Part shown: positions 1 through 64,000 of the stretch, in pieces
Layout of the letters: every line of letters starts with the position of its first letter
Position numbering within the stretch: the first letter of the stretch is position 1
DNA from: Promethearchaeota archaeon
Lineage (GTDB): Archaea; Asgardarchaeota; Lokiarchaeia; Sigyniarchaeales; SOKP01
Assembly: GCA_019057865.1 (NCBI GenBank)
Contig: JAHLWP010000018.1
Coordinates: 9,052-73,051, forward strand
Direction of reading: 5' to 3'
Length of the DNA: 64,000 nucleotides
Translations under genes and position numbers: made by a program
The notes under the pieces: model-generated
What the model was told of the DNA's origin: nothing
Databases searched by the model: none
What the model saw: only the letters and a program-made list of their open reading frames with translations

Positions 1-590
1 ATGCTAAATCCAACACAGTATATATTCATTTGGGCAAATTTTTTATTTGATTGTATCCAATCAATAATTTTTTCAAAATCATCAATTCTTTTTAAAAATT
101 GGCTTCTTTTTCCCGCTCTTTTAGATTTTCCAATCCCTCTTGCATCATAGGCAAGAATTATATAACCATTATAAGCTAAAGGAAAATAGTAGTATTGGAG
201 CGTTATCTTAGTATCAGAAAAACCGTGAGAAATTATAATAATAGCATTTTTTGATTTAATTGCTTCTCGGTTTTTCGGAATGATTAAATCAGCAGATAAA
301 AATCTTTTCTTTTTCTTATTTTTCGTATTAACTTCAATTCTTACTTCCGAAATCTCAAGATCATTGAGATAAAGTGGCATCCACCTTTTAAACCAAATAT
401 CTCTAAAGCTAAAATAGATCTCAAATGGTGTAAATATAATTAGAAATGTTGTTGTTGATAAAATAAGAGATGTTTGAAACGCATTGCCGAAGATATTATC
501 GTTAACGTGCCAGATATAGGCACTAACTATGAAAGATATAATTATTACTATTATACGTTTTTGGTTCTTGGACAGTATAGTCTTCCTCAC
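1..590 (-). CDS. Membrane-anchored alpha/beta-hydrolase (partial, runs off window start; not in ORF track)
   Basis: Manual translation from GTG590 (or ATA578) gives hydrophobic N-terminal segments, then IIISHGFSDTK...LAYNGYIILAYDARGIGKS, typical of serine aminopeptidase S33/lysophospholipase-type hydrolases. Confidence 0.75.
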   Translation of the reverse strand, partial: MRKTILSKNQKRIIVIIISFIVSAYIWHVNDNIFGNAFQTSLILSTTTFLIIFTPFEIYFSFRDIWFKRWMPLYLNDLEISEVRIEVNTKNKKKKRFLSADLIIPKNREAIKSKNAIIIISHGFSDTKITLQYYYFPLAYNGYIILAYDARGIGKSKRAGKRSQFLKRIDDFEKIIDWIQSNKKFAQMNIYCVGFS

Positions 591-689
591 CTAAAATATG
601 AAATTAGTATTACTAAGATTGAATAAAAAAAATATAAAATAGAGATATTGAATTTTCCACTTAAAAATCTCTATAGTTTTCGAGATCTT

Positions 690-1010
690 TTATTTTTTAG
701 CTTTATCTGGAGGACATCCAAAATCATCCCTGACTTTACACTCATGTTTACTTGAACTACCTGGACAAGGTTCACATTTAACTTTTCGTACCATTTTTTC
801 TACTTCATCTATTCCTTGTTCAGTTCTTTCTTCCTCTGACTCATCAGCTAACATTTCATCTTCAATTTGGCTAAGATTATATTCAAGATCCTCTTCTAAA
901 TCATCTTTCTCAGAGTATAAGTCTATAATTTCATCTCCTTCATCGTCTACTTTTCCCTCCGGAACTTCATCAATCTCAGATTCTACTGGTGTAATTTTTT
1001 TCTTTGCCAT
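690..1010 (-). CDS. Small acidic hypothetical protein with C-terminal Cys cluster (CxxC...C...C)
   Basis: ORF track; D/E-rich body, CEPCPG..HEC..FGCPP tail; likely start ATG1010. Confidence 0.6.
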   Translation of the reverse strand: MAKKKITPVESEIDEVPEGKVDDEGDEIIDLYSEKDDLEEDLEYNLSQIEDEMLADESEEERTEQGIDEVEKMVRKVKCEPCPGSSSKHECKVRDDFGCPPDKAKK

Positions 1011-1122
1011 TTTATACACAAATTACTATATTTGATTTTTAACTTTTCATTATCTTAACTATATAATATTTGTTAAAATTTAATTTTATTATATTTTCAA
1101 TTAAATAATATGCTAAATAATA

Positions 1123-3300
1123 TTAAACTGAAAAAGATCTTTTTATCCTCTCTAGAGTTAAATTTTTATAAGAAATATTTTCCATCTGATTTAATAATTT
1201 ATCACTTTGATTCAATTCCTTATAGAAATTATTTATTTTGGAGAATACAGAATTTAACTCTTCATTCTGGTAAGTTTCAAATTTAGATAAATTAAATCGT
1301 GGTAAAATGTATTTGAATTGAATATTTGGAATATGATCCTTACCATAAAGTAACTCATTTAATAAGTTGAACTGGATATTAGATTTTGAGTAGATATCTT
1401 TAAAATATAATGCATTAACTAAAGTGTTGGTTAAATTTTTATAAAATTTTAAATTTGTATTGATTTCTGCGTAAAATTTATCTTTAAATTGATTTAATTC
1501 TGAATTCTTGAATATTTTTAAGTCAATTGAGTTTAATCCGTATTGGAATTGTGAAAGAATTTGATTGATCTTCCCTAAATAAGATAACGATAAAGGAAAC
1601 TCTTTTGGTAAAGGTAATCTCCTAATAAAACTCCCATTAAATCTTAAATAGCCACCTGACATGTGTAAAGAACTAAATAAAGATTTAAAGGTTAAATTTA
1701 TTGTATTTGAATTCATAATTGCTAGTAAACTGAATAACTGATCAGTTGAAAAAGAAGGAATAGATAAACAATACAATCCTGTAATATTTGTATATAAACC
1801 GGGATCATAAACCCAAGTGAGATCTTTAGCAATTTCTCTAAAGATCAATTTTTCACTTATGAGAATATTCCAGATATTTTCAAAACCGGGAACAAATTTG
1901 AAGTATGAGATTTTTAAATCTTTTTTGGCAATTCTGATACGTTTATCAAACTTAATGTGATATTTCCCTACATTTCCAGTTCCAATTAATAAGAGATCAT
2001 TGTCTGTTTCTTTCATTTCACTGATGTTATCAAAGTACTTGGAATAATTTAAAAATCCAAATGGCCTATAAACAATTTTTAAATCATCAATCACTATAGC
2101 CATTGGTTTAAAATTATCATATAGATAATTTAATAAATCTATTTTACCGAATATTGGAATTGTTTTAGCAGGAAGGTTTTTTATTAAAAATTGAGGCAAA
2201 ATTTTTGAATCACTGAGATTATTTTTATGCATATCCTGCAAACTGTCGAATTTTTTAATTAAAACTGAATTATCATTACTAGGCTTCTTTTTTAGAAAAG
2301 AAATTATGATTGGATACGCCGATATATTTTTGAAGACAGGTAATGAAGAAATATTGATTATTTCCTTAAGTGTAGTATTATTTACGAGTAATTCTCTAAT
2401 TTTAATTCCATAATCGGCTGATAGGAATTTGTTTGTAGTCAAAAAAGAAAGGCAACCTATATTTTGTTTTAATAATTCTAAAGATTTCTCTATAAAAACT
2501 ATAGAAATATCAAATAATCGATAAGCTGATTTGAATTTCTTAATTAATTTCTTCTTATAATTACTATTTTTTACTTTTTTATTTTCAATATAGGGTGGGT
2601 TTCCAATAATTATATCAAATTGATTTGAATTATATTCAAAAAGAAAATCCAAATTATAGATATTTAATTTGAGATTAAAGCCATCAATAATTTTATCTAA
2701 ATTCTCAAACTTTAAATTTTCAATACTTAATTCAGTAGGATTGAAGTTGTTTATATTTTTTGAAAAAAGCCATAAGATTAATTTCAATTTTGAGATAACA
2801 TAAGCAGACTTTTCAATCTCAATTCCATAAAGATGTTTCTCAATTATTTCTCTTCTTAATTCATATTCTCCCTTTTCTGGATTAAGAATTTTATAAATAT
2901 CATACAATTTATCAGCAACAGAAACTAAAAATCTTCCAGAACCACAGGCAGGATCCAAAATTTTTATATTTTTAATTCTTTCTATTAATAGTTTCTTTAG
3001 ATTTTGATTTTTAGTTAAGAAAAAATTCAAAACATCAAGATTAAGTCCATTTTGAGCTAAATTTTGAGTATTTATCAATTCTTCAAAATATATTCTTAGA
3101 ACATTAGAGACAATATAGTCAACAAGTAGGTGTGGTGTGTAAATTATTCCAAGATTCCGATTAACCTTTTTTTCAAAAATTTTATTATTTTCAAATTTTT
3201 GAATTAGTTTTCCTGAAAGTGATAAAAATTTTTGGAGGGACTGTTTTTGCATTGAACTTTTATTTCCATTTAAACAATTTTCAATTCTTTTTATGTTCAT
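1123..3300 (-). CDS. Eco57I/TaqI-like N6-adenine DNA methyltransferase with target recognition domain, no evident nuclease domain
   Basis: Motifs GIIYTP, ILDPACGSGRF, GIEIE, IIGNPPY. Confidence 0.85.
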   Translation of the reverse strand: MNIKRIENCLNGNKSSMQKQSLQKFLSLSGKLIQKFENNKIFEKKVNRNLGIIYTPHLLVDYIVSNVLRIYFEELINTQNLAQNGLNLDVLNFFLTKNQNLKKLLIERIKNIKILDPACGSGRFLVSVADKLYDIYKILNPEKGEYELRREIIEKHLYGIEIEKSAYVISKLKLILWLFSKNINNFNPTELSIENLKFENLDKIIDGFNLKLNIYNLDFLFEYNSNQFDIIIGNPPYIENKKVKNSNYKKKLIKKFKSAYRLFDISIVFIEKSLELLKQNIGCLSFLTTNKFLSADYGIKIRELLVNNTTLKEIINISSLPVFKNISAYPIIISFLKKKPSNDNSVLIKKFDSLQDMHKNNLSDSKILPQFLIKNLPAKTIPIFGKIDLLNYLYDNFKPMAIVIDDLKIVYRPFGFLNYSKYFDNISEMKETDNDLLLIGTGNVGKYHIKFDKRIRIAKKDLKISYFKFVPGFENIWNILISEKLIFREIAKDLTWVYDPGLYTNITGLYCLSIPSFSTDQLFSLLAIMNSNTINLTFKSLFSSLHMSGGYLRFNGSFIRRLPLPKEFPLSLSYLGKINQILSQFQYGLNSIDLKIFKNSELNQFKDKFYAEINTNLKFYKNLTNTLVNALYFKDIYSKSNIQFNLLNELLYGKDHIPNIQFKYILPRFNLSKFETYQNEELNSVFSKINNFYKELNQSDKLLNQMENISYKNLTLERIKRSFSV

Positions 3301-3405
3301 TTTTATTTTAGATTTCCTTATTTATAAAAATATTAGGGACATTAATAAAAATAAGAAAGTTATGATTAGAAAAAATTAAGAATTTTATAAAAATAGAATT
3401 AAAAG

Positions 3406-4308
3406 TTGATTGATAATAATTATTTACAAAGTCTAATAGAAAAACCTCAAAAAATTTCTAATTTAAAATTTGAGGATATTTCACAAATTTTAAAGCAAGC
3501 TAAAGACATTTTTAACGAAGAAGAGCTACTATTAGAATTTAAATTACTGGATAACAAAGAAGAAGTTTATGTTATTGGAGATATCCATGGCAATTTACAT
3601 AGTTTATTAAATATACTCGAGATTATAAAAAAAGGCAAACCAAAAATTATCATTTTTTTAGGAGATATAGTGGATCGTGGAATAAAACAATTAGAGTGTC
3701 TAATAATTATTTTAGCATTGAAAATCCTTAACCCAAATAAAGTTTTTCTATTGAAAGGGAATCATGAAACCTTGGAAATGAATCAATATTATGGTTTTTT
3801 TCAAGAATTTGTTCAGAAATTTAATGATAAAGAAAAATTTACAGAAATTTTAGATGTTTACCAGGTTCTTCCTTTTTGTGCCATAATAAATAACAAAATT
3901 ATAAGCTTACATGGCGGGATTCCTGAAGATATTGAAATCTTAAAAAAATTAAAAGGTTTAAAACATGAAGATATTAATTCAGTATTTAAATCAGTTGCAG
4001 AAGGTTTATATCAAATTATATGGAATGATCCTAAAGAAAGACTTAAAGGATTCGCTGAAAGTTTCAGAGGTCCGGGAATTAAATTTTTTGGGGAAGATGT
4101 GTTTAATAATTTTTTGAAATCAAATAATCTTAAATATCTTATTAGAGCACATGAATGTTTTCCAGAAGGATATAGATGGTTTTTTAATAATCGCTTGCTA
4201 TCTATATTTTCTTCGGCAAATTATAGAGGATTTTATTCACCAAATCCTGCCTCATATGCTATAGTTAGAAATGATAAAATATTCCCAATTAATATTGAAG
4301 TATCATAA
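3406..4308 (+). CDS. PPP-family Ser/Thr protein phosphatase (PP1/PP2A-like)
   Basis: GDIHG, GDIVDRG, GNHE, HGG, WNDP, RG, RAHE, FSSANY motifs. Confidence 0.93.
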   Translation: MIDNNYLQSLIEKPQKISNLKFEDISQILKQAKDIFNEEELLLEFKLLDNKEEVYVIGDIHGNLHSLLNILEIIKKGKPKIIIFLGDIVDRGIKQLECLIIILALKILNPNKVFLLKGNHETLEMNQYYGFFQEFVQKFNDKEKFTEILDVYQVLPFCAIINNKIISLHGGIPEDIEILKKLKGLKHEDINSVFKSVAEGLYQIIWNDPKERLKGFAESFRGPGIKFFGEDVFNNFLKSNNLKYLIRAHECFPEGYRWFFNNRLLSIFSSANYRGFYSPNPASYAIVRNDKIFPINIEVS

Positions 4309-4360
4309 GGTTAATTATGAAGATATCTTATTCAATTATTGAAATGAGATTTATTCTAGT

Positions 4361-4621
4361 TTAAGTAATTTGAGAAGCATCAGGTTTAATAAAGAGAAGA
4401 TTATTACCACGAATAAATATCTCATTGTATTTAGCCACAGGTGAGCCGTCCATAATTTCTGTGCAATTTTCTAAGATTAAGTTCATATAAGCATCAATTT
4501 CTTTTAATAATCCCTTATATTCTGTCCCATCCTTCAATCTTAATATAATCACACTGTTCTGTGCATTCTGAAGTATGGTTAAAGGATTTTTAGATTTTTG
4601 TGGGGTGTTATTTCTTGACAT
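4361..4621 (-). CDS. Sm-like (Lsm/SmAP) RNA-binding protein
   Basis: Sm1/Sm2 motifs LKDGTEYKGLLKEIDAYMNLILENC, IFIRGNN. Confidence 0.92.
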   Translation of the reverse strand: MSRNNTPQKSKNPLTILQNAQNSVIILRLKDGTEYKGLLKEIDAYMNLILENCTEIMDGSPVAKYNEIFIRGNNLLFIKPDASQIT

Positions 4622-4753
4622 TATTTTAGTACCTTAATTAAAAAATATAATTTAATATTTGAAAAGATAATTTAAAGATAAATTTTTTTGAATTAAAACC
4701 TTTTTATCGGTTATTGAGTATTGGTAGATTAAAATTTTTTTTGGTTATTTTTT

Positions 4754-5353
4754 TTGAAAAATTTGAATAAGACTATTGGTAAAAAAAAGAAGACTATAAG
4801 TAATTATAATAAAACAGCATCTTTTTACGACAATCGATATAGAAAACTCCAAGAACAAAAATATAAAATTATTTTAAAAAATTATCGCTCCAAATCCAAA
4901 TTAATTTTAGATGCTGGATGTGGTACTGGTCTCTTTATTGAATTTATTATAGCTCTAACAAAGCAAAAAGAATTTATTCCTTTTATTTATGTAGGTACAG
5001 ATATTTCTTTAAAAATGTTAGAAATATTCAGAACTAAACTCCAAAGATTAAAAATGAAATATGAATTTAATTTGATCTTATCAGATATAGAGAACCTACC
5101 TTTTAGAGAAAATATTTTTCAATCTATATTCTCTCTTACATCCTTTCAAAATCTACCTAATATCGATGAAGGAGTTAGAAATCTGTATAGAGTAGGAGGA
5201 AATAAAGCAGATTTAAACCTTTCAATCTTAAAGAAGAAACATAATTTGACAGAATTAATAAACTTGTTAAGACCTTTAGTAAAAAATCTTAAGACAACTA
5301 ATAAGGAAAATTTAGAAGATATTATTTTTCAAGGTAAAATTCTAAAAAGATAA
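4754..5353 (+). CDS. Class I SAM-dependent methyltransferase
   Basis: ILDAGCGTG motif I; DIENLPFR. Confidence 0.85.
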   Translation: MKNLNKTIGKKKKTISNYNKTASFYDNRYRKLQEQKYKIILKNYRSKSKLILDAGCGTGLFIEFIIALTKQKEFIPFIYVGTDISLKMLEIFRTKLQRLKMKYEFNLILSDIENLPFRENIFQSIFSLTSFQNLPNIDEGVRNLYRVGGNKADLNLSILKKKHNLTELINLLRPLVKNLKTTNKENLEDIIFQGKILKR

Positions 5354-5363
5354 TATAAAAAAT

Positions 5364-6242
5364 CTATTTCTTATAAAAAGATGCTATTATCTTGTTTGTA
5401 TCACTTTCAACCTTATATTTTTTTTGAAAGTAATTACATACATTTCTAATATCTCTTTCCAAAATTGAAGTTGCATTTGGATGATCACTAGGAATCCACT
5501 GCAACCAATCTATTATTAGGATATTTCCTTTCTCATCTAACACAATATTAAATTCTCCTAAATCTCCATGAATTATATTAGCTTTTTGATAAATTATTTC
5601 CATTTGTTTTATGATTCTATTAAAAATTTTATCAGGATTTTTAATACTTTTATAATAAACTAACTCTTTACCCCTTAAATATGACATTACCACAATGTGT
5701 CTATTATATCCTATTGGTTTGGGAGTATTTAAATTAAGCTTATATATCCTTTTTAAAACTTCAAATTCTTTTTTAGCAGCAAGTCTATTTATATATAACC
5801 AAGAAAGATGGCTTCTTTCACCCGTTAGATCTCTGGAACGCTTAATACTTTTAAAACTCGTTCTTCCCATTCGATAAATTTTTAATGCATATATATTTTC
5901 ATTATCATCCATACAACTGTATACGTCTGATTCTTTTCCTTTCCCTATAAGGGGTCCTAACTGACTAACAATATTCTTTTCTACTAATGTATGTAGAGCT
6001 AATAAATCATAGGCTATTGAATTGAGTGTATATCCTATTTCATTTTTTGAGGAATCTCTAATAATTAAATCAAGTTTATGAATTTTGTTCAAGCGAAATA
6101 GCGTTTCTTCCATTTTATATCTTGAATAAAATTTAATATTGTTGATTTTTACATATTCAGATCTTTTCATCCCAATTTCAATTGCCATTAATATTCTTAG
6201 GTCCTCTTTTTCAAGGTCAGGGAGAAGTTTTGCTGCTTCCAC
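5364..6242 (-). CDS. rio2: RIO2-family atypical protein kinase
   Basis: N-terminal wHTH, GKGKESDVY, HGDLGEFNI, IIDWLQ. Confidence 0.92.
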   Translation of the reverse strand: MEAAKLLPDLEKEDLRILMAIEIGMKRSEYVKINNIKFYSRYKMEETLFRLNKIHKLDLIIRDSSKNEIGYTLNSIAYDLLALHTLVEKNIVSQLGPLIGKGKESDVYSCMDDNENIYALKIYRMGRTSFKSIKRSRDLTGERSHLSWLYINRLAAKKEFEVLKRIYKLNLNTPKPIGYNRHIVVMSYLRGKELVYYKSIKNPDKIFNRIIKQMEIIYQKANIIHGDLGEFNIVLDEKGNILIIDWLQWIPSDHPNATSILERDIRNVCNYFQKKYKVESDTNKIIASFYKK

Positions 6243-6372
6243 ATACTAAATTTCTTTTTTTTAACTTAAAAGATTTATTAATTTACAATAATAAATTGCT
6301 TATCTTCTATATTTTGTAATGATAATATGATTTTTTATATAAAACTATAAAAAAAAATTATTGATTTTAATA

Positions 6373-7275
6373 TTATTCTTGGCTTTCAATTCTTTTCTTT
6401 ATTTCTTGCCACATATCATCGATATAAGTTTTATACATTTCAATCTCTTGTTCATTTAGATTTTTAAATCTTTTCTGTGCACTTAGATATTCTTCTATAG
6501 GTTTTCTTTTAGAAGGATCTAGATACTTACTACTTGGTTTTGATAAGATAAATTTGTCATTAACTACTTCATATAAAGGCCAGAATCCAGTCTGCACGGC
6601 AAGTCTACCAATCAATATTGTATCCTTGGGTTCATAACCCCAACCAGGTGGGCAAGGTGAAAGGATATGGAAATATTTCGTTCCAAATATATCTCTTGCC
6701 TTTTTGAATTTTTCAAATAAATCAAGTGGATAAGAGGCAATACCCGTAGTCACATAAGGAATTCTATGAGCTTCTAAAATCTTTGGCATATCTTTTTTAT
6801 GCCCTAATTTACCTTCAGGTGTAGTTGTAGTTCTTACTCCTAATGGAGTTGAACCACTTCGTTGAACACCTGTATTCATATAAGCTTCATTATCATAACA
6901 TGCAAAGATAAAATTTGTACCTCTTTCAGCAGCACCACTTAATGCTTGTATTCCTATATCGGTTGTCCCACCATCGCCTGCGAATGCTAGTACACATATT
7001 TCTTCATCCAATCCCTTATCTTCTAGTGAAGCTCTTATTCCAGAGGCAGAGGCTCCTGTTGTTGCAAAGGGTGTGTGATAAACGGATATTTTTGTTGAAC
7101 AAAACCCTTGCATCCCATGTAGCACTGTTAGGCAAGAGGCGGGTACTGTTACTATAGTTTTTGAACCTAGTGCTTTTAGAGCGATTCTGTAAATTAGAGC
7201 CATGCCACATCCCGCACAAGCACGTGTACCAGGATAAATATATTCTTCTTCAGGAAGATCCATAACATTTACCAT
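6373..7275 (-). CDS. porB: Pyruvate/2-oxoacid:ferredoxin oxidoreductase beta subunit (TPP-binding)
   Basis: ACAGCG, GDGGTTDIG...DNEAYMNTGVQRS, SPCPPGW; substrate specificity not determinable. Confidence 0.9.
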   Translation of the reverse strand: MVNVMDLPEEEYIYPGTRACAGCGMALIYRIALKALGSKTIVTVPASCLTVLHGMQGFCSTKISVYHTPFATTGASASGIRASLEDKGLDEEICVLAFAGDGGTTDIGIQALSGAAERGTNFIFACYDNEAYMNTGVQRSGSTPLGVRTTTTPEGKLGHKKDMPKILEAHRIPYVTTGIASYPLDLFEKFKKARDIFGTKYFHILSPCPPGWGYEPKDTILIGRLAVQTGFWPLYEVVNDKFILSKPSSKYLDPSKRKPIEEYLSAQKRFKNLNEQEIEMYKTYIDDMWQEIKKRIESQE

Positions 7276-7281
7276 TTTTCC

Positions 7282-8574
7282 TCACCCTCCTTTGAAATAA
7301 GTTGATTCATCATAATCTTTTAATTCTTCTAATTTTAAACCTAAAAAGTCTGTTTTATTGGTAAATATTCCTTTTTTAAATGCATCTAAAGCTTTATGAA
7401 CACCTGACATAATATGTTCTGTTTTAACGTCTCTTCCTCCCAATCCAACAATAAATCCTTTAATATTTGGTCGATTTTTTAATCCATAAAGCGCAGCTTT
7501 TAATTCATAAGATAAAACTCCTTCATAACCATATCCAATATCTCTGTCAAATACAATGATATTTTCTTTATCTTTAAAAAATTCTCTCAAATCTTCCGCA
7601 GGATAAGGTCTAAACAATTTTAAACTCATTAAGCCAACTTTAAGTCCTTCATTTCTAAGTTTTTTAATTGCAATCCTAGCTTGAGATGCCACCGAACCCA
7701 TAGCAAAGATTATGGTATTTGCATCATTAGTATCAACAGTTTTATAAATTCCATTTCCATAAGATCTCCCAAATTTCTTGGAAAATTCATCATGAACTTC
7801 TTTTATTATAATAATTGAATTTTCTAAAGCTTTTTGTAATGCATATCGATATTCATAATATCCTGGCACAGTTCCTTCTGCTCGTTTAACAATATGAGGA
7901 GTTGTAACAGGATCAACTCCCTTTACATTTGAAATATCAGATAAATTGATATGATGTTTAAGAGGTGGTAAGAAATTATCAATATCTTCTTGATTCTCTA
8001 ATTTAACAGGCATCATTGTATGACTAAGTATATATCCATCATATGCAACCATGGCGGGTAGAAAAAGACGAGGATCCTCAGCGATTTTAAAAGCTTGGAG
8101 ATTAGTATCATAGATTTCTTGGTTGTTTTCACACATAAATTGAATCCATCCAACATCTCTTATAGTTATGAAATCTTGATGATCCGTCCAAACACTCCAA
8201 GGAGCGCCTAAGGATCTAGTTGCTAGATTTATAATTATAGGTAATCTATTTCCTGAAGCCCAGGGTAGCAATTCATACATTAATTCTAACCCGTGAGCAG
8301 AGGTTGCTGTGCCAACTCTAGAGCCTGTAGCCGAAGCAGCACAACATACGGCAAGTGCGGAGTGTTCAGACTCAACTTTTATAAATCTAGCTTTCAATTT
8401 TCCTTCTGAAATAAATTCAGCTATTTTTTCAACCACAGGACTTTGAGGTGTTATTGGATATGCTGAGATAACACCTACTTTAGCTTGTCTAAAAGCATGA
8501 GCTGCGGCATGATTTCCTGTTAAAATCATTACATTTTCATCAGTAACCTTTTCTTTCTCATTAGACACAGTCAC
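7282..8574 (-). CDS. porA: Pyruvate/2-oxoacid:ferredoxin oxidoreductase alpha subunit
   Basis: AYPITPQS, VESEHSA, TATSAHGL, GLGGRD. Confidence 0.9.
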   Translation of the reverse strand: MTVSNEKEKVTDENVMILTGNHAAAHAFRQAKVGVISAYPITPQSPVVEKIAEFISEGKLKARFIKVESEHSALAVCCAASATGSRVGTATSAHGLELMYELLPWASGNRLPIIINLATRSLGAPWSVWTDHQDFITIRDVGWIQFMCENNQEIYDTNLQAFKIAEDPRLFLPAMVAYDGYILSHTMMPVKLENQEDIDNFLPPLKHHINLSDISNVKGVDPVTTPHIVKRAEGTVPGYYEYRYALQKALENSIIIIKEVHDEFSKKFGRSYGNGIYKTVDTNDANTIIFAMGSVASQARIAIKKLRNEGLKVGLMSLKLFRPYPAEDLREFFKDKENIIVFDRDIGYGYEGVLSYELKAALYGLKNRPNIKGFIVGLGGRDVKTEHIMSGVHKALDAFKKGIFTNKTDFLGLKLEELKDYDESTYFKGG

Positions 8575-8870
8575 TCATATTTCACCTCTTCCATTGAAAT
8601 AGCTTTTACTGGACATTCCTCCATACAGATTCCACATCCCTTACAATAATCTAAGTCAATTTTAGGAGGAATTGCTCTTGATATCACAGCTTCAGGGCAA
8701 TATAACCAACAATTGAAACAACTGGGTTTTCCAGATTTTGCGGGGATACATTTACCTACATCGATTATAGGTATCCATTTTGCCCATGAACCAGTTTTAC
8801 CAGCTTCTCCTTTAACTGGTTTTTGAACAGAACCAAGAATTTTTTGATAGTCTTTTTTTGATTCATTCAT
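8571..8870 (-). CDS. porD: Pyruvate/2-oxoacid:ferredoxin oxidoreductase delta subunit (2x[4Fe-4S])
   Basis: KTGSW, CFNCWLYCP, YCKGCGICMEECP. Confidence 0.9.
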   Translation of the reverse strand: MNESKKDYQKILGSVQKPVKGEAGKTGSWAKWIPIIDVGKCIPAKSGKPSCFNCWLYCPEAVISRAIPPKIDLDYCKGCGICMEECPVKAISMEEVKYE

Positions 8871-9155
8871 AAAAACACCAAATTTAGATTAAATTTAAAG
8901 CCTTGTATAAAATCAAAACAAATAAATTTTTAATTCTTACCATTTAGAATAAAAACGAATAAGGCTAAATTTTAATTAAATTATTAGTTTTTAGTTTTAT
9001 TCGGTTTACATAAGATTAATTTTCTTATGGGAAAAATAAAGACATAAATATTACTTATTTTATTATTCACTTTAGATAAAGTATTAGGCTCCTAAAATAG
9101 TAGGATAATTTTTTGAATTTTTAACAAATATAGGAATATTGAAAAATAACTGAAG

Positions 9156-11474
9156 TTGAGGTTAAAATTGGACACTTCACCCGATATGTTTAAATTAATT
9201 ACTGAAATGGAAAAATATAAGAGTATAATTGATAACATAAAAGAATGCTACTTCGAGGTTGATTTAAGAGGTAATTTTACATTTTTCAATGATTCTGTAT
9301 GTAAACTTTTGGGTTATTCACGAGATGAACTCTTAGGATTAAATTATAAGTACCTTGCAGATGAAGAAACTAAAAATAAAGTCTTTAAAGGGTTTAATCT
9401 AGTTTATGAAACTGGTAAGCCACTAACTGATTTTCAATACCAATTTAGAAACAAAAAGGGGGAGAAAATAATTGGGGAAACCTCTGTATACTTAAAATAT
9501 GACGCAAAAGGGAATAAAATTGGTTTCTATGGTTTATTTCGCGATATAACTAAAAGAAAAAAAGAAGAACAAAGATTTAAAGAAGAATTAGAAAATAAAG
9601 TACGATTAAGAACTAAAGAATTAAGAGAATCCGAAGAAAAGTATAGTAATCTTTTCCACCATTCTAATGATGCGATCTTTTTACATGATTTGGAAGGAAA
9701 CATTATAGATGCTAATCAAAAGGTATTGGAACAATTTGGATATACAAGATCAGAGATTATAACACTTAAAATTCAAGAGCTTCATCCAATAGAAGAACTT
9801 GAATCATCTAAGAGAGCATTTGAAGAAATTTCAAAAAAAGGAGTTATAAGATTTGAAATAAGTTTTAAAAAGAAAAATGGTGAGAAATTTTTAGCTGAAG
9901 TGTCATCTAGTTTATTTAATATAGGTGGTAAGAAAGTTATTCAAGGAATTGTAAGAGATATAACCGAACGTAAATTAGCTCAGCAGAAATTAAAGGATTC
10001 TGAAGGGAAACACCGAAACATGATTAATAACCTTGATTTAGGATTTTATCAGTTAAGTTGGGATGGAATATTATTAAATCATAATCCTGCTTTTAGCAAA
10101 ATATTAGGGTTCGATCCATCTGAGAATTTAATCAATAAGTCCGTCCATGATTTTTGGCAAAAACCTGAAGAACGGATAACTTATTTAGATGAATTGAAAA
10201 GGTTAGGCTATGTTAAGAATTATTTAGTTCATGCCAAAAAGAAAAATGGTGAAAAGATTGTTTTACATCTCAATTCTCATATTTTAGACAACAGGAAAGG
10301 GAATCCCAATATAATTCAAGGATTAATAACAGATATCACTGAAAAATTCGAATTAGAACAGAAATTAAAAGAATCCGAGGAAAGATATCGGAATCTTTAT
10401 GAATCTATGCCTTTTTCTATAGCACTTCTTGATCAAAAAGGAAGGTTTGTTTATGTCAATCCTGCAACTGAGAAATTTTTTGGATACAAGATAAAAGATT
10501 TAATTGGTGAAGAATTTAGAAACCTTTCAATTATTCATCCTAGTTATTTACCTCTAATTTTAAAAAGATTAAAAAAAGTAATTGAAGGTGAAAATTTATC
10601 GCCAATAGATATTCAAGTATATAAAAAAAATGGTAATTTAACTTGGATAAACTATCAGACCTCTTTAGTAAATTTAGGTGATGAATCATTATTGCAAGTA
10701 ATTATAAATGATATTTCAGAACAAAAAAAAGCGGAAATTCTTATTAAAGAAGAAATTAAAAAATTAAAAGAATTAGATCAAATCAGGAAAGATCTTATTT
10801 CTAGAGTCTCACACGAGTTAAAAACACCACTCGTTTCTGTATGTGGAGGATCTGAACTTCTTTTGCAACTATATAAACCGAAATTGGATGCAGATGTTTT
10901 AGAGTTATTAGAACTCATAGAAAAGGGTGGAAAAAGGTTAAAGTATTTAGTTGATAATTTACTTGATATTACTCGCATAGAATATAATAAACTCAAATTA
11001 AATAAAGAATTAAAGGATTTAAGCAAAATTATTAAAGATTGCGCGAAAGAATTACTCTACTTAGCTAGAAATAGAGAATTAGATTTGGATTTAAAATTAG
11101 TAGATAACTTATATTTAGAGATAGATAAAATTAGATTAGAACAAGTAGTTATTAATTTATTATCGAATGCTATAAAGAATACACCACCTAAAGGAAAAAT
11201 TGAAATTCTTTTACAGAAAAAAGAAGATTGGGCTGAAATTTCAGTCATTGATACAGGGATTGGATTAACGAAAGGAGAAATGGATATCCTATTCACAAGA
11301 TTTGGCAAAATTGAAAGATATGGAGAAGGGTTAGAATATATAGATATTCAAGGTTCTGGATTAGGGTTATATATCTCTAAAGAAATTGTTGATTTACATA
11401 GGGGTCAAATAAGGGCTGAATCAGCAGGAAGGAATAAGGGAAGTACATTTATAGTGAAATTACCAATTAATTGA
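9156..11474 (+). CDS. Multi-PAS sensor histidine kinase (about 4 PAS + HisKA + HATPase)
   Basis: Repeated PAS/PAC units ending DITERK; H-box SHELKTPL; NAIK, DTGIG, GSGLGL. Confidence 0.93.
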   Translation: MRLKLDTSPDMFKLITEMEKYKSIIDNIKECYFEVDLRGNFTFFNDSVCKLLGYSRDELLGLNYKYLADEETKNKVFKGFNLVYETGKPLTDFQYQFRNKKGEKIIGETSVYLKYDAKGNKIGFYGLFRDITKRKKEEQRFKEELENKVRLRTKELRESEEKYSNLFHHSNDAIFLHDLEGNIIDANQKVLEQFGYTRSEIITLKIQELHPIEELESSKRAFEEISKKGVIRFEISFKKKNGEKFLAEVSSSLFNIGGKKVIQGIVRDITERKLAQQKLKDSEGKHRNMINNLDLGFYQLSWDGILLNHNPAFSKILGFDPSENLINKSVHDFWQKPEERITYLDELKRLGYVKNYLVHAKKKNGEKIVLHLNSHILDNRKGNPNIIQGLITDITEKFELEQKLKESEERYRNLYESMPFSIALLDQKGRFVYVNPATEKFFGYKIKDLIGEEFRNLSIIHPSYLPLILKRLKKVIEGENLSPIDIQVYKKNGNLTWINYQTSLVNLGDESLLQVIINDISEQKKAEILIKEEIKKLKELDQIRKDLISRVSHELKTPLVSVCGGSELLLQLYKPKLDADVLELLELIEKGGKRLKYLVDNLLDITRIEYNKLKLNKELKDLSKIIKDCAKELLYLARNRELDLDLKLVDNLYLEIDKIRLEQVVINLLSNAIKNTPPKGKIEILLQKKEDWAEISVIDTGIGLTKGEMDILFTRFGKIERYGEGLEYIDIQGSGLGLYISKEIVDLHRGQIRAESAGRNKGSTFIVKLPIN

Positions 11475-11526
11475 TTTATAATAAATAATTAAAAATTTTT
11501 TTATTTAAGTACAATTTGTAAAAAAA

Positions 11527-14160
11527 ATGAAGTATAATAAGGAAGAAATAAGAGAAAAGTATAAGGATCTATTTGAAAATTCTTTAGATTTAATTTATGT
11601 TAATGATCTAAAAGGCAATATTCTTGATGCTAATGAGATTGCTTTAAAATCTCTTGGATATAATAGAGAAGAAATACCAGACCTTTCTTTCACAGATTTA
11701 GTTGATAAAGAGAATTTGTTTAAAGCAATAAAGGTTACCAAAGAAATAATGGAAAAAGGAAAGCAAACAGAACGTAGTGAATATAAACTTAGAAAAAAGG
11801 AAGGAAAATTTATTTATATTGAAACATATGCAATTCCTTTAAAAAAGAATGATAAAATTTATGCTATTTTAGGAATTGGAACTAATATTACTGAACGGAA
11901 AATTGCTGAACAAAAACTTAGAGAATCAGAAGAGAAGTATCGACATCTATTTGAAAATTCTCCTTATTTTGTAGGATTAGTTGATTTAAAAGGAAATTTA
12001 ATAGATTGCAATAATCGAGCTGAACATTTTCTTTCAGTCCATAAGAAAGAGGATTTAATTGGAAAAAATTTTAGAGAAATTTTCTCAATTAATGAAAATA
12101 ACAAATATATTATACCCACATTTGAAGAAACTTATAAAAATATACTTAAAGGTGAAATTCCAGAACCTATTGAATTTAAATTATATAGAACAGTAGGGGA
12201 ATTCTTATGGCTAAATCTCCGAGGTTCCTTAATAGATATTGAAGGAAAAAAATCAATCCAATTTATAATTCAAGACATTACAGAGAAAAAAGAAGCGGAG
12301 CAAAAACTAAAAGAATCTGAAGAAAAGTACAAGAACTTAGTAGAAAATGCTCAAGAAGGTGTTTGGGCAGTGGATGAAAATGATGATACAATCTTTGTAA
12401 ATCCAAAATTATGCGAAATGCTTGGATATACTAAAGAAGAAATGATTGGTACAAATATAAATTTTTTTTTAGAGGACTCAATGATAGAATTGATCAATAG
12501 TTATCGAAAACGTCGGGAAAAAGGTTTGAAAGATAGTTATGAACTGGAATTTATAAAAAAAGATGGAACTCTATTAAACACGAGTATAAAAGCAGCTCCA
12601 ATTCTGACAGAAAGTGGAGAGTTTAAGGGTTCATTTGCATACATTAATGATATTACAAATAGAAAAATAGCGGAGCAAAAATTAAAAGAATCTGAAAAGA
12701 GATATCGAAATCTTTTTGAGTCTATGCCTTATGTTATAGTTTTGATAAATCAAAAAGGTACAATTACTGATTGTAACCCTGCAATAGAGAAGCTAATAGG
12801 ATACGATAAAAAGGAATTAATCGGCAAAGATTTTAAAAACCTACAAATCATTCATCCAAAATATTTACCTGTCATTTTAAAACGGTTTAAGAGAGTAATA
12901 AAAGGGGAAGTCTTACATCCAATAGAAATACAGATATATAAAAAGGATGTTAATTTGATTTGGATAAATTATCAATCCTCATTAGTTGACTTGGGTAATG
13001 AGTCATTATTACAAATAATTGTTGATGACATTTCAGAACAAAAGAAGGCAGAACTAGAATTAGTAGAATCTGAAAAAAAATTCAGAACTATTTTTGAAGC
13101 GATACCAGATTTCTTTTTTCTCGTCGATCATGATACAACAATCTTAGATTATAAAGGGAAAGAGGAAGATTTATATTTACCTCCAGAACTATTTCTTGGA
13201 AAAAAATTAACCAAAGTTATGCCTGTAGAAATAAAGGATTTATCACTAAATGCTGTAAAGAACACTATAAAAACACAACAACCACAATTGATGGAATATG
13301 CTCTTACTATAAAAAATGAAACTCGACATTTTGAAGCTCGCTTTCTTTTTTTCTCTGAAGAACGTGTTGCTATATTTATACGGGAAATTACAGATCGGAA
13401 AAAAACTGATCTTCTCATCAAAGAAGAAATTAATAAATTGAAAGAATTAGATCAAATTAGAAAAGATCTTATTTCTAGAGTCTCCCATGAGTTAAAAACA
13501 CCACTTGTTTCTGTTGTCGGCGGATCCGAGCTTCTTCTTAAGAATTTTAAAGAAAAAATGAAGGATGAAGAATTAGAGCTATTAGAGATTATTCAAAAAG
13601 GAGGGAAAAGATTAAAACACCTTATTGAAAATCTACTTGATATTACTCGAATAGATTATAATAAACTCACATTGAATAAACAACCACATAATATATGTGA
13701 TATAATTAGAGAGATATCAAATGATATGATTTATTTAATAAAGGAACGAAAGCTTATATTAAACATAGAACAGCCTGAGAGCTTGCGTTTAAATATAGAT
13801 AGAATTAGAATTGAACAAGTTATTGCAAACTTATTATTAAATGCTATAAAGAATACACCACCTATGGGAAATATAACGTTAAAATTACAAAAAAAGGAAG
13901 ACTGGGCAGAATTTTCGGTCAGTGATACAGGAGTAGGTTTAACTAAAGAAGAAATGAATATTATCTTCACTAGATTTGGAAAGATAGAGAGATATGGACA
14001 AGGTTTAGAATATATTGATATTCAAGGTTCTGGACTGGGATTATTTATATCTAAAGAAATAGTTGATTTACATAGTGGTTATATTAGAGCAGAATCAGAA
14101 GGTAGAAATAAAGGAAGCACATTTATAGTACAACTGCCAATTCAAAATAGAGATAAGTGA
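11527..14160 (+). CDS. Multi-PAS sensor histidine kinase (about 5 PAS + HisKA + HATPase)
   Basis: Same motifs; kinase core highly similar to the upstream paralog. Confidence 0.93.
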   Translation: MKYNKEEIREKYKDLFENSLDLIYVNDLKGNILDANEIALKSLGYNREEIPDLSFTDLVDKENLFKAIKVTKEIMEKGKQTERSEYKLRKKEGKFIYIETYAIPLKKNDKIYAILGIGTNITERKIAEQKLRESEEKYRHLFENSPYFVGLVDLKGNLIDCNNRAEHFLSVHKKEDLIGKNFREIFSINENNKYIIPTFEETYKNILKGEIPEPIEFKLYRTVGEFLWLNLRGSLIDIEGKKSIQFIIQDITEKKEAEQKLKESEEKYKNLVENAQEGVWAVDENDDTIFVNPKLCEMLGYTKEEMIGTNINFFLEDSMIELINSYRKRREKGLKDSYELEFIKKDGTLLNTSIKAAPILTESGEFKGSFAYINDITNRKIAEQKLKESEKRYRNLFESMPYVIVLINQKGTITDCNPAIEKLIGYDKKELIGKDFKNLQIIHPKYLPVILKRFKRVIKGEVLHPIEIQIYKKDVNLIWINYQSSLVDLGNESLLQIIVDDISEQKKAELELVESEKKFRTIFEAIPDFFFLVDHDTTILDYKGKEEDLYLPPELFLGKKLTKVMPVEIKDLSLNAVKNTIKTQQPQLMEYALTIKNETRHFEARFLFFSEERVAIFIREITDRKKTDLLIKEEINKLKELDQIRKDLISRVSHELKTPLVSVVGGSELLLKNFKEKMKDEELELLEIIQKGGKRLKHLIENLLDITRIDYNKLTLNKQPHNICDIIREISNDMIYLIKERKLILNIEQPESLRLNIDRIRIEQVIANLLLNAIKNTPPMGNITLKLQKKEDWAEFSVSDTGVGLTKEEMNIIFTRFGKIERYGQGLEYIDIQGSGLGLFISKEIVDLHSGYIRAESEGRNKGSTFIVQLPIQNRDK

Positions 14161-14172
14161 ATTTTTTATTCG

Positions 14173-14757
14173 TTATAAAATCTTAGCAAGATTAAATCCT
14201 TGTTCAATCAGTTCAATATTTTGATGTGCTAAATTCTCCCCCATTTTTTTTGAAATTACTCTTTTAAGGTTTTCTAAACTTAATTCTGGAAGAGCTTTTG
14301 ATAGTAAACCTAAGATTGGAGTATTTATTACAGGAACTCCATCAATGGTAAGATTTTTTTCTAGAGCTAATTTACTTATATCAGCTACAACTAATTTAAC
14401 ATTTTTAAAGGTAAATTTACTAACGAAATAATCGGGATCCTTTTCGGAGTTTATTATAAAAATTCCTCCTTTTTTAAGAGATGAAGCAATTTCTTGATTT
14501 AGAACTGTCTCATCAAAAATAATTAAAACATTTGGGTTTTCGATCTGCGCACGATCCCATATTGTTTCGGTTCTAGAGAGTTTAGCGTATGCCTGAACAG
14601 GCGCTCCTCTTCTTTCTGCCCCAAAGGAAGGATAGGCATGAACATCAACAAAATTACCACTCATATATGCTGCTTCTGCAATTATTTCCGCACATGTAAC
14701 TACTCCCATTCCCCCTCTACCATGTATAGTGATATCTACATTCTCTTTTTCAATCAT
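14173..14757 (-). CDS. porG: Pyruvate/2-oxoacid:ferredoxin oxidoreductase gamma subunit
   Basis: HGRGGMGVVT, YPSFGAERRGAPV; likely start ATG14757 (MIEKENVDITIHGRGG). Confidence 0.88.
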   Translation of the reverse strand: MIEKENVDITIHGRGGMGVVTCAEIIAEAAYMSGNFVDVHAYPSFGAERRGAPVQAYAKLSRTETIWDRAQIENPNVLIIFDETVLNQEIASSLKKGGIFIINSEKDPDYFVSKFTFKNVKLVVADISKLALEKNLTIDGVPVINTPILGLLSKALPELSLENLKRVISKKMGENLAHQNIELIEQGFNLAKIL

Positions 14758-14978
14758 AGAAAAACCTAAAAATTGATTACTAGAATAACAGAATTGATAT
14801 TTTTTAATATGAATTATATGCAAAAATTAAAAACTTTACCTTGTTTTGAATAATCTGTACTAAATTTTTTTTCCCTATTTATTCTTCGAAATTTTTGACT
14901 AAATATTAATAATGATAAAAAATCAAATGATATTATAATTAATTTATATAAAAAACAAAACATCACATTGTGATAAAC

Positions 14979-15827
14979 ATGAAAAATGATACTGGTTATT
15001 TTGAAGGAAGGGAAACTAAAAAATTATTCTACCAATATTGGTTACCAGATTCGGGAGGAATTAAAGCATATATCGTAGCTATCCACGGATGGGGGACACA
15101 TTCAGATAGAATGATGATTCCTGCGGAATATTTCACAGATAAAGGATATGCCATTTATTCCTTTGATTTAAGAGGACATTGGAGGAATGCTGGTGATATT
15201 CCTGGGCATATTGATAGTATGGATCATATACAAAAAGATATAATGCTTTTTATGGATCTTATCCGAGAAGTAGCAGATGATAAAAAAATCTTTCTTATGG
15301 GACACTCATTTGGAGGATTAATAAGTTTAATTTATGCTATAAATCATCCTGGTTTACCAAGTGTGCTTGTTTCCTCACCATTATTAGGTGTATTTTTGAA
15401 ACTATCAATTGGTAAAAAAGTTATTAAAACAGTATCAAAAACAATAGCAAAATTATCACCTAATAAAATTTTAAATAGCAATATTGACCAAAACCAATTA
15501 ACTAGCGATTTGAAAATATTAAAACAGTATATTGCAGATAAGAAGAAAATAGATGTAATTTCAGTTAAATCAACGTCAGAAATTGATAAGTACTCTAAAT
15601 GGGCTATGGAGAATGCTTCCAGCTTAATATGCCCTACATTCATCATGCAAGCGGGTAATGATAAAATAATTGATAAAAATAAAACTAAAGATTTCTTTAA
15701 TAAAGTAAAAAGTGAAGATAAAATGTATAAAGAGTACCCTGGCTTTTTGCATGAGTTATGGAATGAAAAAGGAAGAGCTCAAGTATATCAAGATATGTTT
15801 GTATGGATTGAAAAGCATTTAAAATAA
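14979..15827 (+). CDS. Alpha/beta-hydrolase, monoacylglycerol lipase/lysophospholipase family
   Basis: HGWG, FDLRGH, GHSFGG nucleophile elbow, HELWNE. Confidence 0.88.
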   Translation: MKNDTGYFEGRETKKLFYQYWLPDSGGIKAYIVAIHGWGTHSDRMMIPAEYFTDKGYAIYSFDLRGHWRNAGDIPGHIDSMDHIQKDIMLFMDLIREVADDKKIFLMGHSFGGLISLIYAINHPGLPSVLVSSPLLGVFLKLSIGKKVIKTVSKTIAKLSPNKILNSNIDQNQLTSDLKILKQYIADKKKIDVISVKSTSEIDKYSKWAMENASSLICPTFIMQAGNDKIIDKNKTKDFFNKVKSEDKMYKEYPGFLHELWNEKGRAQVYQDMFVWIEKHLK

Positions 15828-16039
15828 ACATTTATGAAAAAATACAATCTTGATGAGTTCCTCAAAAATTTTATCCAGAGTTATTTGATTTACCTGAACC
15901 GTGGATAGAAACTTTAGATATAACCCCTTGGATTTGAAAACTAATAATTAATTATTAAAAATGTAATAAATATAATTAATTTCTATTAAAAACTAATAGA
16001 CTTGTAGCATTTAATTCTAAATTATAACTTAATTTCTTA

Positions 16040-18919
16040 ATGCTTGATAAAATGTCTTTTAAAGATATTAAATTTAAAGATCTAACCCCAATGTTAAAAC
16101 ATTGGTATTCAGTGAAAAAGAAGTACCCCGAAATTATCGTTGCCTATCGAATGGGCGATTTTTACGAATTCTTCTACGATGACGCAGAAAAAATTTCAAA
16201 ACTTTTAGGGATAACATTAACAAAAAGAGGAAATGTTCCTCTAGCAGGAATTCCTCATCATTCTGGTCATAATTACTTTAACAATCTCATGAAGCTTGGT
16301 GAGACTTTAGTAATAGTTGATCAATTAGAAGATCCCGCGACCGTGAAGGGTAGAATTGTGAAACGAGGAGTTACTCGGATACTTTCACCAGGAACAATTA
16401 TAGAGCCAAATTTATTAAAATCCAATGAGAATAATTATATTGCATCGATTGTTAAAGAAAGAAATGGATTTGGTGTTGCTTTCGCTGATATATCTACAGG
16501 AGAATTTGTCGCAACAGAATTCTCAAATAAAAGGCAAGATCCACAGGAAAAATTGCTAAGCTTATTTTCTCAATTTGATCCTGTTGAATTGATTATCCCT
16601 CCTGAATTAAAAAAAGATGAAAGACTTTTTATACTTTTAACAGATCTAACAAAAGCAATCATAAAATCCTATGAAGAACATGTCTTTTTATTTGATGAGG
16701 CTTATATGTTAATTACTCGTCATTTTAAAATTTCAAATTTAAAGAGCTTTGGTCTAGAAGAGAAAGAGATGGCAGTTCAAGCTACAGGGGGACTATTAGC
16801 TTTTTTAAAAGACACCCAGAGAGATCTAATTCCGAATATTTTTAAAATCAATATTATCCAAGAAAATAATATACTCCACTTGGATTATATTACACAAAGG
16901 AATTTAGAATTAATTAATCCTTTATGGGAAAGAGGAAAGGATGCTACATTGTACTCTATTTTTAACCACACTCAAACACCTATGGGAGCTCGTTTATTAA
17001 GAAAATTTATTCTCCAACCACTAACAAATATTGGGGAAATAAATCAAAGATTAAATCTAGTCCAAAAATTTAAGAATGATATTTTTCTAAGATCTGATTT
17101 AAGGGAAGAATTAGGAGTTATAGGCGATCTAGAAAGATTTATTAATAGAATTAATTATACCGGTCGCACTAATGCTCGCGATTTAATAAATATCAAAAAT
17201 TCTTTAGAAAAAATTCCAATAATTAAAAAATTATTAGAAAAGGCAAATATTCCAGAAATTTCAAATTTTATTAAAAAAATTAAAACTTTCAATGAAATAA
17301 AAGACCTTATAGATATATCAATTAAAGATACTCCCCCAACTACTGTTAGGGAAGGCAATATTATTAAAGATGATTTTAACGATGATGTAGATGAACTTAG
17401 AGATATTATTCATAATGGAAAGAAGTATGTATTAGAATATGAACAAGAACAAAAGAAAAAGTGGAACTTAACAACAGGATTGAAAGTTGGATATAACAAT
17501 ATTCTCGGTTATTATATCGAAATAACATTAAGAACCCTCAAAAACATAAGGACTATTCCTGAAGAATATGTTGAGAGAGCAACTCTTAAAAATGCTAAAA
17601 GATATACAACAAAACGATTAAAACAACTTGAAGAGAAAATCCTTAATGCTGAAGAAAAAATCAATGATTTAGAATATGAAATTTTTAATACTATTCGTGA
17701 AAGTGTCGAAAAAGAGACTAAAAATATCCTTGAAACCGCAAAAAATATTGCTATAGTTGATGTTCTCGCATGTTTTGCTGAAATCGCAGAACAATACAAT
17801 TATTGTAGACCAATTATTAATAATGACAACAAAATCATAATTAAAGAAGGTAGGCATCCTGTAGTTGAACAGATAAACATAGATGAGCAATTTATTCCAA
17901 ATGATTGTTATTTAGATAATGAAAATGACCAATTATTAATTATAACTGGTCCTAATATGGCTGGAAAAAGTACATATCTAAGACAAGTGGCTTTAATATG
18001 CATTATTGCTCAAATGGGATGTTTTGTTCCAGCAAAATCTGCCACTCTTGGAATAATTGATCAAATTTTCACTCGAATCGGTGCCTCAGATGACCTTGCT
18101 AGAAAATTAAGTACCTTTATGATAGAAATGACAGAAACTGCAAAAATTCTTAATTATGCTACACCATATAGTCTTGTTATAATAGATGAGTTAGGTAGAG
18201 GTACCAGTACCAGTGATGGTCAAAGTATAGCAATGGCAACTTTAGAAAAACTTCATGAATTACAAGTTAAAACTCTTTTTAGTACTCATTATCATCAATT
18301 AACAGAAATTAGTTTACCGCGAGTAAAAAATTATCATTTAGATATTATCGAAAATGATGATGGAAGTATTAATTTTGTTAGAAAATTAAGACCCGGAAGC
18401 ACAGATAAATCTTATGGAATTCATGTTGCTAAGTTAGCAGGAATTCCGGATGATGTAATTATAAGAGCATTTGAGATTTTAGAACAAATAGAAGAAAAGG
18501 ATCCTTTTAAAAAAACAGTTAAAGAAAATGGGAATAATTTTGTATCTATAAAACACCATGATAAGATAATCAGCGAAAAAAGAAAAACATTAGAAAAATT
18601 AAACGTGCAATTAGAGAATAAGAAGGACAAATTAACTAAATGTGAAGCCGTGATAAGTGAAAAAGAAAAAGTAATCAAAAATAAGAGTTTTGAAATAAAG
18701 AAGCTGAAAACAAACCTAGAGAAATATACAGATAAAAAACAAGGTACTAAGAAAAAACTTGTTCAGACTACTTTCTTTAAACCAACAGTTTTAAAAGAAG
18801 AAGTAATAGATGACAATTTAAAAGAGTTAATGGATTTATTAAGAGAACTTGATATAAATTCTCTTACTCCTGTTGAAGCACTTAAAAAATTAAGTGATCT
18901 TAAAGATAAGTTAATGTAA
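16040..18919 (+). CDS. mutS: DNA mismatch repair protein MutS (MutS1 type)
   Basis: TPM..W, RMGDFYEFF, GPNMAGKST, DELGRGTST, SYGIHVA. Confidence 0.96.
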   Translation: MLDKMSFKDIKFKDLTPMLKHWYSVKKKYPEIIVAYRMGDFYEFFYDDAEKISKLLGITLTKRGNVPLAGIPHHSGHNYFNNLMKLGETLVIVDQLEDPATVKGRIVKRGVTRILSPGTIIEPNLLKSNENNYIASIVKERNGFGVAFADISTGEFVATEFSNKRQDPQEKLLSLFSQFDPVELIIPPELKKDERLFILLTDLTKAIIKSYEEHVFLFDEAYMLITRHFKISNLKSFGLEEKEMAVQATGGLLAFLKDTQRDLIPNIFKINIIQENNILHLDYITQRNLELINPLWERGKDATLYSIFNHTQTPMGARLLRKFILQPLTNIGEINQRLNLVQKFKNDIFLRSDLREELGVIGDLERFINRINYTGRTNARDLINIKNSLEKIPIIKKLLEKANIPEISNFIKKIKTFNEIKDLIDISIKDTPPTTVREGNIIKDDFNDDVDELRDIIHNGKKYVLEYEQEQKKKWNLTTGLKVGYNNILGYYIEITLRTLKNIRTIPEEYVERATLKNAKRYTTKRLKQLEEKILNAEEKINDLEYEIFNTIRESVEKETKNILETAKNIAIVDVLACFAEIAEQYNYCRPIINNDNKIIIKEGRHPVVEQINIDEQFIPNDCYLDNENDQLLIITGPNMAGKSTYLRQVALICIIAQMGCFVPAKSATLGIIDQIFTRIGASDDLARKLSTFMIEMTETAKILNYATPYSLVIIDELGRGTSTSDGQSIAMATLEKLHELQVKTLFSTHYHQLTEISLPRVKNYHLDIIENDDGSINFVRKLRPGSTDKSYGIHVAKLAGIPDDVIIRAFEILEQIEEKDPFKKTVKENGNNFVSIKHHDKIISEKRKTLEKLNVQLENKKDKLTKCEAVISEKEKVIKNKSFEIKKLKTNLEKYTDKKQGTKKKLVQTTFFKPTVLKEEVIDDNLKELMDLLRELDINSLTPVEALKKLSDLKDKLM

Positions 18920-18925
18920 TTTAAA

Positions 18926-19831
18926 TCAAGCGAAGACAACAGGTATAATAAAAACTATTATAGTGAGATAAACATAATAAATAGTTGTTATTGATACAAG
19001 AATGATTCTATAAACGTTTTTCCTCTTTCCATCTTTAATATTATCAATAAATATTATTAATAACAATCCTATGAACATTAAATGAGATGGTTGTAAAGCC
19101 TTCCATAAAATTGAATCGATTATTAATAAACCTTGTATTTCAACATCACTGTGACCCCAATTCTTTACCATTTGAAAAAGGTAATCCGGGAAGATCATAT
19201 AAGGAATACAAATAATAGCGAAAGGAATTAAAAAATATATAAGATCCTTAAATCTTAGCTTTTTAACTATAAGTAATAAAGGAAGAAATAATATAGCAGT
19301 TATTTTAAATGTCGCAAGTATGAATAAAATTCCTGCATTCCATTTTTTATCTTTTTCTAGGGAATAGTATGACATAAACAAGAAAAAAGCTATTAAAAAA
19401 TTTACATTATGGTAGTAAGCATCTATACTATACCCAATTGTGCCTAGTATGTAAAAAATTAGTAAATCCTTTTTTTCCTTGAATAATTTCGGGGATTCTT
19501 TTATTATTACTATTGATAATATAAGCCTTAATATATCCCATACATACACCCCAACAATTAAAGGAAACAAATAAATGGGGAAAAATAGAAAATACCAAAA
19601 ATAAAGATAATAAGGAGGCCAATCAGAAATTTCAACTGGATCATAAAAATTAATCAATCCATTATCCATTCCTTCTAAAAGAATTTTGAAATCGATATCC
19701 TTTGTCTCTTTAATCCAAGCAGAAATATCAACAAAGTATAACAGAATTCTTAAAATGATTAGCGAACATGTAATAATTATTAGGATATAAATGAAATATG
19801 TATGTAATGAATAGCTTTTCTGGTTATTCAT
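18926..19831 (-). CDS. Polytopic membrane protein, probable GT87/DUF2029-like glycosyltransferase
   Basis: Many TM segments; PPYYLY and ATFKIT patterns resemble GT-C family 87. Confidence 0.6.
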   Translation of the reverse strand: MNNQKSYSLHTYFIYILIIITCSLIILRILLYFVDISAWIKETKDIDFKILLEGMDNGLINFYDPVEISDWPPYYLYFWYFLFFPIYLFPLIVGVYVWDILRLILSIVIIKESPKLFKEKKDLLIFYILGTIGYSIDAYYHNVNFLIAFFLFMSYYSLEKDKKWNAGILFILATFKITAILFLPLLLIVKKLRFKDLIYFLIPFAIICIPYMIFPDYLFQMVKNWGHSDVEIQGLLIIDSILWKALQPSHLMFIGLLLIIFIDNIKDGKRKNVYRIILVSITTIYYVYLTIIVFIIPVVFA

Positions 19832-20145
19832 TGTAATGGTTCATAATTCACATTATAAAATAGATTAATATTAAGTATTAAAGGAACTTTAAAAGAGTTA
19901 CTTAGGTAAAATTAAATAAAAGTTAAATGAATAAGCTTTTTTTAAAAATCTACTAAAATAAAATTTAATATAAGATTAATAATAATTTTCAAAATTTTAG
20001 CAATTATTTTTAATTTTTAATTGAAAATTTAATTATTAGAACTATACTTTTAAAATTATATTTTTATATGACGGAGTTATAATTTTTAAATTCAAGTTGA
20101 TGAAAAATATATATATTTTATAAAACTATGAAGTTTTGAAAAGAA

Positions 20146-22035
20146 TTGAAAAGAGACAACGAAAAAATCAATAAAATTAAGGATTATGAAAAAATAGCTG
20201 CTGGAGAGGTTATTGAAAGACCTGCGAATGTTGTGAAAGAGTTAATAGAAAATAGTATAGATGCTGGAGCTAAAGAAATAAGAATTATCATTAAAAAAGC
20301 AGGAAAAACATTAATTCAAGTTATAGATGATGGTAAAGGTATTTCTCCTGATGATATGGAACTTGCCTTTGAAAGATATACTAGTAGTAAAATTCATAGT
20401 TTTGATGACTTGGAGAAGCTTTCAACTTTAGGATTTAGAGGAGAAGCATTAGCTAGTATATCAGCAGTAAGTCAAGTTGAAATTATTTCAAGAATTAAAG
20501 AGAATGAGAGAGGATTACAATTATTTATAGAAGGTGGGAAAGTTTTAAGAAAGAAAGAAATATCATGTCCCATTGGAACAAATATTAAAGTTAAGAATTT
20601 ATTCTATAATATTCCAGCTAGGAAAAAATTCCTTAAAAAAGATTACACAGAGTTAGGACATATCACAGATATTATACAAAGATATTCATTAGCTTATCCT
20701 GATTTTCAATTTATTTATCAACATAATGAGTTAACCATTTTAAATTGCCCTGCATCTAATGATTTAAAAACGACTGTTTTCCATATTTATGGGAAAAATA
20801 TTGCTAAATTTATGGAATATATTGATTATTCTGAAAAAGGAGAACTATTTAAAATATATGGATTAGTAGGTCAACCTCAAATTTCTAAAAAAGATAGAAC
20901 AGCATCTAGTTTTTTTCTTAATCGTAGATATGTTATTAGTGATATTATATTTCGAGCAATTAAAGAAGCATATAAAGGAACTTTGATGATAAATAAGCAT
21001 CCATTTTTCATATTATTCTTAGAGTTAAATCCATCATCCATAGATTTTAATATTCATCCGAAAAAGCTTTATATTAAGTTTGAAAGAGAAGATTATGTGA
21101 ATAATAAGGTTTATACCATTATCCGAGATTTTGTTGAAGAAAAGTTTATGAAACAGGAGCCGAAGTATTTAGATATTGAACTTGAAGATTTCATTCCTAA
21201 AGAAGAATTAATTGAGGAACTAAGTTCCAAAACTCAACAATCAGAAACAGGAAATCTTGAAACTGAAAAAGCTATATTAAAAACTGATGGAATAGTAGAG
21301 ACTGAAGAAAGTATTATTGATGAGTCTGTACAATTACATCTTTCTGAAGATATCATTAATCATAAAACCTTTAAAAAACAAATACCAGAAACATTTTTAC
21401 GAGAAAAATTTATAAAAAAGGAAAATTTTCCTAAAGTTCGCCTAATCTCTTCAACTGGCCAATTAAGTAATAAGATATATATTATATTAGAAGGTTTTAA
21501 TGAAACTAATGAACCTGGTTTATATATTCTAGATCAGCATGCTGCTTCTGAAAGAATAAATAAAGAAAAGCTACTAGAATCATATGAATCTTTAAAAACT
21601 AGCAAACAAAAACTTATCTCTCCATTGAAAATTGATGTTTCTCATAGTGAAAAATTCTTTTTGAGTGCCCATTTAGGTGAAATTAAAAAACTTGGATTTG
21701 ATTTTGAGCATTTTGGTGGAAATGCTTTCATTTTGCGAGAAATACCTACAATTATGGGAAAAGTTCCAGATATAAATGTAATAAAAGAGATAATTGCAGA
21801 TATAACAAAAATAGGTAAAGATAAAAGTTTTTCAGAGGTAAAAGAAGAGATCATTAATTATTTGGCTTGTCATAAAAGTATTCGAGGAGGAGATGATCTT
21901 TCTTTAGAAAATATTAGGGATCTCATAATTGAATTAGCTGATTGTAAGGATTCCTACCATTGTGCACATGGAAGACCTACATTGAGATTTCTCTCATTCA
22001 AAGAATTAGATAAGCTGTTTAAAAGAATAGTTTAA
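20146..22035 (+). CDS. mutL: DNA mismatch repair endonuclease MutL
   Basis: IAAGEVIERPANVVKELIENSIDAGA, GFRGEALAS, DQHAASER, ACHK, CAHGRP. Confidence 0.96.
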   Translation: MKRDNEKINKIKDYEKIAAGEVIERPANVVKELIENSIDAGAKEIRIIIKKAGKTLIQVIDDGKGISPDDMELAFERYTSSKIHSFDDLEKLSTLGFRGEALASISAVSQVEIISRIKENERGLQLFIEGGKVLRKKEISCPIGTNIKVKNLFYNIPARKKFLKKDYTELGHITDIIQRYSLAYPDFQFIYQHNELTILNCPASNDLKTTVFHIYGKNIAKFMEYIDYSEKGELFKIYGLVGQPQISKKDRTASSFFLNRRYVISDIIFRAIKEAYKGTLMINKHPFFILFLELNPSSIDFNIHPKKLYIKFEREDYVNNKVYTIIRDFVEEKFMKQEPKYLDIELEDFIPKEELIEELSSKTQQSETGNLETEKAILKTDGIVETEESIIDESVQLHLSEDIINHKTFKKQIPETFLREKFIKKENFPKVRLISSTGQLSNKIYIILEGFNETNEPGLYILDQHAASERINKEKLLESYESLKTSKQKLISPLKIDVSHSEKFFLSAHLGEIKKLGFDFEHFGGNAFILREIPTIMGKVPDINVIKEIIADITKIGKDKSFSEVKEEIINYLACHKSIRGGDDLSLENIRDLIIELADCKDSYHCAHGRPTLRFLSFKELDKLFKRIV

Positions 22036-22065
22036 TGCATAAAAACAAGAAATTTTATTATTCAT

Positions 22066-22341
22066 TTATGCTTTTGAAAAAGCAATACCCTCAATTCCTT
22101 GTAAACCATCAACTTGTCCAAACAGTTCTTCAATTCTATCTGTACCACCCCATTCTTCTGGATATCGGACTCGAACTCTTGCTTTTTCTAGACCAAAAGC
22201 AACGGGTAAAACTTCATACATCTCAATTGAACATGTGTTTGGTAAAACATTTCTTAAATCTTTGATTAATTTTTCAAAATCTGCATCTGTATCTTCTGGA
22301 ATAACATCTACTAAAGCAATAAACTCTCCCACATTAATCAC
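22066..22341 (-). CDS. ef1b: Archaeal elongation factor 1-beta
   Basis: PVAFGL, GGTDRIEE; adjacent to a DUF1610 zinc ribbon as in many archaea. Confidence 0.88.
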   Translation of the reverse strand: MINVGEFIALVDVIPEDTDADFEKLIKDLRNVLPNTCSIEMYEVLPVAFGLEKARVRVRYPEEWGGTDRIEELFGQVDGLQGIEGIAFSKA

Positions 22342-22362
22342 TTAATTTTTTTCTAAGAACTT

Positions 22363-22539
22363 TTAAGGTCCCTCAAATTCACATTTTAAACATCTATAGG
22401 TTTTTCCCATCACTCTACAGCGTTCACATCTCCAAATTGTTACATCTCCACACTCTGGACATGGAAAATGTACTGCTGCTTCGAATGGGACAATTGGTCG
22501 CCCACATCCAGAACAAGTATTTTTCCTTAAACTTGACAT
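22363..22539 (-). CDS. Small zinc-finger protein (DUF1610/HVO_2753-like), 58 aa, below ORF-track cut-off
   Basis: MSSLRKNTCSGCGRPIVPFEAAVHFPCPECGDVTIWRCERCRVMGKTYRCLKCEFEGP: four CxxC and terminal FEGP; canonical position upstream of aEF-1beta. Confidence 0.9.
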   Translation of the reverse strand: MSSLRKNTCSGCGRPIVPFEAAVHFPCPECGDVTIWRCERCRVMGKTYRCLKCEFEGP

Positions 22540-22806
22540 CGTAATTTATTATAAGCCTTGTAAAATATAATGGCTAAGAAAATAACTTATAACTTTAATT
22601 GTTTTCGGTTTTAAAACCTAGCTTTAAACTAATTAAATTATGATTTTTTCAATAAATCTCTCAATTATTTTAAGTAAAACATTTTAATCTTGCATAGTTA
22701 ATTAAAATTTAAATTGAAAAACAACATAATTTACATATAAATTATCTAATTAATTTTAAAATAATCATTAAAAAATTGGCTTAAATATTGTAAAAGGTGA
22801 AAAGCG

Positions 22807-23334
22807 ATACCAGAAAACAAGGTAAAGAAGTATTTCTCATTAATAGAGGCGTGGGCGTGGTGTGATATATGTGAGGATATGGTTGCTTTAAAGCTTGACA
22901 AGAAGGAAATTATTAATGGACTTCAAATGGGAATATATACAAAAGAATTTAAACATGCTAACCAATATCCTGATACTGAAGATCCAGATGATTTATCTGG
23001 ACAAGAACATAAGATTTATGTCTATATTAATGATAATTATGATATAACGGGTGTAAAGAGTTTCTTTGGAGAATCTCCGAGTACAGAGGAAATCGGAGCC
23101 GCAGTGCAAGCAGGAGGTGAAGTGAGGATACCTGTTGTTGTTAAAGATATTCCTCCAATGAGTGTACAGTTAGGGATGCTTACTAAAGAGGAGTTTAAAG
23201 TTTTAAAAATTTGTGATGGGATGAATACAATTGAAACAGTCGCAGAGATTGCTCAGAAAAGTGTAGAAAAAATAGAAAAAATGATGGAGAAGCTCAGAAG
23301 TAAAGGATTGGTAAAGGTTATAAAAAGAACGTAA
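22807..23334 (+). CDS. Hypothetical protein: N-terminal CxxC/His putative Zn domain plus C-terminal winged HTH; probable ATA start
   Basis: Frame is open upstream of ATG22879 to ATA22807, adding PENKVKKYFSLIEAWAWCDICED; SD AAGGTGA 6 nt upstream; C-terminal CDGMNTIETVAEIAQ...LRSKGLV. Confidence 0.7.
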   Translation: MPENKVKKYFSLIEAWAWCDICEDMVALKLDKKEIINGLQMGIYTKEFKHANQYPDTEDPDDLSGQEHKIYVYINDNYDITGVKSFFGESPSTEEIGAAVQAGGEVRIPVVVKDIPPMSVQLGMLTKEEFKVLKICDGMNTIETVAEIAQKSVEKIEKMMEKLRSKGLVKVIKRT

Positions 23335-23398
23335 AGAAATACATTCAACCTTATGTTATTTTTAGATAGAAATTTTACTATTCAATTTTCTCTTAATT

Positions 23399-24166
23399 TT
23401 ATAATTTTTCCCCATATAAGACTAAGTGTCGTGATAACCCTTTAATTGACGGTTCTTTACTCAATTTTAAGACCATCTTTATTGTTTGCTTAAAGAATTT
23501 TTCATCCCAGGTATGAGAATCTAGAATTTTTTTTGGAATATGGAGCACATCTGTCCAGACACAAACTCCATATATATCAATAACTTTAATTCCTTCTTCC
23601 TCAAACCAATTTTTTACTTCTTCAGGGCTTAAAACTATATAACTTCCTTCTGGATCTTCTAAGCAACTTGGTATAGACTCGATTGAAGATAATAATTTAT
23701 CTGGATTTTTATAAAAGCTATTTATAACTGCAGTCCATTTATTTACAAGGAATATTGAGATTATACCACCTTTTTTAGTTACTCGCATTAGTTCTTTTGC
23801 TGCTAACCCTTCTATATCATCAATATTTCCGTCCCAAGAAATAACAAAATCAAACATTTCATCTTTAAAATGGAGACTACGAGTATCGCACTTACAAAAT
23901 TTTACTTTATCTAATACTCCTTCTCTTTGCATTTTTAGTTCTGCCACCTCCAACATTTTAGGAGAAATATCGCATAAAGTCACTGAATACCCCATCTTGA
24001 CTAATGGTAAGGTTATTCTTCCCGTTCCTCCCGCGGCATCTAAAATTTGTGTTTTTCTATTTTCAGGTAAAAAGTTCTTTAAGATCTCCCAATCAACATA
24101 ATGTTCAATAGCACCCTGAAAGGTCTTATAATACTCATCATATCTACAAGCACGATTATTCCACAT
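23399..24166 (-). CDS. Class I SAM-dependent methyltransferase
   Basis: ILDAAGGTG, LCDIS, FDFVI. Confidence 0.85.
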   Translation of the reverse strand: MWNNRACRYDEYYKTFQGAIEHYVDWEILKNFLPENRKTQILDAAGGTGRITLPLVKMGYSVTLCDISPKMLEVAELKMQREGVLDKVKFCKCDTRSLHFKDEMFDFVISWDGNIDDIEGLAAKELMRVTKKGGIISIFLVNKWTAVINSFYKNPDKLLSSIESIPSCLEDPEGSYIVLSPEEVKNWFEEEGIKVIDIYGVCVWTDVLHIPKKILDSHTWDEKFFKQTIKMVLKLSKEPSIKGLSRHLVLYGEKL

Positions 24167-24306
24167 TAAATTAATCCTTTCACCCTTTTTTAATTAAGTT
24201 TCAAATCAAAAAATTATTCCAAAAGACATTTTTAAAATTAATCTATAAATAAAAAACTAAATAAAAAGAAAAGAGTTATGAATGTTAAGTTGAAAATTTT
24301 GATAAA

Positions 24307-24840
24307 TTAAACCTTTCCTGCATTTTCTATCATTTTACGTGTAATAAGTTCAAATACCTCATCAACATTATCACCAGTTCTGGATGAACACTCAATATAT
24401 CCATGTAAGTTGTGAGATTTTGATACCTCAATAGCATCTTCAGCAGGTACAGAACGTTTTTCATTTAAATCTAATTTTCCCCCCACCATAATAAGTGGTA
24501 TCTGAAGTTGTGTTTTCGATGCGCTATGCTTAAAAAAAGAGAGCCAATCATCTATATTTTTCATACTGGTATATCTTGTTATGTCAAACATAAAAATACC
24601 TCCATCTGCTCCCTTAGCAAAACTAGGTAAAAGAATTCTAAAGCGATCTTCTCCAGCAAAATCCCATATACGAAGAACAGCTGTCTTTCCTTCAATTTCT
24701 AATTCTTTAACACTAAAGTCTGCTCCTATTGTCATCTTTAAATCCTCATTGAATACTCGAGTAAGAAATCTATTTGTTAATGTGGTCTTTCCGACTCCAC
24801 CATCACCGAAGAGGCACAATTTAAATTTAATTTTTCCCAT
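24307..24840 (-). CDS. Rab/Ras-like small GTPase
   Basis: GDGGVGKT, TIGADF, WDFAGEDRF, GGKLDL, ECSSRTG; no prenylation tail. Confidence 0.93.
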   Translation of the reverse strand: MGKIKFKLCLFGDGGVGKTTLTNRFLTRVFNEDLKMTIGADFSVKELEIEGKTAVLRIWDFAGEDRFRILLPSFAKGADGGIFMFDITRYTSMKNIDDWLSFFKHSASKTQLQIPLIMVGGKLDLNEKRSVPAEDAIEVSKSHNLHGYIECSSRTGDNVDEVFELITRKMIENAGKV

Positions 24841-24953
24841 TGCTATAACACCGTATTAATCTAGAAAACTTATAAAATAAATAATTATCATTAATCTTAT
24901 TTAAACTAAATATATAATAAATTTTTAAAAAGTCACATTCAACTTTAATCTAA

Positions 24954-25385
24954 TTATTTAATGATATCCGTTATAAAACAAGTTTCTATTATCTTAATTC
25001 CTTGGATTTGTGAAATTTTATCTTCAATAAGTGGATTAAACTCTTCAATTGATGGAATGTCAACTTTCAATAAGAGTCCACAATCTCCTGATAACCGCCA
25101 AATATTAGTAATTTCATCAACTTTGGATAATTCTCTCAAGATTCTTTTAACCTCCTTAAAATCGGGAATAATTTTTACGGTAGCACTAATTTTTTGTTTT
25201 GTATCTATGTTATACTCAACTGTAAAGCGTTTTATAATACCCTCATCAAGGAGTTTCTTAACACGCCTTCGTACAGTAGCCTCTGTTTTATCTATCTTTT
25301 TACTGATATCATTGAATGAAATTCTACTATTACTTTTTAATTCTTCTAAAATTTTAAGATCGATTAAATCTATTTTTTTCGACAA
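24954..25385 (-). CDS. Lrp/AsnC-family transcriptional regulator
   Basis: DLIDLKILEELKSNSRISF..TEATVRRRVKKL; RAM domain LSGDCGLL. Confidence 0.9.
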   Translation of the reverse strand: MSKKIDLIDLKILEELKSNSRISFNDISKKIDKTEATVRRRVKKLLDEGIIKRFTVEYNIDTKQKISATVKIIPDFKEVKRILRELSKVDEITNIWRLSGDCGLLLKVDIPSIEEFNPLIEDKISQIQGIKIIETCFITDIIK

Positions 25386-25551
25386 TTTTTAAACTTTTTT
25401 TGTTGAATTCTTACAACTTAGTTATAAATTGTGATAAATTATTTAATAAATTATGTCTTTTTCAGAAAAGAATTAAATTTAACTACTTTAATTGAAAAAA
25501 CAAGAGAAAAAACAATATTTGAATTATTAAAAATTGTTATACAAGAACTGA

Positions 25552-26598
25552 TCAGTACGAGATACTTAGTCCTTTTTTTATATTCTTTTTTATATATACA
25601 TATATCTCTTCTTCACTAATAATATTATTCCTCAAATCTAAAGAACGTAGATCCTTTAAACATTCAATTCCTTCAATTCTTTCTAGTGTAGCAATTTGAT
25701 TTTTGTAGAGATATAAAGTTCTAAGGTTATTTAAGGTTTCAAGCCCTTCAATTTTAGAAATTTGATTTTCACCAAGATTTAATTCATGCAGATTTTCTAA
25801 ATTCTCAAGACCTTCTATTTCAGCAATATTATTGCCCTGAAGAGCAAGATAACTAAGATTAAATAAAGAAATAAGCCCTATTATTTTGGATACATTGTTT
25901 TCGCTGAGATCCAAGATTATTAAGTTCTTTAATTTGTCAAGTCCTTTTATCTCAGCAATTTGATTATTGCATAAATACAATTCAGTAAGGTTGGTTAGTT
26001 TATCAAGCCCTTTTATCTCTTTTATTTGATTTTCTTCAAGATGCAAACGTTCTAACTTAGAAAAATTCTCCATGAAATCTATTTCCTCAATTTGATTACC
26101 ACGAAGATCCAGATATTTTAGTTCAGTTAGATCTCCTAAACCGATAAAATCACTTACTTTTTTTACGTCTAACCCTATTATTGCAATTTTTACTAATTCT
26201 TCATCTTCTATTACATAATCCAAGAAATTGCGTCCACATCTATTTTTAAAAAATAAAATAGTCTTACATTTAACATAGATCTCTATGAGCCAATCAACAC
26301 TTTGCGGTAAATTCACTCAATCATAAAAATGATTAAGAATCTGTGGATGCTTTTTTTTAATTTTTTCTAATTCCTTTCTCAAAAATTCCAGCAGGAAATC
26401 TGAGATTTTATGCTGTTTTGAACCAATTTCTCCTAATATTTCAACACTTTTGATTCTATTATCTTCATTCTTATCATTCTCTATAATAGAGATTAATCGT
26501 TCAGAGGCTATTTCTTCATCCAATTTTCCATTTTTATAAGAATCATAAATTAATTCTGGATTTAAATTTGATTTCACATTAAATAAAGAGTAATCCAT
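25552..26598 (-). pseudogene. HEAT-like + Sds22-type LRR gene interrupted by one in-frame TGA (26317-26319); nonsense allele or recoded
   Basis: ORFs 26317..26598 and 25552..26316 abut in the same frame (NHFYD*VNLPQ); the joined product has the same architecture as intact paralog 56489..57946. Confidence 0.7.
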
Positions 26599-26978
26599 CT
26601 ATTTAAACTTATCTTAAAGGTTACAAGAATATAAGATTGACTTTTGACCTCATGTAATTTTTGACTTTTAAATTTTTAATTACATCAATTGGATTTACTA
26701 TAATTAGTATTTTTGTTAGATTTATCACTTTTTTTGTTATATTTTGATAATAATAGGTGATTCAGATCATAAATTTGTCTTAAGAAATGGTAAATATTAT
26801 TATCGATCAATTATCATGTTGGATTCGTATATTCCTTCCTTTCTCGATTATTTTTTTGTTTGATAATGTGCAAAATGATCATATTTAAATATAAAATTAT
26901 CTAATTATAATAATAGATATAAAATTATGATTTTAACATCACAATTAAAAAATTATATAAAAAGTGAGGAATGATAAA

Positions 26979-27248
26979 ATGTGTAATAATTGTAATTGCG
27001 ATGCTTTTGACCAATGTTCAATAGTGGGATATATGCCTGTTGGATTTTGTTGTTCAAAGTGTGTGTTATACGATCAAGTCCATACTTGTTTATCTTTTAA
27101 ATCAAAACCTAAAATGGGTGTAGGAGAATCAGAAAGAATCGAACCAGTATCTATAACAATAGAAGATGGGTTACTAAAAGTGGTTCTTAAAAAGGAAAAA
27201 AAGGAGTTTCCAATTTATATAGACCTTCAAAAGCAATTTGAAAAATAA
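26979..27248 (+). CDS. Small Cys-rich hypothetical protein upstream of hdrC
   Basis: MCNNCNC...C...CCSKC...HTC; GTGAGGA upstream. Confidence 0.65.
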   Translation: MCNNCNCDAFDQCSIVGYMPVGFCCSKCVLYDQVHTCLSFKSKPKMGVGESERIEPVSITIEDGLLKVVLKKEKKEFPIYIDLQKQFEK

Positions 27249-27429
27249 AAACTATATTTTATTTTTTTTGGATTTGGTACTTAATTCATTTACTTTTTTA
27301 GCAATTTCCATATTTTTAAAGGAGATTGTGATAATTTATACCAAATTTGTAAATATTTCTTTTCTGAATTATGTAAAAAATTTAATAAATTTAAAATATT
27401 AAAGTAGAATAAAAATAGAAGAATTAATA

Positions 27430-27942
27430 GTGTACATTGACATGAGTGTCATAAATTTTGATTTTAGAAATCAGGTTATTAAGCATAATGCTTCTTTGAG
27501 TTATTGTTATCAATGTTCAACTTGCTCAGGGGGGTGCCCGGTTGCTTTATTGACAAATGGAGAGTATAATCCAAGAAAGATAATAGAAGAAGCGATTTTA
27601 GGGCTTCAAGATAAATTAGTCAGAGTTCAAGATCCAAATCCATGGTTATGTTCAACATGTCAGAAATGTGTTGAGTTATGTCCTCAAAAAGTGGAGTTAA
27701 CAGAGATTTTTACTTTGATAAAAAACAAATGCTTCGAGGAGGGAAAGTATCCTGAAGCATTTCATGCACAAGGTCAAGCAGTACTAGAAAACGGTATTGC
27801 TATTCCTTATTCAAAAGCAGTACTTTCAAGAAGAGAAAAGTTAGGACTTCCAATAATAACAACAGCCCCAATTGAGGAGATAAAAACTCTTTTAAGAGAA
27901 ACAAATTTTGAACAAAATATTATAAAAAGGGAGGCTGAATAA
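27430..27942 (+). CDS. hdrC: Heterodisulfide reductase subunit C
   Basis: CYQCSTCSGGCP, WLCSTCQKCVELCPQ; precedes hdrB. Confidence 0.9.
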   Translation: MYIDMSVINFDFRNQVIKHNASLSYCYQCSTCSGGCPVALLTNGEYNPRKIIEEAILGLQDKLVRVQDPNPWLCSTCQKCVELCPQKVELTEIFTLIKNKCFEEGKYPEAFHAQGQAVLENGIAIPYSKAVLSRREKLGLPIITTAPIEEIKTLLRETNFEQNIIKREAE

Positions 27943-27944
27943 AA

Positions 27945-28814
27945 ATGTCTTATGATTTATTTTTAGGGTGTGTAATTCCGGCAAGATTACCTTTTTTAGA
28001 GGCCTCTTCCAGAAAGGTTTTTGAAAAACTTGGAATTAAACTGAATGATGTAGAGGGGTTTAGCTGCTGTCCTGATCCAACAGGAATCGAACAAATAGAT
28101 CGTACAACCTGGTTAACTTTAGGAGCAAGAAATCTGAGTTTATGTAAAAATAACGGTGGAGTCATTTCATTTTGTTCAGGGTGTGTCGAGACCTTGAAAG
28201 GAGTAAACTATTTTATCAATAAAGATCTTACTACGAAAAAAGAAATCAATAGACATCTGCAAAAAGTTGGAAAAGTTTATGAAGGCAAAACGGAAGTGAA
28301 ACATTTTGCGGAGATACTTTATGAAAATCTTGAGAATATAAAAAAAAGTGTTGAAAAACCGTTAGAAGGTTTTAAAGTTGCTGTTCATTATGGTTGTCAC
28401 TATTTAAGGCCTTCAGAAATTATAGAATGGGATGATCCATTTGAACCAATTACAATTGATGAAATTGTAAAGGCACTTGGAGCAGAATCAGTAGAATATG
28501 ATTTGAAAATGGAGTGTTGTGGAAATCCTGTTGAAAAATCTGATAGAGATTTGTCTCTCTTAATGATTGATAATAAATTAAAAGCTATAGAAAATGCCGG
28601 AGCTAACTGTGTTGCTGTGGTTTGTCCTGCATGCTATCAGCAGTATGAATTTAATCAAAGAGAACTAAATAAGAGAAACAATACAGAGTATAATTTACCA
28701 ATTTTTTATCTTTCGGAGCTTGTTGCTTTGGCTTTTGGATTCTCTCCTGAAGATATTGGTTTAAATTTTCACAGAATTAAGCCAAATGAGTTATTTGAGA
28801 GTATTCACTTTTAA
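27945..28814 (+). CDS. hdrB: Heterodisulfide reductase subunit B
   Basis: FLGC, SCCP, HYGCHYLRP, ECCG, CPAC (CCG domains). Confidence 0.92.
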   Translation: MSYDLFLGCVIPARLPFLEASSRKVFEKLGIKLNDVEGFSCCPDPTGIEQIDRTTWLTLGARNLSLCKNNGGVISFCSGCVETLKGVNYFINKDLTTKKEINRHLQKVGKVYEGKTEVKHFAEILYENLENIKKSVEKPLEGFKVAVHYGCHYLRPSEIIEWDDPFEPITIDEIVKALGAESVEYDLKMECCGNPVEKSDRDLSLLMIDNKLKAIENAGANCVAVVCPACYQQYEFNQRELNKRNNTEYNLPIFYLSELVALAFGFSPEDIGLNFHRIKPNELFESIHF

Positions 28815-28869
28815 TTAGAAATTTTTTAAAGTTTAAAATTCAAAAATATAAAAATTTAAGGAGTTTGTT

Positions 28870-30177
28870 ATGGAAAAGGTTTCTAAAAGCGCATTAGTTA
28901 TAGGAGGAGGAATAGCTGGAATTCAAGCAGCTTTAGATCTAGCAGATATGGGCATTCATGTAGATATGGTGGAAAAAAAACCTTGCATAGGAGGAAGGAT
29001 GGCCCAATTAGATAAAACTTTTCCTACTAATGATTGTTCAATTTGTATATTAGCACCAAAATTATCAGAATGCTATAGACATCCAAATATTACTCTTTAT
29101 TCTTATTCTGAAGTTCAAAAGGTTGAAGGGTCAGCAGGTAATTTTTCAGCAGAAATTCTTAAGCGTGCCCGTTATATTAAAGAAGAGGAATGTATAAATT
29201 GTGGTCTCTGCGTTGAAAAATGCCCTATGAGAGTAGAGGATGAATTTGATAGAGAACTTAGGAAAAGAAGGGCTATTTATATGTATTATCTTCAAGGTGT
29301 TCCTGCGATTATGACAATAGATAAGGAGAAATGTTTATGGTTTACCAAGAATGCTTGTAGGATTTGTGAAAAAACGTGTGAGAGAGAAGCAATTGATTTT
29401 GAACAAGAAGATCAAATAATTAGGTTAGAAAATATTGGTTCTATTATTATAGCCACTGGATATAATTTAATCGAAGATATAGATAATGAAATATTAAAAA
29501 ATTACGGATATCAAAAATATAGAAATGTCGTTACTGCTTTAGAATTTGAAAGAATGTTAAGTGCATCTGGTCCTCAAGATGGTCATATAAAAAGATTTTC
29601 TGATAATGAAGAGCCTGAAAAAATAGCATATCTTCAATGTATTGGTTCTCGCACAGATAGAGCAGGGCAATATTGTTCTGCGATTTGCTGTATGTATACC
29701 ACTAAAGAAGCAATGATTGCGTATGAACATAATAATGATTTGGAATCTTATGTTTTTTATATAGATATGAGAGCTGGAGGGAAAGGCTTTCAATCATTTC
29801 TTCGAAGAGGAGAAGCAGAATATAATATTAAATATGTTAAAAGTAAGGTTGCTCAAATTACAATTGATGATCAAGAAAATCCAATTATTATATATGAGGA
29901 TTTAGATAAGGGAGAGATAAAACTATTAAAAGTAGGTTTAGTTGTTTTAGCCACTTGCATAGTTCCTCCTGAGGGGATTAAAAATTTGGCAGAAATATTA
30001 GGAATTGAATTAAACGAATATAATTTTATTAAAACACAGCCATTTGTTCCTGTCGAAACCAGTCGTGATGGTATATTTACGTGTGGGTGCGTACACGAAC
30101 CGATGGACATTCCGCGCTCTGTTGCTGAGGGGAGTGGTGCTGCAGCAAGAGCAGCAGAAGTTATTAGAGGAGGATAA
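28870..30177 (+). CDS. hdrA: HdrA-family flavoprotein, stand-alone module A (FAD + inserted ferredoxin)
   Basis: GGGIAG, QLDKTFPTNDCSIC, LEFER, QCIGSR, CSAICCMY. Confidence 0.88.
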   Translation: MEKVSKSALVIGGGIAGIQAALDLADMGIHVDMVEKKPCIGGRMAQLDKTFPTNDCSICILAPKLSECYRHPNITLYSYSEVQKVEGSAGNFSAEILKRARYIKEEECINCGLCVEKCPMRVEDEFDRELRKRRAIYMYYLQGVPAIMTIDKEKCLWFTKNACRICEKTCEREAIDFEQEDQIIRLENIGSIIIATGYNLIEDIDNEILKNYGYQKYRNVVTALEFERMLSASGPQDGHIKRFSDNEEPEKIAYLQCIGSRTDRAGQYCSAICCMYTTKEAMIAYEHNNDLESYVFYIDMRAGGKGFQSFLRRGEAEYNIKYVKSKVAQITIDDQENPIIIYEDLDKGEIKLLKVGLVVLATCIVPPEGIKNLAEILGIELNEYNFIKTQPFVPVETSRDGIFTCGCVHEPMDIPRSVAEGSGAAARAAEVIRGG

Positions 30178-30183
30178 ATTAAA

Positions 30184-31866
30184 GTGTCGGAACAAGAAGT
30201 TATAAGAGTAGGAGTATTTGTCTGTCATTGTGGTTCAAATATTGGAGGGCTTATTGATTGTAAAGCACTCGCAGAATATGCTAAAACATTACCTAATGTT
30301 GTATTTACTGAAGATAATCTTTATACATGCTCTGAAAATGGATTAGCTAGTATTAAAAATGCGATAAAAGAACACAATTTAAACCGAGTAGTTGTAGCTT
30401 CATGTACACCTAGAACACACGAACCTTTATTTCGCGAATGTATTTCAGAAGAAGGTTTGAATCCTTATCTTTTTAACTTTGTAAACATTAGAGACCAATG
30501 TACATGGGTTCATATGAAACATCCTAAGGAGGCATTCGAAAAGGCAAAAGATCTTATTAGAATGGGAGCTGCAAAAGCGGTAAAACAGGAACCTTTAGAT
30601 ATGATTATGATCCAGATTAATCCTAGCGCTTTAGTGATTGGTGGTGGGGTTACTGGAATGAGTGCAGCACTCAGTTTGAGTCGACAGGGATTTAAGACCT
30701 ATTTAGTTGAAAAAGAAGATAAATTGGGTGGCCGGTTGAATACACTTTATAAGCTATTTCCATACGATTTAGAAGCATCGGAATTTGTAGAAAAAATAAT
30801 AACTAATGTTAATATCGCTCAAAATTTAGAGGTTTTGACCTCATCAAGAGTGAAAAACATAGATGGTTTTATCGGCAATTATGAAGTTGAAGTTGATCAG
30901 AATGGTAATATTATTAATTTAACAGTAGGAGCAATTATAGTGGCTGTAGGTTCTTCGACACTTACACCTGAAGGCATGTTTGGATATGATGGCATAAAAA
31001 GAATAACTCAGTATGAGTTAGAAACTAAATTAAAAAATAATGATCTAAGGGCAAAGGAAATTGTAATGATACAATGTGTGGGATCTCGGAATGATGAGAG
31101 ACCTTATTGTTCAAGCATTTGCTGCATGACAGCTATAAAGAATGCGCTTATTATTAAAGAAAAATTTCCTTACGCGAATATTACGATATTATTTAGGGAC
31201 CTGTATACGCCAGGGACTGAGTATGAAGAATATTATAGGAGGGCAAGAGAGACAGGTCTGCTTTTCATTAAGTATGATCTTGATAGAATACCTGTTGTTG
31301 AGGAAAATCAAATAAGAGTTTATAATGAATATATTGGAGAAGAAATGATCTTGCCGTATGATCTTCTTGTCTTATCTAGTCCTTTAATTGCGAATAAAGA
31401 TAACAAGGAGCTTGCTCAGTTATTGAAAGTTCCCTTGGAAAGCAATAAATTTTTTTTAGAAGCCCATGTAAAATTACGGCCAAGCGACTTTGCAACTGAT
31501 GGAGTTTTTATTGGGGGCTCAGCAAAGTGGCCCGTGGATATCACAGAAGCTATAACACAAGGTTATGCTGCAGCCTCACGAGCGAGTACTATTTTATCTC
31601 ATGAGACCGTAAAAGTAGAGGGTGCTACATCAAGCTTACCAGAATATAATAAGAATTTATGTACAGGTTGTGAAGTTTGCATTAAGGTTTGTCCATATCA
31701 TGCAATAAGGAAAACAGAAGAAGATGAAATTGAAATTATTGAAGCATTATGTAAAGGTTGTGGTGTATGTGGTGCAACGTGTACAAATCAGGCCATTGTG
31801 ATAAAACACTTTACAGATCCACAAATTTTAGCTGAAATTTTTGTGTTTGGAGGTAAAGAAACATAA
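30184..31866 (+). CDS. hdrA: HdrA-family flavoprotein, stand-alone module B (N-terminal FeS domain + FAD + C-terminal ferredoxin)
   Basis: GVFVCHCG, ASCTPRTHE, EAHVKLRP, CKGCGVC. Confidence 0.88.
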   Translation: MSEQEVIRVGVFVCHCGSNIGGLIDCKALAEYAKTLPNVVFTEDNLYTCSENGLASIKNAIKEHNLNRVVVASCTPRTHEPLFRECISEEGLNPYLFNFVNIRDQCTWVHMKHPKEAFEKAKDLIRMGAAKAVKQEPLDMIMIQINPSALVIGGGVTGMSAALSLSRQGFKTYLVEKEDKLGGRLNTLYKLFPYDLEASEFVEKIITNVNIAQNLEVLTSSRVKNIDGFIGNYEVEVDQNGNIINLTVGAIIVAVGSSTLTPEGMFGYDGIKRITQYELETKLKNNDLRAKEIVMIQCVGSRNDERPYCSSICCMTAIKNALIIKEKFPYANITILFRDLYTPGTEYEEYYRRARETGLLFIKYDLDRIPVVEENQIRVYNEYIGEEMILPYDLLVLSSPLIANKDNKELAQLLKVPLESNKFFLEAHVKLRPSDFATDGVFIGGSAKWPVDITEAITQGYAAASRASTILSHETVKVEGATSSLPEYNKNLCTGCEVCIKVCPYHAIRKTEEDEIEIIEALCKGCGVCGATCTNQAIVIKHFTDPQILAEIFVFGGKET

Positions 31867-32627
31867 TGAGTTTTGAACCTAGAATATTAGGATTTTTATG
31901 TAATTGGTGTTCTTATGCGGGGGCAGATTTGGCAGGAGTAAGTAGAATTCAATATCCCCCAAATATTAGAGTAATTAGGGTTATGTGTAGCGGTCGAGTT
32001 GATCCTATATTTATATTTAATGCTCTTCAAATCGGAATTGATGGAGTAATAGTTATGGGATGTCACCCCGGTGATTGTCATTATCTTGAAGGGAATTATG
32101 AAGCTGAAAAGAAATATGAAATGGTTAAGGAATTCCTTAAAATCGCTGATTTTGATAGGAGGATAAGATTAGAATGGGTATCTGCTTCTGAAGGTGTTAG
32201 ATTCGGTCAAGTTGTTGCAGAATTTACTAATTCAATCCGAGAACTTGGACCCTCTCCACTTAGCGGAGAAAATATTGATAATGAATTACTAGAAAAGTTA
32301 AAGGCGATGGAAGCAGCAGCTGCAAGTAATAGGATGAGAGCATTAGTCGGAAGACAAAGAAAAATTACCGAAGAAGAAAATGTATATGGAGAAAAAGTAT
32401 CGGAGGAAAAATTTAATAAAATATTTTACTCAGCTATTAATGTCGAATATGAGCGGCATCGAGTTTTATTTGCTTTAGAAAAAGATCCCAAATCAGTAAA
32501 GGATTTAGCTGTTGAATTAGGATTAGATCCAAGTGTAGTTTTAGAGCACATGTTAATTTTAAAAGGTCGAAGTCAAGTAGACTTTCAACAGATTATAGGA
32601 AATACACCAATTTTTATGAGAATATAG
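31866..32627 (+). CDS. mvhD: MvhD/FlxD [2Fe-2S] subunit with ~120-aa C-terminal extension ending in a wHTH-like segment
   Basis: FLCNWCSYAGADLAG, MCSGR, GCHPGDCHY; tail KSVKDLAVELGLDPSVVLEHM. Confidence 0.85.
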   Translation: MSFEPRILGFLCNWCSYAGADLAGVSRIQYPPNIRVIRVMCSGRVDPIFIFNALQIGIDGVIVMGCHPGDCHYLEGNYEAEKKYEMVKEFLKIADFDRRIRLEWVSASEGVRFGQVVAEFTNSIRELGPSPLSGENIDNELLEKLKAMEAAAASNRMRALVGRQRKITEEENVYGEKVSEEKFNKIFYSAINVEYERHRVLFALEKDPKSVKDLAVELGLDPSVVLEHMLILKGRSQVDFQQIIGNTPIFMRI

Positions 32628-32639
32628 CGGGGAAAAAGA

Positions 32640-35600
32640 ATGGAAAAAGTGGGAGCTGTTATGGTTATAGGTGCTGGAATTGGTGGGTCTCAAGCCGCTT
32701 TAGATCTAGCTGATTCCGGTTATAAAGTCTATTTAATTGAATCTACAACAAGTATTGGAGGAGTAATGGCACAGTTAGATAAAACATTCCCTACAAACGA
32801 CTGTGCTATGTGTATAGTAAGTCCAAAGCTAGTTGAGACAGGACGTCACCAGAATATAGATTTAAGTATTAATTGTAAAATTTTAGATGTATCAGGAGAA
32901 GCTGGTAATTTTAATGTAAAAGTATTAAAGAAAACACTATATATAAACCTTGAAAAATGTACTGGATGTGGAGTCTGTGGTCGCGAATGTCCTGTGGAAG
33001 CAATTGATATATTCAATGAAGGATTAGCAAAATATGCTGCAACATCAGTTAAATATCCGCAAGCAGTACCTCTTGTTTTCGCTATTAATAAAGATTATTG
33101 TATCGGCTGTGGAATATGCCAAGGAGTTTGTAAAGCCAAAGCAGTAGAATATGACCGAGAAGATGAAGAAGTTGATATTAATGTTGGAGCAATAATTTTA
33201 GCTCCTGGTTTTGATGAATATATTCCACCAGAAGCTAATTTATATGGATATGGAAAGTATAAGAATGTAGTAACTAGTATAGAGTTTGAACGTATTTTAA
33301 GTGCTAGTGGTCCATATGCAGGTAGGGTTTTACGTCCTTCAGATGGGGATATTCCTGAAAAATTAGCTTTTCTCCAATGTATTGGTTCTCGTGATTATAC
33401 AGGAAATGGACAACCATATTGTTCTTCAGTTTGTTGTATGTATACAGCTAAAGAGGCAGTAATTGCCCATGAGCATATGCATCAAATAAAACCGACGATC
33501 TTTAGTATGGACGTAAGAGCTTATGGAAAAGATTTTGATAAATATATTATTAGAGCCCAAGAGGAATATGGGGTTCAATATATAAGAAGTCGTATCTCAT
33601 CTATAAAAGAAGTACCAGAAACTAAAGATTTAAGGATAAGATATGAAACTGAAGATGGAAAAGTAATGGAAGAAGATTTTCAAATGGTAGTCCTTGCTGT
33701 TGGGTTAAATCCTCCTAATGATAATAAATATCTCGCAGAAAAGTATGGTATTGAATTAAATGAATTTGGGTTTGCTAATACTGACAAATTTAACCCAGTT
33801 CAAACATCAAGATCAGGAATCTATGCATGTGGAGCTTTCTCATCTCCTAAAGATATTCCTGATACAGTAACCCAAGCTAGCGCGGCTGCAGGTTGTGTTA
33901 ATCAACTTTTATATGAAAAAAGAGGGACATTAATTACAGAAAAAACTCTACCTCCTGAAATTTATGTAAATGGACAACCACCTAGAATTGGTGTATTTAT
34001 CTGTCATTGTGGAATTAATATTGGTGGCTATGTGGATGTTCCAGAAGTGACAAAATATGCCACTACTCTCCCTAATGTAGTTATGGCAGATCGTAATCTA
34101 TATACTTGTTCAGCAGATACTCAGACGATAATAAAAGATAAGGTAAAGGAATATTATCTTAATCGTGTTATTGTTGCATCATGTACTCCTAGAACACATG
34201 AACCTTTATTTCAAGAGACCATTAGAGAAGCAGGATTAAATAGGTATTTATTTCAAATGGCAAATATTAGAGATCAATGTTCTTGGGTACATATGAACGA
34301 GCCAGAAAAGGCTACAGAAAAGGCTAAAGACTTAGTAAGAATGGCAGTAAATAAAGCGAGAGAAATAGAGCCTATTGAAAGGATAAAATTACCAGTTACT
34401 CCTAAAGCACTGGTTGTTGGAGGAGGAATAAGTGGTATGGTTGCCGCTCTTAATTTTGCTAGCCAAGAATATGATACATTTTTAGTTGAAAAGCAAGGAG
34501 AATTAGGAGGGTTTGCTAGACATATATATCATACACTTGAAGGAGGCAATGTTCAAGAATTTTTAGCTGATTTAATAGAAAAAGTAAAATCGAATAAATT
34601 TATTCATGCATATACAGATGCAGAAATAGAAAATATTGAGGGATATATTGGCAATTTCAAGACTTCAATTATCCATGGAAAGAATAAAGAGCAAGTAGAA
34701 TTCGAACATGGAGTGGTTATTGTTGCAACAGGCGCAAAAGAATATCAACCTAAAGAATATCTATATGGGCATAATGATAAAGTAATACTCCAATCTGAAT
34801 TCGAAGAGATGTTAAACATGGATAAGGGGAAGAATAAAAAATCAGTTGTAATGATTCAATGTGTAGGGTCAAGAAACGATGATCATCCTTATTGTAGTAA
34901 AATGTGCTGTGCTGAAGCAATTAAAAATGCGCTATTAGCCAAAGAAAAAAATCCAGATGTAGAAATAACAGTATTGTTCCGAGACATCCGCACTTATGGA
35001 TTTAAAGAAAAATATTATCGTAAAGCACGCGAAAAGGGAGTTATTTTCCTACAATATGATGAAAATAATCCTCCAGAAATAATTCCAGAAGATTCACAAT
35101 TAAGAATTGAAGTTTCTACACCAAGAAAAGAAAAAATATATATTAATTCTGATTTATTAGTTTTAAGTGCTGGAATATATGCAAACCGAGAGGAAAACGA
35201 AGATCTTGCCAAGATGTTGAAAGTTCCTCTTAATGATGATAATTTCTTTTTAGAAGCTCATGTTAAGCTACGCCCTGTTGATTTTGCCACCGAAGGCGTA
35301 TTTGTAGCAGGTTTAGCACATTGTCCAAAGACAATCGAAGATTCTATTGCCCAGGCAAATGCTGCAGTTTCAAGAGCTTGTACTATACTGTCTAAAGATG
35401 AAATAGAAGCTGAAGGTAAGACTGCCATGGTTATTCCAGAAAGATGTATTGGGTGTGGTATGTGTGTAGAGAATTGTGCATATAACGCAATAGAGTTAAT
35501 TGATGACCGAAGGTTTGGAAGAATTGCCCAAATTAACCAAGTGTTATGTAAAGGCTGTGGGGCTTGCTCAGGAAATTGTAGATGTGCTGCGATAGATGTT

Positions 35601-35651
35601 CTAGGCTTCTCGGGTGAACAAATATTTGCGATGATAACTGGGAGGTGCTAA
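32640..35651 (+). CDS. hdrA: Large two-module HdrA (A+B fusion)
   Basis: Two FAD-binding motifs, DKTFPTNDCAMC, internal GVFICHCG, C-terminal ferredoxin. Confidence 0.9.
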   Translation: MEKVGAVMVIGAGIGGSQAALDLADSGYKVYLIESTTSIGGVMAQLDKTFPTNDCAMCIVSPKLVETGRHQNIDLSINCKILDVSGEAGNFNVKVLKKTLYINLEKCTGCGVCGRECPVEAIDIFNEGLAKYAATSVKYPQAVPLVFAINKDYCIGCGICQGVCKAKAVEYDREDEEVDINVGAIILAPGFDEYIPPEANLYGYGKYKNVVTSIEFERILSASGPYAGRVLRPSDGDIPEKLAFLQCIGSRDYTGNGQPYCSSVCCMYTAKEAVIAHEHMHQIKPTIFSMDVRAYGKDFDKYIIRAQEEYGVQYIRSRISSIKEVPETKDLRIRYETEDGKVMEEDFQMVVLAVGLNPPNDNKYLAEKYGIELNEFGFANTDKFNPVQTSRSGIYACGAFSSPKDIPDTVTQASAAAGCVNQLLYEKRGTLITEKTLPPEIYVNGQPPRIGVFICHCGINIGGYVDVPEVTKYATTLPNVVMADRNLYTCSADTQTIIKDKVKEYYLNRVIVASCTPRTHEPLFQETIREAGLNRYLFQMANIRDQCSWVHMNEPEKATEKAKDLVRMAVNKAREIEPIERIKLPVTPKALVVGGGISGMVAALNFASQEYDTFLVEKQGELGGFARHIYHTLEGGNVQEFLADLIEKVKSNKFIHAYTDAEIENIEGYIGNFKTSIIHGKNKEQVEFEHGVVIVATGAKEYQPKEYLYGHNDKVILQSEFEEMLNMDKGKNKKSVVMIQCVGSRNDDHPYCSKMCCAEAIKNALLAKEKNPDVEITVLFRDIRTYGFKEKYYRKAREKGVIFLQYDENNPPEIIPEDSQLRIEVSTPRKEKIYINSDLLVLSAGIYANREENEDLAKMLKVPLNDDNFFLEAHVKLRPVDFATEGVFVAGLAHCPKTIEDSIAQANAAVSRACTILSKDEIEAEGKTAMVIPERCIGCGMCVENCAYNAIELIDDRRFGRIAQINQVLCKGCGACSGNCRCAAIDVLGFSGEQIFAMITGRC

Positions 35652-35655
35652 AAAG

Positions 35656-36108
35656 ATGACTTTACAAACAAAACAAGAAGAAAATATAAATGAAGAATGG
35701 GAACCAAAAATTATAGCATTTTTATGTAATTGGTGTTCCTATGCCGGAGCAGATTTAGCGGGAGTTAGTAGAATTCAATATCCTCCTACTATTAGAGTTG
35801 TGAGGGTTCCATGTTCGGGTAGAGTAAACCCATACTTTATTATTAAGAGTTTGATGGATGGGTGGGATGGAATTGTTGTTTCAGGTTGCCATCCTGGAGA
35901 TTGTCATTATCTGACAGGAAATTTAGTAGCAAGAAGGCGATTTGCTATTTTAAAAGAATTATTAGAATTTTTCGGTATAGAGCCAGGAAGAGTTAATTTT
36001 ATGTGGGCTTCTGCTGCTGAGGGTGAACGTTTTGCTACTTTAATTAAGAAAGCTACAAATATAGTTAAAAAATTAGGACCAAATAAAAAATTTGAAAAGA
36101 AGTGGTGA
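35656..36108 (+). CDS. mvhD: MvhD/FlxD [2Fe-2S] subunit
   Basis: FLCNWCSYAGADLAG, PCSGR, GCHPGDCHY. Confidence 0.9.
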   Translation: MTLQTKQEENINEEWEPKIIAFLCNWCSYAGADLAGVSRIQYPPTIRVVRVPCSGRVNPYFIIKSLMDGWDGIVVSGCHPGDCHYLTGNLVARRRFAILKELLEFFGIEPGRVNFMWASAAEGERFATLIKKATNIVKKLGPNKKFEKKW

Positions 36109-36113
36109 TGATT

Positions 36114-37133
36114 ATGGGAATTGAGGCCGAAAATCAGGAAATCGAAAATTCAGTCAGGGAAATAGCAAGAAAACTACTTAAAGAGAAAGAAGTAGATGTT
36201 ATAATTGGGTATACGAAGGGGACAGTTCCCTTAAGCTCTGCACCAATAATGATAACTAAAGAGGAAGAGGTTGATAAATTAATTTGGAATAATCTATGCT
36301 ATGTAAATTTAGCTAAATATCTAGTGCCTAGAATACCTCAACTCATTGATCCTGAAAAAGGAGATTTGAAAGTAGGAATAGTGTCAAAGGGTTGTGTTGG
36401 ACGAGCATTAATTCATTTATCAGTGGAAAATCAAATTAATCTAGAAAATATTAAGATGATTGGAATCCCGTGTAATGGTATAATAAATCGAAGAAGAATC
36501 GAAAAGGAGATTGGTGAAAAAGAGATTTTAGAAGTTTTTACATCTGAGAATGATATAGTTGTAAAAGGAAAGGATTTTGAACATAAATTTTCTTATGACG
36601 ATTATATCAATGAATTATGTAAGGTTTGTAAAATTAAGTCTCCTCCAACATTAGCAGAATTAGCAGAAACATGTATTGGTGAATGTAAAGAAATAAGTTC
36701 TGTAGATGATGATTTTGAGGATTTAACAGAATTTGAATCAAAATCATCTGAAGAGAAATGGGAATATATTAAAGATTCATTAGAGACATGCACTAAATGC
36801 TATGCTTGTAGAGAGGCATGTCCAATGTGTTATTGTAATTTATGTTTTGTTGATCAGAATAAACCAATTTGGTTTGGAAAAACAACAGATTTATCTGATA
36901 TAATTGTATTTCATTTAGTTAGAGCTATGCATTTAGCGGGTCGATGTGTAGCATGTGGCGCGTGTAGTAGTGTTTGCCCTATGGGAATTGATTTAAATTT
37001 AATTACAAGGAAATTAGAAAAAATAGTAAAAGAAAGATTTAATTTTACATCTGGTATAGATTACAAGAAAGTTCCACCCATGATGGATTTTAGGATGGAT
37101 GATGCAGAAGAATTTATGCTAGAAGAAGATTAA
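36114..37133 (+). CDS. flxC: FlxC-like (FdhB-related) 4Fe-4S protein
   Basis: VDVIIGY, CTKCYACREACPMCYC, HLAGRCVACGACSSVCP; position in the flxDCBA order. Confidence 0.72.
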   Translation: MGIEAENQEIENSVREIARKLLKEKEVDVIIGYTKGTVPLSSAPIMITKEEEVDKLIWNNLCYVNLAKYLVPRIPQLIDPEKGDLKVGIVSKGCVGRALIHLSVENQINLENIKMIGIPCNGIINRRRIEKEIGEKEILEVFTSENDIVVKGKDFEHKFSYDDYINELCKVCKIKSPPTLAELAETCIGECKEISSVDDDFEDLTEFESKSSEEKWEYIKDSLETCTKCYACREACPMCYCNLCFVDQNKPIWFGKTTDLSDIIVFHLVRAMHLAGRCVACGACSSVCPMGIDLNLITRKLEKIVKERFNFTSGIDYKKVPPMMDFRMDDAEEFMLEED

Positions 37134-37147
37134 AAAGGTGATAAAGA

Positions 37148-38209
37148 ATAAACCAAAAATTATTAATGAAAAATGAAATAGGGAAGCTTTATATTGAATT
37201 GGGGGAAGAATATAGTTTCTATGCTCCAATAAAGGAAAAGGGAAATTTAGTGTTTAAAAAAATCTTAAATCCTGATGATATTATATTAGATTACTTTAAT
37301 TCAAAAGTTCCACCAAAAGAAATCTTGTTTCCAAAAACGGAAGTATTATTCGAATATAAAACTGATGGAAAAGAGGTAACGGAGATTATTGAAAGAAAAG
37401 ATTTAGACAAGAAGAACATCATTTTTGGAATTAGACCATGTGATGCTCATGCATTTGTGCTTATGGAAAACTTTTTTGCATTGGGGGATTATCAAGATGA
37501 GATCTTTTTGAAGAAAAGAGAAAATTCTATCATAATTGGAGTTGGTTGTAATAATCCGAAGAACACCTGTTTTTGCACCTCAGTAGAAGGTCACCCTTTT
37601 CAAAAAGATGATATGGATATCTTTTTGGTAGATTTAGGTGAAAAATATTTAGTTGAGGCAATAAGTGAAAAAGGTAGAGATTTAATGAATAAATTACCAT
37701 GGCTGAAGAATGCTACTAAAAAGGATATTCAAAAAGCCACAGAATTATCTAAACAAGCAGAAGAATCCATTGTAACTAAATTAGATTTAAAAGATATTGA
37801 AAAAGTTCTTGATCCTAATTTTGATCATCCAATATGGAGAGAAGTCAGTGAAATTTGTATAGGATGCGGTACATGTTCTTTCTTATGTCCAACATGTACC
37901 TGTTTTGATGTTATTGATGATAATGATCAATACAATAATCGAGGTAGAAGAATTAGAATTTGGGATACTTGCCAATTCTGTCTATATTCACTTCATACAA
38001 GTGGTCATAATCCTCGAGATAGCTGTATTGAACGCTGTAGAAATCGAATTTTACATAAATTTTGCTATTATCCTGAGAATTATAACACATTAGGTTGTGT
38101 TGGATGTGGTCGGTGTATTCAACTGTGCCCTGTTAATAATGATCTTAGAACAATTATTGAAAAAATTAAGAAAATTGAACAAAAAAAGGAGGAGAAAATA
38201 AGTGCCTAA
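37148..38209 (+). CDS. flxB: FlxB/AsrA-like 4Fe-4S protein (probable ATA start; first ATG at 37166)
   Basis: GIRPCD, CFC, CIGCGTCSFLCPTCTCF, CVGCGRCIQLCP. Confidence 0.75.
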   Translation: MNQKLLMKNEIGKLYIELGEEYSFYAPIKEKGNLVFKKILNPDDIILDYFNSKVPPKEILFPKTEVLFEYKTDGKEVTEIIERKDLDKKNIIFGIRPCDAHAFVLMENFFALGDYQDEIFLKKRENSIIIGVGCNNPKNTCFCTSVEGHPFQKDDMDIFLVDLGEKYLVEAISEKGRDLMNKLPWLKNATKKDIQKATELSKQAEESIVTKLDLKDIEKVLDPNFDHPIWREVSEICIGCGTCSFLCPTCTCFDVIDDNDQYNNRGRRIRIWDTCQFCLYSLHTSGHNPRDSCIERCRNRILHKFCYYPENYNTLGCVGCGRCIQLCPVNNDLRTIIEKIKKIEQKKEEKISA

Positions 38210-39041
38210 TCCGTATATCCCCTTGCTTACCGAAGTTAAAAATATTGTTTCGGAAAATGAAGTAAATGACATAAAAACTCTTGAATTGATATTTAAGAAA
38301 GAAGAAGATTTAAAAAGTTTTAAATACATTCCAGGACAATTTGCTGAAATAAGCTTAATAGGAAAGGGGGAATGTCCTATTGGTATAGCCTCTTCGCCAA
38401 CAGAAACAGGCTCAATCATGTTTACAATAAAAAAGATGGGAACTGTAACTACAGGATTTCACTATTGTGATATGGGAGATATTGTAGGAGTAAGAGGTCC
38501 TTTAGGTAATGGCTGGCCAATTGAAGAAATGGAAGGCAAAAATATCATGGTCATCGGGGGCGGATTTGCATTTTCAACTTTGCGATCTCTAGTCGTGTAT
38601 TTGCTAGATGAAAAATATAGAAACAATTATAAAGATATTACTGTGATTTATGGCAATCGTGATTCTGGTGAAGTATTATATAGAGATATCCTTGAAGAAT
38701 GGGAACAAAGAGAAGATATTAAAGTAGTTCTAACAATTGATCGCGAAGAGGAGGGATGGACCCGCGAAGTTGGATTTGTTGCGGCAATAGTTAAGAAGGT
38801 TGCTCCATCTCCTGATAACGCTATGGCGGTAGTCTGTGGGCCGCCCATAATGATTAGGACTGCCGTGGCTGAATTGGTAAATCTAGGTTGGAAGGACGAG
38901 CAAATTTTAAATTCATTAGAGATGAGAATGAAGTGCGGAATTGGCAAATGTGGAAGATGTAATATCGGTAATAAATTCGTCTGTATTGATGGACCAGTGT
39001 TCTCTCTGGCAGAGCTTAAAAAAATGCCAAATGAATATTAA
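38202..39041 (+). CDS. flxA: FlxA/AsrB/PyrK-like FAD/NAD-binding [2Fe-2S] protein
   Basis: PGQF, RGPLGNGW, GGG, CGPPIM, MKCGIGKCGRC..VCIDGPVF. Confidence 0.8.
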   Translation: MPNPYIPLLTEVKNIVSENEVNDIKTLELIFKKEEDLKSFKYIPGQFAEISLIGKGECPIGIASSPTETGSIMFTIKKMGTVTTGFHYCDMGDIVGVRGPLGNGWPIEEMEGKNIMVIGGGFAFSTLRSLVVYLLDEKYRNNYKDITVIYGNRDSGEVLYRDILEEWEQREDIKVVLTIDREEEGWTREVGFVAAIVKKVAPSPDNAMAVVCGPPIMIRTAVAELVNLGWKDEQILNSLEMRMKCGIGKCGRCNIGNKFVCIDGPVFSLAELKKMPNEY

Positions 39042-39083
39042 ACTAATTGATTAAAGAGGAAAAAGAAAAGAGGTTAAAAAAAA

Positions 39084-40193
39084 ATGGTTGAAGAAGTTCT
39101 ACCTAAATCTTTTGAAGATTTAATAAAAGATGTCCATGAACCAGGTATTTGTGGAGAATGTGGGGGATGTGTTAGCTTTTGCTCGGCTCATGAGATAAAA
39201 GCAATTGAGATGTCCGAAACAGGACCTCCAAGATATTATAATAAAGATAATTGCCTAAAATGTGGGATTTGTTATTTAGTATGCCCTCAAACTCACATCT
39301 TAGATAATGAATTAAATGATAAGTATCATTATAAAGTATCTATTGGTAATTGGACAAAAATTGCATCAAGTCAAGCCGCTTCAGAGGAAATTAGGAGAAA
39401 TGCAACAGATGGTGGTGTTGTAACTGCGATTTTAATGTATTTATTAGATAAGAACTTAATAAACGGAGCTATTGTCTCAAAAAGAGAAGGTCCATTTAAT
39501 AGAGTTCCTTTCTTCGCTACAACGAAAGAGGAATTAATAGAAGCTGCAGGATCTCACTATGAAATCTCACAGGGAGTTGTAAGCTTAGAGAAATATAATT
39601 CATTTGTACCCTCGATCACAAAACTAAAAACAGTTGTGAGTTCTGATGCAATGAGCATTGCTGTTGTTGGTACACCATGTCAGATAAATTCTATTAGAAA
39701 GATGCAAGAATTAAGCATTTTACCTGCTCATATAGTAAAATATACATTTGGCTTATTTTGTAATTTAAATTTCTCATTTAACGCTGAAGCTCGTAAAAAA
39801 TTAGAAAAGCGGTTTGATTTTTCTTTTGATGATGTAGAAAAATTAAATATTAAGGAAAATTTGATCGTGCAGCTTAATGACGGTAAAACAAAAGATATTG
39901 ATTTTAAGGATGTTCACGAATTTGCAAGACCTGCATGTTTTGCATGCCGGGACTTTTCTAATGTATACGCAGATATATCATTTGGAGGTTTAGGATCTAA
40001 TGATGGATACACAACCGCGATAATTAGGACAAAAACAGGTGAAGAAATATATAATAATGCTCTTAGAGAAGGATATATACAAGAACCTCCTGATCTAAAT
40101 ACTTCTGTTAAAAAATCAGAGATGCTTGCTAAAGTTATTAGTTTCGGAAAAAGAAAGTTCCAAAGGTATAAAGAAGCTTTAAAAGAAAGGTAA
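39084..40193 (+). CDS. Coenzyme F420 hydrogenase/dehydrogenase beta-subunit (FrhB/FpoF-like) with N-terminal ferredoxin
   Basis: CGECGGCVSFC, DGGVVTAIL, AAGSHY, VGTPCQ, GLFC, CFACRDF..ADISFGGLGS. Confidence 0.88.
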   Translation: MVEEVLPKSFEDLIKDVHEPGICGECGGCVSFCSAHEIKAIEMSETGPPRYYNKDNCLKCGICYLVCPQTHILDNELNDKYHYKVSIGNWTKIASSQAASEEIRRNATDGGVVTAILMYLLDKNLINGAIVSKREGPFNRVPFFATTKEELIEAAGSHYEISQGVVSLEKYNSFVPSITKLKTVVSSDAMSIAVVGTPCQINSIRKMQELSILPAHIVKYTFGLFCNLNFSFNAEARKKLEKRFDFSFDDVEKLNIKENLIVQLNDGKTKDIDFKDVHEFARPACFACRDFSNVYADISFGGLGSNDGYTTAIIRTKTGEEIYNNALREGYIQEPPDLNTSVKKSEMLAKVISFGKRKFQRYKEALKER

Positions 40194-40757
40194 TAATCTA
40201 ATTTTTTTTTTATTTAGATGATTGTTTCTATAAAAATTCGTATTCTAAATTGAGATTAAGGAAATAAAATTGATAGGTTTTGTTCAAAAGGCAACTAATT
40301 TCAGATAAGATCGATTTTTTTTATACAATTTTGTAACCTTATAATTATTCTGATATATTAAATCTTAGATTTTTTATGTTATCTGTCGGATATATTACAA
40401 ATTTCATTATCACAATTTTGTTTTAGATAAAATTTGTACATTATTGTCTATCGGAAAGGATGATTTTTTCATAATTTTTTTTTATTTTCGATAATATAAT
40501 TTTAATTTATGGTCGCTTTTGAGCATTTTGTTCCTTTGTGATCGCCTTTTTCATACAAGTTTCTCGGATGCAGCATTTTTTGGATTAAAAACGTTCGATT
40601 CTGAAAATTGAATAGTGTATTTATGATCGAGATCGATCATTTCATTTAAATAGGTAATTTTCTTATAAAATTACAGTATAAAAAAAAAAAAAATTACATT
40701 AGAATTTATTTTTGAGGATTATTTTTAGCGATAATGAAAGTTTTAAGGTGATATATT

Positions 40758-42014
40758 ATATCAGGAAATGAAATCGAAAAGTTAATCAAGAGTTCTGATT
40801 TAGATAGATCCTTTATTAAATCTCTATCCAAAATTGAGGGAGCAAAAAGTATATTAGCTTGTTTTCAATGTGGAATGTGCTCATCAAGCTGTCCTATTGA
40901 AGAGCAATTTCCTTTAAGTCCAGATGATTTAACTAAAATAGCTGCAATTGGTGCGAAAAACAAGATTTTAAGAGAAAATGTCCTTAGATATTGCTTAACT
41001 TGCCGAACTTGTCAAGAATATTGCCCACAAGGTGTTGATTTTATTGAATTCATTAAAGCAGCTAGAAGGTTATTAGTAGACAAGGGTATGAAATATGAGG
41101 AGACTCATGATGGGATATTAACTCTTCTAAATGAAATACAAGCAAAACAATCATCAGGCTTAATATTACCCTCTGATTTAATACCAGAGGGATCTCAAAT
41201 ATCTAGAAAGGGTAAGATAGCATATTTTATTGGATGCTTACCAATTCTGGATGTTGTTTTTAATAATTTAGACTTAAATTTGCAAGGAATTGCGCAAAAT
41301 GGAATAAAGATCATGAATGAGGTACTCGAAAAGCCACCAATAATTCTTGGAAATATGAAATGTTGTGGACATGATGCCCTTTGGAAGGGACATTTTGAGA
41401 CTTTTAAAAAATTGGCAGAATATAATGTGAACGAAATCAATAAGTTAGGTATTGAAACTATCATTACAACATGTGCAGAATGTTATAGAACGTTAAAATT
41501 AGATTATCCGAAATATATTGAAAATGCCAATTTTAAGGTCATTCACCTTACAGAATTGATTGCTGATGAAGTTGAAAGTGGTCAATTTGAATTTTTAGAC
41601 TCTCCTAATCGGGCAGTTACATATCATGATCCTTGCAGATTAGGAAGGCACATGAAAGTTTATTCACCTCCTAGAAAAATCCTTAATTCAATGGAAGAAC
41701 ACGGGATCATATTTAATGAAATGCCAAGATCCAAGGAAAATTCTGTTTGCTGTGGAGTAAGTTGCTTTATAAATTGTAATGATCTATCAAAGGCTTTACA
41801 GCTCGATAGAATAAAAGAAGCAAAAAAGGTTGCAGATTTATTAGTAACCTCTTGTCCAAAATGCCAAATTCATTATAATTGTATGCTTCAAGAGAAAAAA
41901 GAAAAAATTTCTGATGAAATAAAGTTAGAAATTACAGATATAACAAATTTAATAGCTAATATGATGGGTTTTTCAGAAGAGAAAAAAGATGAAGTATTAT
42001 TAGCCTCCCCTTAA
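40758..42014 (+). CDS. HdrD-like (HdrC+HdrB/CCG fusion) Fe-S oxidoreductase; probable ATA start
   Basis: ORF-track ATG40875 cuts inside CFQCGMCSSSCP; frame open back to ATA40758 behind AAGGTGA; CCG domains KCCG, YHDPCRLGR, CCG, SCPKC. Confidence 0.82.
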   Translation: MSGNEIEKLIKSSDLDRSFIKSLSKIEGAKSILACFQCGMCSSSCPIEEQFPLSPDDLTKIAAIGAKNKILRENVLRYCLTCRTCQEYCPQGVDFIEFIKAARRLLVDKGMKYEETHDGILTLLNEIQAKQSSGLILPSDLIPEGSQISRKGKIAYFIGCLPILDVVFNNLDLNLQGIAQNGIKIMNEVLEKPPIILGNMKCCGHDALWKGHFETFKKLAEYNVNEINKLGIETIITTCAECYRTLKLDYPKYIENANFKVIHLTELIADEVESGQFEFLDSPNRAVTYHDPCRLGRHMKVYSPPRKILNSMEEHGIIFNEMPRSKENSVCCGVSCFINCNDLSKALQLDRIKEAKKVADLLVTSCPKCQIHYNCMLQEKKEKISDEIKLEITDITNLIANMMGFSEEKKDEVLLASP

Positions 42015-42038
42015 AGTACTTAAGAAGGTTGTAATTAA

Positions 42039-43769
42039 ATGTCTAATAAAGAAGAAAATAAAGAAGAATCTGTAAGGATTGGAACTTTTATTTGTCTATG
42101 TGGCTCAAAAATAGGAAGTGTCATAGATTGTAAATTACTCGCGGATTTTGCGAAGACATTTCCTGATGTAATATATTCTGAAGATAATTTATTTGCTTGC
42201 TCAGAATCAGGGTTAGCTAGTATTAAAAACGCAATTGAAAAATATAATTTAGAGAGAGTTGTAATAGCAGCCTGTACTCCAAGCACACATGAAAGTCTTT
42301 TTCAGAATACAATCCGAGAATCAGGAATAAATCCATATTTATTTGCATTAGTAAATATTCGTGACCAATGTGCTTGGGCGCATATGTCTGAACCTGAAAA
42401 AGCGATGGAAAAAGCAAAAGAGTTAATCGCATTAAACGTTTCAAGAGTTAAGCTTCTGGAACCTATCTATGAAACAACTGTAGATATCTGCCATTCTGCG
42501 TTAGTAATAGGTGGGGGAATAGCCGGACTAACAGCGGCACTTAGTTTAGGTAACCAGGGATTTAACTCATGTATTATTGAAAGAGAAAAAGAACTTGGGG
42601 GATTAGTTAGAAAGATTCACTATATTTTAGGAACTGGAGATCCTCAAGAATATCTTAAAAGTCTAATTGAACAGGTTAAAAATCATAAAAGGATTAAAAT
42701 TTTTACAAATGTTAAGATAGAAGAAATAAATGGATTCATCGGAAATTTCTCAACATTAATAAAATATAATGGTCGAAAAAAAGAACTTGAGTCTGGAGTA
42801 ATTATAGTTGCAACCGGAGGAAGAGAGTACAAGCCGAGAGAATTTTTATATGGTACGGATGAAAGAATCATAACACAGTTGGAATTAGAACAAAAAATTG
42901 TAGCCGATCAAGTAAAAGGACAAACAATAGCAATGATACAGTGTGTCGGATCTAGAAATGAAGAAAGACCAAATTGTAGCAGAATTTGTTGTGTAGAAGC
43001 AATTAAAAATGCTTTAAAATTAAAAGAAAAAAACCCTAGACTAAATGTTTGCATTTTAAATAGAGATATTCATACCTATGGTTTTAAAGAAGATTATTAT
43101 AACGAAGCAAGAGAAAAAGGAGTAATTTTTATTCAATTTGATGAAAATTTTGAACCAATAGTTAATATCAAAACTAATAAATTGACGATTACTGTAAAAG
43201 ATGTGTTATTAAATGAGCGTGTAACCCTTAAAACAGATCTTATTGCTTTAAGCTCTGCTTTTCTTCCCTCAGAAAATATGGAGCTTTCTAAAATGTTAAA
43301 AGTACCACTTGATAAAAACGGATTTTTCTTAGAAGCTCATGTTAAACTACGTCCACTTGATTTCGCAACTAGCGGAATATTCTTATGTGGCGCAGCACAA
43401 TGGCCAAAATTCATTGATGAAACAATTTCACAAGCATTAGGAGCTGCCTCTAGAGCGGGCACTATTTTATCAAAAGAAAAAATAAATATTGTCGGCTCTG
43501 TTGCAGAAATCGATGAGGATATGTGCATTGGTTGCGGTAATTGTAGGGATTTATGCGCCTATAATGCAATAGAAATTGGTGAAAGGCAATCAGAGTATAA
43601 AGCAGAAGATATAATACAAGAACCTATAGTAGAGTTAACTTGGTATAAATCTAAGGTTCTTCAAGCTTTTTGTAAAGGCTGTGGAGCGTGTATTGACGTA
43701 TGTCCTGTTGGAGCCTTGTCTTTAAAGCATTTTACTTTTCAACAAATTTCAAATAATTTTACTAAATAA
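42039..43769 (+). CDS. hdrA: HdrA-family module B
   Basis: GTFICLCG, GGGIAG, EAHVKLRP, CKGCGAC. Confidence 0.85.
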   Translation: MSNKEENKEESVRIGTFICLCGSKIGSVIDCKLLADFAKTFPDVIYSEDNLFACSESGLASIKNAIEKYNLERVVIAACTPSTHESLFQNTIRESGINPYLFALVNIRDQCAWAHMSEPEKAMEKAKELIALNVSRVKLLEPIYETTVDICHSALVIGGGIAGLTAALSLGNQGFNSCIIEREKELGGLVRKIHYILGTGDPQEYLKSLIEQVKNHKRIKIFTNVKIEEINGFIGNFSTLIKYNGRKKELESGVIIVATGGREYKPREFLYGTDERIITQLELEQKIVADQVKGQTIAMIQCVGSRNEERPNCSRICCVEAIKNALKLKEKNPRLNVCILNRDIHTYGFKEDYYNEAREKGVIFIQFDENFEPIVNIKTNKLTITVKDVLLNERVTLKTDLIALSSAFLPSENMELSKMLKVPLDKNGFFLEAHVKLRPLDFATSGIFLCGAAQWPKFIDETISQALGAASRAGTILSKEKINIVGSVAEIDEDMCIGCGNCRDLCAYNAIEIGERQSEYKAEDIIQEPIVELTWYKSKVLQAFCKGCGACIDVCPVGALSLKHFTFQQISNNFTK

Positions 43770-43790
43770 AAAAAAGAGGATAAGCTTAAA

Positions 43791-45476
43791 ATGTTAGAAG
43801 AAGGAAAGAATGAAAAAGAGATTAGAGTAGGAGTATTTGTTTGTCATTGTGGTTCTAATATCGGCGGAGTGATTGATTGTAAGAAACTCGCTAAATATGC
43901 GAAGAAATTACCTAATGTGGTTTATACTGAAGATAATCTTTACACATGCTCTGAAAATGGATTAGCCAGCATTAAGAAGGCAATAAAAGAGTATAATTTA
44001 AATCGGATAGTTGTAGCATCATGTACTCCAAGAACTCATGAACCTTTGTTTCGCGAATGTATCTCAGAAGCAGGATTAAATCCCTACCTTTTCAATTTTG
44101 TCAATATTAGAGAACAATGTTCATGGGTTCATAGGCAATATCCTAATGAAGCCTATGAGAAGGCAAAAGATCTAATTAGCATGGGAGTGGCTAAAGCCAC
44201 AAAATTAGAACCTTTGGAAATGATTACAATAAAAATTAATCCTAATGCTTTAGTAATTGGTGGTGGAATTTGCGGAATGAGTGCTGCACTTAATTTAAGT
44301 AGACAGGGATTTAAAACTTATCTTATTGAAAAGGAGAATGAATTAGGTGGAAGGTTAAATACACTTTATAAACTATTTCCACATGACACCGAGGCTTTAG
44401 AGCTAATAAAGGATATTAAAAATAAAGTTCAAAAAGCTAGGAATTTAGAAGTTTATACAACAACAAGAATAAAAAATATTGATGGATTTGTGGGGAATTA
44501 CGATATAGAAATTGTACAGAATGGTAAAATTATCAATTTAACAGTAGGAGCGATAATCGTTGCTGTAGGTTCTTCGACACTTACACCTGAAGGCATGTTT
44601 GGATATGATGGCAAAATAAGAATAACTCAGTACGAATTGGAAGCAAAACTAAGAAGAAATGAAATAGATGCAAATAATGTTATAATGATACAATGCGTGG
44701 GATCTCGGAATGATGAGAGACCTTATTGTTCAAGCATTTGCTGCATGACAGCTATAAAGAATGCGCTAATTATCAAAGAAAGAAATCCAATTTCAAATAT
44801 TACGATATTATTTAGAGATTTATACTCTCCCGGGACTAATTATGAAAAATATTATAGAAACGCAAGAGAAAAAGGAATACTCTTTATAAAATACAAACCT
44901 GATAAATTGCCTTCTGTAGAAGAAAATCAAATAAAGGTATTTAATGAATACATTGGAGATCATATAATAATTCCTTATGATTTATTGGTATTATCAACTC
45001 CATTAGTTGCCAATGAAGATAATAAGGAACTTGCGCAAAAATTAAAAGTACCATTGGAAGCCAACAATTTCTTCTTAGAAGCCCACGTAAAGTTACGCCC
45101 TAATGATTTTGCGACAGATGGAGTATATGTAGGTGGCTCAGCAAAATGGCCTGTGGACGTCTCAGAAACTATAACTCAAGGTTATGCAGCAGCAGCTAGG
45201 GCGAGTACGATTTTGTCTCATGAGACGATTAAAGTAGAGGGTGCTATTGCTACTGTAGATCCTGAAAAATGCATAGGATGCGGATCCTGCGAAATGATCT
45301 GTCCATTTAATGCTATACAAATAGAAAGGATGGAATTGGGGTTAAAAGCCACCATTTTTTCAGCTGTTTGTAAGGGCTGTGGAGTTTGTGGTGCAAGTTG
45401 TCCTTTAAATGCAATTTCTATGAAACATTTTATGGACCTTCAAATATATGAACAAATATATGCATTATCAGAATGA
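43791..45476 (+). CDS. hdrA: HdrA-family module B (close paralog of 30184..31866)
   Basis: GVFVCHCG, ASCTPRTHE, EAHVKLRP, CKGCGVC. Confidence 0.87.
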   Translation: MLEEGKNEKEIRVGVFVCHCGSNIGGVIDCKKLAKYAKKLPNVVYTEDNLYTCSENGLASIKKAIKEYNLNRIVVASCTPRTHEPLFRECISEAGLNPYLFNFVNIREQCSWVHRQYPNEAYEKAKDLISMGVAKATKLEPLEMITIKINPNALVIGGGICGMSAALNLSRQGFKTYLIEKENELGGRLNTLYKLFPHDTEALELIKDIKNKVQKARNLEVYTTTRIKNIDGFVGNYDIEIVQNGKIINLTVGAIIVAVGSSTLTPEGMFGYDGKIRITQYELEAKLRRNEIDANNVIMIQCVGSRNDERPYCSSICCMTAIKNALIIKERNPISNITILFRDLYSPGTNYEKYYRNAREKGILFIKYKPDKLPSVEENQIKVFNEYIGDHIIIPYDLLVLSTPLVANEDNKELAQKLKVPLEANNFFLEAHVKLRPNDFATDGVYVGGSAKWPVDVSETITQGYAAAARASTILSHETIKVEGAIATVDPEKCIGCGSCEMICPFNAIQIERMELGLKATIFSAVCKGCGVCGASCPLNAISMKHFMDLQIYEQIYALSE

Positions 45477-45497
45477 TTATTGGAGAAAGGTGTTCAA

Positions 45498-46262
45498 ATG
45501 TATAACCCAAAAATTTTAGGATTTTTATGTAATTGGTGCTCATATGCGGGTGCAGATCTTGCCGGTGTTTCGCGATTCAATTATCCACCAAATTTAAGGA
45601 TAATTAGAGTAATGTGCAGCGGAAGAATTGATCCAAATTTTATTTTGACAGCATTCGAAAAAGGTTTAGACGGAGTATTGGTAGCAGGATGTCACCTTGG
45701 AGATTGCCATTATCTTACAGGAAATTATCATACAAAATATAAGATTTTAATGATGAAAAAGATACTTGAAAAACTTGGGTTTGAAACAAAGAGATTACGA
45801 CTTGAATGGGTATCTGCTGCCGAAGGGAAAATATTTGCAGATTTAATAACTGAATTTACTGAAGAACTGATAAAACTAGGACCTTTATCTGTTAAATTTG
45901 ACAAAATTTTGATAAAGAATTTGTTTTTTGCCAAACAAATCTGTTCTGACTTTAGACTTAGATGGTTAATTAGTAGAGAAAGGGATTTAGTTGAAAGTGA
46001 AAATGCTTATGGTGAAAAAATTCCCGAGGAGAAATTTGAAAAATTATTAGACCATATAATAGAAACAGAATTGATTAAAATTAAAATTCAAAATCTTATT
46101 GAAGAAAAGGGTTTATCTGCAGAAGAGATTTCAAGTAAATTAAAAATTCCATCAGAAAAAGTTATGGAACATCTTATTACAATGAATGATGACCATAAAA
46201 TAACATTTAATATCAAAAACAAAATGGCAATATTTGCTAAAGAGGGAGGAATGGTTAAATGA
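45498..46262 (+). CDS. mvhD: MvhD [2Fe-2S] subunit with C-terminal wHTH-like extension
   Basis: FLCNWCSYAGADLAG; tail LSAEEISSKLKIPSEKVMEHL; likely start ATG45498. Confidence 0.85.
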   Translation: MYNPKILGFLCNWCSYAGADLAGVSRFNYPPNLRIIRVMCSGRIDPNFILTAFEKGLDGVLVAGCHLGDCHYLTGNYHTKYKILMMKKILEKLGFETKRLRLEWVSAAEGKIFADLITEFTEELIKLGPLSVKFDKILIKNLFFAKQICSDFRLRWLISRERDLVESENAYGEKIPEEKFEKLLDHIIETELIKIKIQNLIEEKGLSAEEISSKLKIPSEKVMEHLITMNDDHKITFNIKNKMAIFAKEGGMVK

Positions 46263-49200
46263 GTAAACTTGAATCTAAAATTAAAATAGGAGCAGTATTA
46301 GTAGTCGGAGGTGGAATTGCCGGGATACAAACATCATTAGATCTCGCAGAGTTAGGATTTAAAGTCTTTATAGTAGAGAGTTCTCCCGCAATAGGTGGTA
46401 TCATGAGCCAATTAGATAAAACATTTCCTACAAATGACTGTGCAATGTGCATTTTAAGCCCTAAATTAGTAGAGGTGGGTAGACATCAAAACATTCAAAT
46501 AATTACTCACGCTGAAGTTGAGAATCTAGAGGGTTCGGCTGGAAATTTTAATGTTATATTAAAAAAGTATCCAAGATATATCAATGAAGATAAATGTACA
46601 GGTTGTGGACTTTGTTCAGAGTGGTGCCCGATCGAAACTTCAAATGAATATGATGAGGGATTACGAAAAAGAAAAAGTATTTTTATTAAATATCCACAAG
46701 CAATTCCAAAATTACCATCTATAGATAGAACAATTTGTATCGGTTGCCGGTTATGTGAATATATATGTGAAGCAAAAGCCATTGATTTTACTCAAAAAGA
46801 AGAAATGATTGAATTGAAAGTCGGTTCTATAATTGTCGCTCAAGGATCTACTCCCTATAATCCGTTACCTCTAAAAATGTATGGATATGGGCGTTTTTCG
46901 AACGTGATAGCAAGTACCGAATTTGAACGAATATTGAGTGCATCTGGACCTTTCATGGGTCATGTTTTACGACCTTCCGACGGAAAAATACCAGAAAAAA
47001 TAGTATGGATACAATGTATTGGTTCAAGAGATCGAAGAATAGGTAATAATTATTGTTCAGCAGTTTGTTGCATGTACGCAATTAAAGAAGCAATAATTGC
47101 AAAGGAGCATGAACCAGAAATTGACTGTTACATTTTTTTTATAGATATAAGAGCTTATGGAAAAGGATTCGAGGATTATTATCTGAGAGCTCAAGAATTA
47201 GGAATCAAATTCTTAAGAGGAAAAATTGCCTTAATTAATGAAGATCCACAAACGAAAAGTTTAATTATAGCCCATGAAAATAGTGAAACAGGGGAGGTAA
47301 TAGAAGAACATTTTGATATGGTTGTTCTCTCTATAGGTTTGCAACCTTCTAATTCTGGTATTGATTTGAGTAAAAAATTGGGAGTTAATCTTAATAAATA
47401 TAATTTTATTGACACAAATATATTTTCTCCTTTAGAAACTAATAAGCCCGGGATTTTTGTATGTGGGACTTGTTCTGGTCCTAAAGATATTCCTGAAACA
47501 GTAGCAGAAGCAAGTGGCGTGGCTGGAAAAGTCTCTTCATTTCTTTCTACTGAAAGAAATACATTAACATCTATAAAAGAATATCCTCCTGAACTTTCAA
47601 TTGAAGATCAAGAAGCTAGGATTGGAGTATTTATTTGCCACTGTGGAATAAACATCGGTGGAATTGTAAATATCCCTGAAGTAGTTAAATTTGCTAAAAC
47701 TCTTCCTAACGTTGCTTATGCTGAAGAAAATTTGTATACCTGTTCCCAAGATACCCAAGATAAAATGAAACAAATAATAGAAGAATATAAATTAAATAGG
47801 GTTGTTGTAGCCTCTTGTACTCCTCGGACACACGAATCATTGTTCCACAATACCATTAGAGAAGCAGGATTGAATCCTTATTTATTTGAATTAGTAAATA
47901 TTAGAGAACAGTGTTCCTGGGTTCATATGTCCATCCCTGAAGAAGCTACAGAAAAAGCAAAAGACCTAGTAGCAATGAATGTTGCCAAAGCTAAACTTTT
48001 AGAACCAATATATGAAACATCTGTAGATATTACGCACTCCGGTCTAGTAATAGGCGGTGGAATAGCAGGAATGAATGCTGCATTAGAATTAGCAAATCAA
48101 GGTTTTGAAGTTTATTTGATTGAAAAAGAAAAAGAGTTAGGTGGTTTTGTAAGAAATATACATTATGTTCTAGAAGATGGGGATCCTCAAGAATATCTCG
48201 AGCAAATTGTTAATCAAGTATTAAATCATGATAAAATTAAAGTATTCACTAGCACAAAGATTAAAGATGTACAGGGATTCGTCGGAAATTTTCTAGTTAC
48301 AGTGAATTATAATAGTAAGAAAAAAGAACTTGATACTGGAGTAATTATTGTTGCTACAGGTGGAACAGAATATAAACCAATGGAATACATGTATGGAACT
48401 GATGAAAGAATATTAACTCAGCAAGAATTGGAACAAAAGATTGTTTTAAATGAAATAGATGCAGAAACAGTTGTAATGATTCAATGCGTTGGTTCGAGAA
48501 ATGAAGAACGTCCTAATTGTAATAGAATATGTTGTTCTCTTGCATTAAAAAATGCTTTAAAGTTAAAAGAGAAAAACCCTAAGAGGAATATTTGTATTCT
48601 ATATAGAGATATTCGAACTTATGGTTTTAAGGAGAATTACTACGGGGAAGCAAGAGAAAAAGGGATTATTTTTATCCGATATGATGAAAAACTCGAACCC
48701 GAGGTTAGCATTAAAGAGAATAAGTTGATTGTCTCTGTAAATGATTCATTATTAAATGAACAAATAGTTATTAAGCCTGATCTTATAGTATTGAGTGCTG
48801 GCTTTTTACCAACAGAAAATAAAGAATTATCCCAAATGTTAAAAGTTCCCCTTGAACAGAATGGATTTTTCCTAGAAGCACATGTGAAGCTTCGTCCACT
48901 TGATTTTGCTACTGATGGAATTTTCGTATGTGGAACGGCACAATGGCCAAAATTTATTAATGAGACAATTCCACAAGCAAAAGGAGCAGCGGCGAGAGCT
49001 GCTACAATTTTATCTAAAGAAAAAATGAAAATTATAGGTTCAACTGCAGAAATCGAAGAAAATAAATGTATGGGTTGCGGTGAATGTAGGGATATATGTA
49101 TTTATGATGCAATTGAGCCAATTGAGACCATAATTAATTTTAAAGGTATCCTGGATTCAGAAATTCCATATGTAAGTTTAATCCGATATAAATCTAGAGT

Positions 49201-49321
49201 CCTTCCGGCTGTATGTAAAGGATGTGGAGCTTGTGAAGGTGTTTGTCCAGTTGGGGCTATAAGTTTAAAGCATTTCACAAATCAACAATTAATTGCTATG
49301 ATTCAATCTTATTTAGGATAA
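46259..49321 (+). CDS. hdrA: Large two-module HdrA (A+B fusion)
   Basis: DKTFPTNDCAMC, two FAD motifs, several 4Fe-4S motifs. Confidence 0.9.
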   Translation: MSKLESKIKIGAVLVVGGGIAGIQTSLDLAELGFKVFIVESSPAIGGIMSQLDKTFPTNDCAMCILSPKLVEVGRHQNIQIITHAEVENLEGSAGNFNVILKKYPRYINEDKCTGCGLCSEWCPIETSNEYDEGLRKRKSIFIKYPQAIPKLPSIDRTICIGCRLCEYICEAKAIDFTQKEEMIELKVGSIIVAQGSTPYNPLPLKMYGYGRFSNVIASTEFERILSASGPFMGHVLRPSDGKIPEKIVWIQCIGSRDRRIGNNYCSAVCCMYAIKEAIIAKEHEPEIDCYIFFIDIRAYGKGFEDYYLRAQELGIKFLRGKIALINEDPQTKSLIIAHENSETGEVIEEHFDMVVLSIGLQPSNSGIDLSKKLGVNLNKYNFIDTNIFSPLETNKPGIFVCGTCSGPKDIPETVAEASGVAGKVSSFLSTERNTLTSIKEYPPELSIEDQEARIGVFICHCGINIGGIVNIPEVVKFAKTLPNVAYAEENLYTCSQDTQDKMKQIIEEYKLNRVVVASCTPRTHESLFHNTIREAGLNPYLFELVNIREQCSWVHMSIPEEATEKAKDLVAMNVAKAKLLEPIYETSVDITHSGLVIGGGIAGMNAALELANQGFEVYLIEKEKELGGFVRNIHYVLEDGDPQEYLEQIVNQVLNHDKIKVFTSTKIKDVQGFVGNFLVTVNYNSKKKELDTGVIIVATGGTEYKPMEYMYGTDERILTQQELEQKIVLNEIDAETVVMIQCVGSRNEERPNCNRICCSLALKNALKLKEKNPKRNICILYRDIRTYGFKENYYGEAREKGIIFIRYDEKLEPEVSIKENKLIVSVNDSLLNEQIVIKPDLIVLSAGFLPTENKELSQMLKVPLEQNGFFLEAHVKLRPLDFATDGIFVCGTAQWPKFINETIPQAKGAAARAATILSKEKMKIIGSTAEIEENKCMGCGECRDICIYDAIEPIETIINFKGILDSEIPYVSLIRYKSRVLPAVCKGCGACEGVCPVGAISLKHFTNQQLIAMIQSYLG

Positions 49322-49335
49322 TGAGGTGTATAAAT

Positions 49336-49767
49336 ATGGAAAAAGATAAAAAAGGGTTTAATCCAAAAATAATTACATTTTTATGTAATTGGTGTGGTTA
49401 TGCTGGAGCTGATTTAGCAGGAGTAAGTCGTTTTCAATATCCTCCTACCATTAGAATAATAAGGGTAATGTGTTCTGGAAGAATCCAACCCTCTTTAATA
49501 CTTAATGCATTTAATCGTGGAAGTGATGGAGTTTTAGTATGTGGATGCCATTTAGGGGATTGCCATTATATTTCGGGAAATGAAAAAGCTGAGGAAGGAA
49601 TTAAGATAACTCAAAAATTACTTGATTTTTTAAGAATTGAACCAGAAAGACTTAGATTGGAATGGGTATCAGCAGCGGAAGGGGCTAAGTTTGCAGATGT
49701 AGTAAAAAATTTTACCGAGCATCTTATTTCAATCGGACCAATTAATATAGAAAGCGAGAGTGTGTAA
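49336..49767 (+). CDS. mvhD: MvhD [2Fe-2S] subunit
   Basis: FLCNWCGYAGADLAG, GCHLGDCHY; ATG49336 lies 6 nt after GAGGTGT. Confidence 0.9.
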   Translation: MEKDKKGFNPKIITFLCNWCGYAGADLAGVSRFQYPPTIRIIRVMCSGRIQPSLILNAFNRGSDGVLVCGCHLGDCHYISGNEKAEEGIKITQKLLDFLRIEPERLRLEWVSAAEGAKFADVVKNFTEHLISIGPINIESESV

Positions 49768-49772
49768 GAAAT

Positions 49773-52700
49773 ATGGTAGAGAGTAATAATTCTGAAAAAC
49801 AAGTATTGGTAATAGGGGGTGGTGTAGCTGGGATTTCTGCTGCCCTAGACCTAGCAGATCAAGGTCATCTTGTCTATTTAGTTGAAAAAAGCCCCTCAAT
49901 TGGAGGGAAAATGGCTCAATTGGATAAAACTTTTCCGACTTTGGATTGTTCAATATGTATTTTAGCACCTAAAATGGTCGAATGTGCTCGTCACCCTCGA
50001 ATTGAACTTTTAACTTATTCAGAAGTGAAAAGAGTTGACCGAATTCGTAATGGATCTACCTTCAAGGTAAGAATTCTACTTAAACCTAGATATATTGATA
50101 GTTCAAAATGCACTTCATGTGGAACATGTGCGCAAAAATGCCCCTATAAAAATTTTCCCTCTGAATTTGAACAAGGGTTAAGTAAAAGAGGTGCTGCGTA
50201 TATTCCTTTCCTTCAAGCAGTTCCAGCTGTATATCTTATTGATTCAGAAAATTGTACTTACTTTAAAAATGGTACATGCAAGGTATGTGAAAAATTTTGT
50301 CCGGCCCACGCAGTAGATTTTGAACAAAAACCAAAAGAAATAGAAATTGAAGTCGCTTCCATTATAGTAGCCACTGGTTTTGATCTAATGGATGTTAGTT
50401 CCTTAGAGAGGTACGGATATGGAAAATATTCCAATGTAACTGTATCCTTGGAATATGAAAGAATTATGTGTGCATCAGGTCCAACTAAAGGCGAAATTTT
50501 ACGCCCTTCCGATAATAAACACCCCCACAAGATAGGATTTATTCTATGTGTTGGATCGAGAAATGTTAATTTAAAGCCTTATTGTTCTAAAATTTGTTGT
50601 ATGTATGCTACAAAAGAAGCAATTATGACGATGGAACACCATTCTGATGCAGAAATTTTGGTTTTTTATAATGATTTACGCACGATTGGAAAGAATCATA
50701 ATGAATTTATTGATAGAGCTAAATCAGATTATAAGGTTCAATATGTCAGAGGTTTACCTAATAAGATTTATGAAAATACAGAAACAAAAGATCTTATAAT
50801 AAGACATAAAGACTTTGACACAGGTGAAATTAAATTTGATACAGTAGATATGGTTGTTTTATTTCCAGCAGTTATACCTAGCAGAGGAGCAGAGGAATTT
50901 AATGATATATTAGGGGTCGAAATGGACGAATATGGTTTTATAAAGCCAGTATCATCAACAAATAATATTGAAACTAATATTCCTGGAATTTATGTATGTG
51001 GATGTGTTCATGGTCCAGAAGATATTTCAACCTCTGTTGCTGAGGCTAGCGGTGCTGCTAGTAAAGCAGCTTCTAGAACTTCAATAACTACTATAGATGA
51101 AATAAAAGAAGATATTGTTGAAAGAAAAGTATCTAAAAGCGATCCTCCTCGAATCGGTGTTTTTATCTGTCATTGTGGTTCTAATATTGCAGGCTTTGTG
51201 GATGTTAAAAAGGTAGCGGAAGAAATTAAAACTGTTCCTGATGTAGCTTATGTTGAAAGAAATTTATATACTTGTTCGGAAGAATCTCAGAATAGTATAA
51301 AGGCGGCAATTGAAAAATATGATTTAAATAGGGTTGTAATTGCTGCGTGTACTCCTAGAACCCATCTTCCATTATTTCAGGGCACTTGTCATGAAGTAGG
51401 TCTTAATCCATATTTAGTCCTATTTGCAAGTATTAGAGAATTAGTGAGTTGGGTTCACATGTCAGAACCTGAAAAAGCTACACAAAAAGCAAAGGAACAG
51501 ATTTTAATGTGTATCGCAAAATCTCGGCTTGTAGAACCATTACACGATATTGAAGTTAATGTATTACCTGCTTCATTAGTTATTGGAGGGGGAATTGCAG
51601 GCATGACTGCAGCATTGGCTATGGCAAAAAAAGGATTTAAAGTATACATCGTAGAGCGGAGTGAAAATCTTGGTGGATTCATTCGGAACTTAAATGAAAT
51701 TAATACTGAGGGAACCTCTTCAGAACAAGTACTAACTCCAATATTGCAAGCAATAAAGACAAATCCTAATATAGAAGTTTTCATATCCTCAACAATAAAA
51801 GCTGTAAATGGTTCAATTGGCAACTTTCTAATAGTTATTGAACAAAACAGTGAAGAAAAAGAAATTAAAACTGGCACTATTATTGTTGCTGTGGGAGGAA
51901 AAGAATTTAAACCAAATGGATATTACCATTATGAAGAATATGAAAATATCTTTACAAATTTAGAACTTGAAGGTTTAATTCGAAATGAGCAATTACAAGA
52001 TGGTGAATCTATTGCTTTTATTCAATGCGTTGGTTCCCGTGAAGAACAAGGAAGAACTTATTGTTCATTGACTTGTTGTGAAGAATCTATAAAAAATGCT
52101 TTAACTGTCAAGAAGCGGTATCCTAATTCTCAGATTTTCATATTTTATCGAGACATAAGAGTATCTTATAAAGAAGAGATTGAATATAGAAAAGCAAGAG
52201 AAAAAGGCATTAATTTTATACAATATAAACCGGAAAATCCCCCAATGTTGAAAAATAAGGATGACAAATTAATATTAAATGTGTCTGATGCTTTAACAAG
52301 AATGAAATTCGAATTATCTTTAGATAAAGTAGTGCTTGCTACTCCTTTAATAGCATGGGAAGAAAATAAAAAGCTATCTGAAATGTTAAAAGTCCCCCTT
52401 GATAAAAACGGTTTCTTTTTTGAAGCACATCCTAAATTAAGACCTGTTGATTTTGCTACGGATGGAATCTTCACATGTGGAACTGCTCAATGTCCTAAAA
52501 ATATAAAAGAATCTTTAAGTCAAGCTCTGGGCGCGGCATCTAGAGCTTTAATCCCCTTAATGAATAGTAAAGCATCGGTCGAGGGTGCTACATCAAGTTT
52601 ACCTGAATTTAATAAAAAATTATGTACAGGCTGTGAAGTCTGTCTAACTGTATGTCCTTATAATGCCATCTCTAAGAACGAATTAGATGAGATTGAAATA

Positions 52701-52844
52701 AATCAAGTTCTTTGTAAAGGCTGTGGAGTATGTGGGGCTACGTGTACTAATCAAGCTCTTGTAATAAAACATTTCACAAATGAGCAAATTATTTCTCAAA
52801 TCAATTCTTGTAAAGAAGAAAAACTGGTTGAACTAAAGTTATAA
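49773..52844 (+). CDS. hdrA: Large two-module HdrA (A+B fusion)
   Basis: DKTFPTLDCSIC, two FAD motifs, EAHPKLRP, C-terminal ferredoxin. Confidence 0.9.
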   Translation: MVESNNSEKQVLVIGGGVAGISAALDLADQGHLVYLVEKSPSIGGKMAQLDKTFPTLDCSICILAPKMVECARHPRIELLTYSEVKRVDRIRNGSTFKVRILLKPRYIDSSKCTSCGTCAQKCPYKNFPSEFEQGLSKRGAAYIPFLQAVPAVYLIDSENCTYFKNGTCKVCEKFCPAHAVDFEQKPKEIEIEVASIIVATGFDLMDVSSLERYGYGKYSNVTVSLEYERIMCASGPTKGEILRPSDNKHPHKIGFILCVGSRNVNLKPYCSKICCMYATKEAIMTMEHHSDAEILVFYNDLRTIGKNHNEFIDRAKSDYKVQYVRGLPNKIYENTETKDLIIRHKDFDTGEIKFDTVDMVVLFPAVIPSRGAEEFNDILGVEMDEYGFIKPVSSTNNIETNIPGIYVCGCVHGPEDISTSVAEASGAASKAASRTSITTIDEIKEDIVERKVSKSDPPRIGVFICHCGSNIAGFVDVKKVAEEIKTVPDVAYVERNLYTCSEESQNSIKAAIEKYDLNRVVIAACTPRTHLPLFQGTCHEVGLNPYLVLFASIRELVSWVHMSEPEKATQKAKEQILMCIAKSRLVEPLHDIEVNVLPASLVIGGGIAGMTAALAMAKKGFKVYIVERSENLGGFIRNLNEINTEGTSSEQVLTPILQAIKTNPNIEVFISSTIKAVNGSIGNFLIVIEQNSEEKEIKTGTIIVAVGGKEFKPNGYYHYEEYENIFTNLELEGLIRNEQLQDGESIAFIQCVGSREEQGRTYCSLTCCEESIKNALTVKKRYPNSQIFIFYRDIRVSYKEEIEYRKAREKGINFIQYKPENPPMLKNKDDKLILNVSDALTRMKFELSLDKVVLATPLIAWEENKKLSEMLKVPLDKNGFFFEAHPKLRPVDFATDGIFTCGTAQCPKNIKESLSQALGAASRALIPLMNSKASVEGATSSLPEFNKKLCTGCEVCLTVCPYNAISKNELDEIEINQVLCKGCGVCGATCTNQALVIKHFTNEQIISQINSCKEEKLVELKL

Positions 52845-53079
52845 GTTCTGGTAAGAGGAGATTTTACCTATATAAGTAGACATTAAAGGAAGGAAATAAG
52901 TAAAATTACTTTTAAAAAATTTTTATATCCTTTTATTTTGTGTTTGTTATTTGAAAAAAATCAATAATGAATCTAATTCAATAGATAGAGTCAATAATAC
53001 CTTCAAATATTCTTTTTCTCCATACTTGTTTTTAAAATAGACATCTAATACACCAGTAATCGTAAAAAAGACTCCAAGT

Positions 53080-53259
53080 CTAATTAATCTTGAAGAATTA
53101 GAAATCTCAGTCCATAATATACAAAGATTGCCGTTGTTCATAAAAAATCTTAAAAACCTTAAAATCTTGAGAGTTTACTCTTCAGAGAATCTGAAGAATA
53201 AAGAAAGACCAAAATGGTTAAAGGAGATGCCTAACTTAGTAAAAATTCAATTTTATTAA
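53080..53259 (+). pseudogene. Start-less 3' fragment of a leucine-rich-repeat gene
   Basis: Translates LINLEELEISVHNIQRLPLFIKNLKNLKILRV...MPNLVKIQFY*; upstream in-frame TAG at 53038. Confidence 0.6.
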
Positions 53260-53307
53260 CCATTAACAAGACTGAAATTATTTTAAAAGTTATAATGATA
53301 CAAGTAT

Positions 53308-53404
53308 AAAAAGAAAAGAAAAATAAAAAACTTGTTTAAAAAAATGGATTTTTGAATTGTACTTAGGAGATTGCCCTGTTAGAAACATCGGTGGATTACC
53401 TGCG
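53308..53404 (-). repeat. Actin 3'-end remnant 1: codons QVIHRCF* plus ~70 nt of actin 3'UTR/poly-T terminator
   Basis: 53379-53404 matches 54868-54893 with 3 synonymous changes; 53308-53378 aligns with 54796-54867. Confidence 0.9.
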
Positions 53405-53416
53405 TAATCCTCTAAA

Positions 53417-53518
53417 CTTAATACATCAGTAAAGAAATCAGAAATGCTAGCTAAAATTATAAGCTTTGGGAAAAGAAAATTTGAGAGATACAATAAAGCA
53501 TTAAAAAAAAGGAAATAG
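53417..53518 (+). pseudogene. 3'-end remnant of the FrhB-like gene (39084..40193)
   Basis: LNTSVKKSEMLAKIISFGKRKFERYNKALKKRK* vs LNTSVKKSEMLAKVISFGKRKFQRYKEALKER* (27/32 identical); followed by a T-rich terminator-like tract. Confidence 0.92.
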
Positions 53519-53972
53519 GTAAAATTATTTATTTTTTTATTTCTTCTTTTATTTCGTAAGATTCTGCTAGATGTGGTATTAATAATAAACAACAAGCTAA
53601 AAATAACTATAAATCTTTAATGCTTCTCGTCTAGCCGATCCCTTCAGGTAAGTCTGACTCTGATGTGCGAAATTATATCGATTTCATGGCAATGGATTAT
53701 TACTTCTCCCAATATCCAAGATTAGTAGTTTTCTTTTTTTGGATTATATTTTATTTATTTTTAAGAATTGGCTTTTTTTACGATTTCTTTGTTGTTTAAT
53801 TTTATTAATAGATTTTATTGATTTGAGAAAAAGCATTCGAATTTCGGCTTTTTTGACATGGTAAAGACGATATTTATCATCAATTTTTTGACTCATTTAA
53901 GAAAAAATAATCATGAGAAAAAAGAATAAAAAAATAAATGAAAAAATAAAAAACTTGAAGAGGTTTACCTCT

Positions 53973-54040
53973 TTAGAAACATCGGTGTATTACTTGTGGA
54001 CCCATTTCTTTGTATTCTCGCCTCGTGACCCACATACGAT
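53973..54040 (-). pseudogene. Actin 3'-end remnant 2 ([21 protein letters not shown])
   Basis: 21/21 aa identical to the actin C-terminus; 12 substitutions in 66 nt, all at third codon positions. Confidence 0.95.
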
Positions 54041-54041
54041 A

Positions 54042-54061
54042 TAATACAATCTAATACAATC
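54042..54061 (+). repeat. Tandem 10-mer TAATACAATC x2 at the remnant-2 junction
   Basis: Seen directly, starting 2 nt after actin homology ends. Confidence 0.75.
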
Positions 54062-54258
54062 TGAAATATGAGATAGAATTTATTGTTTTTTGTTGATATC
54101 TATTGAATTTTAACATAAATTGAATTAATGAGATAATAATTTTCATTCAATTCTATTTTTATTCAAGATTTTAAGAATAAAAAAGGAAAATAAAAAAAAT
54201 TAAATAAAGAGATAAAAGTAGAATCTAAAAATATATTAATTTATGGTTTTTTCATTAT

Positions 54259-54600
54259 TTATTTTGCAATATATTCGTCTGGATCGCCACCATCTTCGAG
54301 ATGTTCAATGAAATTTTTCAATCCATTTAAAATAGTTGTAAGAGAACGCTTTTTTATTTTTTCATGCTTTAAAATTTTATAATCAACCCAATACGATAAT
54401 TCTGTCATGTCGCCTTTCTCTTTTAATATATAGCCATATCCATTAAAATCAGGGTGGTTTACTTTCAATGAAAGACTTTCATTTTCTATTCGATCTGTAA
54501 TAGTGATATTCAATTTAGAAGCGAGAGTTATGTTTTCTAAAACCTCCCAAATTTTTTTTGGAGGAGCTCTAATTTCGATATTTGATTCAAACTTAGGCAT
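54259..54600 (-). CDS. SRPBCC/polyketide-cyclase (START-like) family protein, short and possibly internally deleted
   Basis: N-terminal IEIRAPPKKIWEVL and C-terminal helix LNGLKNFIE; only 113 aa. Confidence 0.65.
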   Translation of the reverse strand: MPKFESNIEIRAPPKKIWEVLENITLASKLNITITDRIENESLSLKVNHPDFNGYGYILKEKGDMTELSYWVDYKILKHEKIKKRSLTTILNGLKNFIEHLEDGGDPDEYIAK

Positions 54601-54795
54601 AAAATCACTTCATAAATTTTTGAACTATCTTAAGTCATTTTGATTTTTATACTTTTGCTCCAAATTTAAAAATTCATATAAAAATAGCTTTAAAAATGAT
54701 GCCTATAAGGAGCTTGGAAAGAAAATCTATCTCTTTACTTATAGTAATTTTTATTGTTCAGATACTAAAATTAAGAATTAAGATTTGAAGTCTTG

Positions 54796-54820
54796 AAAAA
54801 AAGAAAAGAAAAATAAAAAA
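54796..54820 (-). terminator. Poly-T terminator-like tract downstream of actin
   Basis: T-rich tract on the minus strand ~50-70 nt after the stop; retained in the remnant copy at 53308-53330. Confidence 0.55.
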
Positions 54821-54867
54821 CGGGTTAAAAAAATGGATTTTTGATTTACGTTGAGGAGATTTCCCCA

Positions 54868-56013
54868 TTAGAAGCATCGGTGAATTACTTGCGGTCCCAT
54901 CTCCTTATATTCGCGTCTGGTTACCCACATGCGATGGAAAGTTTTAAGTGACGAAAGAATGCTTCCACCAATCCAAACAGAATACATACGCTCTGGAGGT
55001 GCGATTATTTTGACGTCAACACTCTCAGGGATTTGTTCTTTGATTTCCTTAGTTAAACGCTCCTTAATCCCTGGGAACATAGTACTTCCACCAGAGAGAA
55101 CGATGTTGCTGTAAAGATCCCTTCTTAGGTCGACATCGCACTCGGAAATGGAGCCTACGATCACATCATCTAAAGGTTCGAGTTCTTTTCCGATTACACT
55201 TGGATTGAAGAGACACTCGGGTCCGAGAAAACGTTCCACGCCAACCATTATGGTCTCTCCATCAGGGAGCATGTAGCTTTTCTCCATTCCGGCGACCTTC
55301 TTACTCAACATCATTTCCTTTTCGGGATCTATCGCGACATAGCATAATTTCTCCTTGATATCTCTCACAATCTCCTTTTCGGCAGATGTCGTGAAAGAGT
55401 ATCCTTTCTGTCTAAGTAATCTTTGTAAATAATTGGTAATATCTCGACCAGCTAGATCAATTCTTTGGATAGCATGGCTTAAAGCAAAACCCTCGAAAAT
55501 TGGCACAACGTGGGAGACCCCATCACCAATATCTATAACGCATCCTGTGGTACGACCTGAAGCGTAGAGGGATAATACTGCTTGCATGGCTACATAAAGT
55601 GCTGGAGTGTTGAAAGTTTCAAACATAATTTCTGCCATTTTTTCCCGATTTGGTCTGGGATTTAAGGGGGCTTCGGTCAAAAGTATAGGGTGTTCACTAG
55701 GATCAATCCTGAGGTCTGTATAAAAGGTGTAATGCCAAATTTTTTCCATGGCTGTCCAGTCTTCTATAATACCATGCTCAACTGGAAACATTAATTTGAG
55801 GACACCTTTAAGTTGCATTGCTTCTTCTCCGATGTAATATTCCCTAGTATAATGTTCAACGTCTGTCATTATAGATTCATACTTTGGATAACCTATGAGG
55901 GTTGGAAAAACTGATCGAGGTTGATCTTCTCCGGCGAAGCCATTTTTTGAAATACCAGTACCATTATCAACCACAAGTGCCTTAGCGCTTAAAAAGCTTT
56001 CTTCTTCTGCCAT
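54868..56013 (-). CDS. Lokiactin (eukaryote-like actin)
   Basis: [78 protein letters not shown], terminal HRCF. Confidence 0.98.
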
Positions 56014-56488
56014 AATTCTTTTTCAGCCTATATTTTTAATTTTAATTTTTATAGATATTATTTCTAGATGTTTTTTTATATTGCTTAAGGTAATATTAAT
56101 TTTTATATTTTTATCAAATAATTGCTTTTTTTATAAACAATTAATGGGTAAAATAAAAAATTTAATAATCTAATAAATTTCATCTTTATAAATTTTTTTA
56201 ATACAGAAATAAAACGTACTATATACAAATAAGTTTTAAATAAAATATTTAAAAGTAACTAATATTTTGGATTTCTAAAAAAGCTTGTAATAGCTTGATT
56301 TTATATCTCTTCTATGTTTGCATTATAAAAAATTAGTGTAAAAATAAACGCGTATGATGAAATTGTTATAAAAAAATAGTAACTAGAAATATCTGTTATC
56401 ATATCAATAATATCGACAAAAAAACAAATAAAAAGAATTTAATCTAAAATTCATTAAATTATTTGTTAATCTCATCACTTAAAATTTT

Positions 56489-57946
56489 ATGACTTTAAAA
56501 ATGGAATTGAACCTTGATTATTTAGAAGAAAATATTGACCAAATAGGTATTAAAGAGGCATCCGCTTTACTAAAAGAATTGATTGTAAGTTCAAAAGATC
56601 CTCTATCTCGGCAAAAAGCTTTAAGAATCTTTGGTTCAATTGATAATAGCAAAAACTTCAAATTTTTTGAGCAGTTATTTCTTTCTGATGAAAATTTTAA
56701 TATTAGGCTAGAAACAGGATATGTTTTAAGGGATAAATATCTTAGACATAAAAAATTTGTACCTCTTTTAGAATTTACTTTAAATAAACTTGATAATGTG
56801 CAGCAGAGACTTCTTGCTGTAGAAATACTAAATCTAATAAATACAACAAATTCAAGAAAAATAATAATTGATTATCTAAAGAGATTGATAAAAACAGAGT
56901 TTAAAAGCAAATTTGAAAAATTTTTCAATAGAATATTAACAGATGAACTTGTAAATCCAATTCCAAGTACGATTATAGATACTTGTATTAATTTAATTCT
57001 ATACGATTATTACTCTAATAAATGTAGATACCATATTACAACGAGAGAAGGAAAAATTGTATCATTAAACTGTGAAGGATCCAATTTGAAAAAGATCTCA
57101 GAGATTCTAGAATTTAATAGATTAATATATTTAGAACATCTTTTACTCCAAAGAAATAAAATTAAAAATATTGAGGGTTTTGCACATTTAAATAGATTAA
57201 AGACTCTAAATCTTAGTAATAATCAGTTAGGAAGAATAGAAAACTTAGAAGTTTTAAAAGAAACTTTAGAAGAATTAGATTTATCAAATAATAAGATTGA
57301 AAAGATAGAAAATCTAGAGCCATTAAGAAATTTGAGGAAACTATCTTTAGAATCTAATTTGATTAAGGAAATTGAGGGTTTAGAGAATTTAGTAAATTTA
57401 GAAGAGTTAAACTTAAGTAGTAATAACATTGGAGTTATTAAGACTCTAAACTATTTGTTAAAATTAAGAAAGCTAAATCTCTCTTTCAATAAATTAGAGA
57501 AGATCTCAGGCTTAAATAAATTAAGAAATTTATTATGGTTATATTTAAATAACAATTTAATTAAATGTATTGAAAATCTTGATACTTTAAAAGATCTAAA
57601 GGGACTTTATCTCTCAAATAATTGTATTGAGACAATAAAAAATTTAACAAATTTAACAAATCTAAGAAAATTAGAATTATCAAATAATAGTATCCAGAGA
57701 ATTCAAGGATTAGAAAGCCTCAGAAAACTTCAAGAAATATTTTTAGATAAAAATAACATAAGTAAATTGGAAGGTTTAGACAATTTAGAGAATTTAATAA
57801 TTCTTTTTCTTGAAAATAATGAAATTTCAGAGTTTAGTAATGAGAGTATTGAGAATTTAAAGAATCTTAATTTTATATTCTTAAATGAAAATCCATTAAC
57901 GCCAAAAAGTTGGGAAATTTATAGGAAAAAGACTAAATATCCATAA
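56489..57946 (+). CDS. HEAT-like N-terminus + Sds22-type leucine-rich repeat protein
   Basis: About 12 22-residue LxxLxLxxNxIxxIExL repeats. Confidence 0.88.
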   Translation: MTLKMELNLDYLEENIDQIGIKEASALLKELIVSSKDPLSRQKALRIFGSIDNSKNFKFFEQLFLSDENFNIRLETGYVLRDKYLRHKKFVPLLEFTLNKLDNVQQRLLAVEILNLINTTNSRKIIIDYLKRLIKTEFKSKFEKFFNRILTDELVNPIPSTIIDTCINLILYDYYSNKCRYHITTREGKIVSLNCEGSNLKKISEILEFNRLIYLEHLLLQRNKIKNIEGFAHLNRLKTLNLSNNQLGRIENLEVLKETLEELDLSNNKIEKIENLEPLRNLRKLSLESNLIKEIEGLENLVNLEELNLSSNNIGVIKTLNYLLKLRKLNLSFNKLEKISGLNKLRNLLWLYLNNNLIKCIENLDTLKDLKGLYLSNNCIETIKNLTNLTNLRKLELSNNSIQRIQGLESLRKLQEIFLDKNNISKLEGLDNLENLIILFLENNEISEFSNESIENLKNLNFIFLNENPLTPKSWEIYRKKTKYP

Positions 57947-58523
57947 GAAAAATCTCTATCTCTTTGTTTTTTAGGTAATCATCAATCCATATTTCTATTA
58001 ATGTCTCATCATAATAATTTGAATCTATATAAAATTGATTTTTTCTTATCCCTATGATTCTAAAACCTAATTTTTTATAAAGATGTTTTGCTCTTTCATT
58101 ATTTGAGAAACAGCTTAAGATAATTTTTTCTTTATGATTTAAATGTTTAGATTCTTTTATTGCTATATCAATTAAATTTCTGCCGATACCTAAGTCGCGA
58201 TACTTTCTTTTAACTATAATACCTAATAAACCAACATGAGAAGCAGCATCCCATTCTGAGTTTGAAATCTCACAATGGCCAATAATATTATATGGAGGAT
58301 TATGTTCTGGGATTTCAGCAATAATACATATCTCATTTTCTTTTTTAATATTATGATACCAAGATTCTTTCTCTAATTGAGTTCTTACTGGATAAAAAAC
58401 AGGAATGTATATTCCTTCTTCTATGACTTCATTGAAATTGTTCCAAACGCCTTCTACATCAGATTTTTTTACATGTCTAAAGATAATTTTTTCTCTGTTT
58501 TTTAACTCTAAGACCTTTTTCAT
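57933..58523 (-). CDS. GNAT-family N-acetyltransferase
   Basis: YRDLGIGRNL, NERAKHLYKKLGF. Confidence 0.88.
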   Translation of the reverse strand: MKKVLELKNREKIIFRHVKKSDVEGVWNNFNEVIEEGIYIPVFYPVRTQLEKESWYHNIKKENEICIIAEIPEHNPPYNIIGHCEISNSEWDAASHVGLLGIIVKRKYRDLGIGRNLIDIAIKESKHLNHKEKIILSCFSNNERAKHLYKKLGFRIIGIRKNQFYIDSNYYDETLIEIWIDDYLKNKEIEIFLMDI

Positions 58524-58568
58524 TATTTAAATATAAATTTTTATAATTAAATTCCTTATGGTAATATT

Positions 58569-59027
58569 ATGGAAAAAGAAAATGATGAGCGAGTAAAAAA
58601 AGAGATCAAAGAAAAAGAAAAAACTAAAGCTTATATTGACAATATCGCTCAACATAAAAAGCAACCAATAGCAAAAGACTTAGTTAATTTGAAACATGTT
58701 GAGGTAAAGAAGCAAGAAGTTAGCCAAGAAACAATGGACCTTGCCCAAACTTTAAAAGAACAATACTTAGAACATGACCAGTTTGAAAGTCTTTCAAATG
58801 ATGAAATAACCATACTTGAATCTATTATGGATAAAAGATTATTCTTAACTCGCATTGCGATAATTGCAAATCAAAGTAGAATACCATTAGGGATAGAACC
58901 TTTTAAAAAAGCAGATTTAGAAAAATTTTTAGATCGTCTCATCTCTAAGGGATATATCAATGTAGAAAAAGTAGAGGATAAATTAGTCTATTATCTTACA
59001 GAAAGAGGTAAATATCGCGTTCAATAG
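58569..59027 (+). CDS. Hypothetical protein with C-terminal winged helix
   Basis: LDRLISKGYI...VYYLTERG wing motif. Confidence 0.6.
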   Translation: MEKENDERVKKEIKEKEKTKAYIDNIAQHKKQPIAKDLVNLKHVEVKKQEVSQETMDLAQTLKEQYLEHDQFESLSNDEITILESIMDKRLFLTRIAIIANQSRIPLGIEPFKKADLEKFLDRLISKGYINVEKVEDKLVYYLTERGKYRVQ

Positions 59028-59145
59028 ATCAAAAAGGATTAATTAATTCAATATTTTACAATCATGTTTATAACATATGACTAATTCTTAAATTAATAAT
59101 TTCTTTAAGTTTATTTATCAAAACTATTAAGATGGTTAAGAGAAG

Positions 59146-59679
59146 ATGCTTGAAGGTAAGAATGTGAATTTGAGGATTCGTGAGAAGGAGGACTTACCAC
59201 TGATTGCAGAATGGGTTAATAATCCTGAGTTCTGGGGTGAATTTTTTTCACCTCTACAGAGGTCCAGAACAAAGATGGAAAAGGCACAGGATAATAATCC
59301 TTTTGAATCAGAGATGTTTCTTATAGAGAAAAAAGATGGAAGCAAAATTGGTTTTACATTTCACTTTTGCATGCTGCATCCTATGGGTAAGTTATTGGAA
59401 ATGGGTTTTGCTTTAATTCCAAGTGAAAGGAGAAAAGGCTACTGCACTGAAGCTGCCAAGATTATGGTGGACTATTTGTTTCTTTCAAAAGAAATAGTCT
59501 GTATCCAAGCCCTTACTGATGTTGGGAATATAGCTTCTCAGAAGGTTTTAGAAAATGCCGGTTTTAAAAAGGAAGGAGTGATTCGTAAACGTTTTTTCAC
59601 AAGAGGAGAATGGAGAGATATCTGGTTTCATAGTATTCTCAGAGAAGAATGGAAAGAACCAAAAATTTTAAAAAATTAA
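59146..59679 (+). CDS. RimJ/RimL-type GNAT N-acetyltransferase
   Basis: RRKGYCTEA, NIASQKVLENAGFKKEG. Confidence 0.9.
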   Translation: MLEGKNVNLRIREKEDLPLIAEWVNNPEFWGEFFSPLQRSRTKMEKAQDNNPFESEMFLIEKKDGSKIGFTFHFCMLHPMGKLLEMGFALIPSERRKGYCTEAAKIMVDYLFLSKEIVCIQALTDVGNIASQKVLENAGFKKEGVIRKRFFTRGEWRDIWFHSILREEWKEPKILKN

Positions 59680-59700
59680 TTAATAGAAAATTATTATTTA

Positions 59701-60003
59701 TTAATCTTTTTTCAAAATCAATTTATTTATGGGTATATCTTGAAACTCTTTACTTGGATTCTCGCGCCTGATGGTTAATGGCAAGATACCTGCCTTTAGC
59801 TCTACTTGAGCAATTTTGATTGGATCTATCATGTTTTTAGGCTTTTCCACTAATATAGGCGCCCCATATGAGATTTGCAGACTTCTCGCCCCTACAATTC
59901 TAGCTTTCTCATATCTAGTTAAAAAAATTGGTCCTATCTTGATATACTTTCTGACTTCTTTATAAATTTTTCTTAATTCTCGAGATTCTAAGAAGCTAGA
60001 CAT
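59701..60003 (-). CDS. rpoK: DNA-directed RNA polymerase subunit K (Rpo6/RPB6)
   Basis: [29 protein letters not shown]. Confidence 0.95.
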
Positions 60004-60122
60004 GGTTTAGCAAACCAAAAAAAAAAGTAATTAGATTTTCAAATGTATGATTTCATATAATCTTTTCGATTTTAAAAGTCATTAAAGTAAATGGGCAAGG
60101 AGATATAGCTTAACATAATTAA

Positions 60123-60224
60123 TGGGCCAAGGGAGAATCGAACTCCCGATCTCCCGCATGTGAGGCGGGTATCTTTGGCGCTATATAATTAGCAAATTAT
60201 CCTATACCACTAGATCATTGGCCC
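60123..60224 (-). tRNA. tRNA-Val(CAC) with a 30-nt intron (60174-60203) at non-canonical position 22/23
   Basis: Acceptor GGGCCAA/TTGGCCC, anticodon arm CCCGC-CTCACAT-GCGGG, T arm GGGAG-TTCGATT-CTCCC; removing the intron restores D arm ATCTAGTGGTATGAT (72 nt total). Confidence 0.9.
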
Positions 60225-60420
60225 GGTGTTGTATATATTTAGAAATAATGAGTAATATGAATTAAATTTTACTTAATGATATAATTGAAATCGACTTATT
60301 AATTTATTAGTAAATTAATTTAAGAATTTAAGAATTATTTAATGATCCAATAAAGTCTATCAGTTTAAATAATTTTTTTAAATTTTTCTATTATAAACCG
60401 AATTGGAATAAAATTCTCTG

Positions 60421-62811
60421 GTGATTTTAGTATCAGATAGTAAAGAATACATATCACATCCTTTAATAAAACAAAATCAAATTTTACGAAGGGATTACCA
60501 AGAAAACATCTTTATAAATTGCTTAAATCGTAATTGTTTAGTTGTTATTCCCACTGGGCTTGGTAAAACAATTATTGCGCTAATGCTTGCTGTGCAAAAA
60601 TTATCGGAAAATCCTAATTCAAAGGTGATTTTTTTAGCTCCTACAAAACCATTAGTGGAGCAACACTATAAATTATTTTTAGATCTGACTACTCTTCCTG
60701 AAGAATCACTAAAAACGCTTACTGGTACAACATCTCCAGAGAAAAGAAAGGATCTATGGCAGGATATACTGGTCGCTTTTATGACACCTCAAGTGCTTCA
60801 AAATGATTTAATTTCAAATTTGTATTCAATTACAGATGTGTCATTAATAATCTTTGATGAATGTCATAGAGCTGTAGGAGATTATGCTTATTGTTTTATA
60901 GCAAAGAAATATGTAAGTCTCACAAACAAATCTCAGATCTTAGGTCTTACAGCTAGTCCAGGCTCTACTCGAGAAAAAGTTATTGAGATTAAAGATAACC
61001 TTTTAATTGAACATATTGAAATTAGAACTGATAAGGATTTAGATGTAAAACCATATATCCATAAAGTAGATAATGAATGGATAAAAATTAAATTACCAGA
61101 TGAGTTTTTAGAGATAAAAAGGATACTAACAGAAAAATTAAAATCCAGTTATAAGTGGTTAAAGCAGAATGAATTAATAAATACTTATGATATAAATAAA
61201 ATCACTAGAAAAGATCTGCTCCAATTAAATAATAAGGTTAACCGAATGATATCCACTACTAGAGCAGATGTAGAAAAATTTATCTTATTTGACGCTAAAA
61301 AAATTCTTGCTAATGCGATTAGATTATCTCACATGACTGAATTAATTGGAACTCAAGGTATTAATGCATTACAAGAATACATAATGAAAAATGAAGATAA
61401 AATCCTCAAAAATGTAGCAAATAAATCTTTAAAAGAATTATTCCAAGATAAGGATATAAAGAGAGTAAAAAATCTGACTTTATCAATACTATCAAGGGGC
61501 ATTGTTCATCCAAAGCTAGAAAAGTTAAAGGAAATTTTACAAGATCAACTGATTGATAATAAAATTTCAAGAATTTTAGTTTTTTGTCACTTCCGAGATT
61601 CAGTTAATAATATCGTAAGATTTTTTGAAAATGATGAGTTAATAAAAGCTCATAAATTTGTAGGACAACAATCAAAAGGATCTGATAAAGGATTAACTCA
61701 GAAAGAACAGATAAAATTGCTTGAAGATTTCAAGGAAGGCATATATAATACTTTAATAGGAACCAGTGTTGCAGAGGAAGGACTAGATATAGCTGAATGC
61801 GATTTAGTTGTTTTTTACGACGTTGTTCCAAGTGCTATTCGCCATATTCAACGTAGGGGACGTACAGGAAGAAAAAAAGAGGGAAAGGTTTTTGTGTTAA
61901 TGGCAGAGGATACTAGGGATGAGGGTTATTATTGGGCAGAAAAAGTTAAAGAAAAAAATATGTTAGAGAGTTTAAAAAAACTAAAAAGCTCAGAAAAAGA
62001 CTATGAAAAAGGTAATGATAATTCAAGAGCCCAGCAATCCTTATTAAGTTATATTTATCAGAAAGAAAATCATATAAAAGAAGAAAAGAATTTAGAATCA
62101 AAAAATACAAAGAGAGTACAGGAAACTATAAATAAAGCTCGTTTGGATTCAATAGAAGAAAAAAATGATTTAATAATAATATGTGATAATCGTGAAACTG
62201 CATCTCCAGTTGTTCGAATACTATCTTTAATGGATATTGATATAAAATTACGACAACTAATAGTTGCTGATTATATAATTTCTAATCGTGTTGGGATTGA
62301 AAGAAAAAGTGCTCAAGATTTTATTGATTCATTAAAAGATGGAAGACTTTTTAATGAGCTATTCGAATTAAAAAAGAATTTTGAAATGCCCATATTAATT
62401 TTAGAAGGAGATCCATTTTTAGAATCCAACATAAATCAAAACGCTTTATATGGAGCAATAACTTCAATCATAGTGAATATAGGGATAATTGTTTATAGAA
62501 CAACCAATTCTGAAGAAACTGCTAATTTTTTGTATCAATTAGCTAAAAAAGAACAGTCAAAATTAGTAAGTTCAATTAAATTACGATTTGAAAAAAAACC
62601 AATTGAAACCTCTCGTTTATTAGAATATATAATCGCTGGATTACCCAGTGTAAATGCCTTAAGAGCAAAAAATTTATTAAAAGAATTAAAAACCTTACAA
62701 AATATCTTTTTGGCAGATATACCTGAATTAAATAAAATTGAGAATATTGGAAAAAAAATAGCGCAACAAATTTTTAAAATTAGCAGGTATAAGTACAAAA
62801 ATTATAATTAA
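60421..62811 (+). CDS. hef: Hef (FANCM/XPF-like) helicase-nuclease
   Basis: PTGLGKT, DECH, TASPG, EEGLDI, QRRGRTGR; ERCC4 motif ERK; HhH; PIP-like QQSLLSYI. Confidence 0.93.
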   Translation: MILVSDSKEYISHPLIKQNQILRRDYQENIFINCLNRNCLVVIPTGLGKTIIALMLAVQKLSENPNSKVIFLAPTKPLVEQHYKLFLDLTTLPEESLKTLTGTTSPEKRKDLWQDILVAFMTPQVLQNDLISNLYSITDVSLIIFDECHRAVGDYAYCFIAKKYVSLTNKSQILGLTASPGSTREKVIEIKDNLLIEHIEIRTDKDLDVKPYIHKVDNEWIKIKLPDEFLEIKRILTEKLKSSYKWLKQNELINTYDINKITRKDLLQLNNKVNRMISTTRADVEKFILFDAKKILANAIRLSHMTELIGTQGINALQEYIMKNEDKILKNVANKSLKELFQDKDIKRVKNLTLSILSRGIVHPKLEKLKEILQDQLIDNKISRILVFCHFRDSVNNIVRFFENDELIKAHKFVGQQSKGSDKGLTQKEQIKLLEDFKEGIYNTLIGTSVAEEGLDIAECDLVVFYDVVPSAIRHIQRRGRTGRKKEGKVFVLMAEDTRDEGYYWAEKVKEKNMLESLKKLKSSEKDYEKGNDNSRAQQSLLSYIYQKENHIKEEKNLESKNTKRVQETINKARLDSIEEKNDLIIICDNRETASPVVRILSLMDIDIKLRQLIVADYIISNRVGIERKSAQDFIDSLKDGRLFNELFELKKNFEMPILILEGDPFLESNINQNALYGAITSIIVNIGIIVYRTTNSEETANFLYQLAKKEQSKLVSSIKLRFEKKPIETSRLLEYIIAGLPSVNALRAKNLLKELKTLQNIFLADIPELNKIENIGKKIAQQIFKISRYKYKNYN

Positions 62812-62950
62812 TTTTGAGTTATAAAGATTAATTTAGGATATTAAAACTATAAAAAAGTTTTTTATTCTTTTCAATAATAATTAATAATGTTATTGAATTT
62901 AATTCAGTTGTATTATGTTTTTTAGAATGATTATTTGAGCGAGAAAAGAT

Positions 62951-63535
62951 ATGATAAAGTTTAAAGTTGTTGTTGCAGGGGCTAAAAATGTTGGAAAAAC
63001 AAGCTTGATTCGTAGATATGCGACAGGGAAATTTGATAAATCAACATTATCTACAATTGGTGTTGATTTTGAGACAAAAAAAGTGGTAGTTGATAATACA
63101 GAAATTTTGTTGAATATTTGGGATTTTGCAGGTGAAGAACGATTTCGGGTCTTATTTCCTTCTTATATATCTGGAGCTTCTGGAGCTTTGATGATATATG
63201 ATGTTACAAATGAGGATTCATTAAATGATCTTTTTGATTGGATAAATGTCATCTCATCTGTTCCAAATGCACCTAAAACAAAAATTTTGATTGAAGCAAA
63301 GATTGATTTAGAACGTAAGGTAAAAAGAGAGGAGGCATTGAAGGTGTTTGAAAAGTTTAAGTTTCAGGGGGATTTAATTAGTACTTCTTCTAAAACGGGA
63401 GATAATGTTGAAAAAGCTTTCGAAATGCTTGGAAGAGAAATAATAAAAAATTCTTTAAGAAAATGTACTAAATGTGGAGAATTGTATCCCTTAGAAATGA
63501 AGTTTTGTCAATATTGTGGAACTAAAACCACATAA
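62951..63535 (+). CDS. Rab/Ras-like small GTPase with C-terminal zinc ribbon
   Basis: GAKNVGKT, TIGVDF, WDFAGEERF, TSSKTG; tail CTKCG...FCQYCG. Confidence 0.92.
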   Translation: MIKFKVVVAGAKNVGKTSLIRRYATGKFDKSTLSTIGVDFETKKVVVDNTEILLNIWDFAGEERFRVLFPSYISGASGALMIYDVTNEDSLNDLFDWINVISSVPNAPKTKILIEAKIDLERKVKREEALKVFEKFKFQGDLISTSSKTGDNVEKAFEMLGREIIKNSLRKCTKCGELYPLEMKFCQYCGTKTT

Positions 63536-63605
63536 AGCTCTCACTCTTTATATTTGCTTGATTATTTTTATCTTTTTACAGAACAAAGAAGCATTAAATA
63601 TAATT

Positions 63606-63851
63606 TTAATTTCTTAAAAATGCTTTAATCTTAAAGAAACAATCTTTTATTGGAAATTCAAAGCTTCTTTTCTCATCATTCCACAAAACTCTCCAAATAA
63701 AGAAGAAAAGATCACATGGAAAATCATCTACTATTACTATAAAATGTTCAATCTATTGAATTCTATATTCATGAATATTTCCAGTTTTGAATCTAACGAT
63801 TCCTTCCTTGTTTGGGATTAAGTTTAATAATTTCGGCTTTTTAATTATTAT
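63606..63851 (-). pseudogene. Possible degraded small gene with internal TAG (63753-63755)
   Basis: Frame reads IIIKKPKLLNLIPNKEGIVRFKTGNIHEYRIQ*IEHFIVIVDDFPCDLFFFIWRVLW...LRN*; no family recognised. Confidence 0.3.
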
Positions 63852-64000
63852 CTCCTCTTTTCTTCAATTATATATTAGTTGAAATACATATATTTAAAGG
63901 AAAATTCAACTCACCCCTTATAAATAAAAAGTAACTAAACAGAGAAAATGTTTAGAAAAAGAGTTAAGATTCTTAGGTAAGAAAAATGGTTGAAGATTTT

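Follow-up and report, generated by a model that had tools for sequence, protein, structure and literature searches.

Organization of the frhB-actin interval

The window (the whole stretch of DNA analysed, 64,000 nucleotides) contains an intact frhB-like gene and an intact lokiactin gene in convergent orientation. Between them lie an accessory hdr operon, a second cargo and a series of 3' gene remnants, two derived from frhB and two from actin, such that strings of orphaned 3' ends are found downstream of the intact genes. Every feature reported in a preliminary description of this DNA was found in the window, with slight correction of coordinates; the decayed frhB remnant had gone unnoticed. 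The features are listed below in order of position.

39084-40193, + strand: live, recombinant frhB-like gene (Pfam FrhB_FdhB_N/C domains, sliding identity, informative sites)
39782-39795: homologous crossover interval within frhB (informative sites)
40194-40874: intergenic spacer of P type separating frhB from the hdr operon (continuous with P-type DNA in L081, L082 and L083)
40875-52844, + strand: accessory hdr operon 2, cargo (Pfam; seven Hdr/MvhD-type genes)
52833-52941, + strand: decayed older frhB 3' remnant (remnant 3), with an in-frame stop (blastn, tblastn)
52947-53141, - strand: 64-aa ORF of unknown function in the P-type tract (ORF list; also called in Type I contigs)
53308-53378, - strand: terminator region that belonged to the lost P-type actin (T-rich when read along the actin sense strand)
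53379-53404, - strand: actin 3' remnant 1 (stop, 7 codons and 2 nt), at the right end of the P-type tract
53406-53518, + strand: Q-type frhB 3' remnant (36 codons and its own stop; alignment to G012)
53519-53972: Q-type intergenic DNA of the mini-junction
53973-54040, - strand: actin 3' remnant 2 (stop and 21 codons), beta-like allele
54041-54796, - strand: second cargo, a 113-aa ORF (54259-54600, - strand) and its flanks
54797-54867, - strand: terminator region of live actin, a genus-typical T-rich tract
54868-56013, - strand: live lokiactin (Pfam Actin, E 1.6e-133)

The first products of hdr operon 2 are an HdrB/C-like CCG protein, HdrA-like proteins of 576 and 561 aa and an MvhD/FlpD protein of 260 aa; the further products are an HdrA fusion of 1020 aa, an MvhD of 174 aa and a second HdrA fusion of 1023 aa. 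Orthologs of this operon were present in only 2 of the 53 other genomes of the genus. The last codons and stop of the final hdr gene, an HdrA fusion, are overlapped by the decayed frhB remnant, which matches the frhB end of the closest relative, G012, at 71% identity (blastn, E 1e-7) and is carried by every hdr2-bearing haplotype (Types I, II and IV, described below). The SRPBCC assignment given previously to the 113-aa ORF was not upheld, given that its Pfam match to Polyketide_cyc2 is sub-threshold (E 0.016) and that a single-sequence AlphaFold model reached a pLDDT of 51.

Origin of the gene remnants

Actin remnant 1 differs from the live gene at 3 positions and remnant 2 at 12 of 66, and, as had been stated in the preliminary description, all of these differences are synonymous. 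Those in remnant 2 fall without exception at third codon positions, an outcome with a chance probability of about (1/3)^12. The ~71-nt actin terminator region is also present in two copies (53308-53378 and 54797-54867), which are 84.5% identical. The Q-type frhB remnant and the 54 nt that follow it are identical to the live frhB 3' end of G012 at 166 of 167 nt (99.4%), as compared with ~78% identity between this remnant and the local live frhB. The substitution pattern and the external counterparts thus agree with the earlier proposal that the copies diverged while part of functional genes and did not decay as local duplicates. No source for the remnants was found among paralogs in the same genome; identities of at most 41% to other actin-like genes and at most 45% to frhB paralogs rule out such an origin.

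Remnant 2 has 92.6-94.1% identity to the 3' ends of live actin in Types I and II; as it is no closer than this to the known beta alleles, its exact parent is unsampled. A remnant 2 of identical type, together with its junction, is present in Type II (98.5%). Identities of the remnants to 17 species ranged from 74 to 86%, and a nucleotide tree based on 66 nt holds too little sequence to identify the donor species. Actin 3' remnants of independent origin were also seen in two further species of the genus, G022 and G024, and each of the four independent actin remnants is of 23 codons or fewer.

The interval is a patchwork of three haplotypes

The mosaic structure was analysed by comparison with sister assemblies that encode an identical actin protein; all sequences compared were short-read metagenome assemblies. 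Some part of 52800-54900 is contained in 11 sequencing studies. The frhB-actin interval in this genome is a patchwork of three haplotypes, P, Q and R, each of which occurs separately in sister genomes. The Q haplotype consists of frhB and actin converging across a short spacer, as in G012 (1.3 kb), where the adjacency anticipated in the preliminary description was indeed present. In the P haplotype hdr operon 2 lies between frhB and the oppositely oriented actin, and Type I contigs carry g38202, P-type frhB, hdr2 and actin in one contiguous stretch. In the R haplotype the 113-aa gene, in the same orientation as actin, lies between actin and frhB.

P-type DNA spans a 13.6-kb tract of the window from 39796 through the hdr operon to 53404. 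Its identity to Type I contigs is 99.3-99.6% across 44432-53378, and the same range was obtained for hdr operon 2 against both Type I and Type II assemblies. The operon lies beside the frhB anchor in the window and is lacking at this position in G012 and in R-type genomes. The P-type parent haplotype is reconstructed from two derivative junctions, since exact-pattern scans of JGI metagenomes and GTDB genomes found no intact P-type actin with its terminator. In Type I assemblies, the P-type actin terminator region is cut precisely at the former stop codon.

The block at 53411-54040, previously described as a miniature frhB/actin junction from a different allele set, proved to be orthologous to the G012 junction. 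Identity to the frhB end and downstream DNA of G012 is 96% across 53406-53605, and identity to its actin end and downstream DNA is 85.6% across 53729-54040. Within the intergenic part, 53519-53605 corresponds to the region downstream of Q-type frhB and 53729-53972 to the region downstream of actin (87% identity to G012). A stretch of 25 nt that is identical in the frhB start region and the G012 spacer is purine-rich and of ribosome-binding type, and was dismissed as a chance match.

R-type DNA begins at 54041 and takes in the last ~440 nt of actin; a 10-nt tandem duplication at 54042-54061 adjoins this junction. The 113-aa gene therein is a further heterologous gain, here beside actin. Live actin shares 99.2-99.5% identity with R-type contigs bearing the 113-aa gene, and its 3' ~440 nt (54868 to ~55308) represent an alpha allele common to R-type assemblies. 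The rest of the gene is 98-100% identical to all sister haplotypes. With respect to Types I and II, 67 of 72 differences fall within the final ~440 nt, all of them synonymous, and identity in the flanks of this stretch is 98-100%.

Homologous crossovers and illegitimate joins

Both live genes are recombinant. In frhB, Q-type sequence makes up the 5' ~700 nt (100% identity to G012) and P-type sequence the 3' ~400 nt (97-100% identity to Type I assemblies). The ~95 Q-informative sites end at 39781, and more than 100 P-informative sites begin at 39796, which places a homologous crossover within a 14-nt interval. The displaced Q-type frhB 3' end lies 13.6 kb downstream of the live gene. In actin, the corresponding mosaic boundary lies at about 55308-55393, which resolves a homologous crossover to within ~85 nt.

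The other end of the P-type tract is of a different nature. At J1 in the window, the 26-nt actin end terminating at 53404 is followed by a filler T at 53405 and then by frhB at codon -36, and comparison with the G012 parent revealed zero shared sequence at this join; the parents of J2 and J3 are known in part. P and Q sequences are joined elsewhere in other genomes. In Type II, 53114 is joined to a position 57 nt upstream of frhB, an arrangement seen in three assemblies, one of them from an unrelated 2015 run. In Type IV, 52915 is joined to frhB position ~677, and the Type I junction lies exactly at the old actin stop. For actin, junctions fall at the stop codon and at codon positions -8, -14 and -22; for frhB, they fall 57 nt upstream, at ~677 and at codon -36. 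On contig C5, a separate array of repeated convergent-junction modules was observed, in which the remnants derive from one gene and are all of equal length.

A model for the frhB-actin interval

The mosaic is observed directly, as are its crossover intervals and junction sequences, the existence of live counterparts for the remnant alleles and the lack of a recombinase at the locus. These observations are best explained by repeated recombination between lineages, with sequential displacement resembling homology-facilitated illegitimate recombination (HFIR), a reading to which we assign a probability of about 0.8. The frhB-actin interval would be hypervariable, with the flanking convergent conserved genes serving as homology anchors for co-circulating Lokiarchaeial lineages. 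Each import would involve one homologous crossover ~0.4-0.5 kb inside an anchor gene, and its other end would be joined illegitimately in or beside the 3' end of the resident copy. The anchor gene would thereby gain a new, synonymously different 3' end, together with cargo (the 13.6-kb P tract with hdr2, or the 113-aa gene), and the former 3' end, stop and terminator included, would be shifted downstream as a dead remnant. Several such events would result in sequential displacement, and the remnants would be 3' ends because frhB and actin converge. The pathway may be described as HFIR or, equivalently, as one-ended homologous repair completed by end joining; we infer that pathway, and likewise which way the DNA was transferred and how it came to enter the cell.

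The preliminary description had proposed that DNA from related lineages entered by recombination within an anchor gene, exchanged the 3' end of that gene, carried in cargo and displaced the old end, and this sequence of changes is seen on both the frhB and the actin sides. Actin remnant 1, however, is no displaced resident end but travelled in as the terminal part of the incoming P fragment. Random illegitimate joining predicts actin remnants of 23 codons or fewer only if a survivorship argument is added; probably, short remnants alone persist, since long direct repeats would recombine away.

Alternative explanations

One large event may instead have set a P-type unit beside a Q-type unit, with independent deletions then trimming the redundant middle to yield the window, Type II and Type IV. 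The initial product might have been a merodiploid, a tandem heteroduplication or a Campbell-type integration of a circular P fragment via frhB; the class of event, inter-lineage recombination free of integrases, would be the same and only the path would differ. The end products of such a P x Q join would be no different, and P sequence indeed lies to the left and Q to the right in all three forms, with nested lengths of retained Q-type frhB (full, ~450 nt and 113 nt). Type II keeps two full frhB copies around hdr2, and the Type IV fragment begins at ~39761, 20-35 nt from the crossover in the window. However, no form is derivable from another by deletion alone, as each retains unique P or Q sequence, the hypothetical ancestor was not found among the assemblies compared, and the number of events required is at least that of independent joins. 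We regard this route as rather unlikely.

A site-specific element that targeted the 3' end of actin or frhB, imitated the gene end within its attachment site and has since lost its integrase would account for remnants that are in direct orientation to the live gene and retain stop and terminator, for the recurrence of actin 3' remnants in further species and for the equal-length remnants of one gene at the C5 locus. This reading is very improbable and is largely refuted by the following. Pfam and PHROGs searches revealed no integrase, recombinase or mobility domain in the cargo proteins of any variant; neither a tyrosine recombinase nor an IS605 OrfB (PF00589, PF01385) was detected on contig C31; and inserts in G013, G018, G022, G024 and G012, which encode an MFS transporter, TPR, GTPase and ferric-reductase-like proteins and unknowns, also contained no integrases. 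The earlier statement that integrases and transposases are absent from the window extends to the cargo variants and to the contig. Each event has its own junction position, independent insertions do not share the same core at the same position, and live and remnant copies possess no long identical core. Moreover, the swapped tracts reach inside the genes for ~400 nt, their graded mosaic edges are typical of homologous recombination, and the cargo is a metabolic operon. Given the variable junctions, the lack of an integrase and cargo devoid of mobility genes, actin is better termed a homology anchor than a site-specific landing pad, as it had been called. Of the two analogies drawn in the preliminary description, HFIR is retained and tRNA-like site-specific integration is set aside on account of the varying junctions.

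An assembly chimera of strains co-occurring in the metagenome-assembled genome (MAG) was also considered, given that the MAG is in 87 contigs with 5% contamination, that P-, Q- and R-type strains derive from related sample series and that two comparison scaffolds contain N gaps. An apparent extra 50-nt frhB remnant in one of these, L076, arises where contig ends overlap on either side of an N gap and is not a scar, and the L077 spacer is itself an N gap. Nevertheless, a chimera is scarcely credible. Independently built Logan contigs, assembled with a different pipeline, reproduce 39225-44591 and 52284-55387, and with them each junction, at 100% identity, and one of these, L080, covers the frhB crossover interval. 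At that crossover a graph switch by the assembler is excluded, as the 14-nt interval is shorter than any k-mer, and the illegitimate junctions offer no common k-mer for switching. The Type II junction recurs in three assemblies, including the unrelated run.

Finally, a local duplication of the frhB/actin junction in this lineage, with copies decaying in place, would give a layout like the tandem copies of a convergent junction seen here, but is refuted by the substitution pattern of remnant 2, which is unlike decay, by the 99.4% identity of the frhB remnant to the live gene of another species and by counterparts of at least 98.5% identity, in a different context in other genomes, for every segment.

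Relationship to known systems

Tyrosine integrases place genomic islands at the 3' ends of tRNA or protein genes. As at the present locus, the gene 3' end is then duplicated in direct orientation around the cargo and the gene stays intact; by contrast, the present locus has no integrase or fixed att core, its junctions vary and homologous tracts of ~400 nt have been swapped within the genes. Replacement-type flexible genomic islands, known from bacterial population genomics, are variable cassettes flanked by conserved core genes. They share with the frhB-actin interval the exchange of cassettes at one locus among close relatives via conserved flanks. However, a plain double crossover leaves no remnants, whereas here one illegitimate side per event has left a readable record.

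Experiments have demonstrated HFIR in Acinetobacter, Streptococcus pneumoniae and Pseudomonas stutzeri (de Vries & Wackernagel 2002; Prudhomme et al. 2002; Meier & Wackernagel 2003; all as cited in PMC5361080). As here, one crossover takes place in a homologous anchor and the other join has no or minimal homology, foreign DNA is gained beside the anchor and no dedicated recombinase is involved. In contrast to those demonstrations, the present case is deduced from natural variants in uncultured Asgard archaea; its tracts are long (13.6 kb), the recipient join lies inside the anchor gene so that a displaced 3' end is left behind, and two convergent anchors give rise to back-to-back remnants.

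Arrays produced by 3'-end displacement are known at Rhs, CDI and T6SS effector-immunity loci (Jackson et al. 2009; Kirchberger et al. 2017, PMC5361080), and integrase-free HFIR has been proposed as their mechanism (PMC5361080). There, as here, a conserved gene acquires a new 3' part with each successive import, and older ends become downstream orphans. The displaced ends at those loci encode different toxin domains with immunity genes, under diversifying selection. In the window, by contrast, Pfam searches found no toxin or immunity domains, and the displaced ends encode the same protein (actin, with residues identical to those of the live gene) or nearly the same protein (frhB); the remnants are therefore neutral scars, and the selected cargo lies beside the gene and not within it. 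The mechanism is thus already known from bacteria; no report of HFIR-like displacement in Asgard archaea was found in the literature searched.

Implications for Lokiarchaeia

Actin remnants of 23 codons or fewer in four of four cases, a junction at the stop codon and the array on contig C5 are hints of preferred break sites. It is conceivable, if doubtful, that convergent genes in Lokiarchaeia, above all those with high expression like lokiactin, are preferentially broken and joined at their 3' ends, where breaks could arise, for example, via convergent transcription or transcription-replication conflict. If so, convergent junctions would constitute a genome-wide, host-driven, recombinase-free platform for gene capture and not merely places where scars survive.

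The interval provides sequence-level evidence for the exchange of DNA by homologous recombination between Lokiarchaeial lineages, and indicates that a whole 12-kb energy-metabolism operon can be acquired without mobile-element machinery. The lokiactin gene is a mosaic in which the last ~440 nt have been swapped among strains with the protein unchanged, which affects phylogenies and strain typing that use this gene. A note of caution also follows for annotation, in that 3' gene fragments in such MAGs may be true scars and need not be annotation noise or misassembly. The nested remnants constitute a log of successive events, from which gene flow is quantifiable in an uncultured group close to the ancestor of eukaryotes.

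Displaced gene ends between frhB and actin

Genes were identified from the open reading frame (ORF) layout together with Pfam scans, and the three remnants of gene 3' ends at 53379-54040 were established by repeat finding, alignment and codon-wise comparison. The features of the interval are as follows.

39084-40193, + strand: frhB-like gene
40875-52844, + strand: seven Hdr/MvhD-type genes (accessory hdr operon 2, hdr2)
52833-52941: remnant 3, a newly found, older frhB 3' end with in-frame stop, overlapping the final hdr gene at its 3' end
53308-53378: T-rich copy of the actin terminator (~71 nt), preceding remnant 1
53379-53404: actin remnant 1
53406-53518: frhB remnant with its own stop
53973-54040: actin remnant 2
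54259-54600, - strand: 113-aa ORF without family
54868-56013, - strand: actin (Pfam Actin, E = 1.6e-133)

The miniature convergent frhB/actin junction and the 3' remnants noted in the preliminary description are present. On the 5' side of frhB lie genes for a Fer4_22 protein and a FAD/NAD-binding protein with a DHODB-type Fe-S domain, and past actin are those for an LRR protein and a GNAT acetyltransferase. The hdr2 operon belongs to the accessory gene content: among 53 other genomes of the genus, only 2 have an ortholog of its first gene.

Codon-wise comparison of remnant 2 with the live actin gene revealed differences at 12 of 66 positions, all 12 of which are synonymous third-position changes. 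Thus, the sequence diverged inside a working actin gene and not through in-place decay of a dead copy, as had been proposed for the actin remnants. The remnant 2 allele serves as the live actin end (92.6-94.1% identity) in two of the haplotypes described below, Types I and II. Other actin-like and frhB-like genes of the same genome (G000) are too distant to have been the source of the remnants. Directly adjoining the junction that ends remnant 2 is a 10-nt tandem duplication (TAATACAATC twice, 54042-54061), which may have been left by the joining reaction.

The undisturbed locus and mosaic anchor genes

In G012, the closest relative, hdr operon 1 and two redox genes precede frhB, which a 1.3-kb spacer separates from convergent actin, and hdr2 is absent from the locus. 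Window positions 53406-53605 align with the frhB 3' end and downstream DNA of G012, and positions 53729-54040 align with its actin 3' end and downstream DNA. Given that both halves align in this manner, the miniature junction is orthologous to the true frhB/actin junction. Over its initial 167 nt, the frhB remnant region departs from G012 at a single base.

Three haplotypes are distinguished here: Q (frhB-spacer-actin, G012-like), P (frhB-hdr2-actin) and R (frhB-113-aa gene-actin). The live frhB gene is ~100% identical to that of G012 over its first ~700 nt, after which identity falls abruptly to ~75%. With the Type I contig L081 as the P-type reference, ~95 consecutive Q-informative sites, the last at 39781, are followed by >100 P-informative sites from 39796, and a homologous crossover within an anchor gene is thereby seen in frhB (39781-39796). 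Two positions inside this interval, 39782 and 39785, match neither reference, which could reflect heteroduplex repair or unsampled parents. Identity to the sister haplotypes is 98-100% across the window actin and the flank upstream of it, except over the last ~440 nt of actin, where 67 of the 72 differences from Type II lie, all of them synonymous. The mosaic patterns of frhB and actin imply that the 3' ~0.4-0.5 kb of each anchor gene was exchanged along with adjacent DNA, in agreement with the earlier proposal that DNA of related lineages recombined inside an anchor gene and replaced its 3' end.

The stretches 39070-39781 and 53406-53572 are contiguous in G012 and ~99.5-100% identical to it, in comparison with 88-95% for neighboring genes. 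The pattern resembles a recent exchange of ~1.2 kb between the window species and G012 that was later split by the P tract.

Haplotypes in sister assemblies

A look-up of the exact actin protein in public assemblies yielded ten contigs from several studies, which were extended by further look-ups. The content of the frhB-actin interval varies among these contigs (frhB_P and frhB_Q are frhB alleles; beta is an actin 3' allele).

Type I (L070, L073-L075, L081): g38202, full frhB_P, hdr2, remnant 3, 64-aa ORF, P terminator copy truncated precisely at the former actin stop, cassette of 101-aa and 151-aa genes, actin with beta-type 3' end
Type II (L071, L072, L083; identical junction in Logan contig L084 from an unrelated 2015 run): full frhB_P, hdr2, remnant 3, P DNA to 53114; then 57 nt plus full frhB_Q, the window's spacer, remnant 2, part of the 113-aa cassette, 151-aa gene, beta actin
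Type III, or R (L076, L077): frhB_Q, short spacer, 113-aa gene, actin 99.2-99.5% identical to window actin; no remnants in these scaffolds, which contain N gaps
Type IV (L078, L079): hdr2, remnant 3 to 52915, ~450-nt Q-type frhB fragment, five small ORFs, actin

For all window segments, another assembly contains a counterpart of at least 98.5% identity, placed in a different structural setting. In one Type I assembly (L070/L081 versus window 45283-47624), hdr2 is shorter, with one 577-aa HdrA replacing a 561-aa HdrA, a 260-aa MvhD and a 1020-aa fusion; this looks like a deletion via recombination between hdrA paralogs.

Origin of the arrangement

An assembly artefact is very unlikely. Over 39225-44591 and 52284-55387, stretches that take in the frhB crossover and all three illegitimate joins, the window is matched at 100% identity by Logan contigs produced independently by a different pipeline; moreover, the illegitimate joins have no k-mer in common and the change from Q to P takes no more than 14 nt, which rules out an assembly-graph switch.

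In the simplest account of the window, a Q-type locus would first have gained 13.6 kb of P-type DNA (39796-53404). Its left end would have entered by the homologous crossover in frhB, and its right end would have fallen by chance 26 nt into P-type actin and been joined to resident frhB codon -36. This join (53404-53406) contains one filler base and no homology. A second import would have supplied a new 3' end for actin together with the 113-aa cassette, through a crossover ~440-525 nt inside actin, with an illegitimate join of its other end at resident actin codon -22 leaving remnant 2 behind. Remnant 3 would be the trace of an earlier, similar event in the P lineage, at the arrival of hdr2. 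A less likely variant path, a single large P × Q join followed by independent deletions, would give identical products.

For the successive imports, homology-facilitated illegitimate recombination is the best-fitting mechanism, and the structure also corresponds to the "sequential displacement" put forward for Rhs and T6SS loci (PMC5361080). The core of the preliminary description, in which import within an anchor gene brings cargo and displaces the old 3' end, holds, and the underlying observation is confirmed. That actin junctions cluster in the final 23 codons is provisionally attributed to instability of longer repeats.

No recombinase or mobility domain was detected in the cargo proteins of any variant or in the inserts of other species. 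Searches for tyrosine integrase or IS605 OrfB gave no match on the window contig; the integrase search did match other G000 contigs. Gene capture free of an integrase is consistent with these results, but the accompanying suggestion of a dedicated landing pad at actin is not supported, given that junction positions are different in every event.

Displaced gene ends elsewhere

Comparison of L032-L047 and L068 with window 54868-57946 shows that actin is inverted between species of the genus and is flanked, in both orientations, by the frhB block and the LRR gene. It is convergent with the frhB side in G000, G012, G013, G018 and G022 and co-oriented with the LRR gene in G006, G017, G009, G011, G016, G005, G007, G024, G015, G001 and G010. 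The two co-oriented ("B") genomes whose upstream DNA was covered have the same redox gene block at the opposite flank of actin; frhB was found there in G024 and not in G006. Two of these species, G022 and G024, have independently arisen actin 3' remnants. That of G022 (L043:19126-19230) retains 51 nt and the terminator and is found beyond the 5' end of an inverted actin; that of G024 (L042:14832-14900) is decayed and adjoins the LRR gene after a 3.1-kb insert with a ferric-reductase-like gene.

A second array of similar architecture, with repeated convergent-junction modules, was observed on another G000 contig (C5:800-7000). Its convergent genes (93-998, + strand; 3963-4475, - strand) are separated by cassettes of 0.8-1.7 kb. 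Each module joins the 3' end of one gene, across a 16-nt spacer, to the final ~31 codons of the other, whose remnants are all equal in length; copies lie at 803-1106, 1922-2224 and 3864-4057 and share 91-93% identity, and there is a fourth, incomplete copy at 6866-6978. Further 3' remnants occur 1-3 kb from their parent genes at C60:19651-19773, where homology breaks off sharply 123 nt ahead of the stop, and at C52:54084-54185. Unlike the actin remnant, both carry mixed synonymous and non-synonymous changes.

When the last 40 residues of 3,322 G000 ORFs were scanned, 17 stop-terminated C-terminal remnants were recovered in short frames, 9 of them no more than 3.2 kb from the parent gene; the C5 array is among those recovered. 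A literature search returned no report of such a mechanism in Asgard archaea; the best-fitting one is already known from bacteria. Given the remnants of other genes found in the G000 scan, the phenomenon is not unique to actin, where the purely synonymous signature is clearest.

Follow-up and report, generated by a model that had tools for sequence, protein, structure and literature searches.

In homology-facilitated illegitimate recombination, which has been described experimentally in bacteria, one homologous anchor and one illegitimate joint add foreign DNA with no integrase involved, usually with loss of recipient DNA. At icd/icdC of Escherichia coli, with prophage e14, a displaced 3′ end marks an integration site within a protein gene. 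In yeast, FBA1 alleles under WHO homing are nearly identical in their 5′ and highly diverged in their 3′ parts, and 3′ fragments of the host gene are stacked downstream on the same strand with the most recent block closest to the live gene (Coughlan et al. 2020, PMC7282813). In archaea, terminators made of U-tracts and read by aCPSF1 are established, and the Lokiarchaeota orthologue is reported to cooperate with U-tracts (PMC8716108, PMC7515710). Neither orphan lokiactin tails nor lokiactin introns are described in the literature searched.

The window analysed here is a stretch of 64,000 nt from a Promethearchaeota archaeon (genome G000) with several 3′ ends of lokiactin (Table 1). The 97-nt stretch at 53308-53404 is a former working actin tail and now a dead scar, made up of the last seven codons and an ordinary U-rich terminator. 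On the minus strand, 53379-53402 reads QVIHRCF and a stop codon, with three differences from live actin that are all synonymous third-position changes; identity to the actin allele begins at 53404, and the orphan (tail 3) has neither a start nor coding sequence upstream. The first-pass annotation had described this peptide with its three synonymous changes and an aligning UTR, and had held the match to be beyond chance. Both statements were borne out: the 97 nt align with the live actin end and its UTR at 84.5% identity (E about 2e-23, blastn, whole genome), and a degenerate pattern for QVIHRCF-stop gave three matches in G000, all at the actin locus, and none in the control. The junction of tail 3 was seen again in L169, which belongs to a separate ENA assembly, and in the Logan contig L165, which is possibly the source sample itself; it is therefore no assembly artefact. 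A 101-aa ORF across this region (53290-53595, minus strand) was rejected as a gene, as it has no Pfam match and is a shadow formed by the U-tract and the antisense strand of frhB.

Table 1. Features of the frhB-actin interval, in positions of the window (UTR1 and UTR3, 3′ UTRs of live actin and of tail 3).
Feature	Position	Strand	Remarks
Live frhB-like gene	39084..40193	+	5′ 700 nt ~99% like siblings; 3′ 400 nt ~24% divergent
Hdr/MvhD gene cluster, between live frhB and scars	40875..52844	+	
Older, decayed frhB-like tail with U-tract	52813..52941	+	
LRR gene 3′ remnant, converging on UTR3	53080..53259	+	
UTR3	53308..53378	-	Weak G/C stem, A-tract, then U-tracts; 85% identical to live UTR
Orphan lokiactin tail 3	53379..53404	-	2 bases of a Pro codon, then QVIHRCF and stop
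Junction of actin tail and frhB tail, non-homologous	53393..53410	.	Untemplated base 53405 within 7-bp inverted repeat
Displaced frhB-like tail, last ~36 codons	53406..53518	+	99% identical to intact frhB of sibling L164
Orphan lokiactin tail 2	53973..54040	-	22 codons; 12 synonymous, 0 non-synonymous differences from live actin
Small SRPBCC-like cargo gene	54259..54600	-	Weak Pfam PF10604 match, E 0.016
Live actin 3′ UTR (UTR1)	54797..54867	-	
Live lokiactin, 381 aa	54868..56013	-	

Along the plus strand, the left part of the interval runs from frhB through the Hdr cluster, the decayed frhB tail and the LRR scrap, all pointing right, to UTR3 and actin tail 3, which point left. The right part begins with the rightward frhB tail and a spacer, followed by UTR2 with actin tail 2, the SRPBCC-like gene, and UTR1 with actin, all pointing left. 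The type of UTR that follows tail 2 (UTR2) is live in genome G012, and the convergent arrangement of frhB and actin is common to many relatives. Actin tail 3 and the frhB-like tail stand head-to-head on opposite strands, one base apart. This single base (53405) is untemplated, there is no direct microhomology, and the junction could possibly have arisen by snap-back end joining. Compared with live frhB, the displaced frhB-like tail differs in 16 synonymous and 9 non-synonymous codons.

Both halves of the scar were recovered from sibling assemblies, which were chosen by their identical actin protein. L164 and L163 match the window at ~99% (L164 98.9%) from actin to 53406 and then continue into an intact frhB. 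L157-159 and L162 match it at 99.7% from 53378 through the Hdr cluster; here UTR3 is attached to a fragment of a different gene and the actin coding bases are absent. In L155 and L161, UTR3 is deleted and a whole or a partial frhB is attached to the same Hdr side, at 53114 and 52915. The four junctions (53405, 53378, 53114 and 52915) share the same right end and have different left partners, and some of the sibling junctions carry ~3-5 nt of microhomology, as judged by eye. L164 and the junction contig L169 belong to one ENA assembly, and in L169 the junction still has the donor base, which has since changed in the window. The L164 and L157-type haplotypes supply both halves, so tail 3 is the actin end of the haplotype that carries the Hdr cluster, joined to the cut 3′ end of frhB in a block that belongs to a second haplotype found alongside it (actin, SRPBCC-like gene, tail 2, frhB). 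We infer the direction of transfer, as no haplotype in which actin runs straight into UTR3 was found. The flanks of the window are themselves mosaic, closer to L164 within 3 kb of actin and closer to L157 beyond, which speaks mildly for an import anchored in actin, with the resident tail pushed out. An extra GNAT gene is common to the window and L157. A longer tandem intermediate, worn down by separate deletions, is a further possibility.

The live genes on both sides of the interval point to more than one such event. Five conspecific actin alleles encode one protein and differ by 0.5% over nt 1-600, by 9.8% over nt 601-900 and by 16% (maximum 21%) over nt 901-1146; the GNAT gene upstream of actin, used as a control, differs by 0.3-0.8%. 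In the window, the 3′ ~500 nt of live lokiactin diverge by up to 21% from conspecific alleles with the amino acids unchanged, and both orphans, tails 2 and 3, carry synonymous differences only. This is the signature of repeated replacement of the 3′ third within one species. Live frhB has the same 3′ jump in divergence (~24% over its last 400 nt), and this part of the gene is a foreign tail. Other species have actin orphans as well (L005, L015, L030, L036, L037, L046, L052, L095, L122, L125 and L132). In L095 (11211-11330) an orphan actin tail with its UTR lies in inverted orientation upstream of actin, and L005 (5095-6493) carries, behind a histone-like ORF, a second actin that is nearly complete and differs in its N-terminus. 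Second pattern matches on other contigs of relatives were rejected as orphans, since they are divergent full-length lokiactin paralogues (82-85% identity; L084, L086, L087, L089, L092 and L094), most of which are followed by the same small ORF.

We infer, with moderate confidence, that the scar at tail 3 arose by homologous crossover in a conserved flanking gene combined with end joining without homology on the far side. DNA of one strain would cross over by homology inside the flanking gene, most likely in actin, so that the resident tail is pushed aside; less likely, the crossover would take place in frhB, and tail 3 would then represent the distal end of the imported block. On its other side, the imported DNA would be joined without homology, later deletions may have trimmed the junction of tail 3, and UTR3 would have been carried along as an ordinary U-tract terminator. 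Since both conserved genes can act as anchors, the interval between frhB and actin would be a hotspot for cargo. The haplotype pair, the non-homologous junction, the synonymous-only divergence and the 3′-biased mosaicism were all observed by sequence comparison. As in homology-facilitated illegitimate recombination, mosaic alleles on one side mark a homologous anchor, and foreign DNA would be added through one illegitimate joint with no integrase. Unlike in that process, a second gene end is left behind at actin, and natural uptake of DNA by Lokiarchaeia would have to be assumed. The mosaic flanks and the failure to find actin joined directly to UTR3 count against this explanation. So does the position of the orphan starts in relatives, five of eight short orphans beginning inside a 9-nt span at the Met-Trp codons (-61..-69; P about 0.004 under a uniform model, for an unbiased set with some boundaries placed by eye and with non-independent kin); random joining does not predict such clustering. 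The start of tail 3 itself, at -26, lies outside this cluster.

The clustering of orphan starts at R|MW in relatives would agree better with a WHO-like homing endonuclease that cleaves lokiactin close to the 3′ end and provides a resistant tail in exchange, so that the orphans would be the displaced ends; we regard this alternative, the main rival as a trigger, as rather unlikely. It draws on the actin alleles, which are conserved in the 5′ part (0.5%) and divergent in the 3′ part (16-21%) as reported for FBA1, and on the stacking of same-strand 3′ fragments downstream with the newest block nearest the live gene, again as at FBA1 (PMC7282813). Against it, no nuclease ORF was found between actin and the orphans in the window or its siblings; in the window this stretch holds the SRPBCC-like ORF and gene scraps alone. 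Moreover, tblastn with three nuclease-like proteins of G000 and ORF clustering revealed no nuclease in the 4 kb that follow 80 lokiactin genes. Tail 3, which begins at -26 and not at -63, has a non-homologous left partner. The homing version would have to assume that the nuclease gene has since been lost at the locus or acts in trans, and that tail 3 was trimmed later or cut at a second site. In contrast to FBA1, the far junction at the actin locus is non-homologous and both flanking genes, actin and frhB, are affected. The actin locus thus resembles WHO loci in outcome but does not belong with them, because its cassette lacks a nuclease.

Displaced gene ends are not confined to this interval. 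In G000, about 14 genes including actin and frhB have same-strand orphan 3′ ends downstream, and the scan also returned four upstream 5′ stubs and no opposite-strand orphans. In about 12 further genes, the orphan 3′ ends lie 0.7-5 kb downstream with cargo in between (C3, C5, C9, C13, C18, C25, C37, C42, C52, C60 and C66). Most of this cargo is non-recombinase and comprises PIN toxin-antitoxin pairs as well as glycosyltransferase-like and other metabolic genes; in two cases it is nuclease-like, and these two speak for the homing reading. Behind a MoxR-like AAA gene (L181:1736-4600, G000 C37:31735-34600), a free-standing 588-aa LAGLIDADG ORF lies in a WHO-like arrangement between the live end of the AAA-ATPase gene and its displaced 16-codon tail (6 synonymous and 1 non-synonymous differences). 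In the same arrangement, a putative Zn-ribbon/DUF559-like nuclease lies between a gene end and a displaced tail of 72 codons (L185, G000 C66:74649-77009), and a homologue of it, 824 aa long, lies right behind an intron-bearing actin in L136 (804-3278). Tail-swapping nucleases therefore probably exist in the lineage of the window, and the LAGLIDADG arrangement, at least one clear case in G000, makes the homing model testable. A separate 244-aa LAGLIDADG ORF (L182:2668-3718, G000 C18) has on both sides an 80-bp direct repeat (86%) resembling the 3′ portion of a tRNA gene with an intron.

The homing reading also gains from relatives in which putative bulge-helix-bulge (BHB) introns interrupt the same 20 actin codons. 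Nine inserts of 30-54 nt were found in the last 50 codons of five lokiactin genes (L136:484-717, L146 in G085, L144 in G067, L145 in G079 and L143 in G081). Excision of each at a BHB motif, whose central helix forms three to four of four pairs, restores the conserved protein; four of the nine are 31 nt long and shift the frame, and two coincide exactly with the R|MW breakpoint cluster. They are putative tRNA-type mRNA introns, for which cbf5 is the sole archaeal precedent found in the literature searched (PMC2738675). In L122 (6517-6530), the bases right before the orphan (GTGA AA A, then Met-Trp) are identical to the 3′ end of the BHB intron that G085 has at this site, a single case hinting that the displaced allele carried an intron. 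Furthermore, a module converging on actin was observed in L005, L013/L184, L033, L037, L155-L162 and L175. It consists of the C-terminal domain, with an invariant RHH motif, of a giant protein, followed by a zinc-ribbon gene of ~150 aa, and resembles a polymorphic tip with its immunity pair. The giant protein has an open frame of 12,745 aa in G003 and no fold match, and the module is often cut short at the 5′ side, where it adjoins an orphan actin tail or UTR. The recurrent actin-adjacent RHH-motif ORF (~800 aa), which is the tip of this giant protein, was rejected as a homing nuclease, since neither Pfam nor fold comparison with Atlas and PDB gave a match (model pLDDT 65), and this speaks against homing at actin. 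A wider version of the homing idea, which we put forward as a tentative possibility, makes the last 20 lokiactin codons a contested site. Selfish tail-swapping endonucleases would keep installing synonymous ends there and would turn the frhB-actin interval into an integrase-free gene-capture array; the tRNA-type BHB introns of relatives would arise with this traffic or protect against it, and tail 3 would be its fossil.

As at icd/icdC with e14, an orphan gene end with synonymous differences lies downstream of a restored gene, and many actin orphans begin at the non-degenerate 8-mer ATGTGGGT. The orphans could accordingly be read as attR scars of integrase-driven elements whose attachment core would be the invariant Met-Trp-Val codons of actin, a reading that we consider very unlikely. 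No tyrosine integrase (PF00589) was found near actin in five genomes and none was seen in the 17-kb cargo between actin and frhB of G108. Three patterns for the actin tail gave no match among the viral contigs of IMG/VR, an absence that applies to this collection. Tail 3 itself has no Met-Trp-Val core, and in contrast to icd/icdC, the actin locus has neither an integrase nor an element body and its boundaries vary.

The first-pass annotation had suggested a constrained element in the actin 3′ UTR, either a terminator or a site for mRNA stability or protein binding; of these, the terminator is the likely one. Conservation indeed exceeds that of the sequence further downstream: across 78 lokiactin loci, positions +1..80 after the stop score 51.6 vs 27.9 for shuffled sequence, and positions +81..160 score 23.3 vs 21.7. 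The conserved feature is terminator-like. Several U-tracts follow directly after the actin stop with a sense-strand bias, as in archaeal U-tract terminators; the U-tract motif occurs in 52 of the 78 loci, and T content peaks at 0.74 at +51..60. What did not hold up is an actin-specific structured or protein-binding element, given the U-tracts and the occurrence of the motif in G000 after nine genes, actin and eight others, on the sense strand and never on the antisense strand. The covariation test proposed for lokiactin 3′ UTRs was negative, with neither a consensus fold nor covariation in a 14-sequence alignment of the UTR family, and the actin UTR had no Rfam match. A weak stem tendency after the stop is present across loci (MFE -4.7 vs -2.8 shuffled), but a covarying post-stop hairpin was rejected for lack of covariation. 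Since conservation is confined to the U-tracts, covariation and Rfam matches are absent and the motif follows other genes, the UTR is likely a generic U-tract terminator, termination itself being predicted. The actin UTR resembles the archaeal aCPSF1 terminators (PMC8716108, PMC7515710) in that more than one U4+ tract lies in the ~70 nt that follow the stop. UTR3 is a putative terminator of the aCPSF1 type, possibly a two-way one, and at most it would still be useful as a terminator for convergent transcription. The additional likeness of UTR1 and UTR3 is best explained by descent within one lineage-specific UTR family; the non-U part of the UTR is common to few lineages only, as descent predicts. 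Retention of the 97-nt unit for a function of its own, as an actin-specific RNA element or a small RNA (a sponge, stability element or protein-binding site), is hardly credible, for although UTR1 and UTR3 are 85% identical while three of eight third positions differ, and UTR3 is retained in L157-type strains, the UTR lacks a consensus structure, covariation and an Rfam match, its motif also follows other genes, and L155 and L161 have lost UTR3 by deletion.

The interest of tail 3 thus lies in the process that it records and not in its UTR, which is ordinary as an RNA element. That a near-invariant cytoskeletal protein has alleles whose 3′ third is replaced again and again within one species matters for nucleotide-level phylogenies and for strain binning. 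With both parent haplotypes in hand, the scar documents how an Asgard archaeon gains and swaps cargo by anchoring at the ends of core genes, with no integrase involved.

Follow-up and report, generated by a model that had tools for sequence, protein, structure and literature searches.

How does the 3' end of a gene for an FrhB-like redox-enzyme subunit come to lie 13 kb downstream of an intact copy of that gene, back to back with the 3' end of an actin gene? This question is raised by a contig of Promethearchaeota archaeon (GCA_019057865.1, JAHLWP010000018.1), of which we analysed a stretch of 64,000 nucleotides, hereafter the window (C31:9052-73051 of a 4.26-Mb, 87-contig metagenome-assembled genome, or MAG). 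A first-pass annotation, made from the letters alone, had described positions 53417-53518 as the displaced 3' end of the frhB-like gene and had proposed that frhB and actin were once adjacent. Asgard archaea are the archaeal lineage closest to eukaryotes, and recombination and gene flow in this lineage are, to our knowledge, little documented. Read along the window, the locus consists of the live frhB gene ending in the tail that we call F1, an hdr/mvh module, an older frhB tail (F0), a scrap of a leucine-rich-repeat (LRR) gene, actin tail C joined to the fragment in question (F2), a spacer, actin tail B with a 113-aa open reading frame (ORF), and the live actin gene.

Results

F2 is a non-coding frhB tail

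Translation of F2 from 53417 to 53515 gives LNTSVKKSEMLAKIISFGKRKFERYNKALKKRK (33 residues), followed by a TAG stop at 53516-53518 and, directly 3' of this stop, by a T-rich tract. The live frhB tail at 40095-40190 translates as LNTSVKKSEMLAKVISFGKRKFQRYKEALKER, to which F2 is identical in 27 of 32 residues, and at the DNA level 40090-40215 and 53412-53537 form a repeat of 74% identity. F1 and F2 differ at 22 of 96 nt, with 18 of the 22 differences at third codon positions and 16 codons carrying a synonymous change only; so small a number of amino-acid changes was not reached in any of 5000 random placements of the 22 differences. As the differences fall mostly at third positions and alter few amino acids, the divergence arose while both sequences were part of working genes, and not by decay. 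The displaced 3' end with its own stop and T-rich tract, and the many silent changes relative to 40095-40193, were thus as the first-pass annotation had described them. It had also suggested a tblastn search with the F2 peptide as a check, and across the whole 4.26-Mb genome this gave the linked frhB gene as the sole significant match (E 3e-13), with no unlinked paralog matching the F2 tail, so the proposed refutation by a closer unlinked paralog fails. The parentage did not hold: 40095-40193 had been taken as the parent of F2, but the 96 coding bases of F2 differ at 22 positions from this linked tail and at none from the live frhB tail of the sister species G012.

Measured against such G012-like (R-type) alleles, frhB homology sets in at 53407/53408 (AATCCTCT). 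F2, as the final codons of R-type frhB with the TAG stop, occupies 53408-53518 (+) and is 98.5-99.2% identical to the frhB tails of the Type II and Type III haplotypes described below. The T-rich region native to the 3' side of R-type frhB follows at 53519-53605 (+), and 53406-53605 is 96% identical to G012 3924-4119. F2 lacks a start codon, an in-frame TAA is located at 53405-53407, and the internal ATG alone would give a 24-aa peptide; with neither a start codon nor an open frame upstream, F2 is a pseudogene or non-coding relic. It lies outside the FrhB/FdhB Pfam domains (PF04422/PF04432), of which the C-terminal domain stops at residue 334 of 369, F2 matching residues 338-369. We would class F2 as a relic of an frhB-type gene and not as a domain-bearing member of the family, an assignment made via homology to ortholog tails only. 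F2 is a non-functional orphan, made up of the stop and terminator region of an R-type frhB allele together with the 33 codons before the stop; in G012 and several sibling genomes this allele is the frhB gene beside actin.

frhB and actin are neighbours in related species

In G012, the closest species genome, the same flanking genes are present, and frhB and actin converge across a gap of 1.3 kb that contains no hdr genes. In five further species of the genus (G005, G018, G016, G003 and G024) the distance from frhB to actin is 1.7-3.9 kb. The presence of the two genes as neighbours in G012 and these five species implies that the adjacency is ancestral and that F2 is a relic of it; the synteny check in relatives that the first-pass annotation had recommended therefore bears out its view that the two genes were formerly adjacent. 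When loci L033, L036, L038 and L039 were compared with L031 and L034, actin alone was found inverted relative to both conserved flanks (the frhB side and the LRR gene) in G005, G016, G003 and G024, with G000, G012 and G018 showing the opposite orientation. The spacer of the actin-inverted species holds a conserved 324-aa ORF without a Pfam match and sometimes an MFS transporter. A possible further orphan actin tail lies by the LRR gene in G024 (L039:8404-8472; 12 of 23 residues, E 3e-4 in a small database).

The live frhB gene is a chimera of two alleles

The live FrhB-like gene (39084-40193, +) encodes 369 aa with Pfam FrhB_FdhB_N and FrhB_FdhB_C domains and is a chimera, R-type from 39084 to approximately 39785 and D-type from approximately 39807 to the stop. 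The D-type allele is defined by assemblies found via the HdrD-like protein, namely L051/L067 (GCA_019058075.1), L053/L056 (GCA_019058095.1), L052 and L054. Over its 5' 700 nt the live gene is about 99% G012-like, and by sliding identity it matches G012 at 98-100% up to about 39785 and at 68-80% from about 39807, whereas it matches the D-type MAGs at 76-96% in the 5' part and at 97-100% from 39810 on. The last R-specific and first D-specific variants bracket a 22-nt stretch common to both alleles (TGAAGCTCGTAAAAAATTAGAA; 39785-39806, +), and the 138-codon R remnant of Type IV haplotypes opens with the same 22 nt. The homologous crossover falls within 39785-39806, and the chimeric ORF is still open. 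F1 (40090-40215, +), consisting of the D-type live tail and about 20 nt downstream, is the repeat partner of F2 and is 98-100% identical to the D-type MAGs. Judged by allele identity, the linked tail is part of a divergent D-type allele, which presumably arrived together with the hdr block, and F2 is R-type, the same allele as the first 700 nt of the live gene.

The exact chimeric FrhB protein is also encoded in ENA ERZ23498930 scaffold_1792, with 13 kb including the flanks 99.4% identical. Among species representatives, no donor closer than 75% to the D-type 3' part of frhB was found. As a separate observation, 39057-39451 shows zero differences from G012 over approximately 395 nt of frhB while the surrounding genes differ by 4-7%, which suggests a very recent exchange of the frhB allele between the species of the window and G012.

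The hdr/mvh module and the older relic F0

The seven-gene hdr/mvh module (40875-52844, +) consists of genes for an HdrD-like protein, two HdrA-like proteins, MvhD, a long HdrA, MvhD and a second long HdrA, with Pfam matches to CCG, Pyr_redox_2/Fer4 and FlpD. A protein in the same 90%-identity cluster as that of the HdrD-like gene carries the label Promethearchaeota archaeon. A close HdrD ortholog is found in just 2 of 54 species genomes of the genus, and GCA_030620005.1 has the same hdr/mvh gene order in another context. The arrangement of frhB followed by hdr occurs in at least six other assemblies, all of which also carry the older relic tail F0; the hdr insertion is not private to the genome of the window, and it is older than F2. 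F0 (52835-52941, +; KVISSGKRRFYLYK*TLKEGNK*) begins inside the last codons of the final hdrA gene, shares 13 of 19 aa with the live frhB tail and is 71% identical in nucleotides to the F2 region (genome-wide E 1.8e-6). It is present in every hdr-bearing haplotype, including L076 at 93%. Downstream of F0, the scrap of an LRR gene (53041-53259, +) has weak Pfam LRR matches below curated cut-offs. A Pfam search of the block revealed no integrase or transposase domain, the large ORFs all being Hdr/Mvh-type and the small ORFs without such a match; scans for tRNAs in 36000-58000 and for Rfam families in 52700-54950 were both negative.

Several further features of hdr genes were observed. G020 is the one further species genome of the genus in which a close HdrD ortholog occurs; it was considered as a donor and rejected, as its related genes are in another context. 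At G020 L047 (C11:1-19900) related hdr genes with 74-79% protein identity lie at the position of the first hdr cluster of the window's genome, and midway among them is a distant frhB-like gene (35% identical). At L053:4986-6719 (GCA_019058095.1) the hdr module lacks the equivalent of window 45283-47624, and a hybrid 577-aa HdrA replaces the 561-aa HdrA, MvhD and the 1020-aa HdrA-like gene; recombination between paralogous hdrA genes appears to have caused a deletion here. Paralogous hdr/mvh clusters with 45-73% protein identity to the module are present in the genome at window 28885-36100 and on G000 contigs C3, C37, C29 and C23, of which C3 also carries paralogs (71-90% identical) of the three genes upstream of frhB, but no frhB. 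At window 40745-40877 the HdrD-like gene has differing starts in sibling assemblies, giving proteins of 379, 383, 423 and 437 aa.

Two orphan actin tails and a mosaic live actin gene

The sequence immediately before F2 is actin tail C (53308-53404, -), a copy of 54797-54893 with 77-85% identity that comprises approximately 70 nt of D-type actin 3' UTR (53308-53378) and the last 8 codons and stop (53379-53404). The back-to-back actin remnant noted in the first-pass annotation is therefore real, its 53308-53404 copying the actin 3' end. The closeness of F2 to the end of actin homology likewise stands, although the figure of about 12 nt does not: actin homology ends at 53404, and with an R-type reference for frhB the gap is 1-3 nt. 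Type I MAGs are 99.65% identical to the window up to 53378 and divergent beyond this point.

A second orphan actin 3' end, B (53729-54040, -, the tail itself spanning 53932-54040), consists of 22 terminal codons with the stop (53973-54040) and a G012-like UTR that carries a hairpin/T-run (53729-53972), with a terminator-like site at 53973-53958. B is 85.6% identical to G012 5126-5432; its coding part keeps 21 of 22 amino acids, third positions accounting for 12 of the 13 nucleotide differences. Between B and the live gene is the 113-aa ORF (54259-54600, -), which belongs to no Pfam family and whose protein is also encoded beside actin in Type III contigs. The live actin gene (54868-56013; Pfam Actin E 1.6e-133) with its 3' UTR (54797-54867) spans 54797-56013 (-) and is a mosaic relative to G012, with about 96% identity at 54868-54943, 74-87% at 54950-55345 and about 95% beyond. 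The actin gene of G012 has a coding tail like the live tail of the window (3 of 66 differences; 54868-54943, L031:5365-5440) and a 3' UTR like that of orphan B, which makes G012 itself recombinant at the actin stop codon. The mosaic live actin and the recombinant actin tail of G012 together imply that recombination at this locus is pervasive and involved more than one event.

Sibling haplotypes differ in what they retain of a second frhB

The simplest hdr-bearing form is L076 (GCA_048938045.1), 92% identical to the genome of the window, in which frhB, hdr and F0 are followed by approximately 170 nt and then actin. Type I haplotypes (three GCA assemblies, one JGI assembly and two Logan runs) have D-type frhB, hdr, F0, scrap and the UTR of C to 53378, then two small ORFs and actin, and contain no F2. 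In Type II (GCA_019057575.1, JGI 3300032107 and Logan SRR1964815) D-type frhB, hdr, F0 and scrap extend to approximately 53114 and are followed by a complete 370-aa R-type frhB with the F2 tail; beyond this second frhB, the spacer and B of the window recur together with a portion of the 113-aa ORF (98.5% identical to 53406-54703), and then comes actin. Type III (two ENA assemblies) has R-type frhB with the F2 tail, the 113-aa ORF and actin, and is 99.2% identical to 54179-59162. In Type IV (ERZ23498930 and ERZ23499174) hdr and F0 to 52915 are joined to the last 138 codons of R-type frhB, with an in-frame stop already present. Independent D-type, R-type and two-copy haplotypes are thus observed, and across the haplotypes of the window and of sibling MAGs from other samples the second frhB at the position of F2 forms a series of full length, 138 codons, 33 codons and none.

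In the window, the joint between actin tail C and F2 (53405-53407, unstranded) is illegitimate, with 0-1 nt of microhomology as judged against R-type frhB and against A-type and L076 actin tails. The four joints between D and R sequence in the various haplotypes are all different on both sides (D side at 52915, 53114, 53378 and 53404), with 0-5 nt of microhomology. R segments differ by 3-6% between haplotypes, and D segments are 98.6-99.5% alike. The C/F2 joint itself was seen only in contigs of run SRR14803095 (2 under samples_with_this_contig) and in the MAG, and the exact 26-nt pattern spanning the 53405 joint had no match in metagenome contigs. Logan contigs of SRR14803095 are 100% identical to window 52284-55387, 39225-44591 and 45507-49868; as this per-run assembly reproduces the first two of these segments, the joints do not depend on a particular assembler. 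Part of 53150-54250 occurs in 20 runs in 13 studies, a presence that is uninformative on the joints.

Discussion

Our data lean towards F2 being a gene tail that was orphaned when haplotypes recombined one-sidedly, by homology at one end and illegitimately at the other, an origin that we regard as somewhat probable. In the lineage of the window's genome, R-type DNA would have been joined to a divergent D-type haplotype, the D-type block comprising the 3' 400 nt of frhB, the 13-kb hdr/mvh module, F0, the LRR scrap and the actin 3' end. The joining would have involved one homologous crossover in frhB (39785-39806) and one non-homologous joint (53405-53407); in a variant of this model, the homologous crossover could have been in frhB or in actin, and would have been sealed by a non-homologous joint. 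One-sided recombination accounts in one step for the intact chimeric gene, the foreign cargo and the surviving resident tail. F2 would be the tail of the resident allele and not a copy of the incoming one, as it shows 0/96 differences from the live tail of G012 and 22/96 from the linked tail. D-type haplotypes exist on their own, both as L076 (frhB-hdr-F0-170 nt-actin) and as Type I (frhB_D-hdr-F0-scrap-UTR_C). R segments are 3-6% apart between haplotypes, against about 99% identity among D segments, a contrast that speaks for the D block having entered different R backgrounds on separate occasions. A predicted D-type form with the UTR of C running into full actin was present in no sampled genome, L076 being close but with a different UTR.

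Directly shown are the allele identities, the positions of crossover and joint, the synteny in relatives and the independent D-type, R-type and two-copy haplotypes; the order of events, the roles of donor and recipient haplotype and the enzymology are what we infer from these patterns. In the genome of the window, 30700-52014 is 97.7% like the D-type MAG L051 and only about 94% like G012, and sequence identities would not by themselves distinguish donor from recipient. The partner of the left chimeric junction resembles the right joint of Type IV, with its 22-nt overlap, and not the joint at 53405. As such, the left and right junctions may stem from different events that later recombination inside the hdr block brought together, and with 13 kb of shared hdr sequence separating them the two may have been exchanged independently.

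Of the other origins that we weighed, relic formation by deletion is the most substantial, although we consider it unlikely. An ancestor with two units, frhB_D-hdr-F0-scrap-actin_D followed by frhB_R-spacer-actin_R, would have suffered independent deletions across the head-to-head actin_D and frhB_R genes, leaving stumps that vary by lineage; in the genome of the window, 8 codons of actin abut 33 of frhB. One deletion spanning a divergent gene pair yields exactly such back-to-back 3' ends, Type II genomes retain both frhB copies around the hdr block, the series of full length, 138, 33 and no codons resembles progressive loss, and redundant copies and direct repeats favour deletion. However, neither a second actin nor the full two-unit form is present in any sampled haplotype, and the chimeric live frhB would need a separate gene conversion. 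The genome of the window keeps D sequence at 53115-53404 that is absent from Type II, and so cannot derive from the sampled Type II, and the contrast between R segments that are 3-6% apart and nearly uniform D segments also speaks against deletion from one ancestor. Local duplication of the live tail followed by neutral decay, which is the literal parent-and-copy reading of the first-pass annotation, has in its favour the shared strand and contig and the 27 of 32 identical residues, but the concentration of 18 of 22 differences at third positions (0/5000 by chance) and the identity of F2 over 96 nt to the live gene of another species leave it practically without credit, and we count it as already refuted. 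A simple tandem duplication was also dropped, as the two 'copies' are different alleles.

It is very unlikely that the contig is an assembly chimera of co-occurring haplotypes with artefactual joints. Several haplotypes do occur in runs with neighbouring accessions (SRR14803095/100/101), and Type III contigs end just upstream of frhB, a sign of graph forks; against this, no k-mer common to the actin tail and the frhB tail could bridge 53405, the separate Logan assembly is 100% identical over 52284-55387 and 39225-44591, and the chimeric frhB with its flanks recurs at 99.4% identity in the assembly of another project. A site-specific integrative element that targeted the gene 3' end and supplied a replacement tail, with the frhB tails as attL and attR, would have a classic layout here, with gene-3'-end direct repeats around 13 kb of accessory genes and an intact target, and in Type IV a 22-nt repeat flanks the insert. 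This origin we find highly improbable, as searches for an integrase, a transposase and a tRNA gave nothing, identity between the repeats is only 74-77% and they lack an exact core, 400 nt of frhB are foreign, and each haplotype has a right-hand joint of its own (four joints). Campbell-type integration of a circle via the 100-nt tail homology was dropped because the foreign part of frhB begins 300 nt upstream of the repeat.

F2 does nothing itself, and its value is that of a dated scar. Together with the sibling assemblies it reveals that a large hdr/mvh metabolic module is accessory in these Asgard archaea, set between two conserved anchor genes, and that live frhB and actin are mosaics of alleles 20-30% different at silent sites. 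This is direct sequence evidence of both homologous and illegitimate recombination between diverged haplotypes in Asgard archaea. Caution is needed in annotation and phylogeny, as frhB and actin are both chimeras in the genome of the window. More tentatively, the gap between frhB and actin may be a recurrent, recombinase-free capture site that spreads the 13-kb hdr/mvh module between lineages of Promethearchaeota (Loki-type Asgard archaea), a proposal that we find plausible but slightly doubtful. If true, the independent formation of at least four illegitimate joints within a single species-level population would mean that cells of different haplotypes often exchange long DNA, and the ultra-conserved actin gene and frhB would be recombination anchors.

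The scar can be compared with three known systems. In tyrosine-recombinase islands at gene or tRNA 3' ends, as here, the target 3' end is duplicated around accessory DNA and the target gene stays intact, but the frhB locus has no recombinase, exact core or fixed joint, and the 400 nt replaced are bounded by an ordinary homologous crossover. Homology-facilitated illegitimate recombination is known from naturally transformable Acinetobacter, Streptococcus and Pseudomonas (summarised in PMC5361080). There too, a conserved gene provides the homologous crossover that anchors one end, the joint at the other end shows 0-5 nt of microhomology, and the recipient gains cargo for which it has no homolog. 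In contrast to those experimental systems, the frhB case is read by comparing genomes of uncultured Asgard archaea, with haplotypes of a single species-level population as donor and recipient. C-terminal displacement that leaves strings of orphaned 3' regions is known from Rhs, CDI and T6SS effector loci (Jackson et al. 2009, as cited in PMC5361080; Kirchberger et al. 2017, PMC5361080), and the same recombination model has been proposed for the orphaned 3' regions of bacterial Rhs/T6SS loci (PMC5361080). Common to those loci and to ours are a constant 5' part that is kept, an incoming 3' part with cargo, and old 3' ends that persist downstream as orphans; the frhB-actin locus has three frhB tails and three actin tails in a row. 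Rhs, CDI and T6SS loci encode polymorphic toxins, with diversifying selection acting on the variable tails and with immunity genes kept by the orphans. The tails at the frhB-actin locus are instead near-synonymous ends of actin and a redox-enzyme subunit, accompanied by an hdr/mvh electron-transfer module as cargo. F2 belongs to a known class of recombination scar, and what makes it informative is that sibling genomes have kept the intermediate forms unusually well.

Follow-up and report, generated by a model that had tools for sequence, protein, structure and literature searches.

Displaced 3' end behind the live actin gene in an Asgard archaeon of the Lokiarchaeia type: probably a dead recombination scar

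Displacement orphans, that is, former 3' ends of genes that survive beyond a new one, are already well described. The e14 prophage, and likewise phage 21, integrates in E. coli at the 3' terminus of icd and leaves a displaced icd C-terminal pseudogene. The actin locus of the Asgard archaeon described here is similar to e14/icd in that the insert supplies a substitute 3' end with mainly silent differences, the essential gene stays intact and the old end is found beyond the insert. It is different in that e14 has its own integrase and a defined att core, whereas no recombinase was found here. Arrays of displaced 3' ends are also known from Rhs, CDI and T6SS effector loci, where they have been attributed to homology-facilitated illegitimate recombination (HFIR; Kirchberger et al. 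2017, PMC5361080); for HFIR itself that paper refers to de Vries & Wackernagel 2002, Prudhomme et al. 2002 and Meier & Wackernagel 2003. There as here a conserved 5' part serves as anchor, the incoming DNA carries a new 3' end plus cargo and the old end is orphaned downstream, and there as here repeated events lead to a series of orphans (in our case remnants 2 and 1) with no integrase. Different from our locus however, the 3' ends of these effector genes encode different toxins, their cargo consists of immunity genes and displacement alters the phenotype. In the Asgard locus the gene is an archaeal housekeeping gene of the cytoskeleton, the 21 residues encoded by the new and the displaced tail do not differ, a small gene of no relation to actin forms the cargo and the orphan is without evident selective value. 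What is added here is thus an Asgard actin case, for which the documentation within one species is unusually good.

The host is a Lokiarchaeia-type Asgard MAG from a genus with many sequenced species, the closest of which (G012) has an actin gene that is 92% identical at the nucleotide level. In the window, by which we mean the whole 64,000-nucleotide stretch of DNA that was analysed, the region around the actin gene is composed as follows:

53308..53404, minus strand: remnant 1, a probably older displaced actin tail of 7 codons plus stop, with flank A'.
53406..53605, plus strand: orphan 3' end of an FrhB-like gene, 36 codons plus flank, abutting remnant 1 and 96% identical to the FrhB-like tail of G012.
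53606..53728, no strand: spacer of 123 nt between the flank of the FrhB-like tail and flank B; in G012 its place is taken by a 1-kb segment containing a 268-aa ORF.
53729..53972, minus strand: flank B, the own 3' flank of remnant 2 with the stop hairpin and the terminator-like AAGTTTTTTATTTT, 86.5% identical to the sequence after the actin stop of G012.
53973..54040, minus strand: remnant 2, a displaced actin tail consisting of orphan actin codons 361-381 plus stop.
54041..54195, minus strand: distal end of the insert, 155 nt, unmatched where relatives have their native SRPBCC gene.
54196..54700, minus strand: relocated single-gene cassette, made up of a promoter region and a 113-aa ORF (54259..54600), a shortened SRPBCC / polyketide-cyclase-like gene.
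54701..54795, minus strand: insert segment of 95 nt between flank A and the cassette, unmatched in the relatives searched.
54796..54867, minus strand: flank A, the 3' flank of the live actin gene, of a type that differs from flank B; found in G007, G005, G015 and G016 and at remnant 1.
54868..56013, minus strand: live actin gene, 381 aa (Pfam Actin, E = 1.6e-133).

Remnant 2 reads CGT ATG TGG ... TTC TAA and lies downstream of the live gene in the same orientation, 827 nt past the live stop, which agrees with the distance of about 830 bp given in the earlier note. Its 21 residues are those of the live actin end. The 12 nucleotide differences between the two tails, which we recounted, are without exception third-position (12/12) and synonymous (12/12), just as had been claimed; the chance that 12 random substitutions in 63 nt are all synonymous is 5.3e-11, and that all of them fall on third positions is 1.1e-7. 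The in-frame ATG pointed out before opens a 20-aa ORF inside the remnant (53973..54035, minus strand), and the same frame contains a TAG 5 codons before the Arg codon with which the remnant begins. The hairpin AAGAGG/CCTCTT is likewise present directly 3' of the stop and is predicted to fold. A search of the 87-contig assembly revealed no further copy of the actin tail beyond the live gene and remnants 1 and 2, and the three other actin-like genes of the assembly are distant paralogues.

Since the host is a sediment MAG with co-existing strain haplotypes and an estimated contamination of 5%, strain variants of the actin 3' end might have been stitched together in series during assembly or binning. 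However, a Logan contig of 3104 nt, assembled per run and found in 2 samples, is 100% identical to window 52284-55387 and thereby extends from the live tail through the insert and both remnants into the next gene. The orphan junction is also contained in NCBI GCA_019057575.1, JGI 3300032107 and ENA ERZ27251131 (of the strain contigs discussed below, L117 and L118 come from NCBI and JGI, and L125 is the ENA contig). A mis-join, the objection which the earlier note had itself raised against the orphan, is excluded by the Logan contig together with these three assemblies. Moreover, the junctions lie outside shared repeats, and the three tail copies align with one another at only 82-85%, which makes confusion during assembly unlikely. 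We therefore regard the probability of an artefact as negligible. The sequence is present in 20 listed DNA runs from 11 studies, with no RNA run among those listed.

Comparison with the sister species defines the insert. In G012 the actin stop runs straight into a flank of the orphan type (L013 7032-6726 against window 54040-53729, 85.6% identity), and flank A is absent after the G012 actin gene. Because the G012 actin gene adjoins flank B directly, window 54041-54867 is an insert. Relative to G012, flank B is 86.5% and the orphan coding part 83% identical, as compared to 96% for the neighbouring intergenic DNA. The similar divergence of flank B and the orphan coding part would fit a single contiguous old haplotype block. 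The cassette within the insert shows 71-79% nucleotide identity to a 143-aa SRPBCC-like gene of G006, G007, G023 and G024, where this gene occupies a conserved slot far from actin. The window copy is about 30 aa shorter (113 vs 143 aa) and fails the cut-off of Pfam PF10604, which the native homologue passes. In the genome under study the native slot (G000 contig C24:11096-11941) is taken by an unrelated, membrane-protein-like ORF of about 200 aa, and single-gene replacement seems to be common in this genome. At the illegitimate junction the distal end of the insert starts with two tandem copies of TAATACAATC (54042-54061 on the plus strand), beside which the joint 54041/54042 offers only 'AT' (about 2 nt) as possible microhomology.

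The live actin gene is itself a mosaic. Its 3' third (gene nt ~795-1146, window ~55219-54868) forms a haplotype block that is distinct from that of conspecific strains and is contiguous with flank A and the cassette. Compared with contigs L117-L124, the gene shows 2-4 differences in nt 1-390 and 7-21 in nt 390-780, and then 48-57 in nt 780-1075 and 8-15 in the tail, all of them synonymous; divergence thus rises from <1% over nt 1-390 to 17-19% over nt 780-1146 in genes that encode an identical protein. Identity to G012 amounts to ~95% over nt 1-780, ~78% over nt 783-1071 and 96% in the final 75 nt. The live tail differs from the G012 tail at 3 positions in 66 nt, as opposed to 21% in the block just upstream. 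Among the strains, at least two haplotypes of the actin 3' part occur. Either may be the derived one, although many positions between nt 795 and 1000 set the window apart from L117, L122 and G012 alike. In the genus as a whole, 81 of 83 alleles have one and the same 21-residue tail, and the corresponding 66-nt tails average 82.7% nucleotide identity. As the tail is invariant at the protein level and ~17% divergent at the nucleotide level, a foreign allele is expected to differ from the resident one only silently.

The variability continues behind the gene. Ten of the 23 contigs that carry an identical actin protein were compared with the window, to which they are 95.5-99% identical upstream of actin. 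Downstream, six layouts are found, three with and three without remnant 2:

L126 (gapped scaffold, differing after window 54179): actin, flank A, cassette, FrhB-like gene, no orphan.
L125: as the window up to an intact FrhB-like gene; remnant 2 present, remnant 1 absent.
Window: its own layout, with both remnants.
L117, L118: actin, third flank, 151-aa ORF, cassette, remnant 2, flank B, intact FrhB-like gene, HdrA.
L119, L120, L121, L124: actin, third flank, 151-aa and 101-aa ORFs, flank A', HdrA, no remnant 2.
L122, L123: five other ORFs and a truncated FrhB-like gene (105-aa fragment), no remnant 2.

The remnant 2 of L117, L118 and L125 is the same as that of the window and has an identical left junction (...GATTGTATTAGATTGTATTAT / ATCG...), except that its first codon is CGC instead of CGT. 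The first 50 nt of the window's remnant 2 match the live tail of L117 at 49 positions, the first 49 nt being identical, and that of L119 at 48 positions, which indicates that the orphan allele is alive in sister strains; the tails of 80 other species reach at most 86% identity to remnant 2. The last 18 nt, in turn, correspond to the tail type of the window and of G012. Remnant 2 is therefore chimeric, with the first 10 discriminating sites of the second haplotype and the last 3 of the window type, and with the switch at about gene nt 1128-1131. The proposal that the orphan derives from another functional actin allele is thus borne out by the match to the L117 and L119 tails and by the near invariance of the tail (81/83). 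Its recent detachment is corroborated as well, in that the block shows a divergence of only 1-1.5% between the window and strains sharing the orphan (L117, L125), with a single base changed in the orphan itself. Tandem duplication of the live tail followed by drift was considered and rejected, given that all 12 differences are synonymous (chance 5e-11) and that the orphan allele is live in other strains.

Searches for the two parents of the present arrangement gave the following picture. Among 54 genus genomes the tail pattern of remnant 2 was found only in the window and, with 2 mismatches, as a live tail in G067, which yields neither a donor nor a resident allele. No strain was found in which the remnant-2 allele is the live tail and is followed by flank B, as presumed for the resident, nor one that combines flank A and the cassette with the 138 nt preceding the orphan, as expected of the donor, to which L126 comes close. 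The end of remnant 2 joined to flank B had 0 exact matches in JGI metagenome contigs, a result which carries no weight as near-identical records may be missing. Presence and absence vary at another place near actin as well, where a stretch of about 520 nt (59162-59685) with a 177-aa acetyltransferase ORF lies between the RNA polymerase Rpb6 gene and a 152-aa ORF; it is present in the window and in L119-L121 and lacking in L117, L118, L125 and L126.

Could the arrangement be the att-site scar of an integrase element which inserted in the manner of e14 and has since decayed to ~0.9 kb? Such an element would produce the same topology of spare 3' end, cargo and displaced 3' end, it could leave remnants 1 and 2 in series, and CACCGATGYTTCTAA, which is common to all tails, might be taken for its core. 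However, when the ORF of the insert and the cargo ORFs of the six haplotypes were scanned with Pfam, domains of integrases, transposases or other mobile-element proteins were not detected. The cargo is a common chromosomal gene whose native locus lies elsewhere, and the shared 'core' is nothing but invariant coding sequence (81/83 alleles). In addition, ~350 nt of the live gene have been replaced, which is far beyond an att arm. The lack of a recombinase in all six layouts together with this ~350-nt tract makes an element of the e14/icd type very unlikely.

Most likely, remnant 2 is a dead recombination scar, namely a former actin 3' end with its own flank. As for the way in which it arose, we favour HFIR by sequential displacement, to which we assign a probability of about 0.6. 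A segment from a related strain, comprising the 3' portion of actin, flank A and the relocated SRPBCC cassette, would have entered the cell and paired at one end with the highly conserved actin gene, the homologous crossover taking place at or before gene nt ~795. The other end would have been joined illegitimately to the resident actin gene at codon 360/361. By this combination of a homologous and an illegitimate join the live gene would keep a complete, in-frame 3' end of foreign origin, and the last 21 resident codons with flank B would have been shifted 0.83 kb downstream. The orphan would then look perfect because it was part of a working allele until recently, and its differences from the live tail would reflect ordinary synonymous variation between alleles rather than decay. 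The enzyme pathway, the direction of the exchange (which of the two tails was the resident one) and the arrival of the actin 3' block and the cassette in one event are what we infer in this reading. It agrees with the mosaic structure of the live gene, the similar divergence of flank B and the orphan coding part from G012, the lack of integrase and transposase domains in the cargo ORFs and the unequal lengths of orphans from different events. Then again, the ~2 nt of AT microhomology at the joint is weak for HFIR, and since the live tail resembles that of G012 but the block just upstream is 21% different, HFIR would need mosaic donors or an extra event. Moreover, the chimeric structure of remnant 2 could mark a crossover inside the tail.

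A crossover at that place is what a Campbell-type integration would involve. A fragment from another strain, containing actin tail, flank A and cassette and circularised by end-joining, would have entered by one reciprocal crossover in the last 20-25 nt of the resident tail, closure of the circle being represented by 54040/54041 with slippage to two copies of TAATACAATC. The orphan coding part would then be the incomer and the live tail the resident. Remnant 2, still a scar, would consist of donor tail as far as the crossover and, beyond it, of the resident end with flank B. The haplotype switch within remnant 2 (from 10/10 to 3/3 sites, at gene nt 1128-1131) and the resemblance of the junction's tandem 10-mer to an end-joining artefact are in support of this notion, as are the direct repeats that bound a unit of only ~0.9 kb, the G012-like live tail and the fact that G012 actually has what the resident is presumed to have had, namely a window-like tail with flank B behind it. 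However, at 86.5% identity to G012, as opposed to 96% for the neighbouring DNA, flank B does not look like that of a G012-type resident, and the block of the live gene that is 17-19% diverged would require a separate, coincident event. The homology available to the crossover is only 66 nt at 82%, and the circular form has not been observed. We consider Campbell-type integration a close rival of HFIR, if a rather unlikely one.

But might the orphan have a function of its own, either by encoding a micropeptide of 20 aa from the actin tail or as an RNA that regulates the actin mRNA or serves as its decoy? Its frame, ATG and stop are intact, a hairpin and T-run terminator follows, and its amino acids are unchanged in four assemblies. 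However, there has been too little time for damage, as at a divergence of 1-1.5% about one change is expected in 68 nt and one is seen, and the perfection of remnant 2 thus needs no selection to account for it. The orphan is, moreover, absent from three of the six haplotypes of its own species, from G012 and from 52 other genus genomes (33-nt tail pattern, up to 2 mismatches), and the orphans of other species have suffered missense changes or truncations. Remnant 2 has no match in Rfam (best E = 0.97), its fold is no better than that of shuffled sequence (z = 0.18), and Pfam scans of the small flanking ORFs gave nothing that would point to a function of the orphan. The role as micropeptide or regulatory RNA which the earlier note had left open thus finds no support, given the patchy occurrence of the orphan, the decay of its counterparts and the Rfam and folding results, and we consider it highly improbable.

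The 3' flanks of the two remnants have a sequence in common, as had been noticed before: AAATAAAAAACTTG occurs exactly at 53321-53334 and at 53944-53957. This does not establish a special link between the remnants, since the sequence belongs to a conserved motif of actin 3' flanks. With at most 1 mismatch, AAGTTTTTTATTTT lies 27-47 nt past the actin stop in 40 of 80 species, as compared to 12 of 1600 control windows, and it is probably the actin transcription terminator. That each orphan has its own copy of the motif supports the view that the orphans are complete former gene ends.

We read remnant 1 as a probable further scar of this process, left either earlier or in parallel. Its 3 differences from the live tail are all synonymous (3/3), and its flank of ~70 nt is 84.5% identical to that of the live gene. 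Flank A' is found in L119, L120, L121 and L124, whose homology to the window starts exactly 1 nt past the remnant 1 stop, and in L125 and L117 the FrhB-like tail on the other side of the joint belongs to a gene of 370 aa that is intact. Contigs L119-L124 have the order HdrA-1023, flank A', cargo and actin, with no intact FrhB-like gene in between. A block reaching from the FrhB-like tail to actin may thus have been attached to a chromosome in which actin faced HdrA via flank A'. The layout of L119-L124, together with the intact FrhB-like gene that L125 has along with the whole block, makes remnant 1 more simply the joint of two pre-existing layouts. An alternative in which a 13-kb HdrA cluster is an insert between repeats of the FrhB-like tail was demoted, as the layouts of L119-L124 and L125 speak otherwise. 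At the joint, where two gene ends stand back to back, a 7-bp fold-back is present (GGATTAC / GTAATCC). On the HdrA side, two clusters in window 28885-52844 (plus strand) together contain five or more HdrA-like paralogues, each of ~1000 aa, along with MvhD/FlpD-like partners; it is the distal cluster that ends at the hypervariable spacer.

Orphan actin tails are not confined to this species. In G022 an intact orphan of 15 codons differs from the genome's own live tail at 6 positions, all synonymous (6/6), and is accompanied by flank A. Decayed orphans are found at L041, L062 and L078, with missense changes, a lost codon or truncation, and several other loci repeat pieces of the actin flank. The occurrence of intact and decayed orphans in several genomes indicates that orphans arise repeatedly and then decay, as neutral scars would. 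Across events the orphans start 0, 26, ~48 and 68 nt before the stop, values which reflect the length of the arm and not a crossover core; this variation and the ~350 nt of live gene replaced in the window may point to general recombination. A 'truncated actin' of 128 codons in G023 (L022 4199-4298) was discarded as a parallel case, as it abuts an N run at a scaffold gap. At L031 a second actin gene (5381-6487, plus strand; 92% amino acid identity over residues 12-380) is located 1.6 kb downstream of the normal one and may be a displaced copy of the whole gene or a young paralogue.

The G022 orphan (L021 ~7221-7326, plus strand) is inverted and lies ~1 kb upstream of that genome's own actin gene. 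Among members of the genus the orientation of actin relative to a neighbouring LRR gene flips, which suggests inversions through tail copies. Live and orphan tails might act as direct repeats, between which small single-gene cassettes could loop out as circles and re-enter the chromosomes of other cells at the near-invariant actin tail, with no need for an integrase. We regard such an exchange as improbable. If it did take place, actin, as the most conserved gene of these archaea, would be a universal landing pad, and both the six haplotypes and the flips in actin orientation would be explained.

Taken together, we regard the orphan as a dated fossil of homologous exchange among strains and species of this Asgard genus, an exchange frequent enough to have turned the 3' third of actin and the region behind it into a patchwork of at least two haplotypes and six layouts within one species. 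The actin 3' end is a recurrent recombination anchor in this genus, and very conserved genes such as actin appear to anchor the capture of accessory genes without the machinery of mobile elements. For annotation this means that intact-looking tails of this kind should not be called micropeptide genes. Phylogenies based on actin call for caution, because the gene is a mosaic at the nucleotide level. Beyond this, the finding is of relevance to how genes move and how plastic genomes are among those prokaryotes that are most closely related to eukaryotes.
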